Shown here: piece by piece, positions 1-64,000 of the stretch
Layout of the letters: each line of letters opens with the position of its first letter
Position numbering within the stretch: position 1 is the stretch's first letter
Assembly: GCA_002722515.1 (NCBI GenBank)
Contig: PBMH01000041.1
Coordinates: 94-64,093, forward strand
Origin: Alphaproteobacteria bacterium
Lineage (GTDB): Bacteria > Pseudomonadota > Alphaproteobacteria > UBA6615
Length of the DNA stretch: 64,000 nt
Reading direction: 5' to 3'
Program-made: the position numbers and the translations under genes
The notes under the pieces: model-generated
Told to the model about the DNA's origin: nothing
The model's input: the letters and a program-made list of their open reading frames with translations, nothing else
Databases searched by the model: none

Positions 1-978
1 TCGGTCAATCTGTTTGGAAAGTGTTACGCAGCTCCTTTTGCTATCGCGCCTATGGGATTGCCAGGGCTCGTTCTGCCCGGGGGCGAAAAGGTTTTTGCCC
101 GCGCCGCCGCGGCCAACGAGATACCGTTCACACTGGGCACCTCGGCGATGGCTACGATCGAGGATGTTGCGGCTCTCGCCGAGGGGTTCGTTTGGTTCCA
201 AATGTACCGAATGCCGCGCGACGATCTCGCCATTAATATGGACTGGATCGCCCGAGCCACAGTTGCGGAAGTGGCCGCGCTCGTGGTGACCGTCGACGTA
301 CCGGCGCGCACCAAGCGCCCGCGCGAGCTGCGGAACCGGTTGGTGCTGCCCTATCGGATCGGCCCGCGCACGATCGCCGACGTCGTGACTCGGCCAGCTT
401 GGTTACGTGCCTATTTTCGCCACGGCCAGCAACTTTTCGCGAATATGCAGAAATATGTGTCGGACAACCCGACGCCGGCTGAAGCTGCAGAATTTGCGCG
501 CGGTGAGGGCGGTGGTTCTTTCGCTTGGGACGAGATCGCACGTTTCCGTGACGTCTGGAAAGGCCCGCTGATTGTAAAGGGCATTCTGCATCCGGGTGAT
601 GCCGAGCGGGCGGTGGCTCTGGGGGCGGACGGCATCGTAGTCTCTAATCATGGAGGTCGGCAGTTTGAGGCTGCGCCAGCCTCGGTGGACATGCTGCCAG
701 CGATTGTTGCTGCGACCGGGGCGCAGACGAATGTCTTATTCGATGGTGGGATCCGCAGTGGAGCAGACTTGGTGCGCACTAGCGCACTGGGAGCTCGCTT
801 CAACCTGATTGGTCGGGCCTTTATGTACGGACTGGCGGCTTTGGGCGACGAGGGGCCGGATTTCGTTGCTGACTTTTTTATCGAGGAGCTGCGTGAGGCT
901 CTGCGCCAGCTCGGCGCACGCGATTTGGTAGAGGCCCGTGAGCTGGAATTACGGCATCCGACGGCATGGGCGTTTTAG
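1..978 (+). CDS. FMN-dependent alpha-hydroxy acid oxidase/dehydrogenase (LldD/MdlB family), 5'-truncated by window edge
   Basis: Frame is open from base 1 (SVNLFGK..APFAIAPMG). Motifs WFQMY, VTVD, KGILHPGDA, VSNHGGRQ and FDGGIRSG are present. Confidence 0.9.
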   Translation, partial: SVNLFGKCYAAPFAIAPMGLPGLVLPGGEKVFARAAAANEIPFTLGTSAMATIEDVAALAEGFVWFQMYRMPRDDLAINMDWIARATVAEVAALVVTVDVPARTKRPRELRNRLVLPYRIGPRTIADVVTRPAWLRAYFRHGQQLFANMQKYVSDNPTPAEAAEFARGEGGGSFAWDEIARFRDVWKGPLIVKGILHPGDAERAVALGADGIVVSNHGGRQFEAAPASVDMLPAIVAATGAQTNVLFDGGIRSGADLVRTSALGARFNLIGRAFMYGLAALGDEGPDFVADFFIEELREALRQLGARDLVEARELELRHPTAWAF

Positions 979-1173
979 TCCGCGTCTCGTGGAACACTTT
1001 AGCGAGGTTCAGGACCGCATCGATAAACGCCGAATACTATTTGTCCGATAGTAGGACGGATACGAAGGGATGCTTTGTTGAATTCGTGATTGTTGGATGG
1101 ACTATTGCAGGTGGGGCTGGCCGCCGGATCATAGCATTTTAGATTCGAGCATTCGAAACGCGGAGATGATGGC

Positions 1174-2037
1174 ATGAACTACGAAACCTTGAAAATTTCG
1201 CGCGATGGCGCAATCGTGACCCTAACCCTAAATCGGCCTGATTGCCTGAATGCGTTCACCGTGCAAATGGCGCGCGAGCTTATAGTGGCGTTTGATGAGC
1301 TAGATGCCGATGACGCTGTGCGTGCGGTTATCGTAACTGGCGCCGGGCGAGCGTTCTGCGCTGGGATGGACCTGTCAGGGGAAGGAAATGTCTTCGGCCT
1401 AGACGAGAATGTCGACCCGTACGGGCCGGATGCGCAAAGAATTCGCGATACGGGTGGTGAGGTTGTGCTGCGCATTTATCGCATGAACAAGCCGGTGATT
1501 GCGGCAATCAACGGAGTAGCGGTAGGTGTTGGGGCAACAATGACGCTGGCGATGGATGCCCGTATTTTATCCAACGAGGCAAAAATCGGTTTTGTGTTCT
1601 CTAAGATTGGAATTTCCTTGGAATCCTGTGCGAGCTGGTTTCTGCCGCGGCTCGTAGGAATTGAAACAGCTCTTGATTGGACGCTATCCGCCGAAATTAT
1701 AGAGGCCCAGGCGGCGCACGCCGCAGGTTTAGCGCGTGCGGTAGTATCAGGCGGCGAACTTCTGCAGGCTGCGCGCAGTGTCGCGCAACGATTTACTGCC
1801 GCAACGTCTCCGGTGTCTGTGGCAGTTAACCGGCAACTACTCTGGCGTATGGCGGGTGCGACCCATCCGATGGAGGCGCACAAAGTCGAAACGCGAACGA
1901 TGTTTGATCTCAGTCAGGCTGATGGGCGCGAAGGTGTGAACGCTTTCAAGGAAGGGCGTAACCCTGAATTTGGTACCGCTATCCGTCAACGAATGCCCCG
2001 AGGCCTCGACTGGGACGGTGAACCAGACTTCGCCTAG
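1174..2037 (+). CDS. Enoyl-CoA hydratase/isomerase (crotonase) family protein
   Basis: TLNRPD..NA, TGAGRAFCAGMDL and KPVIAAING.AVGVG motifs. GGAGA RBS upstream. Confidence 0.9.
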   Translation: MNYETLKISRDGAIVTLTLNRPDCLNAFTVQMARELIVAFDELDADDAVRAVIVTGAGRAFCAGMDLSGEGNVFGLDENVDPYGPDAQRIRDTGGEVVLRIYRMNKPVIAAINGVAVGVGATMTLAMDARILSNEAKIGFVFSKIGISLESCASWFLPRLVGIETALDWTLSAEIIEAQAAHAAGLARAVVSGGELLQAARSVAQRFTAATSPVSVAVNRQLLWRMAGATHPMEAHKVETRTMFDLSQADGREGVNAFKEGRNPEFGTAIRQRMPRGLDWDGEPDFA

Positions 2038-2102
2038 GTCCGAACCGAGGATCTTTGGGGCACTTAAAATTCCAGCCAGATTGACGTATGAGTTAGTACA
2101 AG

Positions 2103-3110
2103 ATGTCAGAGGATCCCATATACAGGCGTTTGTCTGTCGCCCCTATGATGGACTGGACAGACCGTCACGAGCGGTTCTTTCTGCGCCAGATCAGCGCACA
2201 TGTACGGCTCTATACAGAGATGGTTACAACGGGTGCGATCCTACATGGCCGGCGCGATCGGCTGCTGGCGAATGATTCGGCTGAGCACCCAGTAGCACTA
2301 CAACTCGGTGGATCAGAACCCGCGGACCTAGCCGAATGTGCCCGGATTGGGGCCGATTTCGGATTTGACGAGATCAATCTTAACGTTGGTTGCCCCTCCG
2401 ATCGGGTGCAGTCGGGCCAGTTTGGTGCGTGCCTGATGGCTGAGCCAGACTTGGTGGCTGACGGCGTTACGGCGATGCGTGCCGCAGTCGATATACCTGT
2501 GACCGTTAAGCACCGGATCGCAATTGACGATATGCCGGAATGGGAGACGTTGATTGGGTTCGTTGACCGGGTTGCGGACGCGGGTTGTGAGCACTTCATC
2601 GTGCACGCCCGTAAAGCGCTGCTTCAGGGGTTGAGTCCCAAAGAAAACCGGGAGGTGCCGCCGCTGCACTATGACCTTGTCCATCGCCTGAGAGCTGAAT
2701 GCCCCAGTCTGCACATTACCATTAACGGCGGGATAGAGACTTTGGATGATGCGATGGTGCATCTCAAGCATGTGGACGGGGTGATGCTCGGCCGTGCAGC
2801 ATATCATAACCCGTATGTTCTGGCGGCTGCGGACCGGCTGGTATTCGGATCGGACACGCCTGTAACGACCCGGCACGAGGTCATCAGAGCCTATTGTGCG
2901 TATATCGAACGCGAAATCGCTGCTGGAACCCAGCTGACGGCGATGACTCGGCATATTCTTGGTCTGTTCAATGGTGTACCTGGCGCTCGTGCGTTTCGTC
3001 GCTATCTGTCAGAGAATGCACCGGGCTTCGAGGGAACGCCAGGAGAGGGCGTTGCGCTGGTCCGCACGGCGGTGAGCTTCGTTTCTGAAGACCGTTGTGC
3101 CGCAGCCTGA
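2103..3110 (+). CDS. dusA: tRNA-dihydrouridine(20/20a) synthase DusA
   Basis: LSVAPMMDWTDRH, LYTEMV, INLNVGCPSDRVQSG.FGACLM and GLSPKENREVPPL motifs. Confidence 0.95.
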   Translation: MSEDPIYRRLSVAPMMDWTDRHERFFLRQISAHVRLYTEMVTTGAILHGRRDRLLANDSAEHPVALQLGGSEPADLAECARIGADFGFDEINLNVGCPSDRVQSGQFGACLMAEPDLVADGVTAMRAAVDIPVTVKHRIAIDDMPEWETLIGFVDRVADAGCEHFIVHARKALLQGLSPKENREVPPLHYDLVHRLRAECPSLHITINGGIETLDDAMVHLKHVDGVMLGRAAYHNPYVLAAADRLVFGSDTPVTTRHEVIRAYCAYIEREIAAGTQLTAMTRHILGLFNGVPGARAFRRYLSENAPGFEGTPGEGVALVRTAVSFVSEDRCAAA

Positions 3111-3127
3111 TCCCTCCATCATCTTCC

Positions 3128-4054
3128 TCAAACTTGTTTTGTATTCTCTTCCTCTCTTCGACTATTGGACAGGGTTGCCAGCGCGGTTCGTAGATTGCCA
3201 TCGTGTGCTTCCAGCAGCGCAACGGCATCAGTCATTTTTTGACCGTGTGCGACAAGAATCGCGGGCTTGACGGCGTTACCGCTTGCGTTGAGAGCAGCTC
3301 GGGCGGCGGCTTCATCGACGCCAGAAGCCGCCATGACGATCCGCGCAGCTCGGTCGTGAAGTTTTTGGCTCGAAGCAATAACATCGACCATCATCCCGCG
3401 ATAAATCCGGTTGAGGCGGATCATGATCAGGGTTGATAGCAGGTTGAGCGTTACTTTCTGCGCAGTGCCCGCCGTCATGCGGGTCGATCCGCGGATCGGT
3501 TCCGGCCCGGAATCGAGAAGGATTGGGTATTCGGCCGCTGCTAGCAGAGGCGCATCGGGATTATTGGCAATCCCGATGCATATCGCGCCGGCCGTTCGGG
3601 CGGCCTCGCAAGCGCCAAGCGCATAGGGTGTGCTGCCGCTTGCAGACAGAGAAATGCAAATGTCTGCCGATCCGATCTTGATCGCCTTGGCGTCGCGTCC
3701 CGCCTGTGCAGCGTCGTCCTCTGCACCTTCCATCGTTTGGGTAAGGGCATTCGCGCCGCCGGCGATAAGGTAGCCTAGGCGAGCATGTGTCCAGCCGAAT
3801 GTAGGAACGAGTTCCACTCCGTCCTGTACTCCGAGGCGGATTGACGTACCCGCACCAGCGTAGATAATTCGTCCGTCCGAGTTTTTCTGTAGACGTGCGG
3901 CGGAGGCCTGTGCGGCAGCAGTCAGACAAGGTAACGCAGCGCGGACGGCAGCAAGGCCATCGTCCTGAGCATTGAGGATTAGCGTGGCTATCTCGGTGTC
4001 ACTTCGGATCTCGAGATCGCGATATATCTCTGCGAATTCTTCAGTTTTACGCAT
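3128..4054 (-). CDS. murQ: N-acetylmuramic acid 6-phosphate etherase MurQ
   Basis: GRIIYAGAGTS.RLGVQD..EL.PTFG, EGAEDD, SASGSTPY, GPE.I.GSTRM.AGTAQK..LN.LST and MVDV.A motifs. Confidence 0.92.
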   Translation of the reverse strand: MRKTEEFAEIYRDLEIRSDTEIATLILNAQDDGLAAVRAALPCLTAAAQASAARLQKNSDGRIIYAGAGTSIRLGVQDGVELVPTFGWTHARLGYLIAGGANALTQTMEGAEDDAAQAGRDAKAIKIGSADICISLSASGSTPYALGACEAARTAGAICIGIANNPDAPLLAAAEYPILLDSGPEPIRGSTRMTAGTAQKVTLNLLSTLIMIRLNRIYRGMMVDVIASSQKLHDRAARIVMAASGVDEAAARAALNASGNAVKPAILVAHGQKMTDAVALLEAHDGNLRTALATLSNSRREEENTKQV

Positions 4055-4192
4055 CTGTCACTTTGCCTGAGATCACGAATCCTCCATAGCATATGCGACC
4101 GCGTCGCTATTTCCTAAACATGGAGCTTGATAGCTAATGTAGAATAGGGGCTGGCGGTGGAACGACGCGGGAACGAACAACAGCGGTAGGCT

Positions 4193-5098
4193 ATGAGTGA
4201 GCGTTTGTATTGTTGCGTTGACGGCGGTGCCAGTAACACGCGGGTGGCATTGTTTGATGAAGCAGGTCACCGACTTGGCTTGACCGTGACGGGACCAACG
4301 AGCCTCACCGTGCGCGGTACTGACGCATGGATAGAAATTCTTGCCGCCTTGGAAAATCTCTCTCGGGCGGTCGCGCTTGACGCTGCGTATCTATCTAGGA
4401 CCCACTTCGGCATCGGTCTGGCTGGGGCCAACAATGGTGCGCAGCGTCAAAAATTTCTGGACGCAGCACCAGATAACTGTGCGCTACGGGTGTCGACGGA
4501 TGCGTATATTGCAGCGCTTGCCGCCCATGGCGGTAGTCCTGGCGCGGTAATCATCATTGGGACCGGCAGCGTTGGTTACCGGATTGAGGCAGCGGGTCGT
4601 TGCCGGATAGTCGGCGGTTGGGGATTCCCCATTGGAGACGAAGGTAGCGGCGCCTGGATCGGGCGGCGTGCGGTGGCGCAGATCGCGCAGATTGTTGACA
4701 CCCGTTTTCGTAAGCGGGTCACGGATATGCACCGTGCGGTTATGGCCGTAACGGGCAATTCGCGCGACGTTTTGCTCGACTGGCTGCTCGCGGCTCCGCC
4801 AGCACGTTTCGCTGAGCTGGCGCCACTTGTCGTCGAGCATGCTGGGCGGGGCGATACGGCCGCACTCGAGATTGTTAGCGAGGCCGGACGGGAGATTGAT
4901 GCTCTTGCTGACGCGCTGGACTCGAGTCGGCGTATACCCTTGGCACTTTCCGGTGGGCTTGCCGCGCCGCTGGACGCATTCCTGCCGGACCGCTTGCGAA
5001 GTTGGATTCGAATGCCGCAGGAGGATCCGATAAGCGGCGCTCTGATGCTGGCCAGGGGGCGTGCGCCGGATGAAACAATCATGTTGCAGAACCGATGA
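4193..5098 (+). CDS. BadF/BadG/BcrA/BcrD-family sugar kinase (GlcNAc/MurNAc kinase-like)
   Basis: VDGGASNTR, IGLAG, TDAYIA, IIGTGS and GGWGFPIGDEGSGAWIG motifs. Divergent from murQ and overlaps the nagA start. Confidence 0.85.
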   Translation: MSERLYCCVDGGASNTRVALFDEAGHRLGLTVTGPTSLTVRGTDAWIEILAALENLSRAVALDAAYLSRTHFGIGLAGANNGAQRQKFLDAAPDNCALRVSTDAYIAALAAHGGSPGAVIIIGTGSVGYRIEAAGRCRIVGGWGFPIGDEGSGAWIGRRAVAQIAQIVDTRFRKRVTDMHRAVMAVTGNSRDVLLDWLLAAPPARFAELAPLVVEHAGRGDTAALEIVSEAGREIDALADALDSSRRIPLALSGGLAAPLDAFLPDRLRSWIRMPQEDPISGALMLARGRAPDETIMLQNR

Positions 5099-6192
5099 CC
5101 CAATCCGATCGCAATGGTTGCATTTTAACCCCCGATGGCTGGGTCGAAGGGCGAATAGAATTTGACAGTCATGTCCTTGCCATTGTTGAGGACGAACCTA
5201 AGCGGGATACGTCCTACATCATTCCCGGTTTTGTCGATCTACACGTGCCCGGTGGCGGTGGTGCCGATGTGATGCAGGGGGCTGATGCTGTGCGCACAAC
5301 TGCCCGCCTCCACGCTAGACATGGCACAACGTCATTCCTTCCGGCCACGGTCACTGCGCCCGAGCAAGAACTCGTCGTCGCACTCACCAATATTGGCAAG
5401 GTACAAACGGATCGGCGGCTCGGCGAAGCGCGGGTCCTCGGGGCTCATATGGAGGGGCCGTATATCAATGCAGCGCGGCTCGGTGCGCAGCCACCATTTG
5501 CTCGCAAGCCGGATCCAAGTTTCCTTGCGGCAGTTATCGGCGACGGCGTCGTAAAACTCGTCACCTTGGCCCCCGAGATTGAAGGTGGGCTTGATATGGT
5601 TCGACAGATGACGGCGGCAGGCATCGTAGTCCAGATAGGTCATTCGGACGCCGACTATGAGACGGCTAATGCAGCTCTTAAAGCGGGTGCGCGTGGCTTT
5701 ACGCATCTATTCAATGCAATGTCGGAGCTTCATCACCGTGCGCCTGGTGTTGTTGGCGCCGCTCTTGCACACGCGGAGTATGCTGCCATGATACCCGATG
5801 GAATTCATGTGGCACCCGGTGCGATGAATGTGGCGTTGCGGGCGATCCCGAAGCTATTCTGTGTAACGGATGCGACGGCGGCGGCGGGCATGGACGACGG
5901 CGAGTACCCACTCGGTGACCATATGGTTACTAAGCGGGGCGACAGGGTTGTCCTTGATGACGAGACCATCGCTGGTAGCACACTGACAATGGACCGGGCG
6001 CTGGCAAACTTGATGGCGATGGGATTGTCGCTAGCTGAGGCGAGCGACCGATTGTCCGTTTATCCGGCTGACTTTATAGGGCTAGATGATCGCGGTCGTA
6101 TCCAGCCTGGCGCCTGGGCCGACTTTGTTGTTCTGGATCCGGAACACAGGTTGGTCGAGGTTTTTGTCGAGGGTCAGCCCGTCTGCGCTTAA
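5095..6192 (+). CDS. nagA: N-acetylglucosamine-6-phosphate deacetylase
   Basis: PGFVDLH.., HGTTS, HMEGPY, TLAPE, GHSDA, THLFNAM, VTDA and IAGSTLTMD motifs. Confidence 0.92.
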   Translation: MTQSDRNGCILTPDGWVEGRIEFDSHVLAIVEDEPKRDTSYIIPGFVDLHVPGGGGADVMQGADAVRTTARLHARHGTTSFLPATVTAPEQELVVALTNIGKVQTDRRLGEARVLGAHMEGPYINAARLGAQPPFARKPDPSFLAAVIGDGVVKLVTLAPEIEGGLDMVRQMTAAGIVVQIGHSDADYETANAALKAGARGFTHLFNAMSELHHRAPGVVGAALAHAEYAAMIPDGIHVAPGAMNVALRAIPKLFCVTDATAAAGMDDGEYPLGDHMVTKRGDRVVLDDETIAGSTLTMDRALANLMAMGLSLAEASDRLSVYPADFIGLDDRGRIQPGAWADFVVLDPEHRLVEVFVEGQPVCA

Positions 6193-6193
6193 C

Positions 6194-7324
6194 TTAGTCT
6201 CGCCAGCTACCCAGTATGTCGTCGCCTGATGCGCCGGCATCGAGCTGTGTCCTCAAATCGGAATGGCCGAACAGATTGTCGATTGCGAACCCGCCTTCGC
6301 TAGATGGCAGCCATTTAAAATCGGGGTAATGTGCTATCAGCCAGGCCAGCAGGTGTATCCCGAATGCCAGCGGCTTCTGAGGTAATCCCTTGGAGGTCCA
6401 GATCACGACTCCGGGAAGGCTTTTTCCTGCGTATGGCGGGCGGGTGAAAAAGATATCTTTCGGCGCGGCGCCGAACCCTGTCATCCATTGATTGATGTGC
6501 TTCGAGAGTAGCTCGTTTTTTAGCCCCGGTACGGCGACTGCGCGGAAGGAAAAGGATGTGCCACGGCACTCGCTTACATTCGTTGCTTCGAGAAGCACTA
6601 GGCCCGCGTACGCAGTTACCGCATCCGGATGCGGAAGCGCTGGTGATGGTGGTGTCCAGCCCAAAGGGGGCTTAAGTGATACATCGGCGGGATATACCGT
6701 GAAGCGCGCTTGCTTGGCCAATTCGGCAACATCTAGGGTAATAAGATCACCGATGGTTAGGCCATGCACGAAGGGCACGTCGAAATAGGCAAGCAGAGAC
6801 TGGCGTTCGGGTTGTGGTCGGGGACCTGCCGTAGTGGGCCCCAATGGGTTGGCACGGTCACAGACGATCACTTCGATATCACGTTCGATTGCTGCGGTGG
6901 CGAGCTTCGCCGCAGTTGCGGCGTATGTGTAACAGCGAACGCCGACATCACGGAGATCGATGATCAGTGTGTCCAGATCCTCAGGAATATTGGCCGCATA
7001 GCCTTGGGAACCTTGGTACAAGCTCAAGACCGAAAGCCCGGTCAGCTGGTCTTCGGTGTCCTTGACGACCGCGCCAGCCTTTTCCGCTAACCGAATCCCA
7101 TGTTCGGGTGTGAACAAGCGCAAAAGTTTTCCGCCACATGTATCGAGGTTGCGTTGCACTGCGAGGCTGGCTGGTACCTGTTCAATGGTTGTCGCCGCGT
7201 GGTTGGTCAGCATGCCGATTTGCGTGCCTGCTAAGCGGCGAATCATTGGCTCGTCAGCGATGAAGCGGTCGATCCCGGACAAGGCACGCGTTTCCGTTAC
7301 AGCACTTTCTTCAGCCTCGGTCAT
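6194..7324 (-). CDS. namZ: Exo-beta-N-acetylmuramidase NamZ-like protein (DUF1343)
   Basis: LTNH, LF.PEHG, SLY, DL.DVGVR.YTY, DR.NPLG, HGLTIG, W.PPSP and E.TNVSE.RGT motifs. No obvious signal peptide. Confidence 0.8.
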   Translation of the reverse strand: MTEAEESAVTETRALSGIDRFIADEPMIRRLAGTQIGMLTNHAATTIEQVPASLAVQRNLDTCGGKLLRLFTPEHGIRLAEKAGAVVKDTEDQLTGLSVLSLYQGSQGYAANIPEDLDTLIIDLRDVGVRCYTYAATAAKLATAAIERDIEVIVCDRANPLGPTTAGPRPQPERQSLLAYFDVPFVHGLTIGDLITLDVAELAKQARFTVYPADVSLKPPLGWTPPSPALPHPDAVTAYAGLVLLEATNVSECRGTSFSFRAVAVPGLKNELLSKHINQWMTGFGAAPKDIFFTRPPYAGKSLPGVVIWTSKGLPQKPLAFGIHLLAWLIAHYPDFKWLPSSEGGFAIDNLFGHSDLRTQLDAGASGDDILGSWRD

Positions 7325-7576
7325 TACCGTAGCCTAGCAGCGGGCCGGATGCCGTATAACGGCGGGAGAGATTTTCTCAGTCCACATACTTAACCAATGC
7401 GGTAACTTGTCCGATCGTGTAGGAATGCAAGTTATTATATCCCAAGAAAACCCGCAGTACTTAGTCTACTTAGGGATCGGATCGCGTTTTCGGATTTTTA
7501 AGTGTGAAGCCCGTTTCCGCTGAATGTGGCCTGTATTTTTCGTGACTTGCACGGCTAATTCGTATTAGCCAGCATG

Positions 7577-7933
7577 TTAACCAATACTGCGTAAGCGCGG
7601 GCGGCTTTTAATGGCCGCCAGAACGGTGTTGAGGTTTTCACTCTGTTTCAGGCACTGCGGTCCGCGTGAAACGGCAAATACCTCGGGGCGTCCGCTCTTG
7701 CTAGGAAATTTCTCGATGGCATAGAGTGCATGTTCGGCGGTATGTCGGAAAACTGAGAAGACGGCGCGGTCGCGCGTGAAGTCCATCGCGTAGTCTCGCC
7801 ATTCGCCGGTTGCGACGCGTCGGCTGTATTCGTTGAGAAGTATTCGGAGTTCGTTGCGGTTGAATGTGACCTTACCTGCCTTGCTCTTCGACTTGTGCCG
7901 GGTCTGATTAGAACTCATGAGAAGAGTACTCAT
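7577..7933 (-). CDS. DUF2794 family protein
   Basis: FNR.EL..LL..Y.R.VA.GEWRDYAMDF..D.AVFSVFR pattern, typical of alphaproteobacterial DUF2794. Confidence 0.85.
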   Translation of the reverse strand: MSTLLMSSNQTRHKSKSKAGKVTFNRNELRILLNEYSRRVATGEWRDYAMDFTRDRAVFSVFRHTAEHALYAIEKFPSKSGRPEVFAVSRGPQCLKQSENLNTVLAAIKSRPRLRSIG

Positions 7934-8143
7934 CTATGATAGTTGGTCCATCGCAAAGAGTTTTCCCGATTTTAGGAGGTGTGTCCAGCGTGGCCCGGTC
8001 GTTTGTGCAGGGATCTCGGTTTCAGACTGGTGGGGGCTTTGCAGCGGGTCACCTAGGCGCTCGAGTGACAATAGACAATGTGTGACTGGTCTGCGTTATC
8101 CTCAGGGAGTTGTTGGCTAACAAGAGGCCGCACGGAGAACGTA

Positions 8144-8365
8144 ATGACATAAGCGATATTTGTTGCCGGTGGCACTTGATGTCGTCTGGACTAACAAGTT
8201 TTTCGGTTCGGTCACCGTCATGGCACTGGTACCGCGCGGTTCATGCGAGGGGATGTCTGTGGAACGGCTTTCGTAGAGCAGTACAGTCGCAAAAATGGTT
8301 TTGATGCACGTGTGCATAGCTGGATTTGCCGTGAATCTTTCGTGATTGTGTCTTCGCCGGGCTAA
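8144..8365 (+). pseudogene. Degraded NAD-dependent epimerase (galE-like) N-terminal relic
   Basis: GGAGA RBS plus ATG, then MT*AIFVAGGT*..LD*..FGHRH...RFMRGDV...F...GFDARVH...ES with three internal stops. Resembles GalE ILVTGG../LDNLSTGHR/GDV/FDAV.H/GES. Confidence 0.5.
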
Positions 8366-8488
8366 AAAATGGTGTGGCCCCTTATTCGCTTAGATCAAAA
8401 CGCCTTTAAACGGTTGATTTCGGTGCCCCGGACGGCGATATAGCAACGTGCTATGCTCACGCGAAGTTCTTGAAAAGGAATTGTTTTC

Positions 8489-9133
8489 GTGTCGGACCAA
8501 CTGTTCCGCGAAGTGGACGAAGAAGTACGCCAGGACCGCCTCCAGAACCTCTGGAAGCGTTACGGCATATATGCGGCGATTGCAGCGGTAGCAATTGTTG
8601 TTGGCACGGTTGCGTTCGTGCTTTGGCAGGACGCTCAGAAAAGCGCGCGTGACGCCGACAGCGCCCGATTCCTGAATGCCGTCGTTCAGGAAAGTACGGC
8701 AGCTGATTCGGCACTGCTTGAACTGCGCGAGCTGGGGAACGAGGGCACGGTGGCTTATCGGTTCTTGGCGAAGCTGCGCGAAGGTCGCCTGTTAGCCGAC
8801 CAAGGTGACAGGGCTCAGGCCCTGGTTATATTTGATTCAATCTCGGCAGATTCCGGTCTTGGCGACACCTATCGTGACCTAGCAAGGTTGTTGGCCGTTG
8901 CAAACGGCTTGGATGTGTTGTCGCAGAATGAAGTTGAAGAACGTATTGGTTCGTTAAATTCCCCAGACAATCCGTTTTGCGTTACTGCGCGCGAGTTTCT
9001 GGCGTTAGCTGCGATGCAGGTCGGGGATAATGCGCGCGCGGAAGAGCTATTGCGAGCTAATCTGTCTGACGCATCGGCGCCGGTCGCCTCGCGTGCTCGG
9101 GCCTCCGAAATTCTGACTGCGATCGGGCGCTGA
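8489..9133 (+). CDS. YfgM-like TPR membrane chaperone (DUF2659 type)
   Basis: FREVDEEVRQDR...LWKRYG followed by a single TM helix. Canonical position before bamB-der. Confidence 0.85.
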   Translation: MSDQLFREVDEEVRQDRLQNLWKRYGIYAAIAAVAIVVGTVAFVLWQDAQKSARDADSARFLNAVVQESTAADSALLELRELGNEGTVAYRFLAKLREGRLLADQGDRAQALVIFDSISADSGLGDTYRDLARLLAVANGLDVLSQNEVEERIGSLNSPDNPFCVTAREFLALAAMQVGDNARAEELLRANLSDASAPVASRARASEILTAIGR

Positions 9134-9135
9134 AG

Positions 9136-10479
9136 ATGACTGTGCGTCAGTTCGTATCAATCCCCAGGGTCTGGTTCCTGTCGGTTGCCCTGGTGGCCCT
9201 AGCTTCTTGCGATACGTTCGAGTTTCTCGGTGGCAGCGGTGACGTGCCATTGCCGGGCGAAAGGATATCGATACTCCAAGGACAGAACAGGATCGCACCC
9301 TCGGCCCAAGTTCAGAATCTATCGATACAATTGCCTCGTCCGCAGGTGAATGAGGATTGGCCGCAGCAGGGTGGTTTCGCCAATCACGCTATGCATCACC
9401 TTTCGCTAGCGGACGCACCGCAAGAGGTCTGGTCGAAGAACCTCGGTTCGGGCGGTGATGATGATGAGCCTATTCTGTCTGGGCCGGTTGTCGCTAATGG
9501 TTTCGTTTTCACCATGGATTCAGAGGCCGTGGTGTCTGCGAGGCGTGCATCGGACGGCGTAACTGTCTGGACCGCAGATATTGCACCCAAAGACGAGGAT
9601 GACGGCAATTGGGGAGGCGGCCTCGCCTATAGCTCCGGCCGCATCTATGCCGGTACAGGTTTTGCACAGGTCGTTGCCCTTGACTCCGCGACCGGGTCCG
9701 AGCTCTGGCGTACTTCCGTTTCCGGGCCGATGCGTTCGGCACCGACGGCTTTCGACAGGAAGGTCTATGCCATTACTAAGGACAATCAGCTGTTCGCTAT
9801 AGATGCCGAACGCGGGGTCGTGGACTGGACCCATACGGGTATTGAGGAAGGCGCAGGCCTGATCGGTTCGGCGAGCGCCGCGGTGGATGGAGATGTCGTC
9901 ATCGTTCCCTATTCCTCGGGTGAGATTTTCGCTCTGCGGGCTGAGAATGGCCGTCAGTTATGGAGTGACAATCTCGCCGCCATTCGTCGAGTTGACGCCG
10001 TTTCTGCATTAGCCGATATCCGCGGGCGTCCGGTCGCCGATCGGGGAAGAGTTTATGCTATTAGCCACTCCGGCCGCATGGTTGCCATAGACCAAGTGAG
10101 TGGTCGCAGGGTGTGGGAAACTGAGGTCGGCGGTGTCAATCAGCCGTGGATCGCAGGCAACTTCCTGTTTGTGGTCAGCACAGAGGGTGATGTGGTTGCG
10201 CTGGTGGCCGAAAATGGTCTGGTGCGTTGGGTGACGTCGCTGGGGCGTTATGAGGATCCTGAGGATCGGGAAGGGTTGATCAACTGGTCTGGTCCGGTAC
10301 TAGCCAGCGATCGCCTGATCGTCGCGGGTAGCCACGGTGTTGCGGTGGCGTTGTCACCCTATACGGGGGATATTCTCGGAGAAATCAATATGCCCGGTGA
10401 CGTTTCTGTGCCGCCGATCCTCGCTAATGAAACCTTGTATTTCCAGACCGACGGCGCGCGCTTGATAGCGTATCGCTAG
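9136..10479 (+). CDS. bamB: PQQ-like beta-propeller lipoprotein (BamB-like)
   Basis: Lipobox LASC, PLPGERISIL, and repeated G..vW propeller motifs. Lies between yfgM and der. Confidence 0.8.
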   Translation: MTVRQFVSIPRVWFLSVALVALASCDTFEFLGGSGDVPLPGERISILQGQNRIAPSAQVQNLSIQLPRPQVNEDWPQQGGFANHAMHHLSLADAPQEVWSKNLGSGGDDDEPILSGPVVANGFVFTMDSEAVVSARRASDGVTVWTADIAPKDEDDGNWGGGLAYSSGRIYAGTGFAQVVALDSATGSELWRTSVSGPMRSAPTAFDRKVYAITKDNQLFAIDAERGVVDWTHTGIEEGAGLIGSASAAVDGDVVIVPYSSGEIFALRAENGRQLWSDNLAAIRRVDAVSALADIRGRPVADRGRVYAISHSGRMVAIDQVSGRRVWETEVGGVNQPWIAGNFLFVVSTEGDVVALVAENGLVRWVTSLGRYEDPEDREGLINWSGPVLASDRLIVAGSHGVAVALSPYTGDILGEINMPGDVSVPPILANETLYFQTDGARLIAYR

Positions 10480-10496
10480 GTCTTGGGAGTTTTTCC

Positions 10497-11861
10497 ATGA
10501 AGCCGACCGTAGTGATCGTCGGGCGTCCGAATGTTGGAAAGTCGACCCTTTTCAACCGCTTGGTCGGCCGCCGTGAGGCGCTAGTCGACGACAGTCCCGG
10601 CGTGACGCGTGATCGCCGAGAGGGTGACGGTGTCCTCGGCGATCTCGAGTTCCGTATCGTCGATACGGCGGGGCTCGAAGAAACGTTCGATGACAGCTTG
10701 CCTGCCCGGATGCGCCGCCAAACCGAACAAGCGCTCGATGAGGCGGAGGTTGTCTTTATGGTGTTTGATGGGCGTGCCGGGATTACGCCGTTGGATGAAC
10801 AGTTCGCCAACTGGCTGCGCAGCCGCGGTACGAATGTGTTCCTGGTTGCCAACAAATGCGAAGGGCGCGCGGGTGAAAGCGGGGTACTTGAATCGTATGC
10901 ACTCGGTCTCGGCGAGCCGATCGCGATTTCCGCGGAACATGGGGAGGGTATACACCTGCTTTTCGAGCCGATCGCCGCCGTTGCCCCGTCCCGGGACGAT
11001 GCATGGGAGAGTAATCAGAGCAGAGGAGGCTCCGAGGAGGACGACCGTGTCCTGCGCCTCGCTATTGTCGGTCGCCCAAATGTGGGAAAATCGACGCTGA
11101 TTAACGCGCTATTAGAACAGGACCGGCTCCTTACCGGGCCGGAAGCTGGTATCACGCGTGATGCGATAACGGTAGAATGGATGTTCGAGGATCGACGCAT
11201 TGCGCTTGTCGATACTGCTGGCATGCGCCGTAAGGCGCGGATCGATCAAAAGCTCGAAAAGATGTCGGTTGGAAACTCATTGCATGCGATCCAGTATGCT
11301 CATGTCGTTGCATTGGTGCTCGACAGTAAACAGATGCTGGAACGCCAGGATTTATCAATCGCCCGGCACGTGATCGACGAAGGTCGTGCCTTCGTGATTG
11401 TCGTCAACAAATGGGATCTGATTACCGATCACAAGACGGCACTCAAGATATTGTGTGACCGCATTCAGGTGTCTCTGCCACAGGCTAACGGAACACCCAT
11501 CGTCACCCTATCAGCTGAGACTGGTCGTGGGCTGGACACTCTGATGCCCGCCGCCCTTGAGGGCTATGCCGACTGGAACCGTCGCGTGCCGACCGCCGAA
11601 CTCAATGAGTGGCTGAAGGATGCCATCGAGCGCCACCCACCGCCACTTGCCACGAACAAGCGTCCGATCCGTCTGAGGTATGCGACCCAGTCCAAGGCCC
11701 GGCCACCGACTGTGGTGTTATTTGGCAACCGCCCCGAGGATCTCCCGACCAGCTACCTGCGTTACTTAGAGAACAGCTTCCGGGACCGTTTCCGATTGTC
11801 TGGTACTCCCATTCGGATGCTAACCCGCAAGGGCGACAACCCGTATCACGACAAAAAATAG
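10497..11861 (+). CDS. der: Ribosome biogenesis GTPase Der
   Basis: Two GRPNVGKST P-loops, two DTAG motifs, NKCE/NKWD. Confidence 0.97.
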   Translation: MKPTVVIVGRPNVGKSTLFNRLVGRREALVDDSPGVTRDRREGDGVLGDLEFRIVDTAGLEETFDDSLPARMRRQTEQALDEAEVVFMVFDGRAGITPLDEQFANWLRSRGTNVFLVANKCEGRAGESGVLESYALGLGEPIAISAEHGEGIHLLFEPIAAVAPSRDDAWESNQSRGGSEEDDRVLRLAIVGRPNVGKSTLINALLEQDRLLTGPEAGITRDAITVEWMFEDRRIALVDTAGMRRKARIDQKLEKMSVGNSLHAIQYAHVVALVLDSKQMLERQDLSIARHVIDEGRAFVIVVNKWDLITDHKTALKILCDRIQVSLPQANGTPIVTLSAETGRGLDTLMPAALEGYADWNRRVPTAELNEWLKDAIERHPPPLATNKRPIRLRYATQSKARPPTVVLFGNRPEDLPTSYLRYLENSFRDRFRLSGTPIRMLTRKGDNPYHDKK

Positions 11862-11880
11862 GGATCGGCAGCCTAGCCGT

Positions 11881-12594
11881 TCAGGCGAGGTCGATCACTT
11901 CACCGTGACGTGTGCAGTTCGCTGATGCAAGCCCAACAAAAGTGCCGGTGATGTCGTCCGGAGCTTTGAGGGTTTCCGGATCCTCACCTGGGAATGCTGC
12001 GGCCCGCATTCCCGTACGTGTTGGTCCTGGGTTTACAAGATTGACCCGCACGTTGGTCTCGGCCAGTTCGGCCGACCAGACATGCACGATGGTCTCGAGA
12101 GCAGCCTTCGTCACTGCATACGCTCCCCAGAAGGCACGCGGGTTTGTGGCGGCACCGCTGGTCACCATAATAGCGCGACCCGTGTCAGACCGGCGCAGAA
12201 CTGGATCTAGAGTTCGAATCAGTCGCCAGTTCGCATGCACGTTGACGTCGAAGACATGATGCCAAGCCGTGGCGTCATAGTGGGTTAGCGGGGTTATGTC
12301 TCCAAGAGCACCAGCATTTCCCACCAGTATGTCTAGTTTGTCGAAACGTTCTAGAAGTGCTGGTCCAAGGGTGTCAATCCGCTCGAACTCCGTTAGGTCG
12401 CAGGGCACCAGAGTAGACTGTCCACCTGCTGCCTTGATTGCGTCGTCGACCTCTTCGAGCCCGCCGACCGTGCGGGCTAACAGGACTACATGAGCGCCCT
12501 CTGTGGCGAACCTCTTGGCCACGGCTGCACCGATACCGCGCGAGGCACCAGTGATTAACGCGACACGTCCGGCGAGCGTACCTTTGTTCGACAT
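11881..12594 (-). CDS. Short-chain dehydrogenase/reductase (YciK-like)
   Basis: TGASRGIG, GNAG, YxxxK (YAVTK) and NPGPTRTGMRA.AFPGEDP motifs. Usual neighbour of purF. Confidence 0.9.
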   Translation of the reverse strand: MSNKGTLAGRVALITGASRGIGAAVAKRFATEGAHVVLLARTVGGLEEVDDAIKAAGGQSTLVPCDLTEFERIDTLGPALLERFDKLDILVGNAGALGDITPLTHYDATAWHHVFDVNVHANWRLIRTLDPVLRRSDTGRAIMVTSGAATNPRAFWGAYAVTKAALETIVHVWSAELAETNVRVNLVNPGPTRTGMRAAAFPGEDPETLKAPDDITGTFVGLASANCTRHGEVIDLA

Positions 12595-12601
12595 CGCTTG
12601 G

Positions 12602-13156
12602 TTAGGCCAGTTCAGCTAGGAGCGACATTTGCGAAGTGTTGTTGGTGAGCGTGATTGGGTATTCACCGCTGAAGCAGGCATCGCAATATTGCGGCATGTC
12701 CGCGTCGCGGGTCTGTCCGCCCATGGCGCGGTAAAGGCCGTCCATGGAGGCATCGGCCAGGCTGTCAGCACCAATCAGTTTTTGGATTCCATCGACGTCA
12801 TTTTTGGCAGCGGGAAGCTCCGAGGCTAGCGGGGTGTCTATACCGTAGAAGCAAGGGCTTTTGGTCGGTGGGCTGGCGATGCGAACATGCACCTCTGCAG
12901 CGCCGGCATTGCGGACCATTTCTATGATCTTCTGCGAGGTGGTACCGCGCACGACGCTATCGTTAACTAGAATCACCCGCTTGCCGTCATAAAAAACGAT
13001 ATCGGCAGCTTCTTGGCGGCGATGTTGCAGCGCGTGCAGACCGAGTGCCGTGAAAGCGGCCGCGTCTTCAGTGCCTAACACGCCGAAGACACCGCATTCC
13101 TCATGAAACTTGTCTGGGTTATCCTTAAACGGGTTCGTGGTGTGTGTATGAGTCAC
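12602..13156 (-). pseudogene. purF: Amidophosphoribosyltransferase with large in-frame internal deletion (184 aa)
   Basis: The N-terminus (EECGVFG..LHALQHR.QE) is fused directly to the C-terminal PRT part (GKRV.LV.DS.VRGTTS, PCFYGIDTP, CDACF.GEYP). About 300 aa are missing. Conserved residues are altered (QHRGQE>QHRRQE, VDDS>VNDS). Confidence 0.85.
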
Positions 13157-13818
13157 TGGTTCTGCCGTATCAAATCTTCGAGGCTGTCACGCTCGCGCTC
13201 GTTATACCCTTCCTGGGTGCGTGGCGCAGACTTTTCGGGCGGGCGCGATAGTCGCTCTAGGGCTTTACTTGCGGCATCAAGATTGATGGCCCGGTCCTTT
13301 GCGCTCTTAAGTGTGGCGCCCGTCTCGCCGATGACGTCAGCCGGCAGGATTTCCTTCACCAGAAGCGCGCCCCGTTCCACTGCTGGGCGCGTCCGTGCCG
13401 CCTCCACCCAGGGCGGCGGGTCATCCAGAAAGATGTCGCTCAGGAACAAGAACGCGACGGAGATAACGGCACTTGCGGTTGCCAGCCCCGCGAGTAGGCC
13501 GAGCGAGCGGTCGAGAGCATTGAGGCGGCCGGCCCGCACCCAGCCACTGAGTATATGGCTGAACAGGTGAAGCACGATCAGTGAGACGATGAAAAGAGCA
13601 GCACCTGCTGCGAGTTCGGCGAGCCATTCCGGCTGAATATAATTACTGGAAATTGGCGACACATAGACTAGCGCGTAGATCGTTGTCAGGCCGGCGCCGA
13701 CCCACGAGGCGACAAAAAGTCCGCCTCGCACGAAGCCCGTAACGAGTCCGAAGAGCCCACCTAGAGAGATGATCGTCAGGACCACGATATCGAAAAAGCT
13801 GAAGCCGCCGAACTCCAT
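13153..13818 (-). CDS. cvpA: CvpA family membrane protein
   Basis: FDIVV.., GFVR, LDRSLGLL.G and TM helices. Canonical radA-cvpA-purF order. Confidence 0.88.
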   Translation of the reverse strand: MEFGGFSFFDIVVLTIISLGGLFGLVTGFVRGGLFVASWVGAGLTTIYALVYVSPISSNYIQPEWLAELAAGAALFIVSLIVLHLFSHILSGWVRAGRLNALDRSLGLLAGLATASAVISVAFLFLSDIFLDDPPPWVEAARTRPAVERGALLVKEILPADVIGETGATLKSAKDRAINLDAASKALERLSRPPEKSAPRTQEGYNERERDSLEDLIRQNQ

Positions 13819-13821
13819 GGG

Positions 13822-15228
13822 TCAGGCGCTCACCATATCGCCACGCTGCGGCGTCGTTTCGAACCCGTCGAACACCTCGCGCAGCTTTTGGACCTCGGTG
13901 ATTTTAAGGCTAGTTATGGCCCTTTTGCGGCTCTGTTGGCGCCCGGTGCTCAATGGCGGCGTGAGGGCGCATTTGAAGCCTAACTTCTCTGCTTCGCGAA
14001 GGCGGGCATCGGCCTGCCCTACGCTACGGATCTCGCCGCCAAGGCCAATTTCGCCGAAAACTACTGTGCGCGGCGGCAGGGGTCGTTCCAAATGGGCGGA
14101 CACTAGGGCCGCAGCTACGGCGAGATCTGCGGCTGGTTCGCCGACGCGCAGGCCGCCAGCCACGTTTAGATAGACGTCGTGGGAACCCAGGGTCATGCTG
14201 CAGCGAGTCTGGAGAACCGCTATTATCATCGCTAGCCGGCTTGAATCCCACCCCACAACTGCGCGCCGCGGGGATCCGGCTGGTGCCGGGGCCACCAACG
14301 CCTGGATTTCTACCAGTAGCGGACGAGTTCCCTCGATGCCGGCGAACACTGCCGAGCCACTCGTCGTGTCGTTGTGGCCGGAGATAAACAGTCCCGAGGG
14401 ATTTTCAACCTCGGTCAGCCCGGCATCAGTCATTTCAAAGACGCCTATCTCGTCGGTGGCACCGAAGCGATTCTTGACTGCGCGAAGCAGGCGGAATTGG
14501 TTCGCCCGTTCACCCTCAAAATATAGAACTGTATCGACCATGTGCTCGAGTACGCGGGGGCCGGCTATTGCTCCTTCCTTGGTGACATGACCGACCAAGA
14601 TTATCGTTACGCCGCGGCGCTTCGCTACCCGAATAAGTTCTTGGGCACAGGTTCGTACCTGGGCGACGGTACCCGGTGCTGAATCGAGATTGTCAGCATA
14701 CATCGTCTGGATGGAATCGATGATGGCGACCTCGGCGCCACCGACCTTGTCGAGGGTAGCGAGAATGTCGCGAATATTTGTTGCTGAGGCTAGGTTGACC
14801 GGCGTGTTAGCAAGTTTTAGCCGGGAGGCGCGTAGGCGAATCTGGTCGACGGCCTCCTCGCCGGAAATATAAGCTACGGAAACTCCAGCGCAGGCTAGCA
14901 TTGCGGCGGCTTGCAGCAGGAGCGTTGACTTGCCAATACCTGGATCACCACCAACGAGAAGCGCCGAGCCGGTGACTAGGCCGCCGCCACATACACGGTC
15001 GAACTCGGCCAAGCCCGTCATGCGCCGGGGCCGTTCTTCTGGTGCACCGTCTAGGGAGGTAAACGCGACGGGCTTGCCCCCCGCTTTGCTAACGCCCTTG
15101 GGGACGATTATATCGTCCGACTCCTCTGCGATCGTGTTCCACTCGCCGCAGCTGTCGCATTTACCGCTCCACTTGCGGTGCACGGTGGCACAGGTCTTGC
15201 AGACGAACTGATTTGTAACGCGCGCCAT
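13822..15228 (-). CDS. radA: DNA repair protein RadA/Sms
   Basis: C4 zinc finger, GDPGIGKST, IDSIQT, KNRFG and Lon-like C-terminus. Start chosen at MARVTNQF. Confidence 0.96.
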   Translation of the reverse strand: MARVTNQFVCKTCATVHRKWSGKCDSCGEWNTIAEESDDIIVPKGVSKAGGKPVAFTSLDGAPEERPRRMTGLAEFDRVCGGGLVTGSALLVGGDPGIGKSTLLLQAAAMLACAGVSVAYISGEEAVDQIRLRASRLKLANTPVNLASATNIRDILATLDKVGGAEVAIIDSIQTMYADNLDSAPGTVAQVRTCAQELIRVAKRRGVTIILVGHVTKEGAIAGPRVLEHMVDTVLYFEGERANQFRLLRAVKNRFGATDEIGVFEMTDAGLTEVENPSGLFISGHNDTTSGSAVFAGIEGTRPLLVEIQALVAPAPAGSPRRAVVGWDSSRLAMIIAVLQTRCSMTLGSHDVYLNVAGGLRVGEPAADLAVAAALVSAHLERPLPPRTVVFGEIGLGGEIRSVGQADARLREAEKLGFKCALTPPLSTGRQQSRKRAITSLKITEVQKLREVFDGFETTPQRGDMVSA

Positions 15229-15230
15229 CG

Positions 15231-16013
15231 CTAGGTTGCGCCCTGCAACTGGATTGGCCCGATGGAACGTCCATTGATGAATTGGTCGACCATGTCGTTT
15301 CCGGAGTGATCGATATCGCCAACCGGACCGTGCCATACGATCCGACCTTGGTGGATCAAGGCAACATTGTCGGCGATTCGGCGTGCACTTGCCATGTCGT
15401 GTGTAATGGTCAGCGCCGTGGCTCCAAGTTCATGTACGGATTTCAAGATTAAGTTGTCGATGACGCTACCCATTATCGGGTCGAGGCCCGTTGTCGGCTC
15501 ATCGAAGAACAAGATTTCGGGCCGGGTCGCGATGGCCCGGGCGAGGCCCACACGTTTCTGCATACCGCCTGATAATTCAGCCGGTGCACGGTCGGCAATA
15601 TCGTCATCGAGACCGACGATGTTCATCGCGTCTAACGCTGCATCGCGGGCATCGCTGCGTACCATATTTCGGGCCTGTGTTAAGCCGAAGGCGACATTTT
15701 CCCAGACTGGCAGACTATCGAAAAGAGCAGCGCCTTGGAACAGCATACCGAACTTTCGCGTAATCCGTTCGCGTCTGTCTGGTGACATACCGACCGTTTC
15801 GTCCCCATCCACGCGGATGGATCCTGAATTCGGTTCTAGTAAGCCGATGATGCTCTTTATAAGAACGGATTTACCTGTTCCCGAGCCTCCAATTACGGCA
15901 AGCGATTTTCCGGCGGGTAGATCGAGATCGATTCCGCGCAGTACACGGTTCTCGCCGAAGGCCTTATGCAGCTCCCGGATCACAATTTTCGGGGTATCGC
16001 CGAGGCTGCTCAT
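15231..16013 (-). CDS. mlaF: MlaF-like ABC transporter ATP-binding protein
   Basis: GGSGTGKS, LFQGAALFDSL, LSGGMQKRVGLARA and FDEPTTGLDP motifs. Confidence 0.9.
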   Translation of the reverse strand: MSSLGDTPKIVIRELHKAFGENRVLRGIDLDLPAGKSLAVIGGSGTGKSVLIKSIIGLLEPNSGSIRVDGDETVGMSPDRRERITRKFGMLFQGAALFDSLPVWENVAFGLTQARNMVRSDARDAALDAMNIVGLDDDIADRAPAELSGGMQKRVGLARAIATRPEILFFDEPTTGLDPIMGSVIDNLILKSVHELGATALTITHDMASARRIADNVALIHQGRIVWHGPVGDIDHSGNDMVDQFINGRSIGPIQLQGAT

Positions 16014-16780
16014 GTGGCGAAGAACATGGCGGTGATAATGAAATTGAACAGCAGCAGCAGGATTGAAGCTGACACGACAGCATTGGTTGTCGCTTGGCCA
16101 ACGCCTTGGGCCCCACCCTTGGAATGGTATCCGTGATAGGTACCCATTAGTGCGACGACGAATCCGAACACGGCCGCTTTCACGAGCCCTGAGATAAAGC
16201 CGGGGGCGTCAATACTGTCCCAGGTGCTCTTCAGGTACGTCGTCGGGTTAAATCCGAAGTCGTAGATTGATACTAGGAAACCCCCTAGCACGCCGATCAC
16301 GTCGGCGATTAGCACCAGGAGCGGCAACGTGGCGATAGCGGCGATTAGGCGCGGCGCGATGAGATACTTGTACGGGTTGGTTGACAGCGTGGTCAGGGCA
16401 TCGATCTGCTCGGTAACCCGCATGGTACCGATCTCTGCGGCCATCGCTGCGCCTATGCGACCGGCTACCATAAGGCCGGCCAGAACGGGTCCGAGTTCGC
16501 GGGTAATGCCCCAGACTACGACGTTGGCAATCGTGGCTTCGCCTGCAAATCCGAAGCCGCTGAAGCTCTGTAGGGCCAGCACCGCGCCGGTGAAGATCGC
16601 TGTGAGACCGACGACGGGTAACGAGTAGTAGCCAATCTCTATAATCTGGTGAAGAATCAGGCGTGGGTAGAAGGGCGGACGAACACAGTGGGACAGGCTG
16701 ATTGCTGCGAAGGCGGTAATGTATCCTATCGTTGCGAAGATGCTTATCGTACCGCGCCCGATGGATGCCAGGAAGCCCAT
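16010..16780 (-). CDS. mlaE: MlaE-like ABC transporter permease
   Basis: RELGPVL.GLMVAGR.GAA.AAEIGTMRVTEQIDAL and GGAQGVG.ATT.AVV motifs. Confidence 0.92.
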   Translation of the reverse strand: MGFLASIGRGTISIFATIGYITAFAAISLSHCVRPPFYPRLILHQIIEIGYYSLPVVGLTAIFTGAVLALQSFSGFGFAGEATIANVVVWGITRELGPVLAGLMVAGRIGAAMAAEIGTMRVTEQIDALTTLSTNPYKYLIAPRLIAAIATLPLLVLIADVIGVLGGFLVSIYDFGFNPTTYLKSTWDSIDAPGFISGLVKAAVFGFVVALMGTYHGYHSKGGAQGVGQATTNAVVSASILLLLFNFIITAMFFAT

Positions 16781-16782
16781 AC

Positions 16783-17934
16783 TCAGACAGCCCCGCCGCG
16801 ATATTCGACCCGCAGGCGCGGCCCTAGACGGCTCAAGACCTCATACGCGATGGTCCCCGAAGCCTCGGCGAGTGAGTCGGCGTTGACATTAGGGCCCAGA
16901 AGCTCGACCGTTTGGCCGGGCTGGCAATACTCTGTCGGGATGTCGGTCACGTCGATGGTGATTAGGTCCATGGATACCCGGCCGACCAAGGGCGCCGCCT
17001 TTCCATTGATATAGGCGCACATGCTGCTACTCTCCATGTAGCCGGTGGTCTCTCCTGCGGCTCGTGGATAGCCGTCGGCGTAACCTGCGGCGAGTGTTGC
17101 GATCCGGCGCGGACCACCGACCCGATGAATGGCACCGTATCCAACGGTCATTGGGGTGTCAACGTCACGGACTTGTAGTATTTTCGTATAAATATCAATG
17201 ACTTGAACCATCGGATTCGGGCCCTGAGCTGATGGCCGAACCCCGTATAATGCGGCGCCGGGCCGCACCATATCGTAGTGAAAACTTGGTCCAAGAAATA
17301 TGCCTGGGGAATTCGCCAAGCTTGCACTCACCGCGCCCGTCAGCGGTGCCATGCGCGCCCGCAGAGTATCAAACGTGGCGCGCTGCAGCTCGTTCATCGG
17401 ATGATTGGGAGTATCTGCACAGGCGAGATGGCTGAGTATTGCCATTACGTCAATGCCGTCCATGCGCGCAGGATCTGCGCAGAGGGCGTCCACATCGTGG
17501 GCGTTAAGACCGAGTCTGTTCATGCCAGTGTCCAAATGCAACCAAGCGCGGGCAGGCTCATTGCCTCCGTTTTTGCTTAGAATATCAATCTGGGCGAGAC
17601 TGTTGAGTGTGGGGGTCAGGCGTGCGTTGCGCATCGTGTCCAGACTCCTGACTTCGGGCCCATTGAGTACGATGATCTTGGCCTGTCCGTTGGTCTTCCG
17701 TAGTTGGATACCCTCGCAAATGGTAGCTACGAAGAACGTATCGCATCCTGCAGCGGCCAGCGTCCTGGTTACCGCGCCGGCGCCGAGTCCATAGGCATTT
17801 GCCTTGACTGCGGCGCCCACGCATGTGTCGGTACAAACGCTTTTAATACGGCGAAAATTCTCTGCGATAGCATCTAGGTCGACGATCAGAAGCGCGCCGG
17901 CATCGGCTGGGATGACGATATCGCGCGCCGCCAA
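16783..17934 (-). CDS. alr: Alanine racemase
   Basis: AVKANAYGLG (PLP lysine), DTGMNRLG, SHLACAD, GYADG, GRVSMD and TIAYE motifs. Likely TTG start just after the dnaB stop. Confidence 0.93.
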   Translation of the reverse strand: MAARDIVIPADAGALLIVDLDAIAENFRRIKSVCTDTCVGAAVKANAYGLGAGAVTRTLAAAGCDTFFVATICEGIQLRKTNGQAKIIVLNGPEVRSLDTMRNARLTPTLNSLAQIDILSKNGGNEPARAWLHLDTGMNRLGLNAHDVDALCADPARMDGIDVMAILSHLACADTPNHPMNELQRATFDTLRARMAPLTGAVSASLANSPGIFLGPSFHYDMVRPGAALYGVRPSAQGPNPMVQVIDIYTKILQVRDVDTPMTVGYGAIHRVGGPRRIATLAAGYADGYPRAAGETTGYMESSSMCAYINGKAAPLVGRVSMDLITIDVTDIPTEYCQPGQTVELLGPNVNADSLAEASGTIAYEVLSRLGPRLRVEYRGGAV

Positions 17935-17938
17935 GGCT

Positions 17939-19489
17939 CTAGTACCGGTCCTCGGGTAGATAGTCGTCGGGCGACAGGTTGGCGAACTGGGTGTAGTTAC
18001 CGTTGAACTGGAGAACCACTGTTCCGATCGGCCCATGCCGTTGTTTGGCGACAATTCCCTCTGCTTTGCCCCGGCATTTTTCCATGAGTTCCATGTAGCG
18101 CTGCTCGCGCTCGAGGTAGGTTTCCTGTTTTTCGCTATCGCGCGGGGTTGGCTTCTCGCGCTCACGATAATATTCCTCGCGAAAAATGAATGTTACGACA
18201 TCGGCATCCTGCTCGATCGAGCCTGATTCACGTAGATCCGATAGCTGCGGGCGCTTGTCCTCCCGTTGTTCGACCGCGCGTGAGAGCTGACTGAGTGCAA
18301 TCACGGGCACGTTAAGCTCTTTCGCGAGCGCCTTCAGTCCGCGTGTGATTTGTGAGACCTCCTGGACGCGGTTATCGCCACGGCTGTTAGTCGGCGGATT
18401 TATGAGTTGCAGATAGTCTACGATAATCAAGCTCAGGCCATGCTGACGCTTGAGACGTCGCGAACGGGTGCGAATCTGTGCCATTGTCAGTGCCGGTGTG
18501 TCGTCGATAAATATTTTTAGGCCATGTAGGGCCTGAGACACTGCAAAAACCCGATTATACTCTTCCTCACGCACGTCGCCGCGGCGGATCGAGTCCGATC
18601 GTACGTGAGCTTGCTCGGAAATGATGCGGGTGGCGAGTTGTTCCGCCGACATCTCGAGGGAGAAGAAGGCGACACTCTCAGTTTCCTCGATGTCGGTGTC
18701 GTCAGGCCCGTCCTGCACCTGCTTGGACGAGGCTGCGTGATAGGCAATGTTGGTCGCCAGCGCCGTCTTACCCATGGAGGGGCGGGCTGCCACGATCACG
18801 AGGTCGGATTCGTGCAGGCCGCCGAGGAGTTTGTCTAGGTCGGTGAAACCGGTCGGCACGCCGACCAACTGCCCATCGCGCTTGTAGGCGGCGGCGGCCA
18901 TATTAATAGCGCCTGTCACCGCGCTCTTGAAATCGCGAAAGCCGGTTTCGGTCGAGCCTTCCTCGGCGAGCTGGAACAGCAGCTCCTCGGCGTGCTCGAT
19001 CTGCTCCGGCGCCGGGGTTTCCAGTTCATACTCGTAGGCGCTATTGACGACTTGGCTGCCAATGTCAATCAGCTCGCGTCGCAGAAAGCAGTCATAGACC
19101 TCGCGCCCCAGGTCGAATGCGTTCTGGACGGTGGTGACGGCGTTAGCGAGCTCGGCTATGTAGGCTTGGCCACCGATCGCATTTAAGTCGGCATCGTCCT
19201 TGAAGTAATTTTTCAGCGTGACGGGGTCAGCGATTTGTCCATGCTCTATCAGATGGGCGCAGGCGGCGTAGACGCTGGCATGAGCCGGGTCTGCGAAATG
19301 CTCGGCCAAGAGGAACTCCTGCACCCGCTCGAATGAACGATTATTTACGAGAATTGCTCCCAAAAGTCCCATCTCCGCCTCGAAATTATGGGGCGGAGAC
19401 CGGAATCCAATGCTACCTTCCTCGCCGTGGAGGGGCGTGATATTGACGGCTTCGTCGGTCATTGGGTCAGTCATGTCGCTCGTAGTCAT
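17939..19489 (-). CDS. dnaB: Replicative DNA helicase DnaB
   Basis: PHNFEAE, ARPSMGKT, FSLEMS, VDYLQL, SQLSR and DLRESGSIEQDAD motifs. Confidence 0.97.
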   Translation of the reverse strand: MTTSDMTDPMTDEAVNITPLHGEEGSIGFRSPPHNFEAEMGLLGAILVNNRSFERVQEFLLAEHFADPAHASVYAACAHLIEHGQIADPVTLKNYFKDDADLNAIGGQAYIAELANAVTTVQNAFDLGREVYDCFLRRELIDIGSQVVNSAYEYELETPAPEQIEHAEELLFQLAEEGSTETGFRDFKSAVTGAINMAAAAYKRDGQLVGVPTGFTDLDKLLGGLHESDLVIVAARPSMGKTALATNIAYHAASSKQVQDGPDDTDIEETESVAFFSLEMSAEQLATRIISEQAHVRSDSIRRGDVREEEYNRVFAVSQALHGLKIFIDDTPALTMAQIRTRSRRLKRQHGLSLIIVDYLQLINPPTNSRGDNRVQEVSQITRGLKALAKELNVPVIALSQLSRAVEQREDKRPQLSDLRESGSIEQDADVVTFIFREEYYREREKPTPRDSEKQETYLEREQRYMELMEKCRGKAEGIVAKQRHGPIGTVVLQFNGNYTQFANLSPDDYLPEDRY

Positions 19490-19692
19490 AGTCCTGCACC
19501 CTAATGATGCTTGCGTCCTTGCGGTGCATTCATCTGCGGTGAGTTCAGTGAAACATGAGGATAAGCTGATTCGTGGTGACTGTATTTTCGCTTGCAGTGA
19601 ACCGTGATCTGGTCATAGCGAACGTTTTCGCGGTTAGTCCGTGGACCATTTAGGCCTATATTTTTGTTCGGTAATTCATCAAGGAGATATCA

Positions 19693-20676
19693 ATGCGTGC
19701 AGCCTGGTATGCGGAATTCGGATCCGCAAAGGATGTTTTTGAGGTCGGTGAGCAGAACACACCGACCGCCGGCGATGGCGAAGTTCTGGTGCGGATCCAT
19801 GCTTCGGGGATAAACCCGCTTGATGTGAAGCGTCGCGCGGGCGAACGCGGTCCCATGGTAGGAAACCGAATGGTTCCGCATTTTGATGGGGCGGGAGTGA
19901 TTGTAGCAGTTGGTACCGGTGTGGATTCAGCCCGGATCGGCGAACGGGTATGGGTCTTTGAAGGGCATTGGATGCGCGGCGACGGCACGGCGGCGGAGTA
20001 TGTCAGTTTGCCTGAATCCCGCGCAAACCCGCTGCCGGATGATCAGAGTTTCTCCGAGGGGGCCTGCTTGGGTATACCGGCGATGACGGCGCATCCGCTG
20101 GTCTTTACTGATGGTGCGGTTGACGGCCAGACGGTACTGGTGACTGGCGCGGCGGGTGCTGTGGGCAACTATGCCGTTCAGATGGCGCGAAACGGCGGCG
20201 CTACCGTAATCGGCACCGTTAGCTCCGAGGAGAAGGCCCTGCTGGCGATCGAGGCCGGCGCCAAGCACGCTATCAACTACAAAACCGAGGACGTTGCGGC
20301 CCGGGTGAAGGAACTGACCGGCGGCAAGGGTGTGGACCGGGTTATTGAGGTGGAACTCGGCGGCAACATCGAGACGACGGTCAAGATTCTAAAGACTGGC
20401 GGTGTCATTGCAGCCTACGCATCGATGGCCCAGCCGGTTGTACCTTTCTCTTTCTACGGATTCCTTATGAAGTCCCCAACCCTGCGCATTATCGGTTGTT
20501 TTACCATGCCGGATGCCTTTAAGGCCCAGAGTGTGGCGGATATTTCACGATGGATGGCCGAAGGGAAGCTTGCCAGCAGCGTTGCTACCGAGTTTCCGCT
20601 GGCCGAAATTGCTGCAGCCCATGAGATGGTTGAGGGGGGCCGCCAGGTCGGCGGTGTAGTTGTGACGATTGACTAG
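19693..20676 (+). CDS. NADPH:quinone reductase (zeta-crystallin/MDR family)
   Basis: SGINP.DVK.R, PH.DGAG, GT.AEY and TGAAGAVG motifs. AAGGAG RBS. Confidence 0.88.
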   Translation: MRAAWYAEFGSAKDVFEVGEQNTPTAGDGEVLVRIHASGINPLDVKRRAGERGPMVGNRMVPHFDGAGVIVAVGTGVDSARIGERVWVFEGHWMRGDGTAAEYVSLPESRANPLPDDQSFSEGACLGIPAMTAHPLVFTDGAVDGQTVLVTGAAGAVGNYAVQMARNGGATVIGTVSSEEKALLAIEAGAKHAINYKTEDVAARVKELTGGKGVDRVIEVELGGNIETTVKILKTGGVIAAYASMAQPVVPFSFYGFLMKSPTLRIIGCFTMPDAFKAQSVADISRWMAEGKLASSVATEFPLAEIAAAHEMVEGGRQVGGVVVTID

Positions 20677-21125
20677 GTGTTCTTGATCGCTTGGATGATC
20701 GTCTCAAGCGCCTGCAGAAATTTTGACCGGTCACTTTTGGTAAATGTGGGCGGGCCACCGGTAATTTCGCCGGTTGATCGGAGGTCGGTCATCAAGTTGC
20801 GGGTCGCCAGTGCCATACCGATAGAGGCCTGATCCAGTTGCTTGCCGTTGGGCCTAAGGGCTCGGGCATTTTTCTTGATACAACGGTCGGCTAGCGGGAT
20901 ATCTTGAGTTACCACGATATCGCCCGGTCCGATGCGCTCGGCGATCCAGTCGTCTGCGATGTCTGAGCCGCAAGCTACGACTGTTTGGGTAACGAGCGGG
21001 TGCCTGCTAAATCCGAACATGCCGCTGTTTGACACGAGTTGGACTGAAATTTGGTGGCGTTCTGCGACCCGGACGATCTCGTCCTTCACGGGGCAGGCGT
21101 CTGCGTCAACGTAGATTTCGAGCAT
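20673..21125 (-). CDS. YaiI/YqxD family protein
   Basis: IYVDADACPVKDE, ADDWI, GDIVVT.DIPLA and TGGP..F...DRS.FL motifs. Confidence 0.92.
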   Translation of the reverse strand: MLEIYVDADACPVKDEIVRVAERHQISVQLVSNSGMFGFSRHPLVTQTVVACGSDIADDWIAERIGPGDIVVTQDIPLADRCIKKNARALRPNGKQLDQASIGMALATRNLMTDLRSTGEITGGPPTFTKSDRSKFLQALETIIQAIKNT

Positions 21126-21148
21126 CGATTTTGCTGACGCGCGCGGGC

Positions 21149-22381
21149 TCACTCCGCCGCTTTCTTCTCCACCTGGGATAGCCGGCGCTCCCAGTCCGTA
21201 ATGTAGTCGCGTGTGAGGGGCACGGCATCCTGCCGCTTCGCAATCTGAATCTGGAAGACCATCTGACCCATGTAGCGGAAAGAAATTTCGCAGCCGATGA
21301 GATAGAACTCCCACATACGGCAGAACCGTTCGTCGTACAGTTCAACTGCCTTTTCGCGCTGGGCCATGAAGCGTTCATACCAGTGATGTAGTGTTTCGGC
21401 GTAGTGCAGGCGCAGAATTTCGATGTCCGTGACCCATAGGCCGGCTTTTTCGATCGCCGAAAGGGTCTCGGAAAGGGCGGGGGTGTAGCCACCCGGGAAA
21501 ATATATTTACGCAGCCACTGATTGGTTGTTCCGGGTGGCTCCATGCGTCCGATCGAGTGCAAAAGAAAAATACCGTCTTCGGCCAGGAGCTGCTTTGCCT
21601 TGCGGAAATATTCGAGATGGTGGCCCGTGCCAACGTGTTCAAACATTCCCACCGAGACGATGCGATCGAAAATTTCCGGCTCGTCACGATAATCCTGCAG
21701 TTTGAACCGAACTTGATCGGATAGGCCTTCGTTAGCTGCGCGCTGCTGGCTCACCTTATGCTGCTCTTTCGAAAGGGTCACGCCGGTGACGTCGGCACCC
21801 GTTGTCTTTGCGAGGTAAAGCGCTAGGCCGCCCCAACCCGAACCTATGTCGAGGACTTTCTTTCCCGGTTCATCAAGAAGCAGCTTGGCCGCAATGTGGC
21901 GCTTCTTGTTGTCCTGGGCCCGATCAAGATCGTTATGGCTGCCGTCGAAATAGGCGCAGGAATATTGTCGGTCAGGGTCTAGGAATAGATCGTATAGATC
22001 GTCCGACAAGTCATAATGATGAGCAACATTCTTCTGCGCCTTGCCGACCGGATTATATTGTTGGATTCGGCGGAAGAGGTGGCTGAGGTTTGCTGTAAGA
22101 TCGGAGAACCAGTGACCCTCGAAGGATTCGATGTTGCGTCCTACAAGGTCTATCAGGTCGAAGAGTGCACCCTCCTCGATCGTCAGTGTCCCATCCATAT
22201 ACGCTTCGCCTAGGGCCAGTCTAGGATTTAGAAGTAAACGTTGTTCCGTGGCGCGATCGTGAATCCGGACTGCGACGTGCGGGGGTTCACCGTTGCCGAA
22301 ACGGTGTGTCTTTCCACCAGCATCGATCAGGACGAAGTTGCCCTCGTCGATGATTCTATCGAGAAATCGAGCAAGAAGCAT
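21149..22381 (-). CDS. cfa: Cyclopropane-fatty-acyl-phospholipid synthase family methyltransferase
   Basis: NVAHHYDL, QYSCAYF, LDIG.GWGG, SVGMFEHVG, KYIFPGG and RMWEFYL motifs. Confidence 0.92.
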   Translation of the reverse strand: MLLARFLDRIIDEGNFVLIDAGGKTHRFGNGEPPHVAVRIHDRATEQRLLLNPRLALGEAYMDGTLTIEEGALFDLIDLVGRNIESFEGHWFSDLTANLSHLFRRIQQYNPVGKAQKNVAHHYDLSDDLYDLFLDPDRQYSCAYFDGSHNDLDRAQDNKKRHIAAKLLLDEPGKKVLDIGSGWGGLALYLAKTTGADVTGVTLSKEQHKVSQQRAANEGLSDQVRFKLQDYRDEPEIFDRIVSVGMFEHVGTGHHLEYFRKAKQLLAEDGIFLLHSIGRMEPPGTTNQWLRKYIFPGGYTPALSETLSAIEKAGLWVTDIEILRLHYAETLHHWYERFMAQREKAVELYDERFCRMWEFYLIGCEISFRYMGQMVFQIQIAKRQDAVPLTRDYITDWERRLSQVEKKAAE

Positions 22382-22466
22382 CGTATCCCCCGTGTCTAAT
22401 TAATGTTCACGACGCCACGGCAAAGTTAGCAAAACTAGCGCGAACGGGCAAAACACGGAATCGCAT

Positions 22467-23186
22467 TCAGTTTTTCCCGGTCTCGGCGTCCTTGGATGTG
22501 TCCGATGCCTCGGAAATCGGGACATCGGTATCACTGGCGTCTGCAGTGTCTTCGGCTTCATTGGCGACGCGCTCGGCAACTTCTTCCTCGACCATGCCTT
22601 CGATCGCTTCGACCTCGGCAGTCTTATCATCTGCTACAGCGAGTGCTTCGTCAGCCAAAGCAATTGCATTTTCCGCTGCTTCGGCCTCTTCGGCAATCTG
22701 GGTGATTGACTGGCCATGCTCTCGCTGGGTCACCGCTTCGTCATCGGTGCGCGCGACATTGATAGTTAGCTCGACTGATACCTCAGGGTGTAGCGAAATC
22801 CGTATCGGATGTAGGCCCAACTCCTTGATTGCCCGGTCCAACAGCACTTGGCCACGGCCAACGGAGACCCCGCGTTCCGCGACGGAGTCGGAAATGTCCC
22901 GTGCGCTGACAGAACCGTATAGCTGGCCGCCATCGCCGGCCTGGCGGATCAGCACGACATCGAGGTCTTCAATCTTGCCAGCTACCGCTTCGGCTTCCTC
23001 GCGTCGCTTAAGGTTTTCGGCCTCAAGCTGCGTCCGCTGGGATTCGAAATGCGTTCGGTTGTCGTCGGTCGCGCGAAGTGCCTTTTTCTGTGGCAACAGA
23101 AAATTGCGCGCATAGCCCGACTTGACTGTGACTACGTCTCCCATCTGTCCTAGTTTTTCGATACGTTCGAGAAGAATTACGTCCAT
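22467..23186 (-). CDS. rplI: 50S ribosomal protein L9 with long acidic C-terminal tail
   Basis: VILLER..KLG..GDVV.VK.GYARNFLLP and LYGSV motifs. GGAGG RBS. Confidence 0.96.
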   Translation of the reverse strand: MDVILLERIEKLGQMGDVVTVKSGYARNFLLPQKKALRATDDNRTHFESQRTQLEAENLKRREEAEAVAGKIEDLDVVLIRQAGDGGQLYGSVSARDISDSVAERGVSVGRGQVLLDRAIKELGLHPIRISLHPEVSVELTINVARTDDEAVTQREHGQSITQIAEEAEAAENAIALADEALAVADDKTAEVEAIEGMVEEEVAERVANEAEDTADASDTDVPISEASDTSKDAETGKN

Positions 23187-23187
23187 T

Positions 23188-23355
23188 TCATACCTCCTGG
23201 CCGGATCGCAATAATCCGGTCGCTATCAGCGGGATGCCGGTCTGGTGCAGGTGCGTGGCCGCACCGATGCCGAACGCGAACGGAACCGCAAAGAACAGTT
23301 CCAACAGCGCATCTGCGCTGAGCGTAAAGGCATATGATTTGACCGGGTTCATCAT
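23188..23355 (-). pseudogene. Short ORF resembling the N-terminus of the DUF2232 membrane protein normally found between rpsR and rplI
   Basis: 55-aa hydrophobic ORF (LSADALLELFF...PLIATGL) in the DUF2232 syntenic slot. Its last codons contain the rplI RBS. Confidence 0.45.
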
Positions 23356-23394
23356 AGTTTCATGTCGCACCGGCGTATCCACGTGCCGGGGCCG

Positions 23395-23667
23395 TCAGTC
23401 GACGACGTAGGGTAGCAGGGCCATGAACCGGGCGCGCTTGATCGCTCGCGACAGCTCGCGCTGCTTCTTGGCCGAGACTGCGGTAATCCGGCTCGGTACG
23501 ATTTTGCCACGCTCGGAGATGTATCGAGACAGCAATTTTGTGTCCTTATAGTCGATCTGTGGCGCGTTCGCGCCGGAGAAAGGACATGTCTTACGACGAC
23601 GGAAAAACGGACGCCGTCCGCCGCCGTTTCCGCCGCCGTTTCCGCCACCGCGAGGTCCCATAGACAT
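23395..23667 (-). CDS. rpsR: 30S ribosomal protein S18
   Basis: [35 protein letters not shown] and KRARF.ALLPY motifs. Confidence 0.97.
23617..23650. repeat. 12-bp tandem repeat encoding GGGNGGGNGGG in the S18 N-terminus
   Basis: tccgccgccgtt twice plus a partial third copy. Confidence 0.85.
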
Positions 23668-24167
23668 TATTCAGTCTCCCCTTTGTGAGTCGCCGCTGAT
23701 GTTTCGCCGTCCGGGGTTTCGGTTTCCGGGGCGGCCTCGGCAGGTGCGTCGCCGTCCGGGGTTTCGGTTTCCGGGGCGGCCTCTATCGGCGTAGTTGGCT
23801 TATCTCTGTCGCCATCTTCATCGTCACGTCGTGGGCCGCGGTCTTTGCGGCCTTGCATCATGATTGAGGGGCCTTCTTCATGTTCGTCGACCCGCAGTGT
23901 TAGGTAACGAAGAATGTCGTCATGGATACGCTGTTGGCGCTCTAGCTCGAGGATAGCGTCTGGCGGCGCGTCAAGATTCATCATGACATAGTGGCCCTTT
24001 CGGTTTTTCTTGATCCGGTAGGCGAGATTGCGAAGACCCCAGGACTCGGTGCCTACGACCTTCCCGCCTCCTGTCTCAACGACACCGGCAAAGGCTTCGA
24101 CCATCTGGTCGACCTGCGTGCCAGAAATATCCTGACGTGCAATAAATACATGCTCATAGAGTGGCAT
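23667..24167 (-). CDS. rpsF: 30S ribosomal protein S6 with repetitive acidic tail
   Basis: [31 protein letters not shown] motifs. GGGGAG RBS. Confidence 0.97.
23704..23783. repeat. 35-bp exact direct repeat (45-bp period) in the rpsF 3' end, encoding [11 protein letters not shown] twice
   Basis: tcgccgtccggggtttcggtttccggggcggcctc at 23704-23738 and 23749-23783. Confidence 0.92.
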
Positions 24168-24173
24168 ATTCTG

Positions 24174-24275
24174 CGACTCCCCTTGGCTGTTAATTGACAA
24201 CCGACGATCGCCCCTTTTGGGCCGCGTCCGCATTGTCATAGCCGGTCCGTCGGTACGGTCCGGCAAGGAGTTGAC
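24174..24275 (-). promoter_or_regulatory. Putative S6:S18 autoregulatory leader (anti-SD pairing)
   Basis: On the minus strand, ACUCCUUG (24264-24271) is complementary to the SD-containing CAAGGGGAGU (24176-24185), with a CCA triplet next to the SD helix. Confidence 0.5.
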
Positions 24276-24458
24276 GCCGGATGTCTCCCGGCCCCGTTTA
24301 AGGCGCGGGAATACAGCACAAGCATTCAAGCGGCGCAAGGGCTACCTGATCATGATTCTTAGCGATGTCGACGTGCGTTGCTTGCGGCTTGGCGACGGCG
24401 ACGATAAGAAGGTTATGACGTATTGACGTCGTCACGGTAGACAAGGAAATTTTGAGAG

Positions 24459-25400
24459 ATGACACGCGCATTCGTCTTTCCCGGACAGGGAAGCCAGGAA
24501 GTTGGCATGGGGCAGGCACTAGCATCGGCTTTCCCGGACGCTCGGCTTGTTTTTGAGGAGGTCGACGACGCACTCGATAGCCACCTAAGTCGGATTATTT
24601 TTGATGGGCCACAGGAAGAACTTACGCTTACGCGAAATGCCCAACCGGCATTGATGGCGGTCAGCATGGCCGTTGTGCGCGTTCTCGAAGGAGAGGGCGG
24701 GCTCAAGGTCGCGGATGTGGCATCTCATGTGGCCGGCCACAGCTTGGGCGAATACTCGGCGCTGGCGGCGGCTGGCTCCCTGAGCGTGGCTGACACGGCG
24801 CGCCTGTTGCGGACGCGCGGAGAGGCGATGCAAGCAGCGGTGCCTGTTGGCGTTGGCGCCATGGCGGCGATCCTAGGGCCGAGCCTGGATGAGGTCGAGG
24901 TGATTGCTGCCGACGCGGCCGAGGAGCAGGTCTGCGATGTAGCAAACGACAATTCCGAGGGTCAGGTGGTGGTTAGTGGTAGTGCCGGGGCGGTGGAGCG
25001 CGCTGTTGAGATTGCAAAGGAACGCGGAGCGCGCCGCGCGGTTCTTTTGCCGGTCAGCGCTCCGTTTCATTGCTCCCTCTTGGGCCCGGCAGCCGACGTC
25101 ATGACCTATGCCCTCGCTAGCGCCGAAATATCTGTGCCCAACCCGTCCGTCGTTGCTAACGTGACTGCGGCACCGGTGACAGACCCGGATGAAATCCGTA
25201 GCCTGCTGATCGAGCAGGTCACTAGCCGTGTACGTTGGCGTGAGAGTGTTCTGGCGATGCGGGCGCTCGGGGTTGAGGAGCTCTGCGAACTCGGCGCGGG
25301 CAAGGTCCTGTCGGGATTGACCCGGCGGATCGACCGCGAGATGACGAGCCGCGCTATTGGTTCGCCTGAAGACATCGAAGATTTTCTCAGCGCGTGTTAA
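24459..25400 (+). CDS. fabD: Malonyl CoA-ACP transacylase
   Basis: FVFPGQGSQ, AQPAL, AGHSLGEY, VSAPFH and VRW.E motifs. Confidence 0.96.
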   Translation: MTRAFVFPGQGSQEVGMGQALASAFPDARLVFEEVDDALDSHLSRIIFDGPQEELTLTRNAQPALMAVSMAVVRVLEGEGGLKVADVASHVAGHSLGEYSALAAAGSLSVADTARLLRTRGEAMQAAVPVGVGAMAAILGPSLDEVEVIAADAAEEQVCDVANDNSEGQVVVSGSAGAVERAVEIAKERGARRAVLLPVSAPFHCSLLGPAADVMTYALASAEISVPNPSVVANVTAAPVTDPDEIRSLLIEQVTSRVRWRESVLAMRALGVEELCELGAGKVLSGLTRRIDREMTSRAIGSPEDIEDFLSAC

Positions 25401-25409
25401 GAGGGCGTT

Positions 25410-26151
25410 ATGTTTAACCTGAACGATAAGGCCGCACTGGTGACTGGTGCTACGGGTGGCATCGGTGACGCGATCACTCGCACTCTGCATGAGCTCGGCG
25501 CAAAAGTAGTGATCAGTGGCACACGGGGGGAACGCTTGGAGGCACTGGCCTCTGATCTGGGCGAGAATTGCTACGTCGCGGCTGCCAACCTTTTGGAAGA
25601 TGGTGCCGCGGACAGATTGGTCGCGACTGCGGTGGAAGCCGCCGGCGGGGTCGATATCCTCGTCAACAACGCGGGCCTGACCCGGGACAACCTGGCAATG
25701 CGCATGAAGGACGACGAATGGCAACGAGTGATCGACGTGAACCTGTCGGCATCCTTTCGGCTTAGCCGCGCGGTCCTGCGTGGCATGATGAAGGCGCGAT
25801 GGGGTCGTATCGTTACGATCACTTCGGTTGTCGGTTCTACGGGTAATCCGGGCCAAGCAAACTATGCCGCTTCTAAGGCCGGGTTAACGGGCATGAGCAA
25901 GGCCCTCGCGCAGGAGGTTGCGAGCCGAGGAGTTACTGTTAATTGCATTGCCCCTGGCTTTATTGAGACCCCGATGACTGCTGTACTAACCGATGATCAG
26001 AAAACCTCAATGCTGGAACGCATTCCGACTGGACGTCTGGGGTCACCAAAAGAAAGATATTGCTTCTAGTGTTGCCTATCTGGCGAGCGAGGAAGCTGGC
26101 TACGTCACGGGCCAGACGCTGCATGTTAATGGGGGCATGGCAATGCTATGA
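25410..26151 (+). pseudogene. fabG: 3-oxoacyl-ACP reductase FabG with a frameshift near the 3' end (real or assembly error)
   Basis: TGATGGIG, NNAGLTRD and NYAASKAG are intact. The ORF stops at 26069, but the canonical tail [31 protein letters not shown] continues in the +1 frame to 26151 after a duplicated AAAG (26049-26056). Confidence 0.85.
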
Positions 26152-26183
26152 GCTGGCATCGGTGGCGTTGTGCGGGAGCCGTG

Positions 26184-26213
26184 CTTGACGTTACGCGCGA
26201 ACGCCGGTAAACG
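26184..26213 (+). promoter_or_regulatory. Putative sigma70 promoter for acpP
   Basis: cTTGACG-N17-TAAACG about 170 nt upstream of acpP. Confidence 0.4.
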
Positions 26214-26384
26214 CCGCTCCAATGTTGCGTGGGCTTGGTCGCTATGGCGGGATGCGCGGCGCTGTGATAGGGATGGTTAATTGATTTTCGAGGGCGCTCG
26301 GATACCGAATCGTCTTAAATAAATACTGAACCAAGCGACCCGGCAACGGTCGCGCGAAACCAAAGTAACTAAGGGCAGGCAGAC

Positions 26385-26621
26385 ATGAGCGATATCGCTG
26401 ACCGGGTGCAGAAAATTGTTGTTGAACATTTGGGCGTCGACGAGGGGAAAGTTTCCGAGGGTGCAAGCTTTATCGACGATTTGGGGGCCGATAGCCTAGA
26501 TACAGTTGAGTTAGTGATGGCTTTCGAAGAAGAATTTGGGTGTGAAATTCCAGATGACGCGGCCGAAAAGATTCTCACGGTCGGCGACGCAGTAAAATTT
26601 CTCGAACAAGCCTCCGACTAA
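26385..26621 (+). CDS. acpP: Acyl carrier protein
   Basis: [21 protein letters not shown] motif. Confidence 0.97.
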
Positions 26622-26704
26622 TCCGCTAGCTGATCTCGTCGCATGTTTTAGCGGCGGTGGTCTAGTAAGCTTTGATTGACCGAGCAACAGCGCATCGGAA
26701 TCCA

Positions 26705-27964
26705 ATGAGACGTGTCGTCATTACTGGTATGGGACTGGTGACGCCCTTGGGCGTCGGCCTAGACCATAATTGGCGCCGATTGACCAATGGGGATTCGGGA
26801 GCCGCTGTAATTGACAAGTTTGATGTTTCCGACCTGCCGGCGAAGGTCGCTGCGCAGGTACCGCGCGGGGACGGTGCAAATGGCACTTTTAATGCTGACG
26901 ATTATGTTTCGGTTAAGGAACAGCGCCGGATAGATGAGTTTATCGTCTACGGTATTGCTGCTGCGGTCGAGGCGGTTGAAGACTCTAACTGGAAGCCGGG
27001 GACCGAAGAGGGTCAGGAACGCACTGGCGTCATGATTGGGTCGGGCATCGGCGGCCTACAGACGATATATGAGGGATCGACGCTTCTTAATGCGGAAAGT
27101 CCTCGCAAGGTCGGGCCCTTCTTCATTCCCTCTGCATTGATTAATCTCGCCTCCGGTCAGATGTCCATCCGATATGGCTTCAAGGGGCCGAATCACGCCG
27201 TCGTAACGGCTTGTTCGACTGGCGCGCACGCGATCGGTGACGCAGCACGCCTGATCATGTGGGACGATGCCGATGTCATGGTGGCGGGCGGCGCGGAGGC
27301 TGCGATTTGTAGGATTGGTATTGCCGGATTTGCTGCTTGCCGCGCGCTTTCTACAGGTTTCAACGACACGCCCGAGGCGGCTTCGCGGCCGTATGACAAG
27401 GGTCGTGATGGTTTCGTAATGGGCGAGGGGGCGGGCGTCGTTGTGCTCGAAGAGTATGAGCATGCCAAGGCGCGTGGTGCGAAAATCTATGCTGAGATCA
27501 TTGGCTACGGCATGTCCGGGGATGCGCACCACATCACTGCGCCAGCGGCTGACGGCAGCGGGGGGTTCCGTTCGATGCAGGCGGCCGTCAAGCGGGCTGG
27601 AATCAAATTGGAAGACATTGATTACGTAAATGCGCACGGCACCTCGACGCCGCTAGGGGACGAGATAGAACTGGGCGCGGTGAAGCGGTTGTTCGGTGAT
27701 CACGCCTATAGCCTTTCAATGTCATCGACTAAGTCGGCGATCGGTCACCTTCTGGGAGCGGCCGGTGCCGTCGAGGCGATATACTCGGTCATGGCGATCA
27801 ACAATAATGTGGTTCCACCGACGATCAATCTTGACGATCCCTCGGATGCCTGCGACATCGACTTGGTACCGCATGCAGCTAAGGAAAGGCCGGTTAGCTG
27901 CGCGCTCAGCAATTCGTTTGGATTTGGTGGGACCAACGCCAGCCTGATTTTCTCCGAAGTTTGA
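26705..27964 (+). CDS. fabF: Beta-ketoacyl-ACP synthase II
   Basis: MRRVVITGMG, TACSTG, NAHGTST, KSAIGHLLGAAG and SNSFGFGG motifs. Confidence 0.97.
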   Translation: MRRVVITGMGLVTPLGVGLDHNWRRLTNGDSGAAVIDKFDVSDLPAKVAAQVPRGDGANGTFNADDYVSVKEQRRIDEFIVYGIAAAVEAVEDSNWKPGTEEGQERTGVMIGSGIGGLQTIYEGSTLLNAESPRKVGPFFIPSALINLASGQMSIRYGFKGPNHAVVTACSTGAHAIGDAARLIMWDDADVMVAGGAEAAICRIGIAGFAACRALSTGFNDTPEAASRPYDKGRDGFVMGEGAGVVVLEEYEHAKARGAKIYAEIIGYGMSGDAHHITAPAADGSGGFRSMQAAVKRAGIKLEDIDYVNAHGTSTPLGDEIELGAVKRLFGDHAYSLSMSSTKSAIGHLLGAAGAVEAIYSVMAINNNVVPPTINLDDPSDACDIDLVPHAAKERPVSCALSNSFGFGGTNASLIFSEV

Positions 27965-28040
27965 TCGTCCGGACCTGCGCGGGTGGCGCAGGTAATCGTT
28001 TCCGTACGACTCCCGCCGCCACGGTTATCATGTAGAAGAA

Positions 28041-29129
28041 ATGGTTGATCAATTTCCAACCAGCCCGAACTCAGGCGACCGGCGGGAACCTCCCGACCTT
28101 CGGAGCCCCGTGCTTTTAGTGTCCGGTCGCCGCCGTTTAGGCAAGTTAGTAATGGCTCTGGCTATTATCTTAATCGCTGGGGCCACCGTGTCAGCGGGTA
28201 GCGCGGTAACACTGTATCGGGCCTATTCGGGCCCTGGGCCCCTCGTCACGGATGTATCGGTGGTTGTGCCCCCTGGTGCCACTGGCAGGGCGATTGGGGT
28301 CATCCTCGAAGATTCCGGGGTCGCGGCGGACTATCGTTTGTTTTTGCTCGCGGTAAGGTTCTTCGTACCGAAACTGCCACTGCGGGCTGGCGAATATGCG
28401 TTTTCCAAGGGTGTCAGCCTGCGCGAAGTGATTGCGGTGCTGCAGTCGGGACAAACCGTCGTACGCCGTGTGACGGTGCCCGAAGGGCTGAACACACGGG
28501 AAATTCTGCGATTGGTTGCGTCGGTGGATGGGCTGTCGGGTTCTGTACCCAATGCTGCGGTTGTACCGGAAGGTGCGTTGTTGCCCGAAACCTATCACTT
28601 CAGCTTGGGTGATCATAGGGAAGGCCTGATCTCGCGGATGGCAGTAGCGCGCGATGCGGCTCTCGCCCGCCTGTGGGCACACCGCAAGGTGAATCTACCC
28701 CTAAAAACGCCTTACGAGGCACTTATTTTGGCATCTATAGTCGAGCGGGAGACAGCCGTCGCTGAAGAGCGTGCTCGGGTCGCTGCCGTGTTTATCAATC
28801 GTCTCAATCTAGGGATGCCCCTGCAGTCAGATTCGACTGTGGCATACGGGCTGGGTCCCGCTGGCACCCAGCTTGATCGACCCCTGATTCGCCGTGACCT
28901 TGAGGTAGACCACCCGTACAACACCTATCTGCACCGTGGGCTCCCGCCGGGACCGATCGCAAGTCCCGGAGTTGCCAGCATTGCCGCGGCGCTTGATCCG
29001 ACCGAAACCGATGAACTTTATTTCGTGGCCGACGGCACGGGTGGGCATGCATTCGCGCGGACGCTCGCGGAGCACAATCGTAACGTTGCGCGCTGGCGCA
29101 GGATCCAGCGCCAACAACGTGCGCGTTAG
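28041..29129 (+). CDS. mltG: Endolytic transglycosylase MltG
   Basis: N-terminal TM helix, then VPEG, EG.LLPETY, LASIVERET, LQSD, YNTY...GLPPGPI and LYFVADG motifs. Confidence 0.93.
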   Translation: MVDQFPTSPNSGDRREPPDLRSPVLLVSGRRRLGKLVMALAIILIAGATVSAGSAVTLYRAYSGPGPLVTDVSVVVPPGATGRAIGVILEDSGVAADYRLFLLAVRFFVPKLPLRAGEYAFSKGVSLREVIAVLQSGQTVVRRVTVPEGLNTREILRLVASVDGLSGSVPNAAVVPEGALLPETYHFSLGDHREGLISRMAVARDAALARLWAHRKVNLPLKTPYEALILASIVERETAVAEERARVAAVFINRLNLGMPLQSDSTVAYGLGPAGTQLDRPLIRRDLEVDHPYNTYLHRGLPPGPIASPGVASIAAALDPTETDELYFVADGTGGHAFARTLAEHNRNVARWRRIQRQQRAR

Positions 29130-29135
29130 ACACGC

Positions 29136-29936
29136 CTAGATGCGCTGGTCCGGCTGCGCCATGACCTGCTTCAGCACGCGCCAGTAACCGCCGATATCCG
29201 TGAAACCACCATCAACGGCGATGTCGTGACCGGTGATATAGCTGGATTCGTCACAGGCGAGAAAAAGGACCACTCGGGCGACTTCCTCTGATGTCGCGCC
29301 GCGTTCCATCGGCGTTTGGTCCGCCAGGGCTTTTACGAAATCAACCGATTCTTCGACGAGTGGCGTGTGTACGAGACCCGGATGTACCGCATTTACACGA
29401 ATTTTCCAGTCGATAAGCTCCATAGCCGCGCTTTTAGTGATCCCACGCAGTCCCCATTTGCTGGCGCTGTAAGCCGTCGCGAAATGGCCCGTCAGTCCGG
29501 CAATGGATCCGGTGTTAACGATCGCGCCGCCGTTGCTGTCGCGAATCAGGGGGGATGCCTCACGGATACCCAAGAATGCGCCAGTGAGATTAACTGACAT
29601 AAGCCGGTTCCAGTCGGCTAGGCTGGTATTTGTTATGTTGCCTCCTCGCAACGGGATGCCTGCGTTGTTGACTAGGATGTTCAAGCCGCCGAATTCGCTA
29701 CCAATCTGCGCTATCACTGAGCGCCAATTGTCTTCGTCGGCGACATCTAGATGCTGGAATCTGGCGTCACCGCCGGCATCGCGAATAGCTTTGGCCAGCT
29801 CCTCACCTGCATCGTCTGCGATGTCGGCAAGTACTACCCGTGCCCCCGACTGGGCGAACAATCTCGCTTCGGCGGCGCCCTGGCCGCTGCTGGCTCCGGT
29901 GACGAGTGCCGTTTTTCCCGAAAGTTTCTGATCCAT
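29136..29936 (-). CDS. Short-chain dehydrogenase/reductase (3-alpha,20-beta-HSD-like)
   Basis: TGASSGQG, NNAGI, YSASKW and HPG motifs. AGGAG RBS before MDQKL. Confidence 0.9.
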   Translation of the reverse strand: MDQKLSGKTALVTGASSGQGAAEARLFAQSGARVVLADIADDAGEELAKAIRDAGGDARFQHLDVADEDNWRSVIAQIGSEFGGLNILVNNAGIPLRGGNITNTSLADWNRLMSVNLTGAFLGIREASPLIRDSNGGAIVNTGSIAGLTGHFATAYSASKWGLRGITKSAAMELIDWKIRVNAVHPGLVHTPLVEESVDFVKALADQTPMERGATSEEVARVVLFLACDESSYITGHDIAVDGGFTDIGGYWRVLKQVMAQPDQRI

Positions 29937-29950
29937 AACAGGTCTCCTGT

Positions 29951-30176
29951 TTAGAAGAATGTGAGCATACGAATGCCTAGGTAGAGTGGCCATGGGAACG
30001 CGATAAGTGCCCGCCCGTTCGCCAAGCCTTTAACGATGCGTTATGCAGCGCACCCCGTTGCGGCCGCTCAGGCTTAGCTGTCTCCCCGGTGTCGCATAGG
30101 CGCGCGCCAAAGCGGCTCCTGTCCCGCTGGAAGCACCGGTTATCATGATATGACTAGGTGTTTTAAGAAACGACAC
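29951..30176 (-). pseudogene. Collapsed SDR gene: only the N- and C-termini remain
   Basis: HIMITGASSGTGAALARAYATPGRQLSLSGRN is joined, with a frameshift, to AA*RIVKGLANGRALIAFPWPLYLGIRML. The catalytic core is absent. Confidence 0.75.
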
Positions 30177-30297
30177 GTGCTGTCCTATAGTTGCGTACCG
30201 GGTTGTTGGTGGTCTGGTGCCAAGCTATAAGGCTCGCCATGATAACAGCACTTGGGCGTCCCGTAACTTTCGGTCTCCTCGGCGAAAACTTGGCGCT

Positions 30298-31188
30298 ATG
30301 ACACTGCAAAGCATGACTGGTTTCTCCCGTACGGCCGGGCGAGATGATGCATTTTCTTGGGCATGGGAAGGACGCAGCGTGAATGCGCGTGGCCTCGACA
30401 TCCGGTGCCGCGTCCCCAACGGTTACGAGGCAGTTGAGCAGGCTATTCGGGGGTTAGCCGAGAAGCAGTTCCAACGCGGCAGTGTGACATTAGGGTTATC
30501 ACTTGAGAGCCTAAACGAAGCGCGGACGCAGTTTCGGATCAATCGGGATCTGCTGGCGCAAGTCCAGGCGCTTCGCGACGAGCTGGGCGAGGGAGTTTCC
30601 GATTCTCCACTCACGCTTGAAGGCCTTCTGTCGATCAGGGGTATGCTGGAGGCTGTGGAGGATTGCGGGGATGCCGATGCCCGCGCCGCCCGTGAGACGG
30701 CAATGATTGATGATGGTCATACGATGTTGGCCGCGTTGTCGAACGCACGCGCGGACGAAGGGCGCAGACTCAATGGTATCATGGCCGAGCATCTCGAAGG
30801 ACTCGCGAACCTGACGGCGGCGGCGAGAACATCTGCTGCTGCACAGCCCGAGGCGATCCGGACCCGTTTGGCGAGTCTGGTGGATGAATTGTTGGGTGTG
30901 GATGCAAAGCTTCCCGAGGACCGGCTTTCTCAGGAGGCTGCCATATTGGTGGGGAAGGCGGATATTCGTGAGGAGTTGGACCGTCTCGATGTGCATGTTC
31001 AGGGTGCACGCGACCTATTGGTCGAGCAACGTGGGGTTGGGCGTCGTCTGGATTTCCTTTGTCAGGAGCTGAACCGGGAAGCCAACACTCTATGTTCGAA
31101 ATCTGCTGATGTGGAGCTAACCCAGATCGGATTATCTATTAAAGCGACAATCGAGAAATTCCGAGAGCAAGTTCAGAATGTGGAGTAG
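30298..31188 (+). CDS. yicC: YicC/YloC family endoribonuclease
   Basis: SMTGF, RSVN.RGLD, EELDRL..H, GRRLDFL.QE.NREANT.CSK and REQVQNVE motifs. Confidence 0.93.
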   Translation: MTLQSMTGFSRTAGRDDAFSWAWEGRSVNARGLDIRCRVPNGYEAVEQAIRGLAEKQFQRGSVTLGLSLESLNEARTQFRINRDLLAQVQALRDELGEGVSDSPLTLEGLLSIRGMLEAVEDCGDADARAARETAMIDDGHTMLAALSNARADEGRRLNGIMAEHLEGLANLTAAARTSAAAQPEAIRTRLASLVDELLGVDAKLPEDRLSQEAAILVGKADIREELDRLDVHVQGARDLLVEQRGVGRRLDFLCQELNREANTLCSKSADVELTQIGLSIKATIEKFREQVQNVE

Positions 31189-31196
31189 AACTCGTT

Positions 31197-31850
31197 ATGG
31201 TCGATGACCAAACAAGTGGATTGCAGATCAAACGGCGCGGCTTGATGCTCGTCCTGTCCTCGCCGTCCGGAGCGGGCAAAACATCGATCTCACGCGCAGT
31301 TCTGGATCGGGATGATGCGATTTCTTTGTCGATATCGGTGACCACGCGGCCGCGCCGGCCCGGCGAAGTAGATGGAGAGCACTATATTTTTCTCGATCGT
31401 ACCGAGTTCGACCTAATGGTGAACCGGAAGGAACTACTCGAATATGCGAAAGTCTTCGACCATTACTATGGTACGCCGTGTGCACCGGTAGAGGCCGCGC
31501 TCAGCGGGGGTCGGGATGTGCTCTTCGATATCGACTGGCAGGGAACGCAGCAGGTGGGTGAAAGCGCCCGCGATGACCTGGTGAGCGTATTTATTCTTCC
31601 CCCGTCGACGTCCGAACTTGAACGTAGGCTCCAAAGCCGGGCTCAGGACAGCCATGAGATCATTGCGGATCGCATGGCTAAAGCGGCCGACGAGATTACC
31701 CATTGGTCTGAATATGACTACGTAGTGGTCAATGAGAGATTCGAGGATAGCGTGGCCAAGGTAATGGCGATTCTGGATGCCGAGCGTCTTCGCCGGGCAC
31801 GCCAGGAGGGGATGTCGGACCTCGTCCGCCTGCTGCGGCAAGGACAGTGA
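31197..31850 (+). CDS. gmk: Guanylate kinase
   Basis: SSPSGAGKT, TTR..RPGEVDG.HY and FDIDWQG motifs. Confidence 0.96.
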   Translation: MVDDQTSGLQIKRRGLMLVLSSPSGAGKTSISRAVLDRDDAISLSISVTTRPRRPGEVDGEHYIFLDRTEFDLMVNRKELLEYAKVFDHYYGTPCAPVEAALSGGRDVLFDIDWQGTQQVGESARDDLVSVFILPPSTSELERRLQSRAQDSHEIIADRMAKAADEITHWSEYDYVVVNERFEDSVAKVMAILDAERLRRARQEGMSDLVRLLRQGQ

Positions 31851-32083
31851 ATTGGTCCGTTTGATCCGTACTACGAAGCGGTGCTTCTTTATTTGGTAAC
31901 ACTTTGGTCTTCGAGAGCAGATGCTACCGGCAAAACGGTTGGCTCGGTCGCCCGTATTCGGGGCCGGGGACTTGGTCACAAAATCAAAGGCCTGCGCGTC
32001 GGCCCCGTTGGCTGTGTTTGGCAATAGGGTGCGGCATCGCGCTAGAGGAATCACTGCATCCGTATACAGAACCAGCGTACGGC

Positions 32084-32923
32084 TTAATGCTTAAGTCGAT
32101 GATCGTGCAGAATTCGTGCGATAGCGCAGAATTGTTCGATATTAAGTTCTTCGGCCCTCGCGTCCTCGGGCACTTCTGCTGCGGCGAGTATATCTGCGCC
32201 ACCGATGGACGAAAGGGAACGGCGCAGCATCTTGCGCCGTTGGCCAAAGGCCGCACGGGTCACGATCTCCAGGTCTTCCCGTCGCGCAGGGGCAAGCGGT
32301 GACGGACGCATTTCGAGGTTTACGACGCTTGATGTGACATTAGGCGGTGGTACAAAGGCGGAAGCAGGTACATCGAACATCAATCGTGGTTCAGTGAGCC
32401 AGCGTGCGAGCACGGACAGGCGGCCGTACGATTTTCTGCCGGGTGTTGCCGCGATCCGCGCAGCGACTTCTTTCTGGTACATTAGCGTGAACCCGACAAA
32501 GTCTTCGCTTTGCGCCAACCAGTTGATCAGTAGCTGGGTTCCCACATTGTACGGTAGATTAGCGACAACTCGGCGCGGATGCGGGGTTAGTGAAGGTAGG
32601 TCGGCCTCAAGCGCATCGGCAGCGATTACAGTCAACCGCCCGCCTGCATGGTCTGCGAGCTCTTGTAGGGCGGCGACCGCTCTGGAATCACGCTCCACGG
32701 CGTAAACATGCTTGGCATCAGATTCGAGTAGGGCGCGGGTCAATCCGCCGGGGCCGGCACCGATTTCTATGACGTTAACGCCCGTGAGGTTGCCGGCAAC
32801 CGAGACAATTCGGCGGGTTAAGTTGAGGTCGAAAAGGAAATGCTGTCCGAGGGATTTCTGGGCGGTGATATCGAACCGCTCGACAGTTTCGCGCAGGGGC
32901 GGGAGTGCGTCGGCGTCAAACAC
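32084..32923 (-). CDS. rsmA: 16S rRNA dimethyltransferase RsmA/KsgA
   Basis: KSLGQHFL, EIG.GPG.LT, NLPYN, M.QKEVA and F.QRRK motifs. Confidence 0.95.
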   Translation of the reverse strand: MFDADALPPLRETVERFDITAQKSLGQHFLFDLNLTRRIVSVAGNLTGVNVIEIGAGPGGLTRALLESDAKHVYAVERDSRAVAALQELADHAGGRLTVIAADALEADLPSLTPHPRRVVANLPYNVGTQLLINWLAQSEDFVGFTLMYQKEVAARIAATPGRKSYGRLSVLARWLTEPRLMFDVPASAFVPPPNVTSSVVNLEMRPSPLAPARREDLEIVTRAAFGQRRKMLRRSLSSIGGADILAAAEVPEDARAEELNIEQFCAIARILHDHRLKH

Positions 32924-34232
32924 GTAGGTCTATGAACGCAGCACGGCGGAGGTCGCGGAGGTAACGCCGCGAAAGCATGTCCACACGTTCGCGCTCTATG
33001 GTGCGACGAATTTCGTCGCGGCTCGGACCTATATTCTCCTGTCGTTCGCAGATCATAAGCACCTGAACCCCGTTAGGAAGGCGGATTGGTTCGCTGGCCT
33101 TGCCAACAGCAAGCTGCGCCGCCAACAAGCGCAGCTCGGGGTTTAACTCCTTGAGCTGGAAGCGGGCGGGTTTAGGGGGCTGAGGAACTCCGGCATTGAT
33201 TGCGGCCGCTGCGAAGTCATCGCACCCGTCGACGCTCGACACTATCGCTTGGGCAGTTTGAATGTGTGCGTCAATGGTGTCCGGAGAGGAATCGGCGGCT
33301 ACCTGCAACAACATTTGGCGCACGGAAACCGTTCGTTCGTTGGGGTCAGGTGGCGCGTTAGTCCGCTGATCGATCAGGATAACGATTTGGACGCCTTCCG
33401 GAACGTTGATTGGATTTGATATTTCTAAGCGGTCCAGGCTGGTTATGACCCTGTCCACGGCGGCATCGAGCTCTCCGGGTTGAACCCAGCCGATGTCACC
33501 ACCCGTGGCCGCGGTAGCACTTTTCGAGAATTGCCTCGCGACGGCTCGGAAGTTGGCGCCGTCTCGCAGCTGTTTTACCAGTCTCTTCGCGAGAGTTTGG
33601 ATGTCTTGGGCGTCGGCTGGGTTATCGATTGGTAGAAAAATTTCGCCAACGCGGTATTCCGTCACACCCCTGGTCGCCTGAATTCGCGCGATTACATCGT
33701 CAATCTCTTCGTCGCCTATATCGATCGTTGGAACCACTTTTCGGGCAAGGAGTTTCTGCCATGATAGGTTGGATGTTATTTGGTCTTGCGCGGTATCAAA
33801 TGAAACCCCCTGTCGCTCAACGAAGGCTTCGAAGCCGCCCGCGGGTAGGTTGTTTGCTCGCTCGATTTGTTGCATCGCGTCCCCGATCTCGCGCTCCGTG
33901 ATCCGGATGTTAAGGCGCTCGGCTTCCTGGGTCTGCAGGGCTTCGTCTATCAGTTCGCGTAACACCTGCGGGGCAATACGTCGCTGCGTTTCAGCATTGT
34001 CTGGCAGTCTGGCGGATGTGATGAGGAGTTGCATACGCTGCTGCACATCGAATATGGAAATGACCTTCTCGTTTACGACGGCGGCTATGCGTTGCACATC
34101 CTGTGCCGGAGATGGCACTGAAAATGCCAACAAAACCAGGGCGATCACAACGGGGATGTAGGCTAGGCCGCGCTTTTTGGCTGCCCGGTTCGAAGCCGTT
34201 CTATTTGGCATATGTTCGGGTGCGTGTATCAT
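32916..34232 (-). CDS. surA: SurA-like periplasmic peptidyl-prolyl isomerase/chaperone
   Basis: IAAVVN...I, parvulin domain F..VA..FS...A..GG..GW and YLRDLRR.AFID motifs. Exact start uncertain. Confidence 0.88.
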   Translation of the reverse strand: MIHAPEHMPNRTASNRAAKKRGLAYIPVVIALVLLAFSVPSPAQDVQRIAAVVNEKVISIFDVQQRMQLLITSARLPDNAETQRRIAPQVLRELIDEALQTQEAERLNIRITEREIGDAMQQIERANNLPAGGFEAFVERQGVSFDTAQDQITSNLSWQKLLARKVVPTIDIGDEEIDDVIARIQATRGVTEYRVGEIFLPIDNPADAQDIQTLAKRLVKQLRDGANFRAVARQFSKSATAATGGDIGWVQPGELDAAVDRVITSLDRLEISNPINVPEGVQIVILIDQRTNAPPDPNERTVSVRQMLLQVAADSSPDTIDAHIQTAQAIVSSVDGCDDFAAAAINAGVPQPPKPARFQLKELNPELRLLAAQLAVGKASEPIRLPNGVQVLMICERQENIGPSRDEIRRTIERERVDMLSRRYLRDLRRAAFIDLRV

Positions 34233-36359
34233 TTAGAAGATCGAAGACCCAATCTGACCAAGGCTCTTGAAGGTAACCCGGAGCGTTAGCGATTCAACTC
34301 GCGGAATGTCGCGGTCCGTTGTGAATGTTCGTGCATATACTAGCTCGAAGTTCATGCAATCGCACTCGTAGACCAGTGATCCACCATAGGAAAGGGTTCC
34401 GCCTTCAGTTGTAAGATCGCGTTGTGTTTGGATTTGGGCGGACCATTGGTTTGTGAGTTTTGACTTTACGGCTGCGGTAACCTCTTCGCGATCGGCAAAG
34501 CCGCTGGTCCGGTCAAAGAAAACATAGTTGAGGTTGAGATTGAGGGCCGGTGGACCTACGGCGGACGATATCTCGGTCCGGCGCGCTCGCAGCGAATCAT
34601 GATCGAAGCGCGTCTTGTAGAGCAGGCTCGTAAACCGGTTGGGCTTTATTTGTAAATTGGCCACGATGTCGGAGAGCTGATCTTCAAGCCCTGTGCCTAG
34701 CGGGAATGGATTGGATTTGCGAAAGCGGAAGGATTGTCCGACCGTGAGAGTTGAATTGCCACCAAGTTCGCCGAAAACGCCTGTCCGCATACCATAAACA
34801 ATCCGCTGTCCACCCTCGACGCGATCGGTACCGGAAAAACGGTTTGCGGCGAACAGATTGGTTTCATCGAAAGCGATGCTCTGACTGTCTTCGTCGGGTA
34901 TTTTATCTGGGTTTCCGCCGTTGGGTGCTAGCACGAGTGCCAACAGAGGCTCCAACAACTGGCTATTAGGCCCTGAGCGTCGGATCCAGGGATACCGCCA
35001 ACTAACGATCGCTTGGGGGAAGATGCGGCCGACCACGGCATCTTTGAGGCCATTCGGAGTCGAGACATCATTAACGTTGTAAAGGTCGCCTTGCACGGAC
35101 GTACGGAAGCTGGTGATTGAGCCGAGGCTGTCCGTGTTGGATATTTGCCAACCTGGGGTGAGGCTGATGCGTTGGCTCGTTGCGCCTTTTTCGCGGGTAA
35201 GCGCGCGTAGGTCCGCATCAAGAGTAGTCATGCCGCCGAAGCTTCCGGGTGGACTTATATAGCTGTACTCAAGGTTCGGAAGGACTACCGGCGTCTCTTC
35301 TTGGATGTCGCTGTTGCGTAACCCCTGGAAATAGAGCCCCTCCGCGACCGCATGCGATCTCGCGCCGAAGCCTTCGACATAGAGATGATTGGTGAGAGTA
35401 TGCCCGCTTTTGAAGCCATACCGACCCATATACGTGTCATCGCTGGCCAGCTGAATGTCTGCTCCCCATCGCCAGAGTTCGTCGATAGAGAACCGTGTTT
35501 TCGAGTCGATATGCCCGCGTATCCGGTCTTCTCCGCCTTGTGCATCGTCTTGTGTGAAAGATAGCCTCGTCCTGTTCTCGCCGGCGCTAAAACGGTGCCG
35601 GTATTCGCCCGTGACGACCGGAAATTGATCGGTTGAGATAATTGGATCGAATGTAAGGTCCCGATCGTCAGAGATAGCCCAGAAGTAGGGCACCTGAATG
35701 GACGACCCGAGAAGGCTCGACGCGCCGAAGTTGGGTGTTAGGATACCGGACTTGCGCTCTACCGAAGGGTCGGGGTGGCTTAGGAATGGGGTGTAAGCGA
35801 CCGGGACACCGAGAACCTCGAGAGAGGCATCGCGGTAGATAATCTCTTGTGCATCTGCGTCGTGCACTGCACGGCGTGCCTTGATTTGCCAGAGTGGCTC
35901 TTTGTCGGAGCCCAGGCAGGTGCGGCAGGGCGAGTACACGGCTCGGCTGAGTTCTGTTTCGATGCCGCCGCGCCGGTGCGCGCTGGCTGCAGCGAGCCGG
36001 GAGTCGTCATCGAGCAGCATCCGGAAGCCGCGGAGGAACCCTTCGCGCATATCAGCGGTAAGTTCCGCGAATTCGGCGAAGAGCACTTCGCCTGTCGGTT
36101 CGAGCAACACGACGTTGCCCGATGCCGTGACGATGTCGTCGCGTTGATTGTAGGTCACGGTATCCGCATTCAGAATCCGTTCGCCCTTGATAATCTCCAC
36201 GTTGCCGCGGGCGGTCGCTGTGCCGAGATCCTCGTCGAATGAAAGATTGTCTGCGGTCATTAGAACCGGCTGGTTGGAATCTATTTCCTGCGCGGTTGCG
36301 GACACCACGAGCATCAAAGCCGCCGTCAAGCCGAGCGAGAATGTTAGCCTGCGGAGCAC
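34233..36359 (-). CDS. lptD: LPS-assembly outer membrane protein LptD
   Basis: OstA-like N-terminus (A.GNV, YSPC..C..PLWQI.A), R.SG.L.P, NRFSG.DR.EGG and YECDC motifs. Confidence 0.92.
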   Translation of the reverse strand: MLRRLTFSLGLTAALMLVVSATAQEIDSNQPVLMTADNLSFDEDLGTATARGNVEIIKGERILNADTVTYNQRDDIVTASGNVVLLEPTGEVLFAEFAELTADMREGFLRGFRMLLDDDSRLAAASAHRRGGIETELSRAVYSPCRTCLGSDKEPLWQIKARRAVHDADAQEIIYRDASLEVLGVPVAYTPFLSHPDPSVERKSGILTPNFGASSLLGSSIQVPYFWAISDDRDLTFDPIISTDQFPVVTGEYRHRFSAGENRTRLSFTQDDAQGGEDRIRGHIDSKTRFSIDELWRWGADIQLASDDTYMGRYGFKSGHTLTNHLYVEGFGARSHAVAEGLYFQGLRNSDIQEETPVVLPNLEYSYISPPGSFGGMTTLDADLRALTREKGATSQRISLTPGWQISNTDSLGSITSFRTSVQGDLYNVNDVSTPNGLKDAVVGRIFPQAIVSWRYPWIRRSGPNSQLLEPLLALVLAPNGGNPDKIPDEDSQSIAFDETNLFAANRFSGTDRVEGGQRIVYGMRTGVFGELGGNSTLTVGQSFRFRKSNPFPLGTGLEDQLSDIVANLQIKPNRFTSLLYKTRFDHDSLRARRTEISSAVGPPALNLNLNYVFFDRTSGFADREEVTAAVKSKLTNQWSAQIQTQRDLTTEGGTLSYGGSLVYECDCMNFELVYARTFTTDRDIPRVESLTLRVTFKSLGQIGSSIF

Positions 36360-36361
36360 TG

Positions 36362-37462
36362 TTACCCGTCCTCAAGGTGGAGCAGAGAAGTGATGCCGGC
36401 GAGTAGACTGACCCCAGCGGGTGTCCACGCGGCGAGTAGCACCGGCACGCTAACGCCGAGCCCGAGAGCTTGGATTACGTTGGTAAGGAGGAACAGAAAA
36501 AAACTGACAAGTACGCCCGCGCCGACTAGCAGGACAGTCCCGCCGCGTCGCGTCAGACGCAACGAGAAGGTTGCGGCAATCAGTACCATTGCAGCGAGCA
36601 GAACAGGCTCGGCAAGAAGTGTGTGCAGTTGCAACTGGTGTGCCACCGGCGAAAACCCGGTTTCCTCCAGAACCCGGATGAAGCGCGGCAGATTCCATAA
36701 CGCCACCGTGTCGGGGCTAGCAAAGCTCTCTTGTATTTTGTCGGGTGTCAGATCGGTCGCTAGGTCTTGTGTTTCGACGAATACGCCGGCGCGTCCCGGG
36801 CGGGTGAGCCATGCATCTGAGAGCTGCCAGCGACCATCCTGAAGAAGCGCAGCCTTGGCATCTATGCGTGCAATGAACTTGTCGCCCTCAGAAAATTCAA
36901 AAACGATGACTTGCTCGAGGCGAAGCTCGTCGGGTTGCACGCGCGCGGCGTGAATTACTGTTTGTCCATCTCCATTCGCGCTGTTCTGTCGCAACCAGAT
37001 TCCCTCGGTCGAAACGGCAAGCAGAGATGAACGGCCTGTAAAATAGCGTCCCTCTAGTTCTTCAAACTGCGATAGGAGTACCGCCGAGAGCGGATTGATT
37101 ACCGAAATGTTGATTATGCCAATGGTGATTGCCGCGATTATCGCGGGTGTTAGGAACTGCCAGACAGATACTCCGGCGGCACGCAGCACCACAAGCTCGT
37201 GATTCCGGGTAAGGCGCAGGAACGTGAAAATACCACCAAACATGACGGCAAACGGCATGGCTTCCTGGGCAAGAAAGGGTGTGCGCAATAGCGCCATGCT
37301 GGTGATGATGCTGAACGTTGCTTCGCTGCGTCCGCTGCCGCGGCGCAGAAGTTCGACGGCATCGATCAGGACAATTACGGCCACGATCGTCATGAACATG
37401 ATAGCAAACCAAACCAGGAACTGGCGAAGAATATAGAGAGATATGGTCCGCGAGTTGATCAC
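36362..37462 (-). CDS. lptG: LPS export ABC permease LptG
   Basis: ELVVLRAAGVSVWQFL.P, GIWLRQ, AAW.P and LLHLEDG C-terminus. Confidence 0.9.
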   Translation of the reverse strand: MINSRTISLYILRQFLVWFAIMFMTIVAVIVLIDAVELLRRGSGRSEATFSIITSMALLRTPFLAQEAMPFAVMFGGIFTFLRLTRNHELVVLRAAGVSVWQFLTPAIIAAITIGIINISVINPLSAVLLSQFEELEGRYFTGRSSLLAVSTEGIWLRQNSANGDGQTVIHAARVQPDELRLEQVIVFEFSEGDKFIARIDAKAALLQDGRWQLSDAWLTRPGRAGVFVETQDLATDLTPDKIQESFASPDTVALWNLPRFIRVLEETGFSPVAHQLQLHTLLAEPVLLAAMVLIAATFSLRLTRRGGTVLLVGAGVLVSFFLFLLTNVIQALGLGVSVPVLLAAWTPAGVSLLAGITSLLHLEDG

Positions 37463-37474
37463 TTGAACGGTAGC

Positions 37475-38590
37475 CTAGGCATTTGAAGAGGAGATTGCCG
37501 GATTGCGTTGGCGCGGATTGCGTACCAGCCAATATATAGACAAAAGGATGGCGCTGATCGGAAGTCCGTAGCTAAACGGTATGATTGCCAGAAATCTGCG
37601 CGAGATATTGGACAGGCCAAGCGCCGCGACTTGGATCGCGAAAATCAGTGTGATTGCGAGCAATATTCTGTTCGTCTGACCCCGGCGGTTCAAATCGCCT
37701 GATAACAGCACCGCGACGGCAACCGCAGCAAACGCAAGTATTTGTAGCGGACTGGTCAGCCTTCGATGTCCCTCGGCGATGAGTTGCCCCGAATATGTAC
37801 GATCATGCAGCCCATCGCCGGGCCACAAAAGTGTGCTGAGAAAGCGCTCTTCGGGTTCGCGCCAGCGTGTCGAGATGTCTTGGCTGATCAGACTTAGATC
37901 CAAGGAGTACTGGTCAAAGTTGAACAAAGTCAAACGGCCGGATTCGCGATCAACCTCCTGCTGGCTGCCATTAAACAGTACCACCCGAGTTCCCTGTGCA
38001 TTCTGGCTGGCGATCCCGCGCTCGGCTGTATAGGTCACCGGGCGCTCAGGCACGCGCGAATCATGGGCAAAAATGCCACGCAACTCACCTTCGCCCGACC
38101 GTTCGCGTACATAGATTGTTAGCCCGTCTACCGGCGCGTTGAAGCGCTGTTCCTGGAGGAGGATACTGCCGTAGCTGTTCCGATAGTTGAATTGTTGCAA
38201 TTTGAAGGCGTGGGTGGCTGCTGGCACGAGATAGAGGTGCAGCGCATAGCTGATAAGGACGCCAAGCGCGCCCAGCAGAAGGCCTGGTCTTGCCAACGAC
38301 ATTTGGCCAATCCCCGCGGCCCGCATGGCGACGAGCTCACTGTCGTTTGTGAGCTTGTTGTAGACCACAAGTACGGCAGCGAAGATCGCGATCGGTAGCA
38401 CCACCGCCATGAACTTCGGTAGGTTGAGCGCGCTCATTTCAAATAGGACGGAAATGGGTAGGCCGCGGTTCACGATGAAATCGATCAGCCGAACCGATCC
38501 GAACAGGGAAATCAGAAGGGTTAATGCGCCTGCGACGAATAGGGCCGCTAATGCGAGTTGTCGGAATATATATCCGCTGATCGACGCCAT
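37475..38590 (-). CDS. lptF: LPS export ABC permease LptF
   Basis: YIFRQL, DSELVAMRAAG, F..Y.LDL and E.H.RL..PL motifs. Confidence 0.9.
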   Translation of the reverse strand: MASISGYIFRQLALAALFVAGALTLLISLFGSVRLIDFIVNRGLPISVLFEMSALNLPKFMAVVLPIAIFAAVLVVYNKLTNDSELVAMRAAGIGQMSLARPGLLLGALGVLISYALHLYLVPAATHAFKLQQFNYRNSYGSILLQEQRFNAPVDGLTIYVRERSGEGELRGIFAHDSRVPERPVTYTAERGIASQNAQGTRVVLFNGSQQEVDRESGRLTLFNFDQYSLDLSLISQDISTRWREPEERFLSTLLWPGDGLHDRTYSGQLIAEGHRRLTSPLQILAFAAVAVAVLLSGDLNRRGQTNRILLAITLIFAIQVAALGLSNISRRFLAIIPFSYGLPISAILLSIYWLVRNPRQRNPAISSSNA

Positions 38591-38815
38591 GGATGCTCCC
38601 GGTGTGACGTTTTCACTGAAACGTCTCCCAAGTTGCTGATTCGTAAAACAAACATCTACTTTACAGTTAGTTTGTAACAGATCGATCGGCGTGGAAAAAC
38701 ACCCGCCGTGTTTTGAGCTGTCGCCTTGCGCGCGCAGCGTTCGTACTCTAAATCTCGGAGAGTTCTCGACGGCACATCGTAACCGTTCTCCCGCACTTTT
38801 ATGGAATATAAGGTC

Positions 38816-40306
38816 ATGAAAATTTCGTTTGCCGAACCAAAAATACCCACGAGTGGAGTTGTTGTCTTTCTTATTGATGCAGACGTGCGGTTGGCGGGTA
38901 TCGCAAAGGCCGTAGACAGGGCAACGAAGGGGGCACTTTCTCGTGCACTCAATGCTGCGAGTTTCTCTGGAAAAAAAGGCGAAAGTCTGTCGGTTATAGC
39001 GCCGCAGGGGCGGGAGAAGTTGACCGTTTTTTTGGTCGGCGTGGGACAGGCAAATGAACTAAGTACGCTTCGTGCGCAGGAGATCGGCGCACAGGCCTAC
39101 AAGGTGGTCAGTGAGGCTGGTGCCTCAGCGGCGACGGTGATTGCGGAAATAATTGGCGCGAACTTGCGCGCCGGCGAGTTGGCGGCGAACCTGGCCCTGG
39201 GCGGGCGTTTGCGCTCCTACAAGTATGATAAGTACCTTACGAAGGCTGGTGGTCGAAGGGGTTCCGGCGGCCCGTCCCGCCTTCAAATCATGGTAAAGGG
39301 GACCACAGGCGCACGGCAGCGCTACGGTTCGCTTGGCGCGCTGGCTGACGGCGTGGACATGGCACGTGACCTAGTGTCGGAGCCGTCGAACATTAAGTCG
39401 CCAAAATGGATGGCGGCGCAGTGCCGTAAGCTGGCCAACCTTGGCGTGAAGGTGGAGGTCCTAGGCGAGGCGCAGATGCGAAAGCTCGGAATGAATGCTC
39501 TGTTGGCCGTAGGCCAAGGCAGTGCTCGGGAATCCCAGCTCGTGGTTATGCGCTGGAATGGTGGCGGGAAAGATGCGAAGACCGTGTCATTCATTGGCAA
39601 GGGTGTAACTTTCGACACAGGCGGCATCTCGATCAAGCCGGCCGGCGGTATGGAGGACATGATCTGGGACATGGGCGGCGCGGGCAGCGTGATCGGCGCT
39701 ATGCGCGCCATCGCCGGTCGCAAAGCTAAGGCGAATGTTATCGGCGTAGTAGGGCTCGTCGAAAACATGCCCGATGGTAACGCTCAGCGACCCGGTGACA
39801 TAGTCACCTCGATGTCCGGCCAGACGATTGAGGTCATCAACACCGATGCCGAGGGGCGTCTCGTTCTGGCTGATGCGCTTTGGTACACTCAGAAGCGCTT
39901 TAAGCCGGATGCGATGATCGACTTTGCGACCCTAACCGGAGCGATTATGGTGGCGCTTGGTCGAGAGTATGCAGGCCTGTATGCCAACGATGAGCGTCTG
40001 GCGAAGAATTTTGTCGCGTCGAGCGAAGAGGCAGGTGAGAAGGTCTGGCGCATGCCGCTCGACGGTGCCTATGACCGTCAGATTAACAGTCCACGCGCGG
40101 ATATGAAAAATGTTGGCCCGCGCTGGGGCGGCAGCATCACCGCTGCACAATTCCTACAGCGTTACACAAACGACATCCCTTGGGCGCATGTGGATATCGC
40201 TGGCGTTGCCTGGTCTGATAAAGAGCAGCCGCTGATGGCGTCTGGCGCGACGGGCTTCGCCGTTCGCACACTTGATCAGTTTGTTCGCAATCATTACGAG
40301 AAATAG
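38816..40306 (+). CDS. pepA: Leucyl aminopeptidase (M17)
   Basis: GKGVTFDTGG, WDMGGA, NTDAEGRL.L and ATLTGA motifs. Confidence 0.95.
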   Translation: MKISFAEPKIPTSGVVVFLIDADVRLAGIAKAVDRATKGALSRALNAASFSGKKGESLSVIAPQGREKLTVFLVGVGQANELSTLRAQEIGAQAYKVVSEAGASAATVIAEIIGANLRAGELAANLALGGRLRSYKYDKYLTKAGGRRGSGGPSRLQIMVKGTTGARQRYGSLGALADGVDMARDLVSEPSNIKSPKWMAAQCRKLANLGVKVEVLGEAQMRKLGMNALLAVGQGSARESQLVVMRWNGGGKDAKTVSFIGKGVTFDTGGISIKPAGGMEDMIWDMGGAGSVIGAMRAIAGRKAKANVIGVVGLVENMPDGNAQRPGDIVTSMSGQTIEVINTDAEGRLVLADALWYTQKRFKPDAMIDFATLTGAIMVALGREYAGLYANDERLAKNFVASSEEAGEKVWRMPLDGAYDRQINSPRADMKNVGPRWGGSITAAQFLQRYTNDIPWAHVDIAGVAWSDKEQPLMASGATGFAVRTLDQFVRNHYEK

Positions 40307-40318
40307 CCTGAGCGTATC

Positions 40319-40777
40319 GTGACCGAAATTCGCTTCTACCACCTGACACGCCGCACGCTCGGAGAGGTGTTGCCTGTTATGCTGGAGCGGACGGTCATTC
40401 GTGACGGGCGCCGCGCTTTGGTGATCGCGGGTTCTCCGGAGCAGGTAGAGGATTTGAACGCTCACCTTTGGACTTACAACGACCGCGTTTTTCTTCCCCA
40501 TGGCAGCAAGGCTGATGGGCACGCTCCACTGCAGCCTATTTGGCTTACCAGCAAGGATGAAAACCCGAACGATGCAAGGGTGTTGTTCCTAGCCGACGGT
40601 GCGCCTACTGCGGATCCCGGGGCTTTTGATCTGGTCTGTGAATTATTTGATGGCCGTGACGAGGCTGCAGTGATTAAAGCGCGAGAGCGCTGGCTGGCCT
40701 ACAAGGATGCAGGACACGACCTGACCTACTGGCAGCAGACAGAGCGTGGAGGCTGGGATCAGAAGTTGTCGGGTTAA
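40319..40777 (+). CDS. holC: DNA polymerase III subunit chi
   Basis: FYHL, LWT....FLPHG, QPIWLT, AR.RW..YK..G and YWQQ...GGW motifs. Confidence 0.93.
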   Translation: MTEIRFYHLTRRTLGEVLPVMLERTVIRDGRRALVIAGSPEQVEDLNAHLWTYNDRVFLPHGSKADGHAPLQPIWLTSKDENPNDARVLFLADGAPTADPGAFDLVCELFDGRDEAAVIKARERWLAYKDAGHDLTYWQQTERGGWDQKLSG

Positions 40778-40816
40778 CGGAAGCCCAATTTGGGTAACCG
40801 GGGTTCCGAAGAGCCT

Positions 40817-40846
40817 CTTGTCGGAGCTGTCCGTGCTGGATATAAG
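40817..40846 (+). promoter_or_regulatory. Putative sigma70 promoter for ndk
   Basis: cTTGTCG-N17-TATAAG, 35 nt upstream of the ndk ATG. Confidence 0.5.
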
Positions 40847-40881
40847 GCGCCAACATTTCCATTGCATACCGGAGAAGACCC

Positions 40882-41304
40882 ATGGCCATCGAGCGCACGT
40901 TCTCGATCATCAAACCCGACGCGACGAAACGGAATATCACCGGCAGGATCATTGCTAAGTTCGAGGAATCCGGACTGCGTGTGGTAGCCCAGCGCCGAAT
41001 TCAACTCTCGCGCGAGCAGGCGGAGTCCTTCTACGGCGTTCACCGCGAGCGCCCCTTCTTCAACGATCTGGTGGCCTTCATGACATCGGGACCGGTAGTG
41101 GTTCAAGTGCTGGAAGGTGAGAATGCCATCGCACGGAACCGCGAGATTATGGGTGCCACGAACCCGGCTGAGGCTGAGGACGGCACGATCCGCAAGGAGT
41201 TTGCAGAATCTATTGAGGCTAACTCGGTTCATGGTTCTGATGCGCTGGAGACCGCGGCCGAGGAGATAGCGTTTTTCTTTGATGAAAATGAAATCGTCGG
41301 CTGA
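40882..41304 (+). CDS. ndk: Nucleoside diphosphate kinase
   Basis: [21 protein letters not shown] and NSVHGSD motifs. Confidence 0.97.
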
Positions 41305-41351
41305 CTAAAGTTCTTTCATCCGCACTTCGATTATGCGCCGTTGGCGGGTTG

Positions 41352-41489
41352 CTATACGAGCGTCCACCACATGATGAGCAAGGCGGCCGCAACGGCGATG
41401 CCCCCATAGGACATCAGCTTTAAGAAGCCCCCCCATGTTTTCCAGCGGCTTTCGAGATTCATGATTTCGTTGGACATGATCACTCGCAT
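41352..41489 (-). CDS. Small single-TM protein resembling aa3-type cytochrome c oxidase subunit IV
   Basis: MRVIMSNEIMNLESRWKTWGGFLKLMSYGGIAVAAALLIMWWTLV*. The pattern M.l..+.kTw.gF.k....g.iav...L..M matches subunit IV peptides. Below the ORF-track cutoff. Alternative start at 41477. Confidence 0.65.
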   Translation of the reverse strand: MRVIMSNEIMNLESRWKTWGGFLKLMSYGGIAVAAALLIMWWTLV

Positions 41490-41568
41490 CTTTCCAGTTA
41501 AGTCTTACTGTTTAGTTTTAAACACGAGCATCGGGAGCGTCAAAAAATTTGGTCCTTATAGTTTTCGG

Positions 41569-42222
41569 CTATTCTATTGCGGGATGGATTAGAGTAGCAG
41601 CGGTGGACCCTGGCGCCTGGTCCTCAGCTCGCTCGCCGACTATCTTCACGCGGCCCTCCGCCAGCAATCGAATGGCGTAAGGGTAGCAGCGATGCTCAGC
41701 CGCGAGGATCCGTGCGGCGAGGGTGTCTTCGTCGTCATCGGGCATCACGGGGACTGCCGCCTGGACCAGAACCGGGCCCGCATCCATCTCTGGGCGTACG
41801 ATATGCACTGTGCAACCGCTTAGACGAACGCCAGCCGCGATTGCTTGGGCATGCGCATCAATGCCTTTAAAGGCTGGCAACAACGAGGGATGGATGTTCA
41901 CGACCCGGTCACGCCATGTCTCGACAAACCAGGTCGAAAGTAGGCGCATGAACCCGGCGAGGCAGACGAGTTCTACGTTCGCTGCCTTCAGTACAGCGTC
42001 GATCGCGCGGTCGAAGCTTTCTCGGTCTGGAAATTTGTCATGTTCTATGACAACCGTGTCGATCCCCGTCGCCTCTGCATGGGCGAGCCCGCGGGCGTCC
42101 AGTTTGTTTGACAGGACAAGATTGATTTCAGCAGGGAAGTCTTCAGCGGCACAGGCGTCAATCAGAGCTCTCAGATTTGAGCCCCGCCCTGAGATCAGGA
42201 CGCCTATTTTCAGTCGGTCCAT
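41569..42222 (-). CDS. purN: Phosphoribosylglycinamide formyltransferase
   Basis: [30 protein letters not shown] and D.GP motifs. Confidence 0.95.
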
Positions 42223-43286
42223 GACACCTCGCCAAGGGCCGTGTCTAGGTTTGCGAGCTCGATTTCGCTATCAAGTGATTCCGTGATAGTTCCGATGACC
42301 CTCGCATTTTCGCCTGCCCTTGCAAATACTCCTATGAGTGACTCGGCGTCTTCCGCCGCTGTGACGGCAATCATACCGATGCCACAGTTAAATGTACGAG
42401 CCATCTCCGGCTCGTCGATGCCTCCCGCTTGGCGCATCCAGCCGAACACTGGTGGGGCTGTCCAGCATGTACCATCCAGCGACGCGCCGAGGCCATTGGG
42501 CAGTACACGCGGGATGTTCTCTAGAAGTCCGCCGCCAGTAATGTGCGCGAAGCCCTTGAGTGCTGGGTGCTTCGCGGCTTCTAGGCAAGCCCTCACGTAG
42601 ATCTTCGTAGGGGTGAGTAGAGACGCACCGAGCGTTAAGCTTGCATCAAATGGCGCGGCGGCGGCGAGGTCGCTGCCGGTGTACTCGACGATCTTCCGTA
42701 CCAGGGAGTAGCCGTTTGAGTGCACGCCGCTGGACGCGAGTCCGATTACTGTATCACCCGAGGCAATCTGTCGGTCTGGGTTCGGCAGCCCTTTGCCGCG
42801 CTCGATAGCACCAACGGAAAAGCCCGCGAGATCGAACTCGCCACTTGCATAGAGCCCGGGCATCTCAGCCGTTTCGCCGCCGATTAAGGCGGAACCGGCC
42901 TGTTTGCAACCCTCTGCGATGCCCTTTACTACCGCGGCGGCAACCTCCTGATCGAGATCGGCGGTCGCGAAGTAGTCGAGAAAGAAGAGCGGTTCTGCGC
43001 CTTGTACAACTAGGTCATTAACGCACATGGCGACGAGGTCGATGCCGAGCGTATCGAACTGCCTGGCCTCGAAGGCAAGCTTTAGCTTGGTTCCTACGCC
43101 GTCGGTCGCGGCGACGAGGACGGGGTCCTTGAAACCGGCTGCCTTGAGGTCGAAAAGAGCCCCGAAGCCGCCTAGCCCGTCTATCGAGCCGGCACGTTGT
43201 GTTGCCGCGGCAAGGGGCTTGATGGTTTCGACTAGGGCGTTGCCAGCGGCTATATCGACCCCGGCGTCTTTATAGGAAAGGCCCAG
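42210..43286 (-). CDS. purM: AIR synthase PurM, apparently starting at CTG
   Basis: The frame extends upstream of the track's Met through (L)[18 protein letters not shown] and TDGVGTK. The only start candidate is CTG at 43286, 7 nt after GAGGGAG. Confidence 0.92.
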
Positions 43287-43417
43287 TTTTCGTCTCCCTC
43301 GCGCGCGCTGCGCATTATTCGTACTATGGCATTGTCACATTCGCGGCGTGGTGTTTTGGTAGACTACGAGCTACGCCCCGAAAGAACGTCAGAATAGGTG
43401 TTTGAAAGTCATTTGCA

Positions 43418-44563
43418 ATGTGTTGTCCGCTGCAAAAATCAGTTCTTAAATTTGCGCTCCTGGTGTTTACTCTCTTGGCTGCTATGGGTGTAGGGCTCTC
43501 TGCGACCGAGGCACAGAAATCTGCGCTTGAGGACATTTTTGTTGTCCGGTCCGTGGCTTTGGACGAACGCGCCGAAACGGCGGCTTTAGCTCGGACCCTT
43601 GCGCTCTCGAAAGGTCAACGCGAAGCATTCAGGCGTCTCGAGGAACGGCTGACGCGAAGCGTACATCGGGGGCTTGCAAACAGGGTAGACCCTGACACGC
43701 TGCGCTTTCTGGTTGATGCTATTCAGATCGACGATGAGAAGACCTCGAATGTGCGCTATCTTGCAAACCTGACGGTTACTTTTAAGCCGGACGCTGTGCG
43801 CAATTTGTTCCGCTTTTCAGGCGTGCCCTTCGCGGAGCTGCGGAGCCGCCCGTTGACCATTATACCGGTTCTTGCGCGCGTTGATCGATATGTTCTGTGG
43901 AGTGACCCTAACCCGTGGCGCGATGCTTGGCGAAACCATCCCGAAGGAAACGGTCTTGTGCCCATTTTGGCACCGATCGGCGACCTAGCCGACTTGGCGC
44001 GGCTTTCAGTCGATCAGGCTATTAGTGGTGATTCGGAAACCCTTTCGAACTTTGCCGCTCGATACGACGCACGTGGCGTTCTGGTTGCCATCGCCAACGT
44101 TTTCGAAAGTGAGCCGGATATCCTGCGCACGGACATCGTCGCCGTGCCGGTCGGGTTGTCCGAGATGGGTTCGTTCGCCATCAGTGTAACTGGACAGGAG
44201 GGTGAAGAGGAACCCGCTATCTTTGCGCGCGCGGTCGGAGAGTTGCGCGATGTAGTTGAGGATGATTGGAAGGCTGCCAACGCTATTGCGTCTTCCGACG
44301 TCAGCCGGTTTCGGGCAGCCGTGCCAATCACGGGGCTTGAGAATTGGGTCGATATTCGGGGACGAATCTCGCGCGTGCCCGCAGTCACCGACGTGCAGGT
44401 CGTGGCGCTTACGGCCACGACTGCGGAGGTCGAGATTGAACATCGCGGCGGCCTTATCCGGTTGACGCGGTCGTTCGAGCGGTTTGACCTCATTCTTGAG
44501 GATGCCGAGTCTAACCAAGTATTTGTGGCACCCACACATGTTGTGCGTCTTGCCGGGTCCTAG
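43418..44563 (+). CDS. DUF2066 domain exported protein
   Basis: Signal-like N-terminus, then F.V..V..D..A..A..AR, LW...NPW..AW and P.GDL.D motifs. Divergent from purM. Confidence 0.75.
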   Translation: MCCPLQKSVLKFALLVFTLLAAMGVGLSATEAQKSALEDIFVVRSVALDERAETAALARTLALSKGQREAFRRLEERLTRSVHRGLANRVDPDTLRFLVDAIQIDDEKTSNVRYLANLTVTFKPDAVRNLFRFSGVPFAELRSRPLTIIPVLARVDRYVLWSDPNPWRDAWRNHPEGNGLVPILAPIGDLADLARLSVDQAISGDSETLSNFAARYDARGVLVAIANVFESEPDILRTDIVAVPVGLSEMGSFAISVTGQEGEEEPAIFARAVGELRDVVEDDWKAANAIASSDVSRFRAAVPITGLENWVDIRGRISRVPAVTDVQVVALTATTAEVEIEHRGGLIRLTRSFERFDLILEDAESNQVFVAPTHVVRLAGS

Positions 44564-44566
44564 GCA

Positions 44567-45253
44567 GTGCGACCGTTGAGCCGCCAGCTAGTCCTAGATC
44601 TTGGGCATCGAACCGCGCGGGGTCGCGCTGACTTTCTGGTGTCGCATAGCAACTCGGAAGCCGTAGAGTGGATCGATCGGTGGCCTAAATGGCCGGCGAG
44701 CGCGTTTGCCATATGGGGCCCCGCGGCGTCCGGAAAGACTCATCTCGCGCATGTTTGGTGTGAACTTAGCGGAGGTGTCCTCATCAAGCCCGAGGATGTT
44801 CTAAGGGTCGACGCGCCGAAGCTGCGTGCCCGCAAAGAGTTCTTGTGTGTTGATGATGTGGACCGCCTCACGGGCGACCGGGACGGTGAGGAAGCCCTCC
44901 TGCATCTTTATAATTACGTTCTCGAAACGAATGGTGCGCTGCTATTTGTTGCGACCGAGGCGCCAGCGCGTTGGCCGATGCAGCTGGCTGATCTGGCCTC
45001 CCGCATGAAGGCTTTGACGGGGGTGGGAATCTCTGCGCCGGATGACGATCTTCTCGTGGCGTTGATGATGAAACAATTTCACGATCGCCAGCTCCGGGTT
45101 GGTGAGGATGTCGTATTTTATCTACTTGCGCGTATGGAGAGATCTTTTGCCGCGGTGGCTGATATTGTGGCGGCGATCGATGCTGCAGCCTTGGAGTGTC
45201 ATCGTGAAATTACGGTACCGCTTGCCCGCGAGATTCTCGACGGTATAGCCTGA
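44567..45253 (+). CDS. hdaA: DnaA regulatory inactivator HdaA
   Basis: Clamp-binding-like QLVL, then SN..A...I..WP.W, GP..SGKTHL, DL.SR and RMERSF motifs. Confidence 0.9.
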   Translation: MRPLSRQLVLDLGHRTARGRADFLVSHSNSEAVEWIDRWPKWPASAFAIWGPAASGKTHLAHVWCELSGGVLIKPEDVLRVDAPKLRARKEFLCVDDVDRLTGDRDGEEALLHLYNYVLETNGALLFVATEAPARWPMQLADLASRMKALTGVGISAPDDDLLVALMMKQFHDRQLRVGEDVVFYLLARMERSFAAVADIVAAIDAAALECHREITVPLAREILDGIA

Positions 45254-45352
45254 AACAGCATACTAAGTGCCATGGCACAATTTGCGGGCACGGTAGGATT
45301 TCGCTAGATTCTTGCTTCAACTGGCGATTATGCGCCTGTAATAATTCAAAAA

Positions 45353-47524
45353 ATGGTTTCCGTGGTCGTACAAGAAACTCAAATATTGCCTGAGCCCGTC
45401 CCCGGCATCAGTCTCGGGTCGCCCGATCGATTCATAAACCGTGAACTCTCCTGGCTCGCGTTCAACGAACGGGTTCTTGAAGAGGCGGAAAATCAAAACC
45501 ATCCGTTGCTTGAACGCTTGCGTTTTCTGTCGATCTCCGCGTCAAATCTGGACGAGTTCTATATGGTGCGTGTGGCGGGTCTTAAAGGACAAGTTGACGC
45601 CGGGATCACCAGCGTCAGTCAAGAAGGGCTGACCCCAGGCGAACAGCTGGCCGCAATAAATGTCCGCGCGGGTGCTCTAATGGCGGCGCAGCAAAAGTCA
45701 TGGCTCGGGCTGATCGAAGATCTGCGTGCGGGTGATATTCACGTGGTGGAGCCGGATGAGCTCATACCGGAGGAGGCAGACTGGCTCGAAGAGCGGTTCA
45801 TGACGACTATCTTCCCGGTGTTGACGCCGCTGGCTGTTGATCCAGCACACCCGTTTCCGTTCATCCCTAATTTCGGCCTTGCGAAGGCCCTAGAGCTTTA
45901 CCGGGCAAGCGACAACCGGTTGATGATTGGCCTCCTGCCGTTGCCGGGACAAATCGAACGCTTCATCCGCCTGCCCGGCACCAACCCGCGTTTTATCCTT
46001 CTGGAGAAATGCGTGACGATGTATCTGGATCGTATTTTTCCGGGCTTCGAACCGCGCGGCATGGGGGTCTTCCGTGTTATTCGTGACAGCGATATCGATA
46101 TCCTTGAGGAAGCAGAGGATCTCGTTCGCCTCTTCGAATCCGCACTCAAGCGCCGCCGCCGTGGTTCGGTCATCCGACTTACTGTAGATTCCCAAATGCC
46201 CGAGGAATTACGCCGTTTCGTTACCGAAGAAATTGGGGTCGACGCAGACGATGTTTTCGTCCTCGATGGCATGCCCGGTCTCGACCGGACGAATGAACTT
46301 ATTGTCGATGAACGGCGTGATCTCCTGTTCGAATCTTTTAATGCACGATTTCCTGAGCGCATTCGAGACTTTGCGGGCGATTGCTTTGCGGCGATCCGGG
46401 CTAAGGACATCGTGGTGCACCATCCGTTCGAGTCCTTTGATGTGGTGGTCCAGTTCTTACGTCAGGCCGCGCGCGACCCGCAGGTGGTAGCCATCAAGCA
46501 GACCCTTTATCGTACGTCTGAGAATTCGCCGATCGTTAGCGCTCTGATCGAGGCGGCGGAGGCCGGCAAGTCTGTAACGGCATTGGTTGAGCTCAAGGCT
46601 CGGTTCGACGAAGAAGCGAATATTCGGTGGGCCCGTGAGCTTGAACGCGCTGGTGTACAAATCGTCTATGGATTTATCGATCTTAAAACCCACGCCAAGA
46701 TTAGTCTCGTGCATCGCCGCGAGGGTGGCGATCTACGGACCTATGCCCATTTCGGGACCGGCAACTATCACCCGATTACGGCACGGGTCTATACGGACAT
46801 CAGCTACCTGACTCAGGATCCGAAGCTATGTCAGGATGCCTCGCGCGTGTTCAACTATATGACGGGCTACGCTCGACCGGAGGGCTTGGAGAAGGTCGCG
46901 GTTGCGCCGGTTACTCTGCGCGAGACACTCATGGGGTGCATCACGGAAGAAATCGAATATGCTCGCGCCGGCCGTCCGGCGGAGATCTGGGCTAAGTTTA
47001 ATAGCTTAGTTGATGGCGATGTTATTGACGCGCTGTACAGGGCATCGCAGGCTGGGGTTAAAATCCAATTGGTAATTCGTGGAATTTGTTGCCTGCGGCC
47101 GGGTGTTCAAGGGTTAAGCGAGAATATTGAGGTAAAGAGTATAGTTGGGCGGTTCCTTGAGCATTCACGTATCATGGCTTTCGGGGCGGGCGCGGAGCTG
47201 CCGTCGCCGCAAGCTAGGCTGTTCATCTCGTCGGCCGACTGGATGCCGCGCAACCTCGATCGGAGGGTAGAGATTTTGGTACCCATAGAGAGTGGCACGG
47301 TCCACCAGCAGATTCTAGATCAGATCATGGTTGCGAATCTCCTTGATCGGGCCCAAAGCTGGGTCATGGGGCCAGATGGCTCCTACTGTCGGATTGAAAC
47401 GAGTGGCGAGCAGGACCCATTCAACGCACACAACTTCTTCATGACCAATCCGAGTCTGTCTGGGCGCGGCAGCGCGCTAAAGAAGCCTGGCAGCGCGCCG
47501 CAGCTACTGACCCATACGGACTAG
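45353..47524 (+). CDS. ppk1: Polyphosphate kinase 1
   Basis: [50 protein letters not shown] and SADWM.RN motifs. Confidence 0.97.
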
Positions 47525-47545
47525 TTCACTCTGTCTTTGGCATAG

Positions 47546-49039
47546 TTGATGCCTAGGCGAGCGTCCCCCATTAGCGGCCGGGCAGCGGTCGTGGATATAG
47601 GGTCAAACTCGATTCGACTGGTAGTGTACCGTGATCGATCCCGAGCTGCTCCCGTCGTGTTCAACGAGCGCGTGACCTGCGGCATTGGCCGGGACGTCGC
47701 GGCAACCGGAAAACTTCATCCCGAGGGTGTTGCGACGGCGTTGGCGAATCTGCCGCGTTTCGCCGCCATTGTGAGGGCTATGGACATTGACGATACGGTG
47801 CTGGTTGCGACCGCGGCATCGCGCGAGGCGACCGACGGAGCTGATTTTCTTGTTCAGGTTGAGGCAATATTCGGGCTCAGGGTTACGCAGCTGGATGGTG
47901 AACAGGAAGCAAGGCTCGCTGCTGTCGGCGTGATAAGCGGCTTACCCTCAGCGCGTGGCATCGCCGCGGACCTCGGCGGTGGTAGCCTGGAATTGGCATG
48001 CATTGCGGATGGCAAAGTGGGCGATCACGGAAGTCTACCACTGGGACCGCTGCGCCTGGCGGCAGTAGACCATCAGGGTATACCCCTTGCGGGCTATATT
48101 GATGCCCAGCTAGGCCAGTTTGACTGGATTGGTGACGCTGTTGCGGACGGCGCAGTCCATGCGGTCGGTGGCGCCTGGCGTGCACTTGCCCGTCTGCACA
48201 TGGTGCAGACCAAGTACCCGTTGAGGGTAATCCATAATTATCAGATGTCGGGTCGGGAGGCAGCAGAGTTTTGTCACGTCGTTAGTGGGTTGAGTGCTTC
48301 GAGTTTGTCGCGAATCAGTGTGGTACCGAAGGCACGCGCTCCTATATTATCGACGGCTGCACTGGTTATGGAACATTTGATCATGGCGTCCGGGGCAGAG
48401 ACTGTCTCATTTTCCGCCAATGGCATCCGCGAGGGTTCGCAATATGAAGCGCTGGACGCCGACACGCAGGCTGCGGACCCACTGATTGTCGCCTGTGAGC
48501 AACTTGCGGCGCGGGAGAGCCGGTCTCTTGGCTCGGGCACCGCGCTGTTTAACTGGGTCGGTAGGCTATTCGAGGATGAGGATACGGGTCTGTGTCGGCT
48601 GCGCCGGGCGGCCTGCCTTTTGGCCGACATCGGCTGGCATGAGCACCCAGACTATAGGGCGGAGCAGGTTTATTTCCGTATACTACGCCTTCCGCTGATG
48701 GCGTTGAGTCATGTTGAAAAGACAATGATCGCGCTCGCAGTGTTTCGCCGGTACAGCGGTGCGAGGCGCGGCGCGACCCTGCGGGTTGCGAACGCGCTGC
48801 TGGGGCAGGAGGAGACAGACTGGTCGCGCCGGTTGGGGGCGGCGTTACGCTTGGCCGAAACCCTGACGGGTGGCAACTCTGTGTTGCTCCAAGGGACTCA
48901 GCTAAGGCTCGACGCGGAGCGTCTCACACTCAGCTTGGCAGCCGGGCAGGCCGACCTTTGTGGTGATCTCGTGCGTACCCGGTTTGGGGCACTGGCCAAG
49001 CTGTTCGATGTCACCGGGGTCATCGAGAGCAACGACTAA
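47546..49039 (+). CDS. ppx: Ppx/GppA exopolyphosphatase
   Basis: DIGSNSIRL, E.EA, DLGGGSLE, G.REG and LADIGW..HPDYR motifs. Confidence 0.92.
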   Translation: MMPRRASPISGRAAVVDIGSNSIRLVVYRDRSRAAPVVFNERVTCGIGRDVAATGKLHPEGVATALANLPRFAAIVRAMDIDDTVLVATAASREATDGADFLVQVEAIFGLRVTQLDGEQEARLAAVGVISGLPSARGIAADLGGGSLELACIADGKVGDHGSLPLGPLRLAAVDHQGIPLAGYIDAQLGQFDWIGDAVADGAVHAVGGAWRALARLHMVQTKYPLRVIHNYQMSGREAAEFCHVVSGLSASSLSRISVVPKARAPILSTAALVMEHLIMASGAETVSFSANGIREGSQYEALDADTQAADPLIVACEQLAARESRSLGSGTALFNWVGRLFEDEDTGLCRLRRAACLLADIGWHEHPDYRAEQVYFRILRLPLMALSHVEKTMIALAVFRRYSGARRGATLRVANALLGQEETDWSRRLGAALRLAETLTGGNSVLLQGTQLRLDAERLTLSLAAGQADLCGDLVRTRFGALAKLFDVTGVIESND

Positions 49040-49051
49040 GCGTGATCCGTG

Positions 49052-50236
49052 CTATTCTGCGGCACCCTCCGTCGCGGCCCGTTCGGGCGAGATTTCTATG
49101 ATCTGAACCTTACCATGGTTGGCTGCCAGCGCTATTTCACCCGCTTTTAGGCGCAGTGCGTCGTTGCCAAAGATATCTCGGCGCCATCCCTTTAGGGCGG
49201 GCACATCGGCATCACTGGCCGCCGCGATCGACTCCAGATCTGCGACCGTGGCGACAAGCTTCTGGGCGACCTGTCGAGTGTCGCATTTGAACTTAAGCAG
49301 TACCTTCAAAAGGTCCATCAACGCGCCTGTACCCGGCGGCAGGCTAACCGGTTCAGTAATCGTGGGCGCGCGATCATTGGGCATTGCCCGGCCCTCGGAT
49401 ATAGCTGCCAGAAGTCCTTGGCCGAGCCGTCCGCTCGCAAAGTTCTTCGGGATGCCGCGCATTCGCTGTAGGGAATGTTCGTCCTCGGGCGGGCGGGCGG
49501 CGATTTGGGCGAGCACGTCGTCGCGCATTAACCGGTTCCGCGGCAGATTACGGTCCATCGCCTCGCGGTCGCGCCACGCCGCGACGGCTTGGAGCATGGC
49601 TAGGTACTTCGGTTGATTTCGCTTGGGCTTGAGCCGCCGCCAGCTTTCCTCGGGTACAACCTCGTAGATTTTGGGGTCGGCGACCTTGACCATCTCCTCC
49701 TCGATCCATTCTAGGCGGCCACTCTTCTCTATTTGCCGACGCAGTTTCTCGTAGGCTGGGCGCAGATGTGTAACGTCTGCTAGCGCATATTCGAGCTGCG
49801 CATCCGTGAGTGGTCGCTGGGACCAGTCGGTGAATCGGCTACCTTTGTCCGGGCGCACATTGGTCAGTTTTGAAATCAGCGTCTCATAGCCGACCTGGTC
49901 GCCGAAGCCCGCGACCATCGCGGCTATCTGGGTGTCGAACAAGGGTTTGGGCGTGACCCCGCCCTCGTGATGAAAAATTTCGATGTCTTGCTTCGCCGCG
50001 TGCATCACCTTGAGCACATTGTCGTTGCCGATTAGATCGTATAGTGGAGACAAATCGATACCGTCGGCCAACGGGTCAATGATCGCCTCGTCATCCGGCC
50101 CCGCGACTTGGACCAGACAAAGGATTGGCCAGAAAGTGCTCTCGCGCATGAACTCTGTGTCGACGGTGACATAGTCCGCATCTGCCAGCCGACCGCACAG
50201 GGCGGCTAGGGCGTCAGTTTTGTTGATGATGTTCAT
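49052..50236 (-). CDS. rnd: Ribonuclease D
   Basis: VDTEFMRE, HAA.QD, FDTQIAA, DW..RPL...Q..YA..DV and GWRR motifs. Confidence 0.95.
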   Translation of the reverse strand: MNIINKTDALAALCGRLADADYVTVDTEFMRESTFWPILCLVQVAGPDDEAIIDPLADGIDLSPLYDLIGNDNVLKVMHAAKQDIEIFHHEGGVTPKPLFDTQIAAMVAGFGDQVGYETLISKLTNVRPDKGSRFTDWSQRPLTDAQLEYALADVTHLRPAYEKLRRQIEKSGRLEWIEEEMVKVADPKIYEVVPEESWRRLKPKRNQPKYLAMLQAVAAWRDREAMDRNLPRNRLMRDDVLAQIAARPPEDEHSLQRMRGIPKNFASGRLGQGLLAAISEGRAMPNDRAPTITEPVSLPPGTGALMDLLKVLLKFKCDTRQVAQKLVATVADLESIAAASDADVPALKGWRRDIFGNDALRLKAGEIALAANHGKVQIIEISPERAATEGAAE

Positions 50237-50285
50237 GGGCGGCTTTTCTACAGGGATTCGTGAGGGTCCGAAAGCACTCGCGAGT

Positions 50286-50315
50286 CTTGACATGTGTGGG
50301 CGATCCGTGGCCATT
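50286..50315 (+). promoter_or_regulatory. Putative sigma70 promoter for aspS
   Basis: cTTGACA-N17-GCCATT. Confidence 0.4.
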
Positions 50316-50385
50316 GGCGCGAATGGCGGCCCACGAGTTAAAAGGGTCCGATCCCAGCTTTTAACTAGTGTCTTCCGGACTACAC

Positions 50386-52182
50386 ATGCATCCCTATAGA
50401 ACCCATACCTGCGGCGAATTGCGCAATGAAAATGCCGGGGACATCGTTCGCCTGTCGGGCTGGGTCCACCGCAAGCGCGATCATGGCAACCTTCTATTCG
50501 TTGACCTACGTGACCAGTATGGCATCACCCAGTGCGTGATCGACACCTCCAGCCCGATTTTCGCGACGGTTGAGGGCGCAAGGCTGGAGTCCGTAGTAAC
50601 GGTTACTGGTCCAGTGGTGCTCCGTTCTGAGGCGACAGTGAATCCGAGTTTACCAACGGGCGCTGTTGAGGTTGGCATCGATGTTATAAATGTCGAGAAC
50701 AGCGCTGACATGCTCCCGCTACAGGTGAATTCTGACGAGGATACTGGCGAGGATATCCGCCTGCGGTATCGTTACCTTGACCTGCGTCGCGAGAAGGTTG
50801 CGCGCAACATACTGCTACGCAACGACGTTATCGCGTCGATACGTCGGCGCATGATCGAGGCCAATTTTAAGGAATTCCAGACCCCGATCTTGACGGCGTC
50901 GTCACCCGAGGGTGCGCGCGACTATTTGGTGCCTTCACGTCTGCATCCGGGCAAGTTCTACGCGCTGCCCCAGGCTCCTCAGCAGTTTAAACAGCTGTTG
51001 ATGGTTGCCGGATTCGACAAGTATTTTCAAATCGCACCCTGTTTTCGTGACGAAGACGCGCGGGCTGACCGCTCGCCGGGCGAATTCTACCAGCTCGATT
51101 TTGAGATGGCATATTCCACCCAGGATGACGTTTTCAACGCTATCGAACCGGTGATTGCTGGCGTTTTCGAGGAGTTTGCGGGGTTCGGCCGGGACGAACC
51201 CTGGTCGGTAACTGCGACGCCGTTTCCGCGTATTCCCTACGCCGAATCAATTCTCAAATACGGCAGCGATAAACCCGACTTGCGCAATCCAATTGAGATC
51301 GCGGATGTCGCTGAGGTGTTCGACGGTTCAGATTTCAAGATATTTTCGAAGTTGGTGGGTATGGGTGGCACCGTGCGTGCCATTCCTGCGCCACGCGGTG
51401 GGTCGCAGCCGCGCAGCTGGTATGACAAGCTTAACGATTGGGCCCGCGAAGAAGGGGCGCCGGGACTCGGATACATAATCCTTGAGGACGGCGAGGGAAA
51501 GGGACCGATCTCCAAATTCGTCGCCGGTGAGCGCCTTGCGAGGCTAAAGGAACTGGCGGGGTTGGAAGACGGTGACGCGGTATTTTTCTCAGCCGGTGAA
51601 GCAGGCGAAGCAGCAGAGCTGGCGGGCAAGGCACGTACCAAGATCGGCGAAGACCTCGATCTAATTCCGACCGGGCGCTACGACTTTTGCTGGATTGTTG
51701 ATTACCCGATGTTCGAGAAAGACAAGGACACGGGTAAAATCAAATTCTCGCACAACCCTTTCTCCATGCCCCAGGGCGAGATGGCTGCACTTGATGTCGA
51801 CGATCCCCTGGATGTGCTCGCCTACCAGTACGACATAGTTTGTAATGGCGTGGAACTGTCATCAGGTGCGATCCGGAATCACCGACCGGATATTATGCTC
51901 AAGGCTTTCGAGATTGCAGGTTATAATCGGGAGACCGTGGAGCGTGAATTCGCTGGTATGTTCAACGCCTTCCGCTACGGAGCACCTCCACATGGCGGGT
52001 CTGCGCCGGGCATCGATCGCATTGTGATGCTGATAGCCGACGAGCCTAATATTCGTGAGGTCATAGCCTTTCCTATGAACCAGCGCGCCGAAGACTTGAT
52101 GATGGGTGCCCCTGCCGAAGTGGATGACACGCGGCTACATGAACTGCACCTAAAGAAGTTGCCAACCAAGGGAGGCAAGTAA
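50386..52182 (+). CDS. aspS: Aspartate--tRNA ligase (probably non-discriminating)
   Basis: [34 protein letters not shown] and PPHGG...GIDR motifs. Confidence 0.97.
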
Positions 52183-52191
52183 CGGGTTTCC

Positions 52192-52995
52192 ATGAAAATT
52201 ACCCTCAACAATATTGATTTTCGCTATGAGCTGGACGGGCCCGAGGGTGCTCCGTGGATCATATTTTCGAACTCTCTGACCACTGATGTGACCATGTGGG
52301 ACACCGAGGTGGCGCAGCTTGCCGACCGGTACCGCATTCTGCGCTACGATACTCGAGGCCATGGACAGACGTCTGCACCGGAAGGCCCCTACAGCTTCGA
52401 ATTGTTGGTCGGCGATGTCATCGCACTGATGGATGCAGTCGGCGCGGATTGCGCTCATTATGTAGGGCTGTCGCTAGGTGGTATGACCGGGCTTGGTATG
52501 GCTATCGAGCATGGGGACCGTCTGCTTAGCTTGGCGGCGTGTGACGCACGACCGTTTGCGGACCCGGAATGGGCGGCCCCCTGGGTCGATCGCATCGCAC
52601 TGGCCCACGATAAAGGTATGGAGGCCTTGGTGGAGCCCACGGTAGCCCGCTGGTTTACAGAGGCCTTTCAGGCTGAGGCGGCCAATGCTCCGGTGCTGGA
52701 TCACGTGCGGCGGATGATCCGAGAGACCTCCGTCGAGGGCTATATGGGTTGCGCCGGTGCACTCCAAGGCCTCAACTATCTACCTCGGTTGGGTGAGATC
52801 TTCGTGCCAAGTCTGTTTATGACTGGCAAGTTTGACGGCAGTACACCGCCGGCGGCCTCTCGGCAGATGCATGCCGCCGTACCGGGCTCGCAATGCGTGA
52901 TCTTGGATCCGGCCTCGCACATCTCTAACCTTGAGAACCCAACCGATTTCGATACGGCGCTGTTTGCCCATATCGAGGCGGCGCAAAACCGGTAA
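52192..52995 (+). CDS. Alpha/beta hydrolase, 3-oxoadipate enol-lactonase (PcaD)-like
   Basis: SNSL....MW, RYDTRGHG.., GLSLGGM nucleophile elbow, RWFT, D..TPP and H..N.E.P motifs. Confidence 0.82.
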   Translation: MKITLNNIDFRYELDGPEGAPWIIFSNSLTTDVTMWDTEVAQLADRYRILRYDTRGHGQTSAPEGPYSFELLVGDVIALMDAVGADCAHYVGLSLGGMTGLGMAIEHGDRLLSLAACDARPFADPEWAAPWVDRIALAHDKGMEALVEPTVARWFTEAFQAEAANAPVLDHVRRMIRETSVEGYMGCAGALQGLNYLPRLGEIFVPSLFMTGKFDGSTPPAASRQMHAAVPGSQCVILDPASHISNLENPTDFDTALFAHIEAAQNR

Positions 52996-53008
52996 ACCTT
53001 GAGGAGAG

Positions 53009-53581
53009 GTGAGTATGCCAAGGGAGGTTCCTATGCCCTCAGCCCCCCGCCTGCGTCATGTGGGTGTCTATACGACTGAGCTGGACGCAATGGTTGCGTT
53101 TTACACCGACGTAATGGGCCTGACGGTCACGGACAGGGGCGTGTATGGCGACACGGAGCAGCGCATTGTTTTCCTGTCGAGTAATCCGACTGAGCATCAT
53201 GAGTTTGTACTCGCAGACCCGCCAGCCGACGCTGGCGCTACTGCCCAAGTGCAGCAGATGTCCTTCCTGCTCAATGATCTCGACGCCCTGCGCGACCTCC
53301 ATAGAGAGCTTGTGGCCAGCGGGGTCGAAATTAACCGGATGATAACCCATGGTAATTCTTGGTCGATATATTTTCAGGACCCGGGTGGCAACCGCTTGGA
53401 GTGCTACGTCCATACGCCGTGGTACGTTACCCAGCCTCACGCCCACCCGTTCGACTTGTCACAGTCCAACGATGCCATCATGGCTATGACCGAAGCCCAT
53501 TGCCGCGATGTTGCGGGCTTCATGTCAGCTGCGAAATGGGAGGCAAAGATGGTGAAGGCTATGAATGATGGAGGTTCGTAA
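53009..53581 (+). CDS. VOC/glyoxalase-like family protein
   Basis: HVG....D.M..FY..VMG...TDRG, EHH, HGN.WSIYF.DP.GNRLE.Y..TPWY motifs. Start uncertain. Confidence 0.85.
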   Translation: MSMPREVPMPSAPRLRHVGVYTTELDAMVAFYTDVMGLTVTDRGVYGDTEQRIVFLSSNPTEHHEFVLADPPADAGATAQVQQMSFLLNDLDALRDLHRELVASGVEINRMITHGNSWSIYFQDPGGNRLECYVHTPWYVTQPHAHPFDLSQSNDAIMAMTEAHCRDVAGFMSAAKWEAKMVKAMNDGGS

Positions 53582-53694
53582 ACGGTCTTCCGGATGCAGA
53601 ATGGCAGGTTCGTTGAATCAATATTGAACCGGTGACCTGTGCCGAGACCGTAGCCGTTCATACATCTGCCGTAATTGGATTTATACTCAGCGCC

Positions 53695-54183
53695 ATGCGA
53701 AGGATGTGGACGAAATTTTTAACTTTGATCGGGGCGTGCATTGCGTTCCTAGGAGCAGCAACGTCGGCTCAGGGACCCGCATTCGTGCAGGCATATCTGC
53801 AGCGCCTCGGCGGGCATATTGATGAGGCGCAGCGCACGCTCTCTGAACTTTCCGGCGGGAGCACTGCACAACTGGTCGGGGACGTAGTCGCGCGCGACCG
53901 GCTCGTTGGCGCCTTTGCAGGTCGTCTGGCTGAGCTGGAGGCCTCGCGTGGCGCTGTTGAGAAAGCCCCGGCGCTATGGCGACCTTTTTCGTTAGTCCTG
54001 AATGGGGATCGCGAGATTATTGTGGCGACCGCGGGGGACTATACCCCTAACATGCCGCTGGACGCGGGGAGCCTAGTCTACGCCTTAGGCGGTCTGTTCT
54101 TTGGTTGGGCCGTCTGGGCGCTCTTGCAGTGGCCGGCGAGGGCCAGTTTTCGCCACCGACGGTTGCGTTGCAAGGTTGTCTGA
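53695..54183 (+). CDS. DUF2937 family membrane protein
   Basis: Q.P.F...Y.QRLGGH.DE motif with flanking TM helices. Confidence 0.75.
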   Translation: MRRMWTKFLTLIGACIAFLGAATSAQGPAFVQAYLQRLGGHIDEAQRTLSELSGGSTAQLVGDVVARDRLVGAFAGRLAELEASRGAVEKAPALWRPFSLVLNGDREIIVATAGDYTPNMPLDAGSLVYALGGLFFGWAVWALLQWPARASFRHRRLRCKVV

Positions 54184-54250
54184 ACGCTAGCCACGGCGGA
54201 TGCCGAGCCTATATTATGCAGCGAATATAAGCTTGTTCGGGGGGTATTTC

Positions 54251-55234
54251 ATGCGCGCAGCATTCTATGACCGGCTGGGTTCGGCTAACGAAGTCTTAAC
54301 GGTGGGCGAGCAGCCTACGCCGGAGCCAGGGCCTGGCGAAGTTCGCGTGCGGCTCGTGACGTCGGGCGTCAACCCGTCTGACTGGAAGGCGCGGCTTCGT
54401 GGCCGGGGCGGAGATATTCCCTTTCCACTAATTATTCCCCACAGCGACGGCGCAGGGATAATCGACGCCGTTGGTGACGGTATAGATGACGGTCGTGTTG
54501 GTAGAGAAGTCTGGCTTATGAACGGACAGTGGCAGCGACCTTTTGGGACGTCGGCGGAATATATCTGTATGCCCGAAAAGTATGTCATTGATCTGCCTGG
54601 AGGTACCGACATGGTCGAGGCGGCGTGCTTCGGCATTCCTTTTCTCACGGCGCATCGAGCAGTGATGTTTGATGGTGATGTAGCGGGTCAGACGATTCTC
54701 GTTCAGGGTGGTGCGGGCGCAGTCGGCGATCATGCGGTTCAAGTGGCCAAGGCCAACGGCGCGCGAGTGATCACTACAGTCAGTTCCGACGAGAAGGATG
54801 CCCATGTGCGCATAGCCGGCGCCGATGAGGTGGTGAATTATCGAACTGAGGATGTGCCATCTCGAATTCTCGAGTTAACCGACGGAAACGGTGTTGATCG
54901 AATAGTGGAGTTGAACCTGTCGGCAAACGCTCCGAGCTATGGTCAGATTCTGGCGCCGCGCGGGACCGTTATCATCTACGGCACAGTTGATATGATGGCT
55001 AGCGTTCCGGCTCAGGACTTCATCGTCAAGGGCGCAAACCTCAAATGGTTTATCGTTTATTCTATCACCGATGCAGAGCGTGATGAAGGCGTCGCGGCAC
55101 TCAACAAGATGCTCGCAGAGGGCAGTCTAAAGACATGCATTGCGGCGCGTTTTTCCCTTGAGGAGATCGTTGCGGCTCATGAAATGGTAGAGGCCGCCAA
55201 ACATATCGGCAATGTAGTTCTCGATATAGGTTAG
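54251..55234 (+). CDS. NADPH:quinone reductase (MDR family), second paralog
   Basis: SGVNPSD.K.R, PHSDGAG, FGT.AEY, GIP..TAH and GGAGAVG motifs. Confidence 0.9.
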   Translation: MRAAFYDRLGSANEVLTVGEQPTPEPGPGEVRVRLVTSGVNPSDWKARLRGRGGDIPFPLIIPHSDGAGIIDAVGDGIDDGRVGREVWLMNGQWQRPFGTSAEYICMPEKYVIDLPGGTDMVEAACFGIPFLTAHRAVMFDGDVAGQTILVQGGAGAVGDHAVQVAKANGARVITTVSSDEKDAHVRIAGADEVVNYRTEDVPSRILELTDGNGVDRIVELNLSANAPSYGQILAPRGTVIIYGTVDMMASVPAQDFIVKGANLKWFIVYSITDAERDEGVAALNKMLAEGSLKTCIAARFSLEEIVAAHEMVEAAKHIGNVVLDIG

Positions 55235-55320
55235 CTGTTGCCGCCGCCGCTGCCGCAAAAAGTAAGAGTTGAGTGCACATTGGTTTCAAGGGCACCTAGA
55301 AGTGGGTGGTTTATGCGTCG

Positions 55321-55449
55321 GTGTTGCCTAGTTCCCGGACCGGGAACATATGGCAGCTATGGGGAATGGCCGATGTCCGCTATGCCAGAGCGGCGGTGTC
55401 ACAGCTGATACCGCTGAACTAGCCCGTTGGCCCGGAGGCCGCGTGGTAA
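55321..55449 (+). pseudogene. Collapsed RidA/YjgF-family gene relic
   Basis: One frame reads VLPSSRTGNIWQLWGMADVRYARAAVSQLIPLN*PVGPEAAW*. This resembles RidA N-terminal P..RTGN...GQL fused to C-terminal GRHARAAVG...LPLN.PVEVEA. Confidence 0.55.
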
Positions 55450-55508
55450 GGCATAACTTGGCGTATTGCAAGAATTCGCCGCAGAATTCTGTTTAGGATA
55501 GACTCATC

Positions 55509-56351
55509 ATGGCCTTCGAGATCAAAGCAGTTTGCAACCTGCTTGCAGGGGTGCTGTTTTTAATTTTTCTTTCGACCAAAATTTCTGGGGCGGTGGCGGT
55601 TAGCCATGCATCCCACCGCGCCTTCTATGCAATAAGTATTAGCCACGTTGCGGTAGAATCAAACATCGTTGACGCGCGCGGTCGAATGGTTGTCGAATGG
55701 CGCGATGACTGCGACGGTTGGTCATCCAGTCAGCGTCTCGCAGTTAGCATGGCGCCAAGGGATGGTGAACCGGTGACCTCAGAGGTCATGATGACGAGTT
55801 TCGAAACCTTTGACGGGAAGCTATTCAGTTTCGATTCCGAAACCCGTATCGGTGGCGAGATTGTGGAGGCGGTGAAAGGCTTCGCGGAACGTGACGGACG
55901 GGGCAAGCCGGGGCGCGCTATCTACAAGGTTCCGAATGGAGTGATCGTTGACCTTCCGGCCGATACGGTGTTTCCCTTTGAGCATACGATCGCTGTGATT
56001 GAGGCTGCTAAGCAGGGCCAATCTCGAGCGTTCAGTCACTATTTTGACGGGTCTCAGCCGGAGGATTCGCCGATGGCAGCAAATTCGCTTATTCTTGGCG
56101 AGGCGCGTGATGCATCCGACGGCGGCCAGAACGGTTTTGGCGGAATAAGTCAACACAAGTGGTGGGCGGTTCGTCTTGCGATGTTTGCTAACGACGACGC
56201 CAAGCGTCCGACCGAACAGCCGGAGTTCGAGATGACACAGCTTCTGCAGGACAATGGTGTTGTCCGTCAGTTCGAGTTTGACTATGGAGAATTTTCGTTG
56301 GTTGCCGCGTTGGTCGCTATTGAGAAAATAGATTCGCCGCCTTGTAACTGA
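55509..56351 (+). CDS. eipB: Cell envelope integrity protein EipB (DUF1849)
   Basis: Signal peptide, HRA.Y, GRM..EW...CDGW, E..DG..F.F, LP..T.FP..H, FDG, L..NGV and a terminal Cys. Confidence 0.85.
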   Translation: MAFEIKAVCNLLAGVLFLIFLSTKISGAVAVSHASHRAFYAISISHVAVESNIVDARGRMVVEWRDDCDGWSSSQRLAVSMAPRDGEPVTSEVMMTSFETFDGKLFSFDSETRIGGEIVEAVKGFAERDGRGKPGRAIYKVPNGVIVDLPADTVFPFEHTIAVIEAAKQGQSRAFSHYFDGSQPEDSPMAANSLILGEARDASDGGQNGFGGISQHKWWAVRLAMFANDDAKRPTEQPEFEMTQLLQDNGVVRQFEFDYGEFSLVAALVAIEKIDSPPCN

Positions 56352-56390
56352 GGCATGGCGTATAGCTAAAGCGTCGATAGCGAGGCCATT

Positions 56391-57719
56391 TCAGCGCCTA
56401 GTAGATTTAGTGTTTGCCGGTTTCTTTCGTTTCGGGATTGTTCGGCCCTTAACAATAGCGTCGTTGCCCAGCTTACTGCGCACTTGGTCAATGACAGCCT
56501 CAACACGTTTGCGGTGATAGAAATCCGGATCGGCAAGGTCAGGCGGGTCGGCCTCCAGTGGGTCGGTGAAGTTCGACAAGCCCACACCTATCAGCCGGAA
56601 CTTGCTTCCCGCCGGTGCGGCGTCGACCGCTCGGTCGAGCAGAGGGATAGCAGCGCGGAAGAGTGTTTCGGCAAGTTGCGTTGGAGTTGGCAGAGCCTGG
56701 GATCGCGTCAGGGTCTTGAAAGTAGATGACTTTAATTTGATTGTTACCGTACGACCTGCAAGGTCACGCGCTTTTATCCGATCGGTCACCTTTTCGCAAA
56801 GTGGCCACAATCTCTGGGCCAGAATTTCGCGATCGCCAATATCTTCAAAGAACGTATTTTCGTTCGATAAGCTCTTAGGCCCGGAATGTGGTTTCACTCT
56901 GCGATGATCTTCACCGCGGCTGAAACGCGCCAGACGTTGCCCGATCGCCCCGTAGCGTTTGACCAGCTGGGCTTCGTCTTGGATCCGTAATTGCCCGATC
57001 GTCTGCAAACCATCGGAAACTAGTTTCCTGTGCAGCGCTTTTCCAACCCCCCAAATTCGCGCTACCGGTAGCGTGTCCAGATAGTCTAACGCCTCATTTT
57101 CACCGATGACGGCGAAGCCACGCGGCTTGTTAATGTCTGATGCTAGTTTGGCTAAGAATTTATTGTAGCTTAGGCCGATCGAGGCCGTGACACCGATCTC
57201 GCGTTCGATGCGGTCTACTAAGTGGATCAGGGATTTTGCGGGCGTGGCATTGTGCAGCCGCTCTGTACCAGTGAGATCCAGGAAGGCCTCGTCAATGGAT
57301 AGCGGCTCGACGAGGGGCGTCATGCTGTTCATGAGGTGGCGGATTTGCCGCCCGACCGCGCTGTATTTGTCTATGTCTGGTCTGATCACTTTCGCATCGG
57401 GGCAGAGTTGCAGTGCCTTAAACATTGGCATGGCAGAGTGGACCCCTTTTATGCGGGCGACATAGCAGGCCGCCGAAACTACGCCGCGGCGCCCGCCGCC
57501 AATAATGACTGGCTTGTCGCGAAGGGAAGGGTTGTCACGTTTTTCCACGCTAGCATAGAAAGCATCGCAGTCGATGTGCGCGATCGACAACATGTCGAGT
57601 TCTTCATGGAAGAGTATGCGAGGGGTAGCGCAGCTTGGGCAGCGGCGTGCCCCCACCGGCACGTCGCCCGCACAGTCACGGCATAAGCCGTCGGGCATGT
57701 ACCGGGATGTAGCATTCAC
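56391..57719 (-). CDS. dinB: DNA polymerase IV (Y-family) with N-terminal Zn ribbon
   Basis: CRDC..CPSC, HIDCDAFYASVE, SIDEAFLD, NKFLAKLASD..KP.G and WGVG motifs. Confidence 0.95.
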   Translation of the reverse strand: MNATSRYMPDGLCRDCAGDVPVGARRCPSCATPRILFHEELDMLSIAHIDCDAFYASVEKRDNPSLRDKPVIIGGGRRGVVSAACYVARIKGVHSAMPMFKALQLCPDAKVIRPDIDKYSAVGRQIRHLMNSMTPLVEPLSIDEAFLDLTGTERLHNATPAKSLIHLVDRIEREIGVTASIGLSYNKFLAKLASDINKPRGFAVIGENEALDYLDTLPVARIWGVGKALHRKLVSDGLQTIGQLRIQDEAQLVKRYGAIGQRLARFSRGEDHRRVKPHSGPKSLSNENTFFEDIGDREILAQRLWPLCEKVTDRIKARDLAGRTVTIKLKSSTFKTLTRSQALPTPTQLAETLFRAAIPLLDRAVDAAPAGSKFRLIGVGLSNFTDPLEADPPDLADPDFYHRKRVEAVIDQVRSKLGNDAIVKGRTIPKRKKPANTKSTRR

Positions 57720-58639
57720 TCTGCGGCACTCCTGCTATCCGTATTGAGAGGCCAGAGCCAGGCGGCTCCGCGGACACCGCTTGAATCTCCATGTTTAGCC
57801 TTGCGTACAGATGTCGAGATATTGTCGGAGAAGGTGTAATGGGCGATCCGATCTCGGAGATTTACGTAAAGTTCATCGATATTGGACAGGCCTCCGCCAA
57901 GAACTATCACGTCGGGATCGATGATATTGATGATCATAGCAAGACCACGTGCAAGGCGATCTCCTAGATCTCTGAGGCAGGCTATGGCGTCACATTCGCC
58001 TTCGCCCGCAGCTTTGGAAATCTCAGCGGCGGACAAGTTTTGTCCAGTTCTCTCCGTAAAATCTCGTGCCACGGCTGGACCTGAAATGAAGGTTTCGATG
58101 CAGCCATGACGACCGCAGAAGCACTCGGGTCCGGGAAACTCTTCTGCCGTCATCCAAGGAAGGGGCGTGTGCCCCCACTCGCCGGCAATCGCGTTGCCGC
58201 CGTCCATGATTTGGCCTCGGTTTACCAGCCCTCCGCCGACGCCTGTGCCAACAATCACGCCAAAGACTGATCGTGCGCCTGCACCCGCGCCGTCCGTTGC
58301 CTCGGATACGGTGAAGCAATTCGCATCGTTGGCCACCCGTACGCGCCTTCCTAGAAGAGAAGATAAGTCTTGGTCAAAAGGACGCCCGATCAGCCAAGTC
58401 GAGTTGGCGTTCTTTATCAGGCCGGTGGCCGGGGAAATTGTCCCGGGTATGCCAATACCGATTTCGGTCCGCGCCTTGGGGTTGGGGTCGATCTGCGCTA
58501 TCAGGTCGGCGATCGCGCGAAGCGATTTCTCATAGTCGCCGTGGGTAGTTGGAACCCGTGCGCGCGCAACTTCCAATCCAGAATCGTTGAGCACGATTCC
58601 CTCAATCTTGCTCCCGCCGAGATCGATTCCGATGCGCAT
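57716..58639 (-). CDS. ROK-family sugar kinase (Mak/fructokinase-like)
   Basis: GIDLGG.K, NDANCF..SE, GTGVGGG, AGEWGH, C.CG..GC.E and GDSSGVRGAAWL motifs. Confidence 0.9.
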   Translation of the reverse strand: MRIGIDLGGSKIEGIVLNDSGLEVARARVPTTHGDYEKSLRAIADLIAQIDPNPKARTEIGIGIPGTISPATGLIKNANSTWLIGRPFDQDLSSLLGRRVRVANDANCFTVSEATDGAGAGARSVFGVIVGTGVGGGLVNRGQIMDGGNAIAGEWGHTPLPWMTAEEFPGPECFCGRHGCIETFISGPAVARDFTERTGQNLSAAEISKAAGEGECDAIACLRDLGDRLARGLAMIINIIDPDVIVLGGGLSNIDELYVNLRDRIAHYTFSDNISTSVRKAKHGDSSGVRGAAWLWPLNTDSRSAAE

Positions 58640-58665
58640 GCCTTAGATATGCATAGGGTTTATGT

Positions 58666-58940
58666 GAACATTTAGGATATTAGCACTCATTTGGAGTCAT
58701 GAGTGTGAGCGAAGCTCCAAGCTTTTCAGCCCGCCCGTAAAAGTCATCTAGGGTGCGCCCTGATAGATATAAAGCTTCCCGATGTCTTGGAACTGTAATC
58801 CACCCAATGGAACAATTGCGACACGAAGTTACGTGTATGTCATGGGTATCAGCGTGACGACTCTTTATGCGAAGGCCGATGAAGAAAAGATCCGGTAATG
58901 TAGCCGCGTAGCTTTGTGTTTGGGGTTCGAAACTGCGTGA
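58666..58940 (+). pseudogene. divK: Heavily degraded divK (single-domain response regulator) relic
   Basis: Across frames: RPD/LIDIKLPDVLEL*STQW...D..L, then ISVTTLYAKADEEKIR*. This matches DivK [23 protein letters not shown]..L....AVTAFAMKGDEE(R/K)IR. It sits in the dinB..divK-pleD..rpmG syntenic slot. Confidence 0.7.
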
Positions 58941-58953
58941 GTAGCCCGAATTG

Positions 58954-59121
58954 CTATTTCATTTTCTCTTCCCTGAACGTCACGTGCTTTCGTACGACTG
59001 GATCGTATTTGCGCATCTCAAGCTTCTCCGGCTTCTGGCGTGGGTTTTTTTTAGTGACGTAGTAGTAGCCGGTGTCTGCCGAACTCACGAGTTTTACAAG
59101 GATGGTAGCAGGTTTCGCCAT
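58954..59121 (-). CDS. rpmG: 50S ribosomal protein L33 (Zn-free type)
   Basis: [55 protein letters not shown], 55 aa. Missed by the ORF track. Confidence 0.97.
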
Positions 59122-59154
59122 GGTCGTAGTCCTGTAGGCTGCAATTTGGCCGGG

Positions 59155-59183
59155 AAGATAGCGTGCAACCGCAGCAAGTCAAG
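59155..59183 (-). promoter_or_regulatory. Putative sigma70 promoter for rpmG
   Basis: Minus strand cTTGACT-N16-TATCTT about 35 nt upstream of the ATG. Confidence 0.55.
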
Positions 59184-59195
59184 CAGGGATGCCCC

Positions 59196-60794
59196 CTATC
59201 GGTGTGCTAAGGTGGTATCGGACCGCCTAAGTAGAGACGCGTAGAGATCCATATCGCCGATAACCGCCTTCGCCAAGGCCATATCGATATCGGGCAGTCC
59301 GTCATCCGAGGGACAAATACGACGTAAAGCGGCGCGGTCGGCGGTATCGTTGTTTCCAGTGGCCCGCCAATCACTGAGTTGCGCCGCTATTATGTTCTGG
59401 TCATCGCGGACGGCTGGCATTAGAGCGTCGGCAGATTTCAGGCCGCCGCCATGGGTGCATATGTTCGGCAGGATTCCGAGCTCGTGTAACCGATAGCCCG
59501 AAGGTGCAAGGAAGCGTGACCACGTGAGGGTGATTTCACCGCTGTTGGGAAGGCGAAGTACAGACTGGACTGAGCCCTTGCCGAAGGAATTGGTCCCGAT
59601 AACAACGGCGCGCCCATGATCTTGGAGCGCGGCGGTGACGATTTCGGATGCGGAGGCAGAATTCCCATTGATAAGGATAATGATCGGTCTCTGTCCAGTC
59701 TCATCGCCACGAGACGCCTTGTACGCTTGGCGACTGCCGGGATGACGTCCTCGCGTAACGGTGATTTCGCCGGAGCCTAAGAAAATGTCGGCAACATCGA
59801 TTGAGACGTCGAGGCGACCGCCGGGATTCGAACGTAGGTCGAGGACGAATCCAGTCGGCTGGCTGTCGGGGTTGTGAATCTGCCGCTTGATGGCGCGCTG
59901 TAGTTCCCTCGCTGAATGGATATTAAAGCCGCTGAGACGCATGATTGCGATATTGCCGTCGCGACGAACCTCAACGGTCTCGGGCACTACATGCTGCCGA
60001 GTTATCTCAATACCGATTGGAGCTGGGATAGCTTTGCGCGTGACCGTAAAGGTGACCATAGAGTTAATAGGGCCGCGTAACGCGTCAACTAGCTGCCGTT
60101 GCGTCCAGTCCGTTATACTGTCGCCCTCGATATGAGTTATACGATCTAGGGGCCGAACCCCAGCTTTGGCGGCGGGGCCGCCTTCGATTACGGACATAAT
60201 GAGCGCGTCTTCTTCGTCTTTGGTGATCTTTATGCCAATTCCCCCGAATCCATCGCGATATGCACGCTTTTCGTTGGCGGTTTCGGCATCGTCGTAGCGT
60301 GAGAACTTATCCAGTGGATAGAGAACTCCATCGAATACGGCCTTAAAAAGTATTTCGGCCTGCACCCCTGCTAGGGACGGTGATGTGTTGCGTGCGATCG
60401 AAATAGCGTCGACGGTAGCCTTGCTCCAAGCTTTTGGGGCGTCGTTGCGTGGTGCGGTCAGGCGTCCGACTGTTAGGTTTTGGTAGAGCACCTCGATGTC
60501 GCGGCCATTTGGGCGAACATCGATCTTGGGATCGATTTTATGGAGGCTGGAAAGGCCGCTGAAGCTTAAGTGACGAAGGGAGACGGGTAAGATGTATCGA
60601 TCGCTGATGAACCGATATCCCGTCTCGAACATTTCGAGTCCGTATTCATTCGAATACTCGGCCTCGATCGTGGGGCCAATCTGATTACAGGCAGTTAGCA
60701 ATAGCGCCGTAAACGCGACCGTTGACCCACGTATTAGTGCTAAAACGATCTTCAAACTATGCATATTACTCAAATATCGCGTGAACGTGGCCAA
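59196..60794 (-). CDS. S41 family C-terminal processing peptidase (PDZ domain), probable lipoprotein
   Basis: LLLTAC lipobox, FGGIG PDZ loop, LDLRSNPGG, SASASEI and SFGKGSVQ motifs. Start uncertain. Confidence 0.9.
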   Translation of the reverse strand: MATFTRYLSNMHSLKIVLALIRGSTVAFTALLLTACNQIGPTIEAEYSNEYGLEMFETGYRFISDRYILPVSLRHLSFSGLSSLHKIDPKIDVRPNGRDIEVLYQNLTVGRLTAPRNDAPKAWSKATVDAISIARNTSPSLAGVQAEILFKAVFDGVLYPLDKFSRYDDAETANEKRAYRDGFGGIGIKITKDEEDALIMSVIEGGPAAKAGVRPLDRITHIEGDSITDWTQRQLVDALRGPINSMVTFTVTRKAIPAPIGIEITRQHVVPETVEVRRDGNIAIMRLSGFNIHSARELQRAIKRQIHNPDSQPTGFVLDLRSNPGGRLDVSIDVADIFLGSGEITVTRGRHPGSRQAYKASRGDETGQRPIIILINGNSASASEIVTAALQDHGRAVVIGTNSFGKGSVQSVLRLPNSGEITLTWSRFLAPSGYRLHELGILPNICTHGGGLKSADALMPAVRDDQNIIAAQLSDWRATGNNDTADRAALRRICPSDDGLPDIDMALAKAVIGDMDLYASLLRRSDTTLAHR

Positions 60795-60848
60795 GATAAA
60801 GGCCAGATGTCGTTGGCATTCTTTGTAAAGGAAACAGGCGACACAAGG

Positions 60849-63107
60849 TTAATGCTGTCGCTTTAGCTTGTTCTTCCGCCTGGCATTGCGCTTGTCTGGG
60901 CGCTTGCGGCCGGATTTGATTTTCTTACTTCTACTGGCCGGGTTTGACGAACCGGAATGCCCACTATCCATCAGATCGAATATGGACGAACCGCTCAGGC
61001 CGTCGGCCTCCGAGACACGGACTTCTACGGGATCGCCGAGGCGATAAGTCCTGCCGCCCGGAGATTCGATAGTCTGGCTGCGGGAATCGAAACGCGGGCG
61101 TCCGCCGGGAAGCTTCGAGGCTGGCACGAAGCCTTCTGCCCCTTTGTCGTCGATGGCAATAAACAGACCTGCACGGGTGACACCGCGAACGGTCCCGGCG
61201 AAACTATCTCCGATGTGCATTGCGAGGAAGGCCGCAGTGTAGCGGTCATTCGCATCGCGTTCTGCGATGACGGCACGGCGTTCGGTTTTTGAGATATGTT
61301 TGCCAAGCTCTTCGAACTGCTTAGCTTGATCGTCGTCCAGACCGCCGGCACCGAGGCGGTCGCCGCGAATTAACGCGCGATGCACTAGCAGGTCGGCATA
61401 TCGCCGAATCGGCGAGGTGAAATGCGCGTAGTCACGCAGCCCAAGCCCGAAATGACCGAGATTTTTAGGGCTATAGACGGCCTGCATCTGGGATCTGAGG
61501 ATCAGTTCGCTCACCATAATCTCTTGAGCCGTGCCGCGAACGCTAGCGAGAATACTATTAAAATCCCTAGGCCGGTTTACGCTGCCCTTTGCGATTTTGA
61601 TACCGAAACCTGCTAGTGCTTCCCGCAGATCCGTGAGCTTTTCGAGCGATGGCTCATCATGGACGCGAAACATCACCGGCTGCCCACGCTTTTGGAGTCT
61701 GCGCGCGGCGGCGACGTTAGCGGTGATCATAAACTCCTCGATTAGGCGATGACTGTCGAGCCGCTGAACGGGCACGATGTCCTTTACTGTACCGTCACCC
61801 GCTAGGACGACGCGCCGTTCGGGGAGCTCGAGATCAAGCGCACCACGCGATCGTCGCGTGGCAGCGAGAGCCTCGAAAGCCCCATAAAGGTGATCAAAAA
61901 GCCCTGGCATGACCGGGTCAGTACCCGCGTTCCGGGCGGCCTGCACTTCCTCGTAGGTCAGTCGGGCGGCGGAGCGCATTAGGGCGCGCTGGAAGCTGAA
62001 GGAACGCAGATCGCCGCCTGGACCGATCCAGAGATCAGCAGCTATGCAGGCCCGGTCCTCGTTGGGGCGCAGCGAGCAGAGGCCATTCGAGAGGGCCTCG
62101 GGCAGCATTGGTACAACCCGGTCAGGGAAATAGACGGAATTACCGCGCTTTAAGGCCTCGCGATCGAGTGCGCTGCCGGGCCTGACATAAGCGGCCACGT
62201 CGGCTATGGCAACCACCAGGTGCCACCCGCCATCGGTGCTCCGGGTCGTGTCGGGTTCAGCGAATACGGCATCATCGAAATCACGTGCATCCGGCCCGTC
62301 GATTGTGACTAGTGGCAGTTCACGAATATCGACACGATTACCTAGGGTTGGAGGCTGTACGGCATCGGCCGCGTTATTGACGGCGTCGGGAAAATGTTCG
62401 GGGATGTCGGCGCGGTGAATTGCGATACGGCTGATTGCGCCGGGCGCGTCGGCGGCGCCGATGTTGTCTACGATACGCGCTTGCAACAGCCCCTGGCGAC
62501 GAGTGCTTAGCACTTCGGCGATGACTAAGTCACCGTCATTGGCGCGGACATCGCTCTTCAGGGTAAGTACCATCTCGTCTCGTCGCCGCCTTTCGAGCGG
62601 GACTACGCGGCCGCCGTCACTACCGTCGCGGAACTGGCCGATTGTAGTTTTAATCTCGCTTTCGGCTGGGCGCAAAGGCTTGGCGGTGTAATGATTTTTG
62701 CCCCGCGGTAATAAGCGCGCTAGGAAACGGTCACCTTCACCGGGTGCGGGCATGCTACGTGGTGCCGGCAGGACATCGATGGCCGGGACTGGTCCCTGCG
62801 GCTCTATGTCTACTGGCCTGACTTTTAGGTCGCCTTCGGCGTCGATCGACACGACCTCGAGGATTACGACGGGCGGTAAAGCATCGGCTAGGCGCCAGCG
62901 CCTGCCTTGGACGCGTTCAATGCGACCGCGGGCCTCGAGTTCTTTCAGGAGCACACGCAATCCGGTTCGCTGGCTGCCAGTGATGCCGAACACACGGGCG
63001 ATTTCACGGGTTGGCTGTGCGTTGAGTGCGGACCTTAGAAGTTCCACGACCGCATCGCCATTGGGCAATTTGTCCGCTTGTCTGGTTTTGGGTTGGGGCT
63101 TTGCCAA
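60849..63107 (-). CDS. rnr: Ribonuclease R
   Basis: TIDGPDARDFDDA, RGNSVYF, IEEFM..AN, HFTSPIRRYADL, S1 domain and basic tail. Confidence 0.95.
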   Translation of the reverse strand: MAKPQPKTRQADKLPNGDAVVELLRSALNAQPTREIARVFGITGSQRTGLRVLLKELEARGRIERVQGRRWRLADALPPVVILEVVSIDAEGDLKVRPVDIEPQGPVPAIDVLPAPRSMPAPGEGDRFLARLLPRGKNHYTAKPLRPAESEIKTTIGQFRDGSDGGRVVPLERRRRDEMVLTLKSDVRANDGDLVIAEVLSTRRQGLLQARIVDNIGAADAPGAISRIAIHRADIPEHFPDAVNNAADAVQPPTLGNRVDIRELPLVTIDGPDARDFDDAVFAEPDTTRSTDGGWHLVVAIADVAAYVRPGSALDREALKRGNSVYFPDRVVPMLPEALSNGLCSLRPNEDRACIAADLWIGPGGDLRSFSFQRALMRSAARLTYEEVQAARNAGTDPVMPGLFDHLYGAFEALAATRRSRGALDLELPERRVVLAGDGTVKDIVPVQRLDSHRLIEEFMITANVAAARRLQKRGQPVMFRVHDEPSLEKLTDLREALAGFGIKIAKGSVNRPRDFNSILASVRGTAQEIMVSELILRSQMQAVYSPKNLGHFGLGLRDYAHFTSPIRRYADLLVHRALIRGDRLGAGGLDDDQAKQFEELGKHISKTERRAVIAERDANDRYTAAFLAMHIGDSFAGTVRGVTRAGLFIAIDDKGAEGFVPASKLPGGRPRFDSRSQTIESPGGRTYRLGDPVEVRVSEADGLSGSSIFDLMDSGHSGSSNPASRSKKIKSGRKRPDKRNARRKNKLKRQH

Positions 63108-63116
63108 GCTTATCGA

Positions 63117-64000
63117 CTATTCCGCGCTAGGTGCGGTGTTGGCCTTCTTCAAGACTGTCTTTTTCTTTGCAGTCGTCTTTTTCTTGGCCGGTTTCTTCGT
63201 TGCCCTTTTCTTGGTGGGTGAGGCCTTGGACTTGGCTGCACGTGCAGCGATCAGTTCCACGGCCACCTCTAGCGTCATGTCTGCCGGATCGACGTCCTTG
63301 GGGATCGTAGCGTTAGTTTTTCCGTGTTTCACATAGGGGCCGTAACGACCGTCTTGTACGGTAACCGGTTTGTCATCGTCGGGATGATTGCCTAGTTCCT
63401 TGAGCGGCGCGGCACGACCGCGTCGGGCCTTTCCCTTTTCGGCCAGTAACGTGACTGCCCGGTTTAGGCCTGCAGTGAGCACTTCACGTGGGTCGGGGAG
63501 GGATGCATAGACGGTGCCATGTTTGACATAGGGCCCGTAGCGGCCGAGGCCGGCCTGGATAACGACGCCGTCCTCGGGGTGCGGGCCTATATCCCGCGGT
63601 AGCGCCAGAAGTCCTAACGCAAGCTCAAGGTCGATCTCATCGAGCGTGAAGCCATCGGGAATAGAAGATCGTTTTGGCTTGGTGGCCTTCTTGCCTTCAC
63701 CTTCAGGCTCACCTAGCTGAACATACAGGCCATAGGGGCCCTTGCGCAGAGTGATGTCTTGGCCGTTTTCCGGGTCCTTGCCCAGTTCGCGCGGGCCGTT
63801 AGCGAGGTCGGCCGTCTCGTCACTGCCGCCATCAACAGCCAGCTTGCGCGTATATTTGCATTCCGGATAGCCTGAGCACCCGACAAAAGGTCCATGCTTC
63901 CCGATGCGCAGCCCCAAGCGTCCTTCGTTACAGGCCGGGCAGACGCGCGCGTTACTGCCGTCTTCACGGGTTGGGAAGAAATGCGGGCCCAACTCCTCGT
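63117..64000 (-). CDS. topA: DNA topoisomerase I, C-terminal part (continues beyond the window)
   Basis: Zn ribbon CP.C...GCS.YPEC, three Toprim C-terminal repeats (G.YGPYV.HG) and a Lys-rich tail. Canonical topA-rnr order. Confidence 0.93.
   Translation of the reverse strand, partial: EELGPHFFPTREDGSNARVCPACNEGRLGLRIGKHGPFVGCSGYPECKYTRKLAVDGGSDETADLANGPRELGKDPENGQDITLRKGPYGLYVQLGEPEGEGKKATKPKRSSIPDGFTLDEIDLELALGLLALPRDIGPHPEDGVVIQAGLGRYGPYVKHGTVYASLPDPREVLTAGLNRAVTLLAEKGKARRGRAAPLKELGNHPDDDKPVTVQDGRYGPYVKHGKTNATIPKDVDPADMTLEVAVELIAARAAKSKASPTKKRATKKPAKKKTTAKKKTVLKKANTAPSAE

Follow-up and report, generated by a model that had tools for sequence, protein, structure and literature searches.

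The spacers of a 64,000-nt stretch of an uncultured marine alphaproteobacterial genome (hereafter the window) contain remnants of broken genes. With a probability of about 0.8, these are natural leftovers of unneeded genes, made by spontaneous deletions in an ongoing genome reduction. The event is natural, yet of an ordinary kind, namely genome shrinkage. An earlier note, made from the letters of the stretch, had reported six gene fragments. Three of them were confirmed as true collapses in which the N-terminus is joined to the C-terminus (purF, a DUF2232-like gene and an SDR gene), and divK was found as a remnant too, but the galE-like and RidA-like labels did not hold. The positions of all features are given in the table.

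The window was compared with the collinear regions of six genomes of the same genus (G001, G002, G003, G008, G009 and G010). This comparison of spacers with close relatives had been proposed in the earlier note, and it brought out the purF, DUF2232-like, SDR and divK remnants. Within the 64 kb, at least eight genes were deleted or decayed whose counterparts stay intact in relatives from each of the two sides of the unrooted tree. The window belongs to a MAG (G000) of 2.14 Mb, 83% complete and in 58 contigs, and the genome sizes in the genus range from 2.2 to 3.8 Mb. In a 400-kb sample, G010 was at least 100 nt longer than G000 at 48 collinear gaps and the reverse was seen at 5, both counts being unpolarised (no outgroup). 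The deletion-driven reduction proposed earlier was thus upheld.

Table. Remnants, junction and altered spacers in the window (positions counted from its first letter)
Feature	Position	Strand	Description
17-nt spacer, dus to SIS-domain gene	3111..3127		relatives: GNAT/FemAB-like gene, ~1.1 kb
Shortened spacer	7325..7576		relatives: small FlaG-like ORF, spacer ~300 nt longer
Probable decayed small lipoprotein-like gene (site named galE-like)	8114..8317	-	31% over 70 aa, E 0.087, weak
Native purF remnant	12602..13156	-	184-aa open frame, ancestral residues 1-62 joined to 359-491
purF deletion junction	12978..12988		one surviving copy of CGCTTGCCGTC
DUF2232-like remnant	23188..23382	-	64-aa open frame between rpsR and rplI
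rplI ribosome-binding site AGGAGG	23193..23198	-	inside the last codons of the DUF2232-like remnant
SDR remnant	29937..30176	-	N- and C-terminal pieces, out of frame, stops; junction near 30047-30050
Spacer named RidA-like	55235..55508		relatives: 278-313-aa lipoprotein gene, weak SPOR-like C-terminus
divK remnant	58719..58908	+	~codons 37-100, ~60% DNA identity, stops, both gene ends gone

The clearest collapse was that of the native purF. When the remnant was aligned to a 491-aa purF, its N-terminal part was 77% identical and its C-terminal part 80% identical, and exactly 900 nt were missing, in frame, compared with all six relatives. The earlier note had described such fused ends. The open frame begins at a GTG that overlaps the cvpA stop and terminates at the native stop. 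Both parts matched the syntenic copy of the genus, with the interior absent. Against the equivalog model TIGR01134 (amidophosphoribosyltransferase), the remnant reached 130.3 bits, below the cut-off of 350, and covered only profile positions 333-432; the 184-aa ORF should not be annotated as a functional enzyme. Residues that are invariant in the genus were changed at 8% in the remnant and at 2.7-9.3% in the intact neighbours. Because the former value falls inside the latter range, excess change was indistinguishable from that of neighbouring genes and relaxed constraint was not demonstrated. A second broken purine gene, purM, was considered and rejected, as its CTG start is shared with G010 and its frame contains no internal stop.

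The purF junction lies within an 11-nt direct repeat. In the relatives, the motif flanks the 900-nt segment on either side, and a single copy is kept in the window, as is the pattern for a direct-repeat-mediated deletion. At an offset of 900 nt, exact matches of 10-12 nt were found in three of the six relatives and of 6-8 nt in the other three, while runs of at least 10 nt occurred at ~0.1% of 3000 random places. The deletion may have arisen by recombination, or by a replication slip, between the two repeat copies, and the round size is explained by the conserved spacing of the repeat.

An intact purF was found on another contig (G000:C9:2002-3450), where it scored 492.2 bits over positions 1-432 of TIGR01134, above the same cut-off. 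This copy is located inside an insertion of 2.86 kb, and the genes that flank the insertion are collinear in five of five relatives. Its best matches (80%, 77% and 72%) were all in other families, and identity was 61% to the sole other genome of the same family drawn by the search, which belongs to a different genus. The relatives each carry one native purF, and no other was seen in them. Since the genome has, on a different contig, an intact purF that came from another lineage, the native gene was probably dispensable. We infer that the gain came before the loss, such that the deletion would have been tolerated by a genome that had already gained a second, foreign purF.

The DUF2232-like gene was also collapsed, in agreement with the earlier note. 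The frame in the window is open and ends at the native stop. Of a 322-aa gene it retains 48 aa from the N-terminus (69% identity), followed by the last 10 aa; ~795 nt were missing compared with G002, G008, G009 and G010, four of the six relatives. The family name rests on weak matches, because PF09991 exceeded its 27.8-bit cut-off in only 3 of 12 genus genomes (with matches below it in 2 more) and the G008 protein gave no Pfam match at E up to 0.01. Deletion alleles were found in G000, G001, G003 and G006, with junctions that differ among all four and with additional deletions of 51 nt in G000 and ~96 nt in G001. The rpsR-rplI locus of G004 gave no usable match, which leaves that genome outside the allele comparison. 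In five of five trees, G003 grouped with G002, G008 and G010 at 93-100% support, and G000, G001 and G003 never formed a clade. A single deletion shared by these three was therefore ruled out. The interior of the gene was lost at least twice independently in the genus, and probably three or four times.

The pieces of the SDR remnant matched a 241-aa SDR at residues 7-70 (50% identity over 64 columns, with one stop) and residues 210-239 (67% over 30 aa). Both terminal pieces remain, as the earlier note had it, and exactly 500 nt were missing in an out-of-frame deletion compared with six of six relatives. The 241-aa protein at this locus in G008 scored 122.6 bits with PF00106 and thus belongs to the family. 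Scoring of junction microhomology, also proposed earlier, singled out the purF repeat: at the DUF2232 junction a direct-repeat-mediated deletion was suggestive only, and the direct repeat at the SDR junction was just 3-4 nt, equal to background. The size of exactly 500 nt is suspiciously round, and repeat spacing gives no account of it.

For divK, the window matched codons 37-75 and 80-95 at 41% and 62% identity, with one stop, and ~300 nt were missing compared with the relatives. The 122-aa protein of G009 scored 201.7 bits against DivK in PDB 1m5t, the next best being 76.5. The divK fragment is thus a real remnant, yet it is a decayed middle piece with its ends gone and not a pair of fused ends. 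Researchers of cell-cycle control may be interested to see DivK lost in an alphaproteobacterium of free-living type. The remnants of the SDR gene, divK and the small lipoprotein gene would be older and would have decayed later through further deletions and substitutions.

At the site labelled galE-like, GalE (PF01370) gave no match at E up to 10 in the 14 stop-free frames of 7934-8488, and neither Epimerase nor any other family fell below E 0.1 in them. The spacer there has the same length as in five of six relatives, and the relatives carry a lipoprotein-like ORF of 108-109 aa on the minus strand, which points to the decay of a lipoprotein gene on the strand opposite to the supposed galE. Neither RidA/YjgF (endoribonuclease L-PSP) nor any other Pfam family matched the seven stop-free frames of 55235-55508 at E up to 10. 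The N- to C-terminal fusion claimed for purF, the SDR gene and RidA was thus true of the first two only. Almost nothing of the lipoprotein gene of the relatives was left, and only 55402-55526 of the window aligned, to the 3′ end of the G009 copy of this gene and the spacer that follows. A lack of family matches, which the earlier note had named as a refutation of its reading, was found for these two sites. The other four fragments matched the genes that relatives carry at these loci. In the spacer after dus there was no remnant of the FemAB-like gene, as the lone tblastn match (3005-3109) overlapped the end of dus, and no remnant of the FlaG-like ORF was detected in the shortened spacer. Structured RNA was rejected as spacer content, as Rfam gave 0 matches at gathering thresholds across the whole window.

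The persistence of gene ends may be explained by purging. Deletions would strike anywhere, and in packed operons the survivors would often be confined to one dispensable gene, whose ends then remain, because deletions that cut into needed neighbours are removed. The earlier note had suggested that gene ends persist for the signals of neighbouring genes. This was seen at one end of the DUF2232 locus, where AGGAGG of rplI was retained in four of four deletion alleles and where the last codons may persist since they hold this ribosome-binding site. It did not apply to the N-terminal DUF2232 piece, which was not kept in G006, to the divK ends, or to the FemAB-like gene and the gene at 55235.

More broadly, the remnants could be selected as functional elements, either as translated spacer ORFs or as carriers of signals for coupling, ribosome binding and promoters of essential neighbours. 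Such selection would fit the deletion sizes that are multiples of three (900 nt in purF, ~795 nt in the DUF2232-like gene, 51 nt in G000 and ~96 nt in G001), the purF and DUF2232 ORFs that stay open to their native stops, the conserved rplI site at the DUF2232 3′ end, and the start of a yciK-like SDR gene 7 nt past the purF remnant stop with no obvious Shine-Dalgarno sequence. However, the DUF2232 frame is open in just two of the four alleles (G001 has stops, and G006 has 7 codons and no start), the SDR gene lost its 500 nt out of frame, both divK ends are gone, and of two other genes little or nothing remains. A bias towards deletions of multiples of three is also described for neutral bacterial pseudogenes, where the spacing of microhomology is likewise biased to multiples of three, in the portion of the source used here (PMC6054270). 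We therefore consider selection on the remnants unlikely. A further proposal, which we regard as improbable, is that the DUF2232-like gene in rpsF-rpsR-DUF2232-rplI is a recurrent deletion target whose 3′ end, in some lineages as a short translated ORF, is selected for rplI translation, that the in-frame purF collapse likewise preserves coupling downstream, and that in packed operons selection favours the loss of genes by in-frame, end-preserving collapse, beyond survivorship.

The host-associated lifestyle suggested in the earlier note was not supported by the sample source. Seven runs held the stretch, six of them marine or seawater metagenomes and one a small record with a coded organism name only, and the nearest records were titled as uncultured marine Alphaproteobacteria or 'Rhodospirillaceae bacterium' MAGs. 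A Brucella-like organism, to which GC content and gene order had seemed to point, was rejected, as these nearest records are marine MAGs. A lineage that is host- or particle-associated and decays by drift like young endosymbionts, instead of being free-living and planktonic, would be consistent with the persistence of recognisable pseudogenes, with the loss of the cell-cycle regulator DivK, with flagellin being found in just 2 of the 12 genomes from the genus, and with the longest branches being those of three DUF2232-deleted genomes (0.33, 0.23 and 0.44, vs 0.10-0.18 elsewhere). We find this improbable in view of the six marine runs and of the window itself, in which no IS expansion was seen and no transposase family was found among the 67 ORFs scanned (the earlier note had also remarked on the absence of IS scars), GC still stays at 55-60%, and biosynthetic genes, purM, purN and the fab operon among them, have been kept intact.

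The collapses of purF, the DUF2232-like gene and the SDR gene are not misassemblies, which the earlier note had named as a possible refutation. The junctions were checked on Logan contigs, which are themselves assembled, such that an intact allele may exist in a minority of cells. The purF junction was bridged with 0 gaps by contigs from X1 (12149-13324) and X5 (12717-13051), the DUF2232 junction by one from X1 (21308-23425) and the SDR junction by contigs from X1 (29682-30912) and X3 (29840-30499). X3 is from another study than X1, and altogether three public marine metagenome runs from two studies were used. X1 may be the sample from which the MAG was built. A 4-nt insertion in fabG in the window was absent from the X1 and X3 contigs, and the fabG frameshift was thus rejected as true decay. 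The relatives are also MAGs, and single stops in them may be errors, as the fabG frameshift proved to be. Planted or engineered deletions, suggested by the round 900 and 500 nt, were rejected, as the purF junction lies in a natural repeat spaced 900 nt in six relatives and the same purF and SDR junctions occur on independent contigs. It is exceedingly unlikely that the collapses arose as artefacts when the MAG was assembled or binned: the 58 contigs at 83% completeness, the consensus error in fabG and the round deletion sizes would allow it, but the independent contigs repeat three junctions with no joint to an intact form reported, the purF junction falls exactly in a repeat far below assembler word length, the remnants carry substitutions and stops of their own, and other genomes of the genus have different DUF2232 deletion alleles.

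Taken as leftovers of spontaneous deletion, the remnants document genes in the course of being lost in a marine genus of uncultured alphaproteobacteria, with a repeat-flanked junction, a native purF probably broken after the arrival of a foreign copy, and repeated independent loss of the DUF2232-like gene. They leave the understanding of bacterial genome shrinkage unchanged, and in annotation such spacers are pseudogene remnants rather than intergenic DNA. Xenologous gene displacement is the replacement of a native gene by a foreign orthologue. The purF case resembles it in that an intact, foreign-like purF lies in an insertion and the native syntenic copy is broken, and differs in that the gain is here presumed to have come before the loss. 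In Sodalis-allied symbionts and leaf-nodule Burkholderia, dispensable genes are likewise shrunk by spontaneous deletions, some of them between short G+C-rich direct repeats, and deletions outnumber insertions and are often multiples of three, according to the sections of the sources drawn on (PMC4948707, PMC6054270, PMC2817411). Those bacteria are host-restricted, whereas the present lineage comes from seawater metagenomes and its pseudogene load is estimated from the 64-kb window together with a single sample of 400 kb. A further likeness is to pelagic marine and freshwater bacteria (pelagic Roseobacter, Methylophilaceae and Prochlorococcus), in which, in the parts of the reports consulted, the planktonic members of a clade that have smaller genomes underwent gene loss through deletions, both lineage-specific and convergent (10.1101/2021.01.15.426902, PMC6794327, PMC10837832).

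The stretch belongs to contig C41 of G000, a 58-contig, 2.14-Mb assembly that is 83% complete. It carries alphaproteobacterial housekeeping genes in tight operons (der, cvpA-purF, radA, alr, dnaB, rpsF-rpsR-rplI, fabD-fabG-acpP-fabF, lptD/F/G, purN-purM, ppk-ppx and aspS), with a GC content of 55-60% across the 64-kb window. The nearest DnaB loci in the species collection were from uncultured marine MAGs named 'Alphaproteobacteria bacterium' or 'Rhodospirillaceae bacterium', and the stretch was present in seven runs from four studies (six marine or seawater metagenomes and one small coded-organism record). Eleven other species of the genus, with genome sizes of 2.2-3.8 Mb, were compared. Six genomes of the genus that were collinear with the window (G001, G002, G003, G008, G009 and G010) served as references, with a DNA identity to the window of ~67-80% in long aligned blocks.

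The earlier note had described at least six fragments of collapsed genes with ends kept and middles deleted, and for purF, the SDR gene and the DUF2232-like gene this was confirmed. Compared to the 491-aa purF of G008, the purF ORF in the window retained residues 1-62 (77%) and 359-491 (80%), and the same split was seen against every relative. All six relatives had exactly 900 nt extra at one point, flanked on both sides by a short motif that is kept as a single copy in the window. The matching run at the exact 900-nt offset was 10-12 nt long in three of the six relatives and shorter, at 6-8 nt, in the remaining three, against a background of runs of at least 10 nt at ~0.1% of 3000 random places. 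The junction thereby bears the sequence signature of a deletion between short direct repeats, and the round size of 900 nt arose because the repeat spacing is conserved. The remnant failed the purF equivalog model (130 bits, cut-off 350). Genus-invariant residues were changed at 8%, which is within the range of intact neighbours (2.7-9.3%) and suggests that the deletion is probably recent.

The SDR gene encodes 241 aa and was found between a FabG-like SDR gene and yicC in six of six relatives (122.6 bits against PF00106). The window was exactly 500 nt shorter, with decayed N-terminal and C-terminal pieces that contained stops. No repeat above background was found around this deletion in the relatives. 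Between rpsR and rplI, an intact 322-aa membrane-protein gene was present in 7 of 12 genus genomes; its PF09991 match was weak and passed the cut-off in 3 of 12. Deletion alleles were found in four genomes (see table), and from the twelfth, G004, the locus was not recovered. Whether built from a 20-kb block, from a 4-kb block or from the flanks of the locus, the trees all grouped G003 with G002, G008 and G010 (93-100% support), and G001 mostly grouped with G009. G000, G001 and G003 never formed a clade in any tree, which argues for two or more separate losses of the interior of the DUF2232-like gene, probably three or four.

Features of the collapsed and neighbouring loci (window positions unless a contig is given)
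Feature	Position	Strand	Description
enoyl-CoA hydratase gene	1174-2037		within 978-2130
FlaG-like ORF	7325-7576		missing
galE-like site	7934-8488		spacer
purF remnant	12602-13156	minus	184-aa ORF
purF junction	12978-12988		single kept motif copy CGCTTGCCGTC
rplI AGGAGG	23193-23198		in last codons of DUF2232-like gene
DUF2232 allele, G000			N-terminal 48 aa + last 10 aa; 64-aa ORF, frame open
DUF2232 allele, G003			~45 aa + ~27 aa; frame open
DUF2232 allele, G001			~17 aa + ~22 aa; stops in frame
DUF2232 allele, G006			last 7 codons only, directly after rpsR stop; start absent
fabG	25410-26148		4-nt insertion at 26049-26052
SDR deletion	~30047-30050		500 nt
purM	42210-43286	minus	CTG start
RidA-like site	55235-55508
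divK remnant	58719-58908		~codons 37-100, ~60% DNA identity, stops present
rpmG	58953-59120	minus	ribosomal protein L33
second purF	G000:C9:2002-3450		482 aa; 492 bits, whole equivalog model covered

The proposal that gene ends persist as carriers of neighbours' signals held for the 3′ end of the DUF2232-like gene only, whose last codons, with the AGGAGG of rplI, were kept in all four deletion alleles. Gene ends would mainly survive because selection purges any deletion that extends into needed neighbours, and the retained end at rplI additionally carries a demonstrable signal. Remnants might also have been selected for their continued translation or for neighbours' signals, and such selection would account for deletions in purF and DUF2232 whose sizes keep the frame. 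However, these sizes also fit the bias of deletions in neutral pseudogenes towards 3n sizes that is described in PMC6054270, and the frame was open in only two of the four DUF2232 alleles; selection of this kind is therefore quite unlikely.

Logan contigs, which are assemblies and not reads, of four metagenome runs were compared over window 12000-31000. The purF junction was spanned by contigs of X1 (12149-13324) and X5 (12717-13051), the DUF2232 junction by X1 (21308-23425), and the SDR junction by X1 (29682-30912) and by X3 from another study (29840-30499), all with 0 gaps, where X1 may be the source sample of G000. Among these contigs, from which rare alleles would drop out, no joint to an intact form of the three genes was listed. 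The gap-free spanning led us to reject an assembly artefact as the source of the three junctions. In fabG, a duplicated AAAG causes a frameshift 32 codons before the end. The X1 and X3 contigs were without these four bases, so the frameshift is an assembly error or a rare variant and was rejected as gene decay.

Outside the window, a 2.86-kb insertion (G000:C9:1743-5023) between an ABC-transporter ATPase gene and groES-groEL holds a second purF and an L-2-hydroxyglutarate-oxidase-like gene for a FAD-dependent oxidoreductase. The insertion was absent from five of five relatives, otherwise collinear there, and in the relatives only the native purF was seen. Among 201 genomes of the class, the best matches of the second purF (80%, 77% and 72%) were all from other families, and the identity to the sole other genome of its own family in this set, of a different genus, was 61%. 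We infer that the native copy decayed after its role had passed to a foreign purF. Both purN and purM were intact in the window. The true start of purM is not ATG, GTG or TTG but a CTG after GAGGGAG, common to the window and G010, so 77 codons of purM are missing in ORF lists.

The remaining three sites differed from their description. The relatives' 122-aa divK is a clear DivK orthologue (201.7 bits against PDB 1m5t, runner-up 76.5). The window fragment was a genuine remnant, but its middle was kept and ~300 nt were gone from both ends. DivK is essential in Caulobacter. No other DivK-like gene was found in the 83%-complete assembly, where two other receiver domains matched the DivK query at E < 1e-5, the best being 27.5% identical. 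The gene rpmG accounts for the conserved sequence that follows divK, and a 97-aa plus-strand ORF at 58951-59244 was rejected as a shadow frame over it. The galE-like and RidA-like labels were incorrect, as none of 21 stop-free frames from the two sites matched the Epimerase or RidA families. The galE-like spacer was equal in length to that of five of six relatives; on the minus strand these encode a lipoprotein-like ORF of 108-109 aa, of which the window seems to keep a decayed copy (weak match, E 0.087). At the RidA-like site, the relatives carry a gene for a lipoprotein of 278-313 aa whose end weakly resembles SPOR (16.9 bits, under the cut-off), and only window 55402-55526 aligned, to the 3′ end of this gene and the following spacer in G009.

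Also missing were a small FlaG-like ORF and a ~1.1-kb GNAT/FemAB-like gene between dus and a SIS-domain gene, which are now 17 nt apart. Flagellin was found in 2 of 12 genus genomes only, the two largest. The loci of G001, G003 and G008 also showed stops or deletions in divK (stops in all three), the FlaG-like ORF, the small lipoprotein, the SPOR-like lipoprotein and the FemAB-like gene. This recurring decay suggests parallel loss, although single stops in MAG relatives may be sequence errors. The enoyl-CoA hydratase locus varied across the genus, with ~590 nt in G008 and ~2.4 kb in G010 of different sequence.

When 400 kb of G010 was compared to G000 (~218 kb aligned), G010 was longer at 48 collinear gaps of at least 100 nt and G000 at 5, in a comparison of these two genomes alone. 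One of the five was the purF insertion. Most G010-longer gaps took in whole genes, and usually only 5-300 nt remained in G000. At least one further gap (C49, ~51065-51071) lay inside a 249-aa ORF whose best G000 match was the window's fabG. Together with the genes lost from the window, these gaps support the earlier reading of deletion-driven genome reduction, which is of a known kind. Deletion between G+C-rich short direct repeats, the type whose signature is seen at purF, has been described for Sodalis-allied symbionts (PMC4948707).
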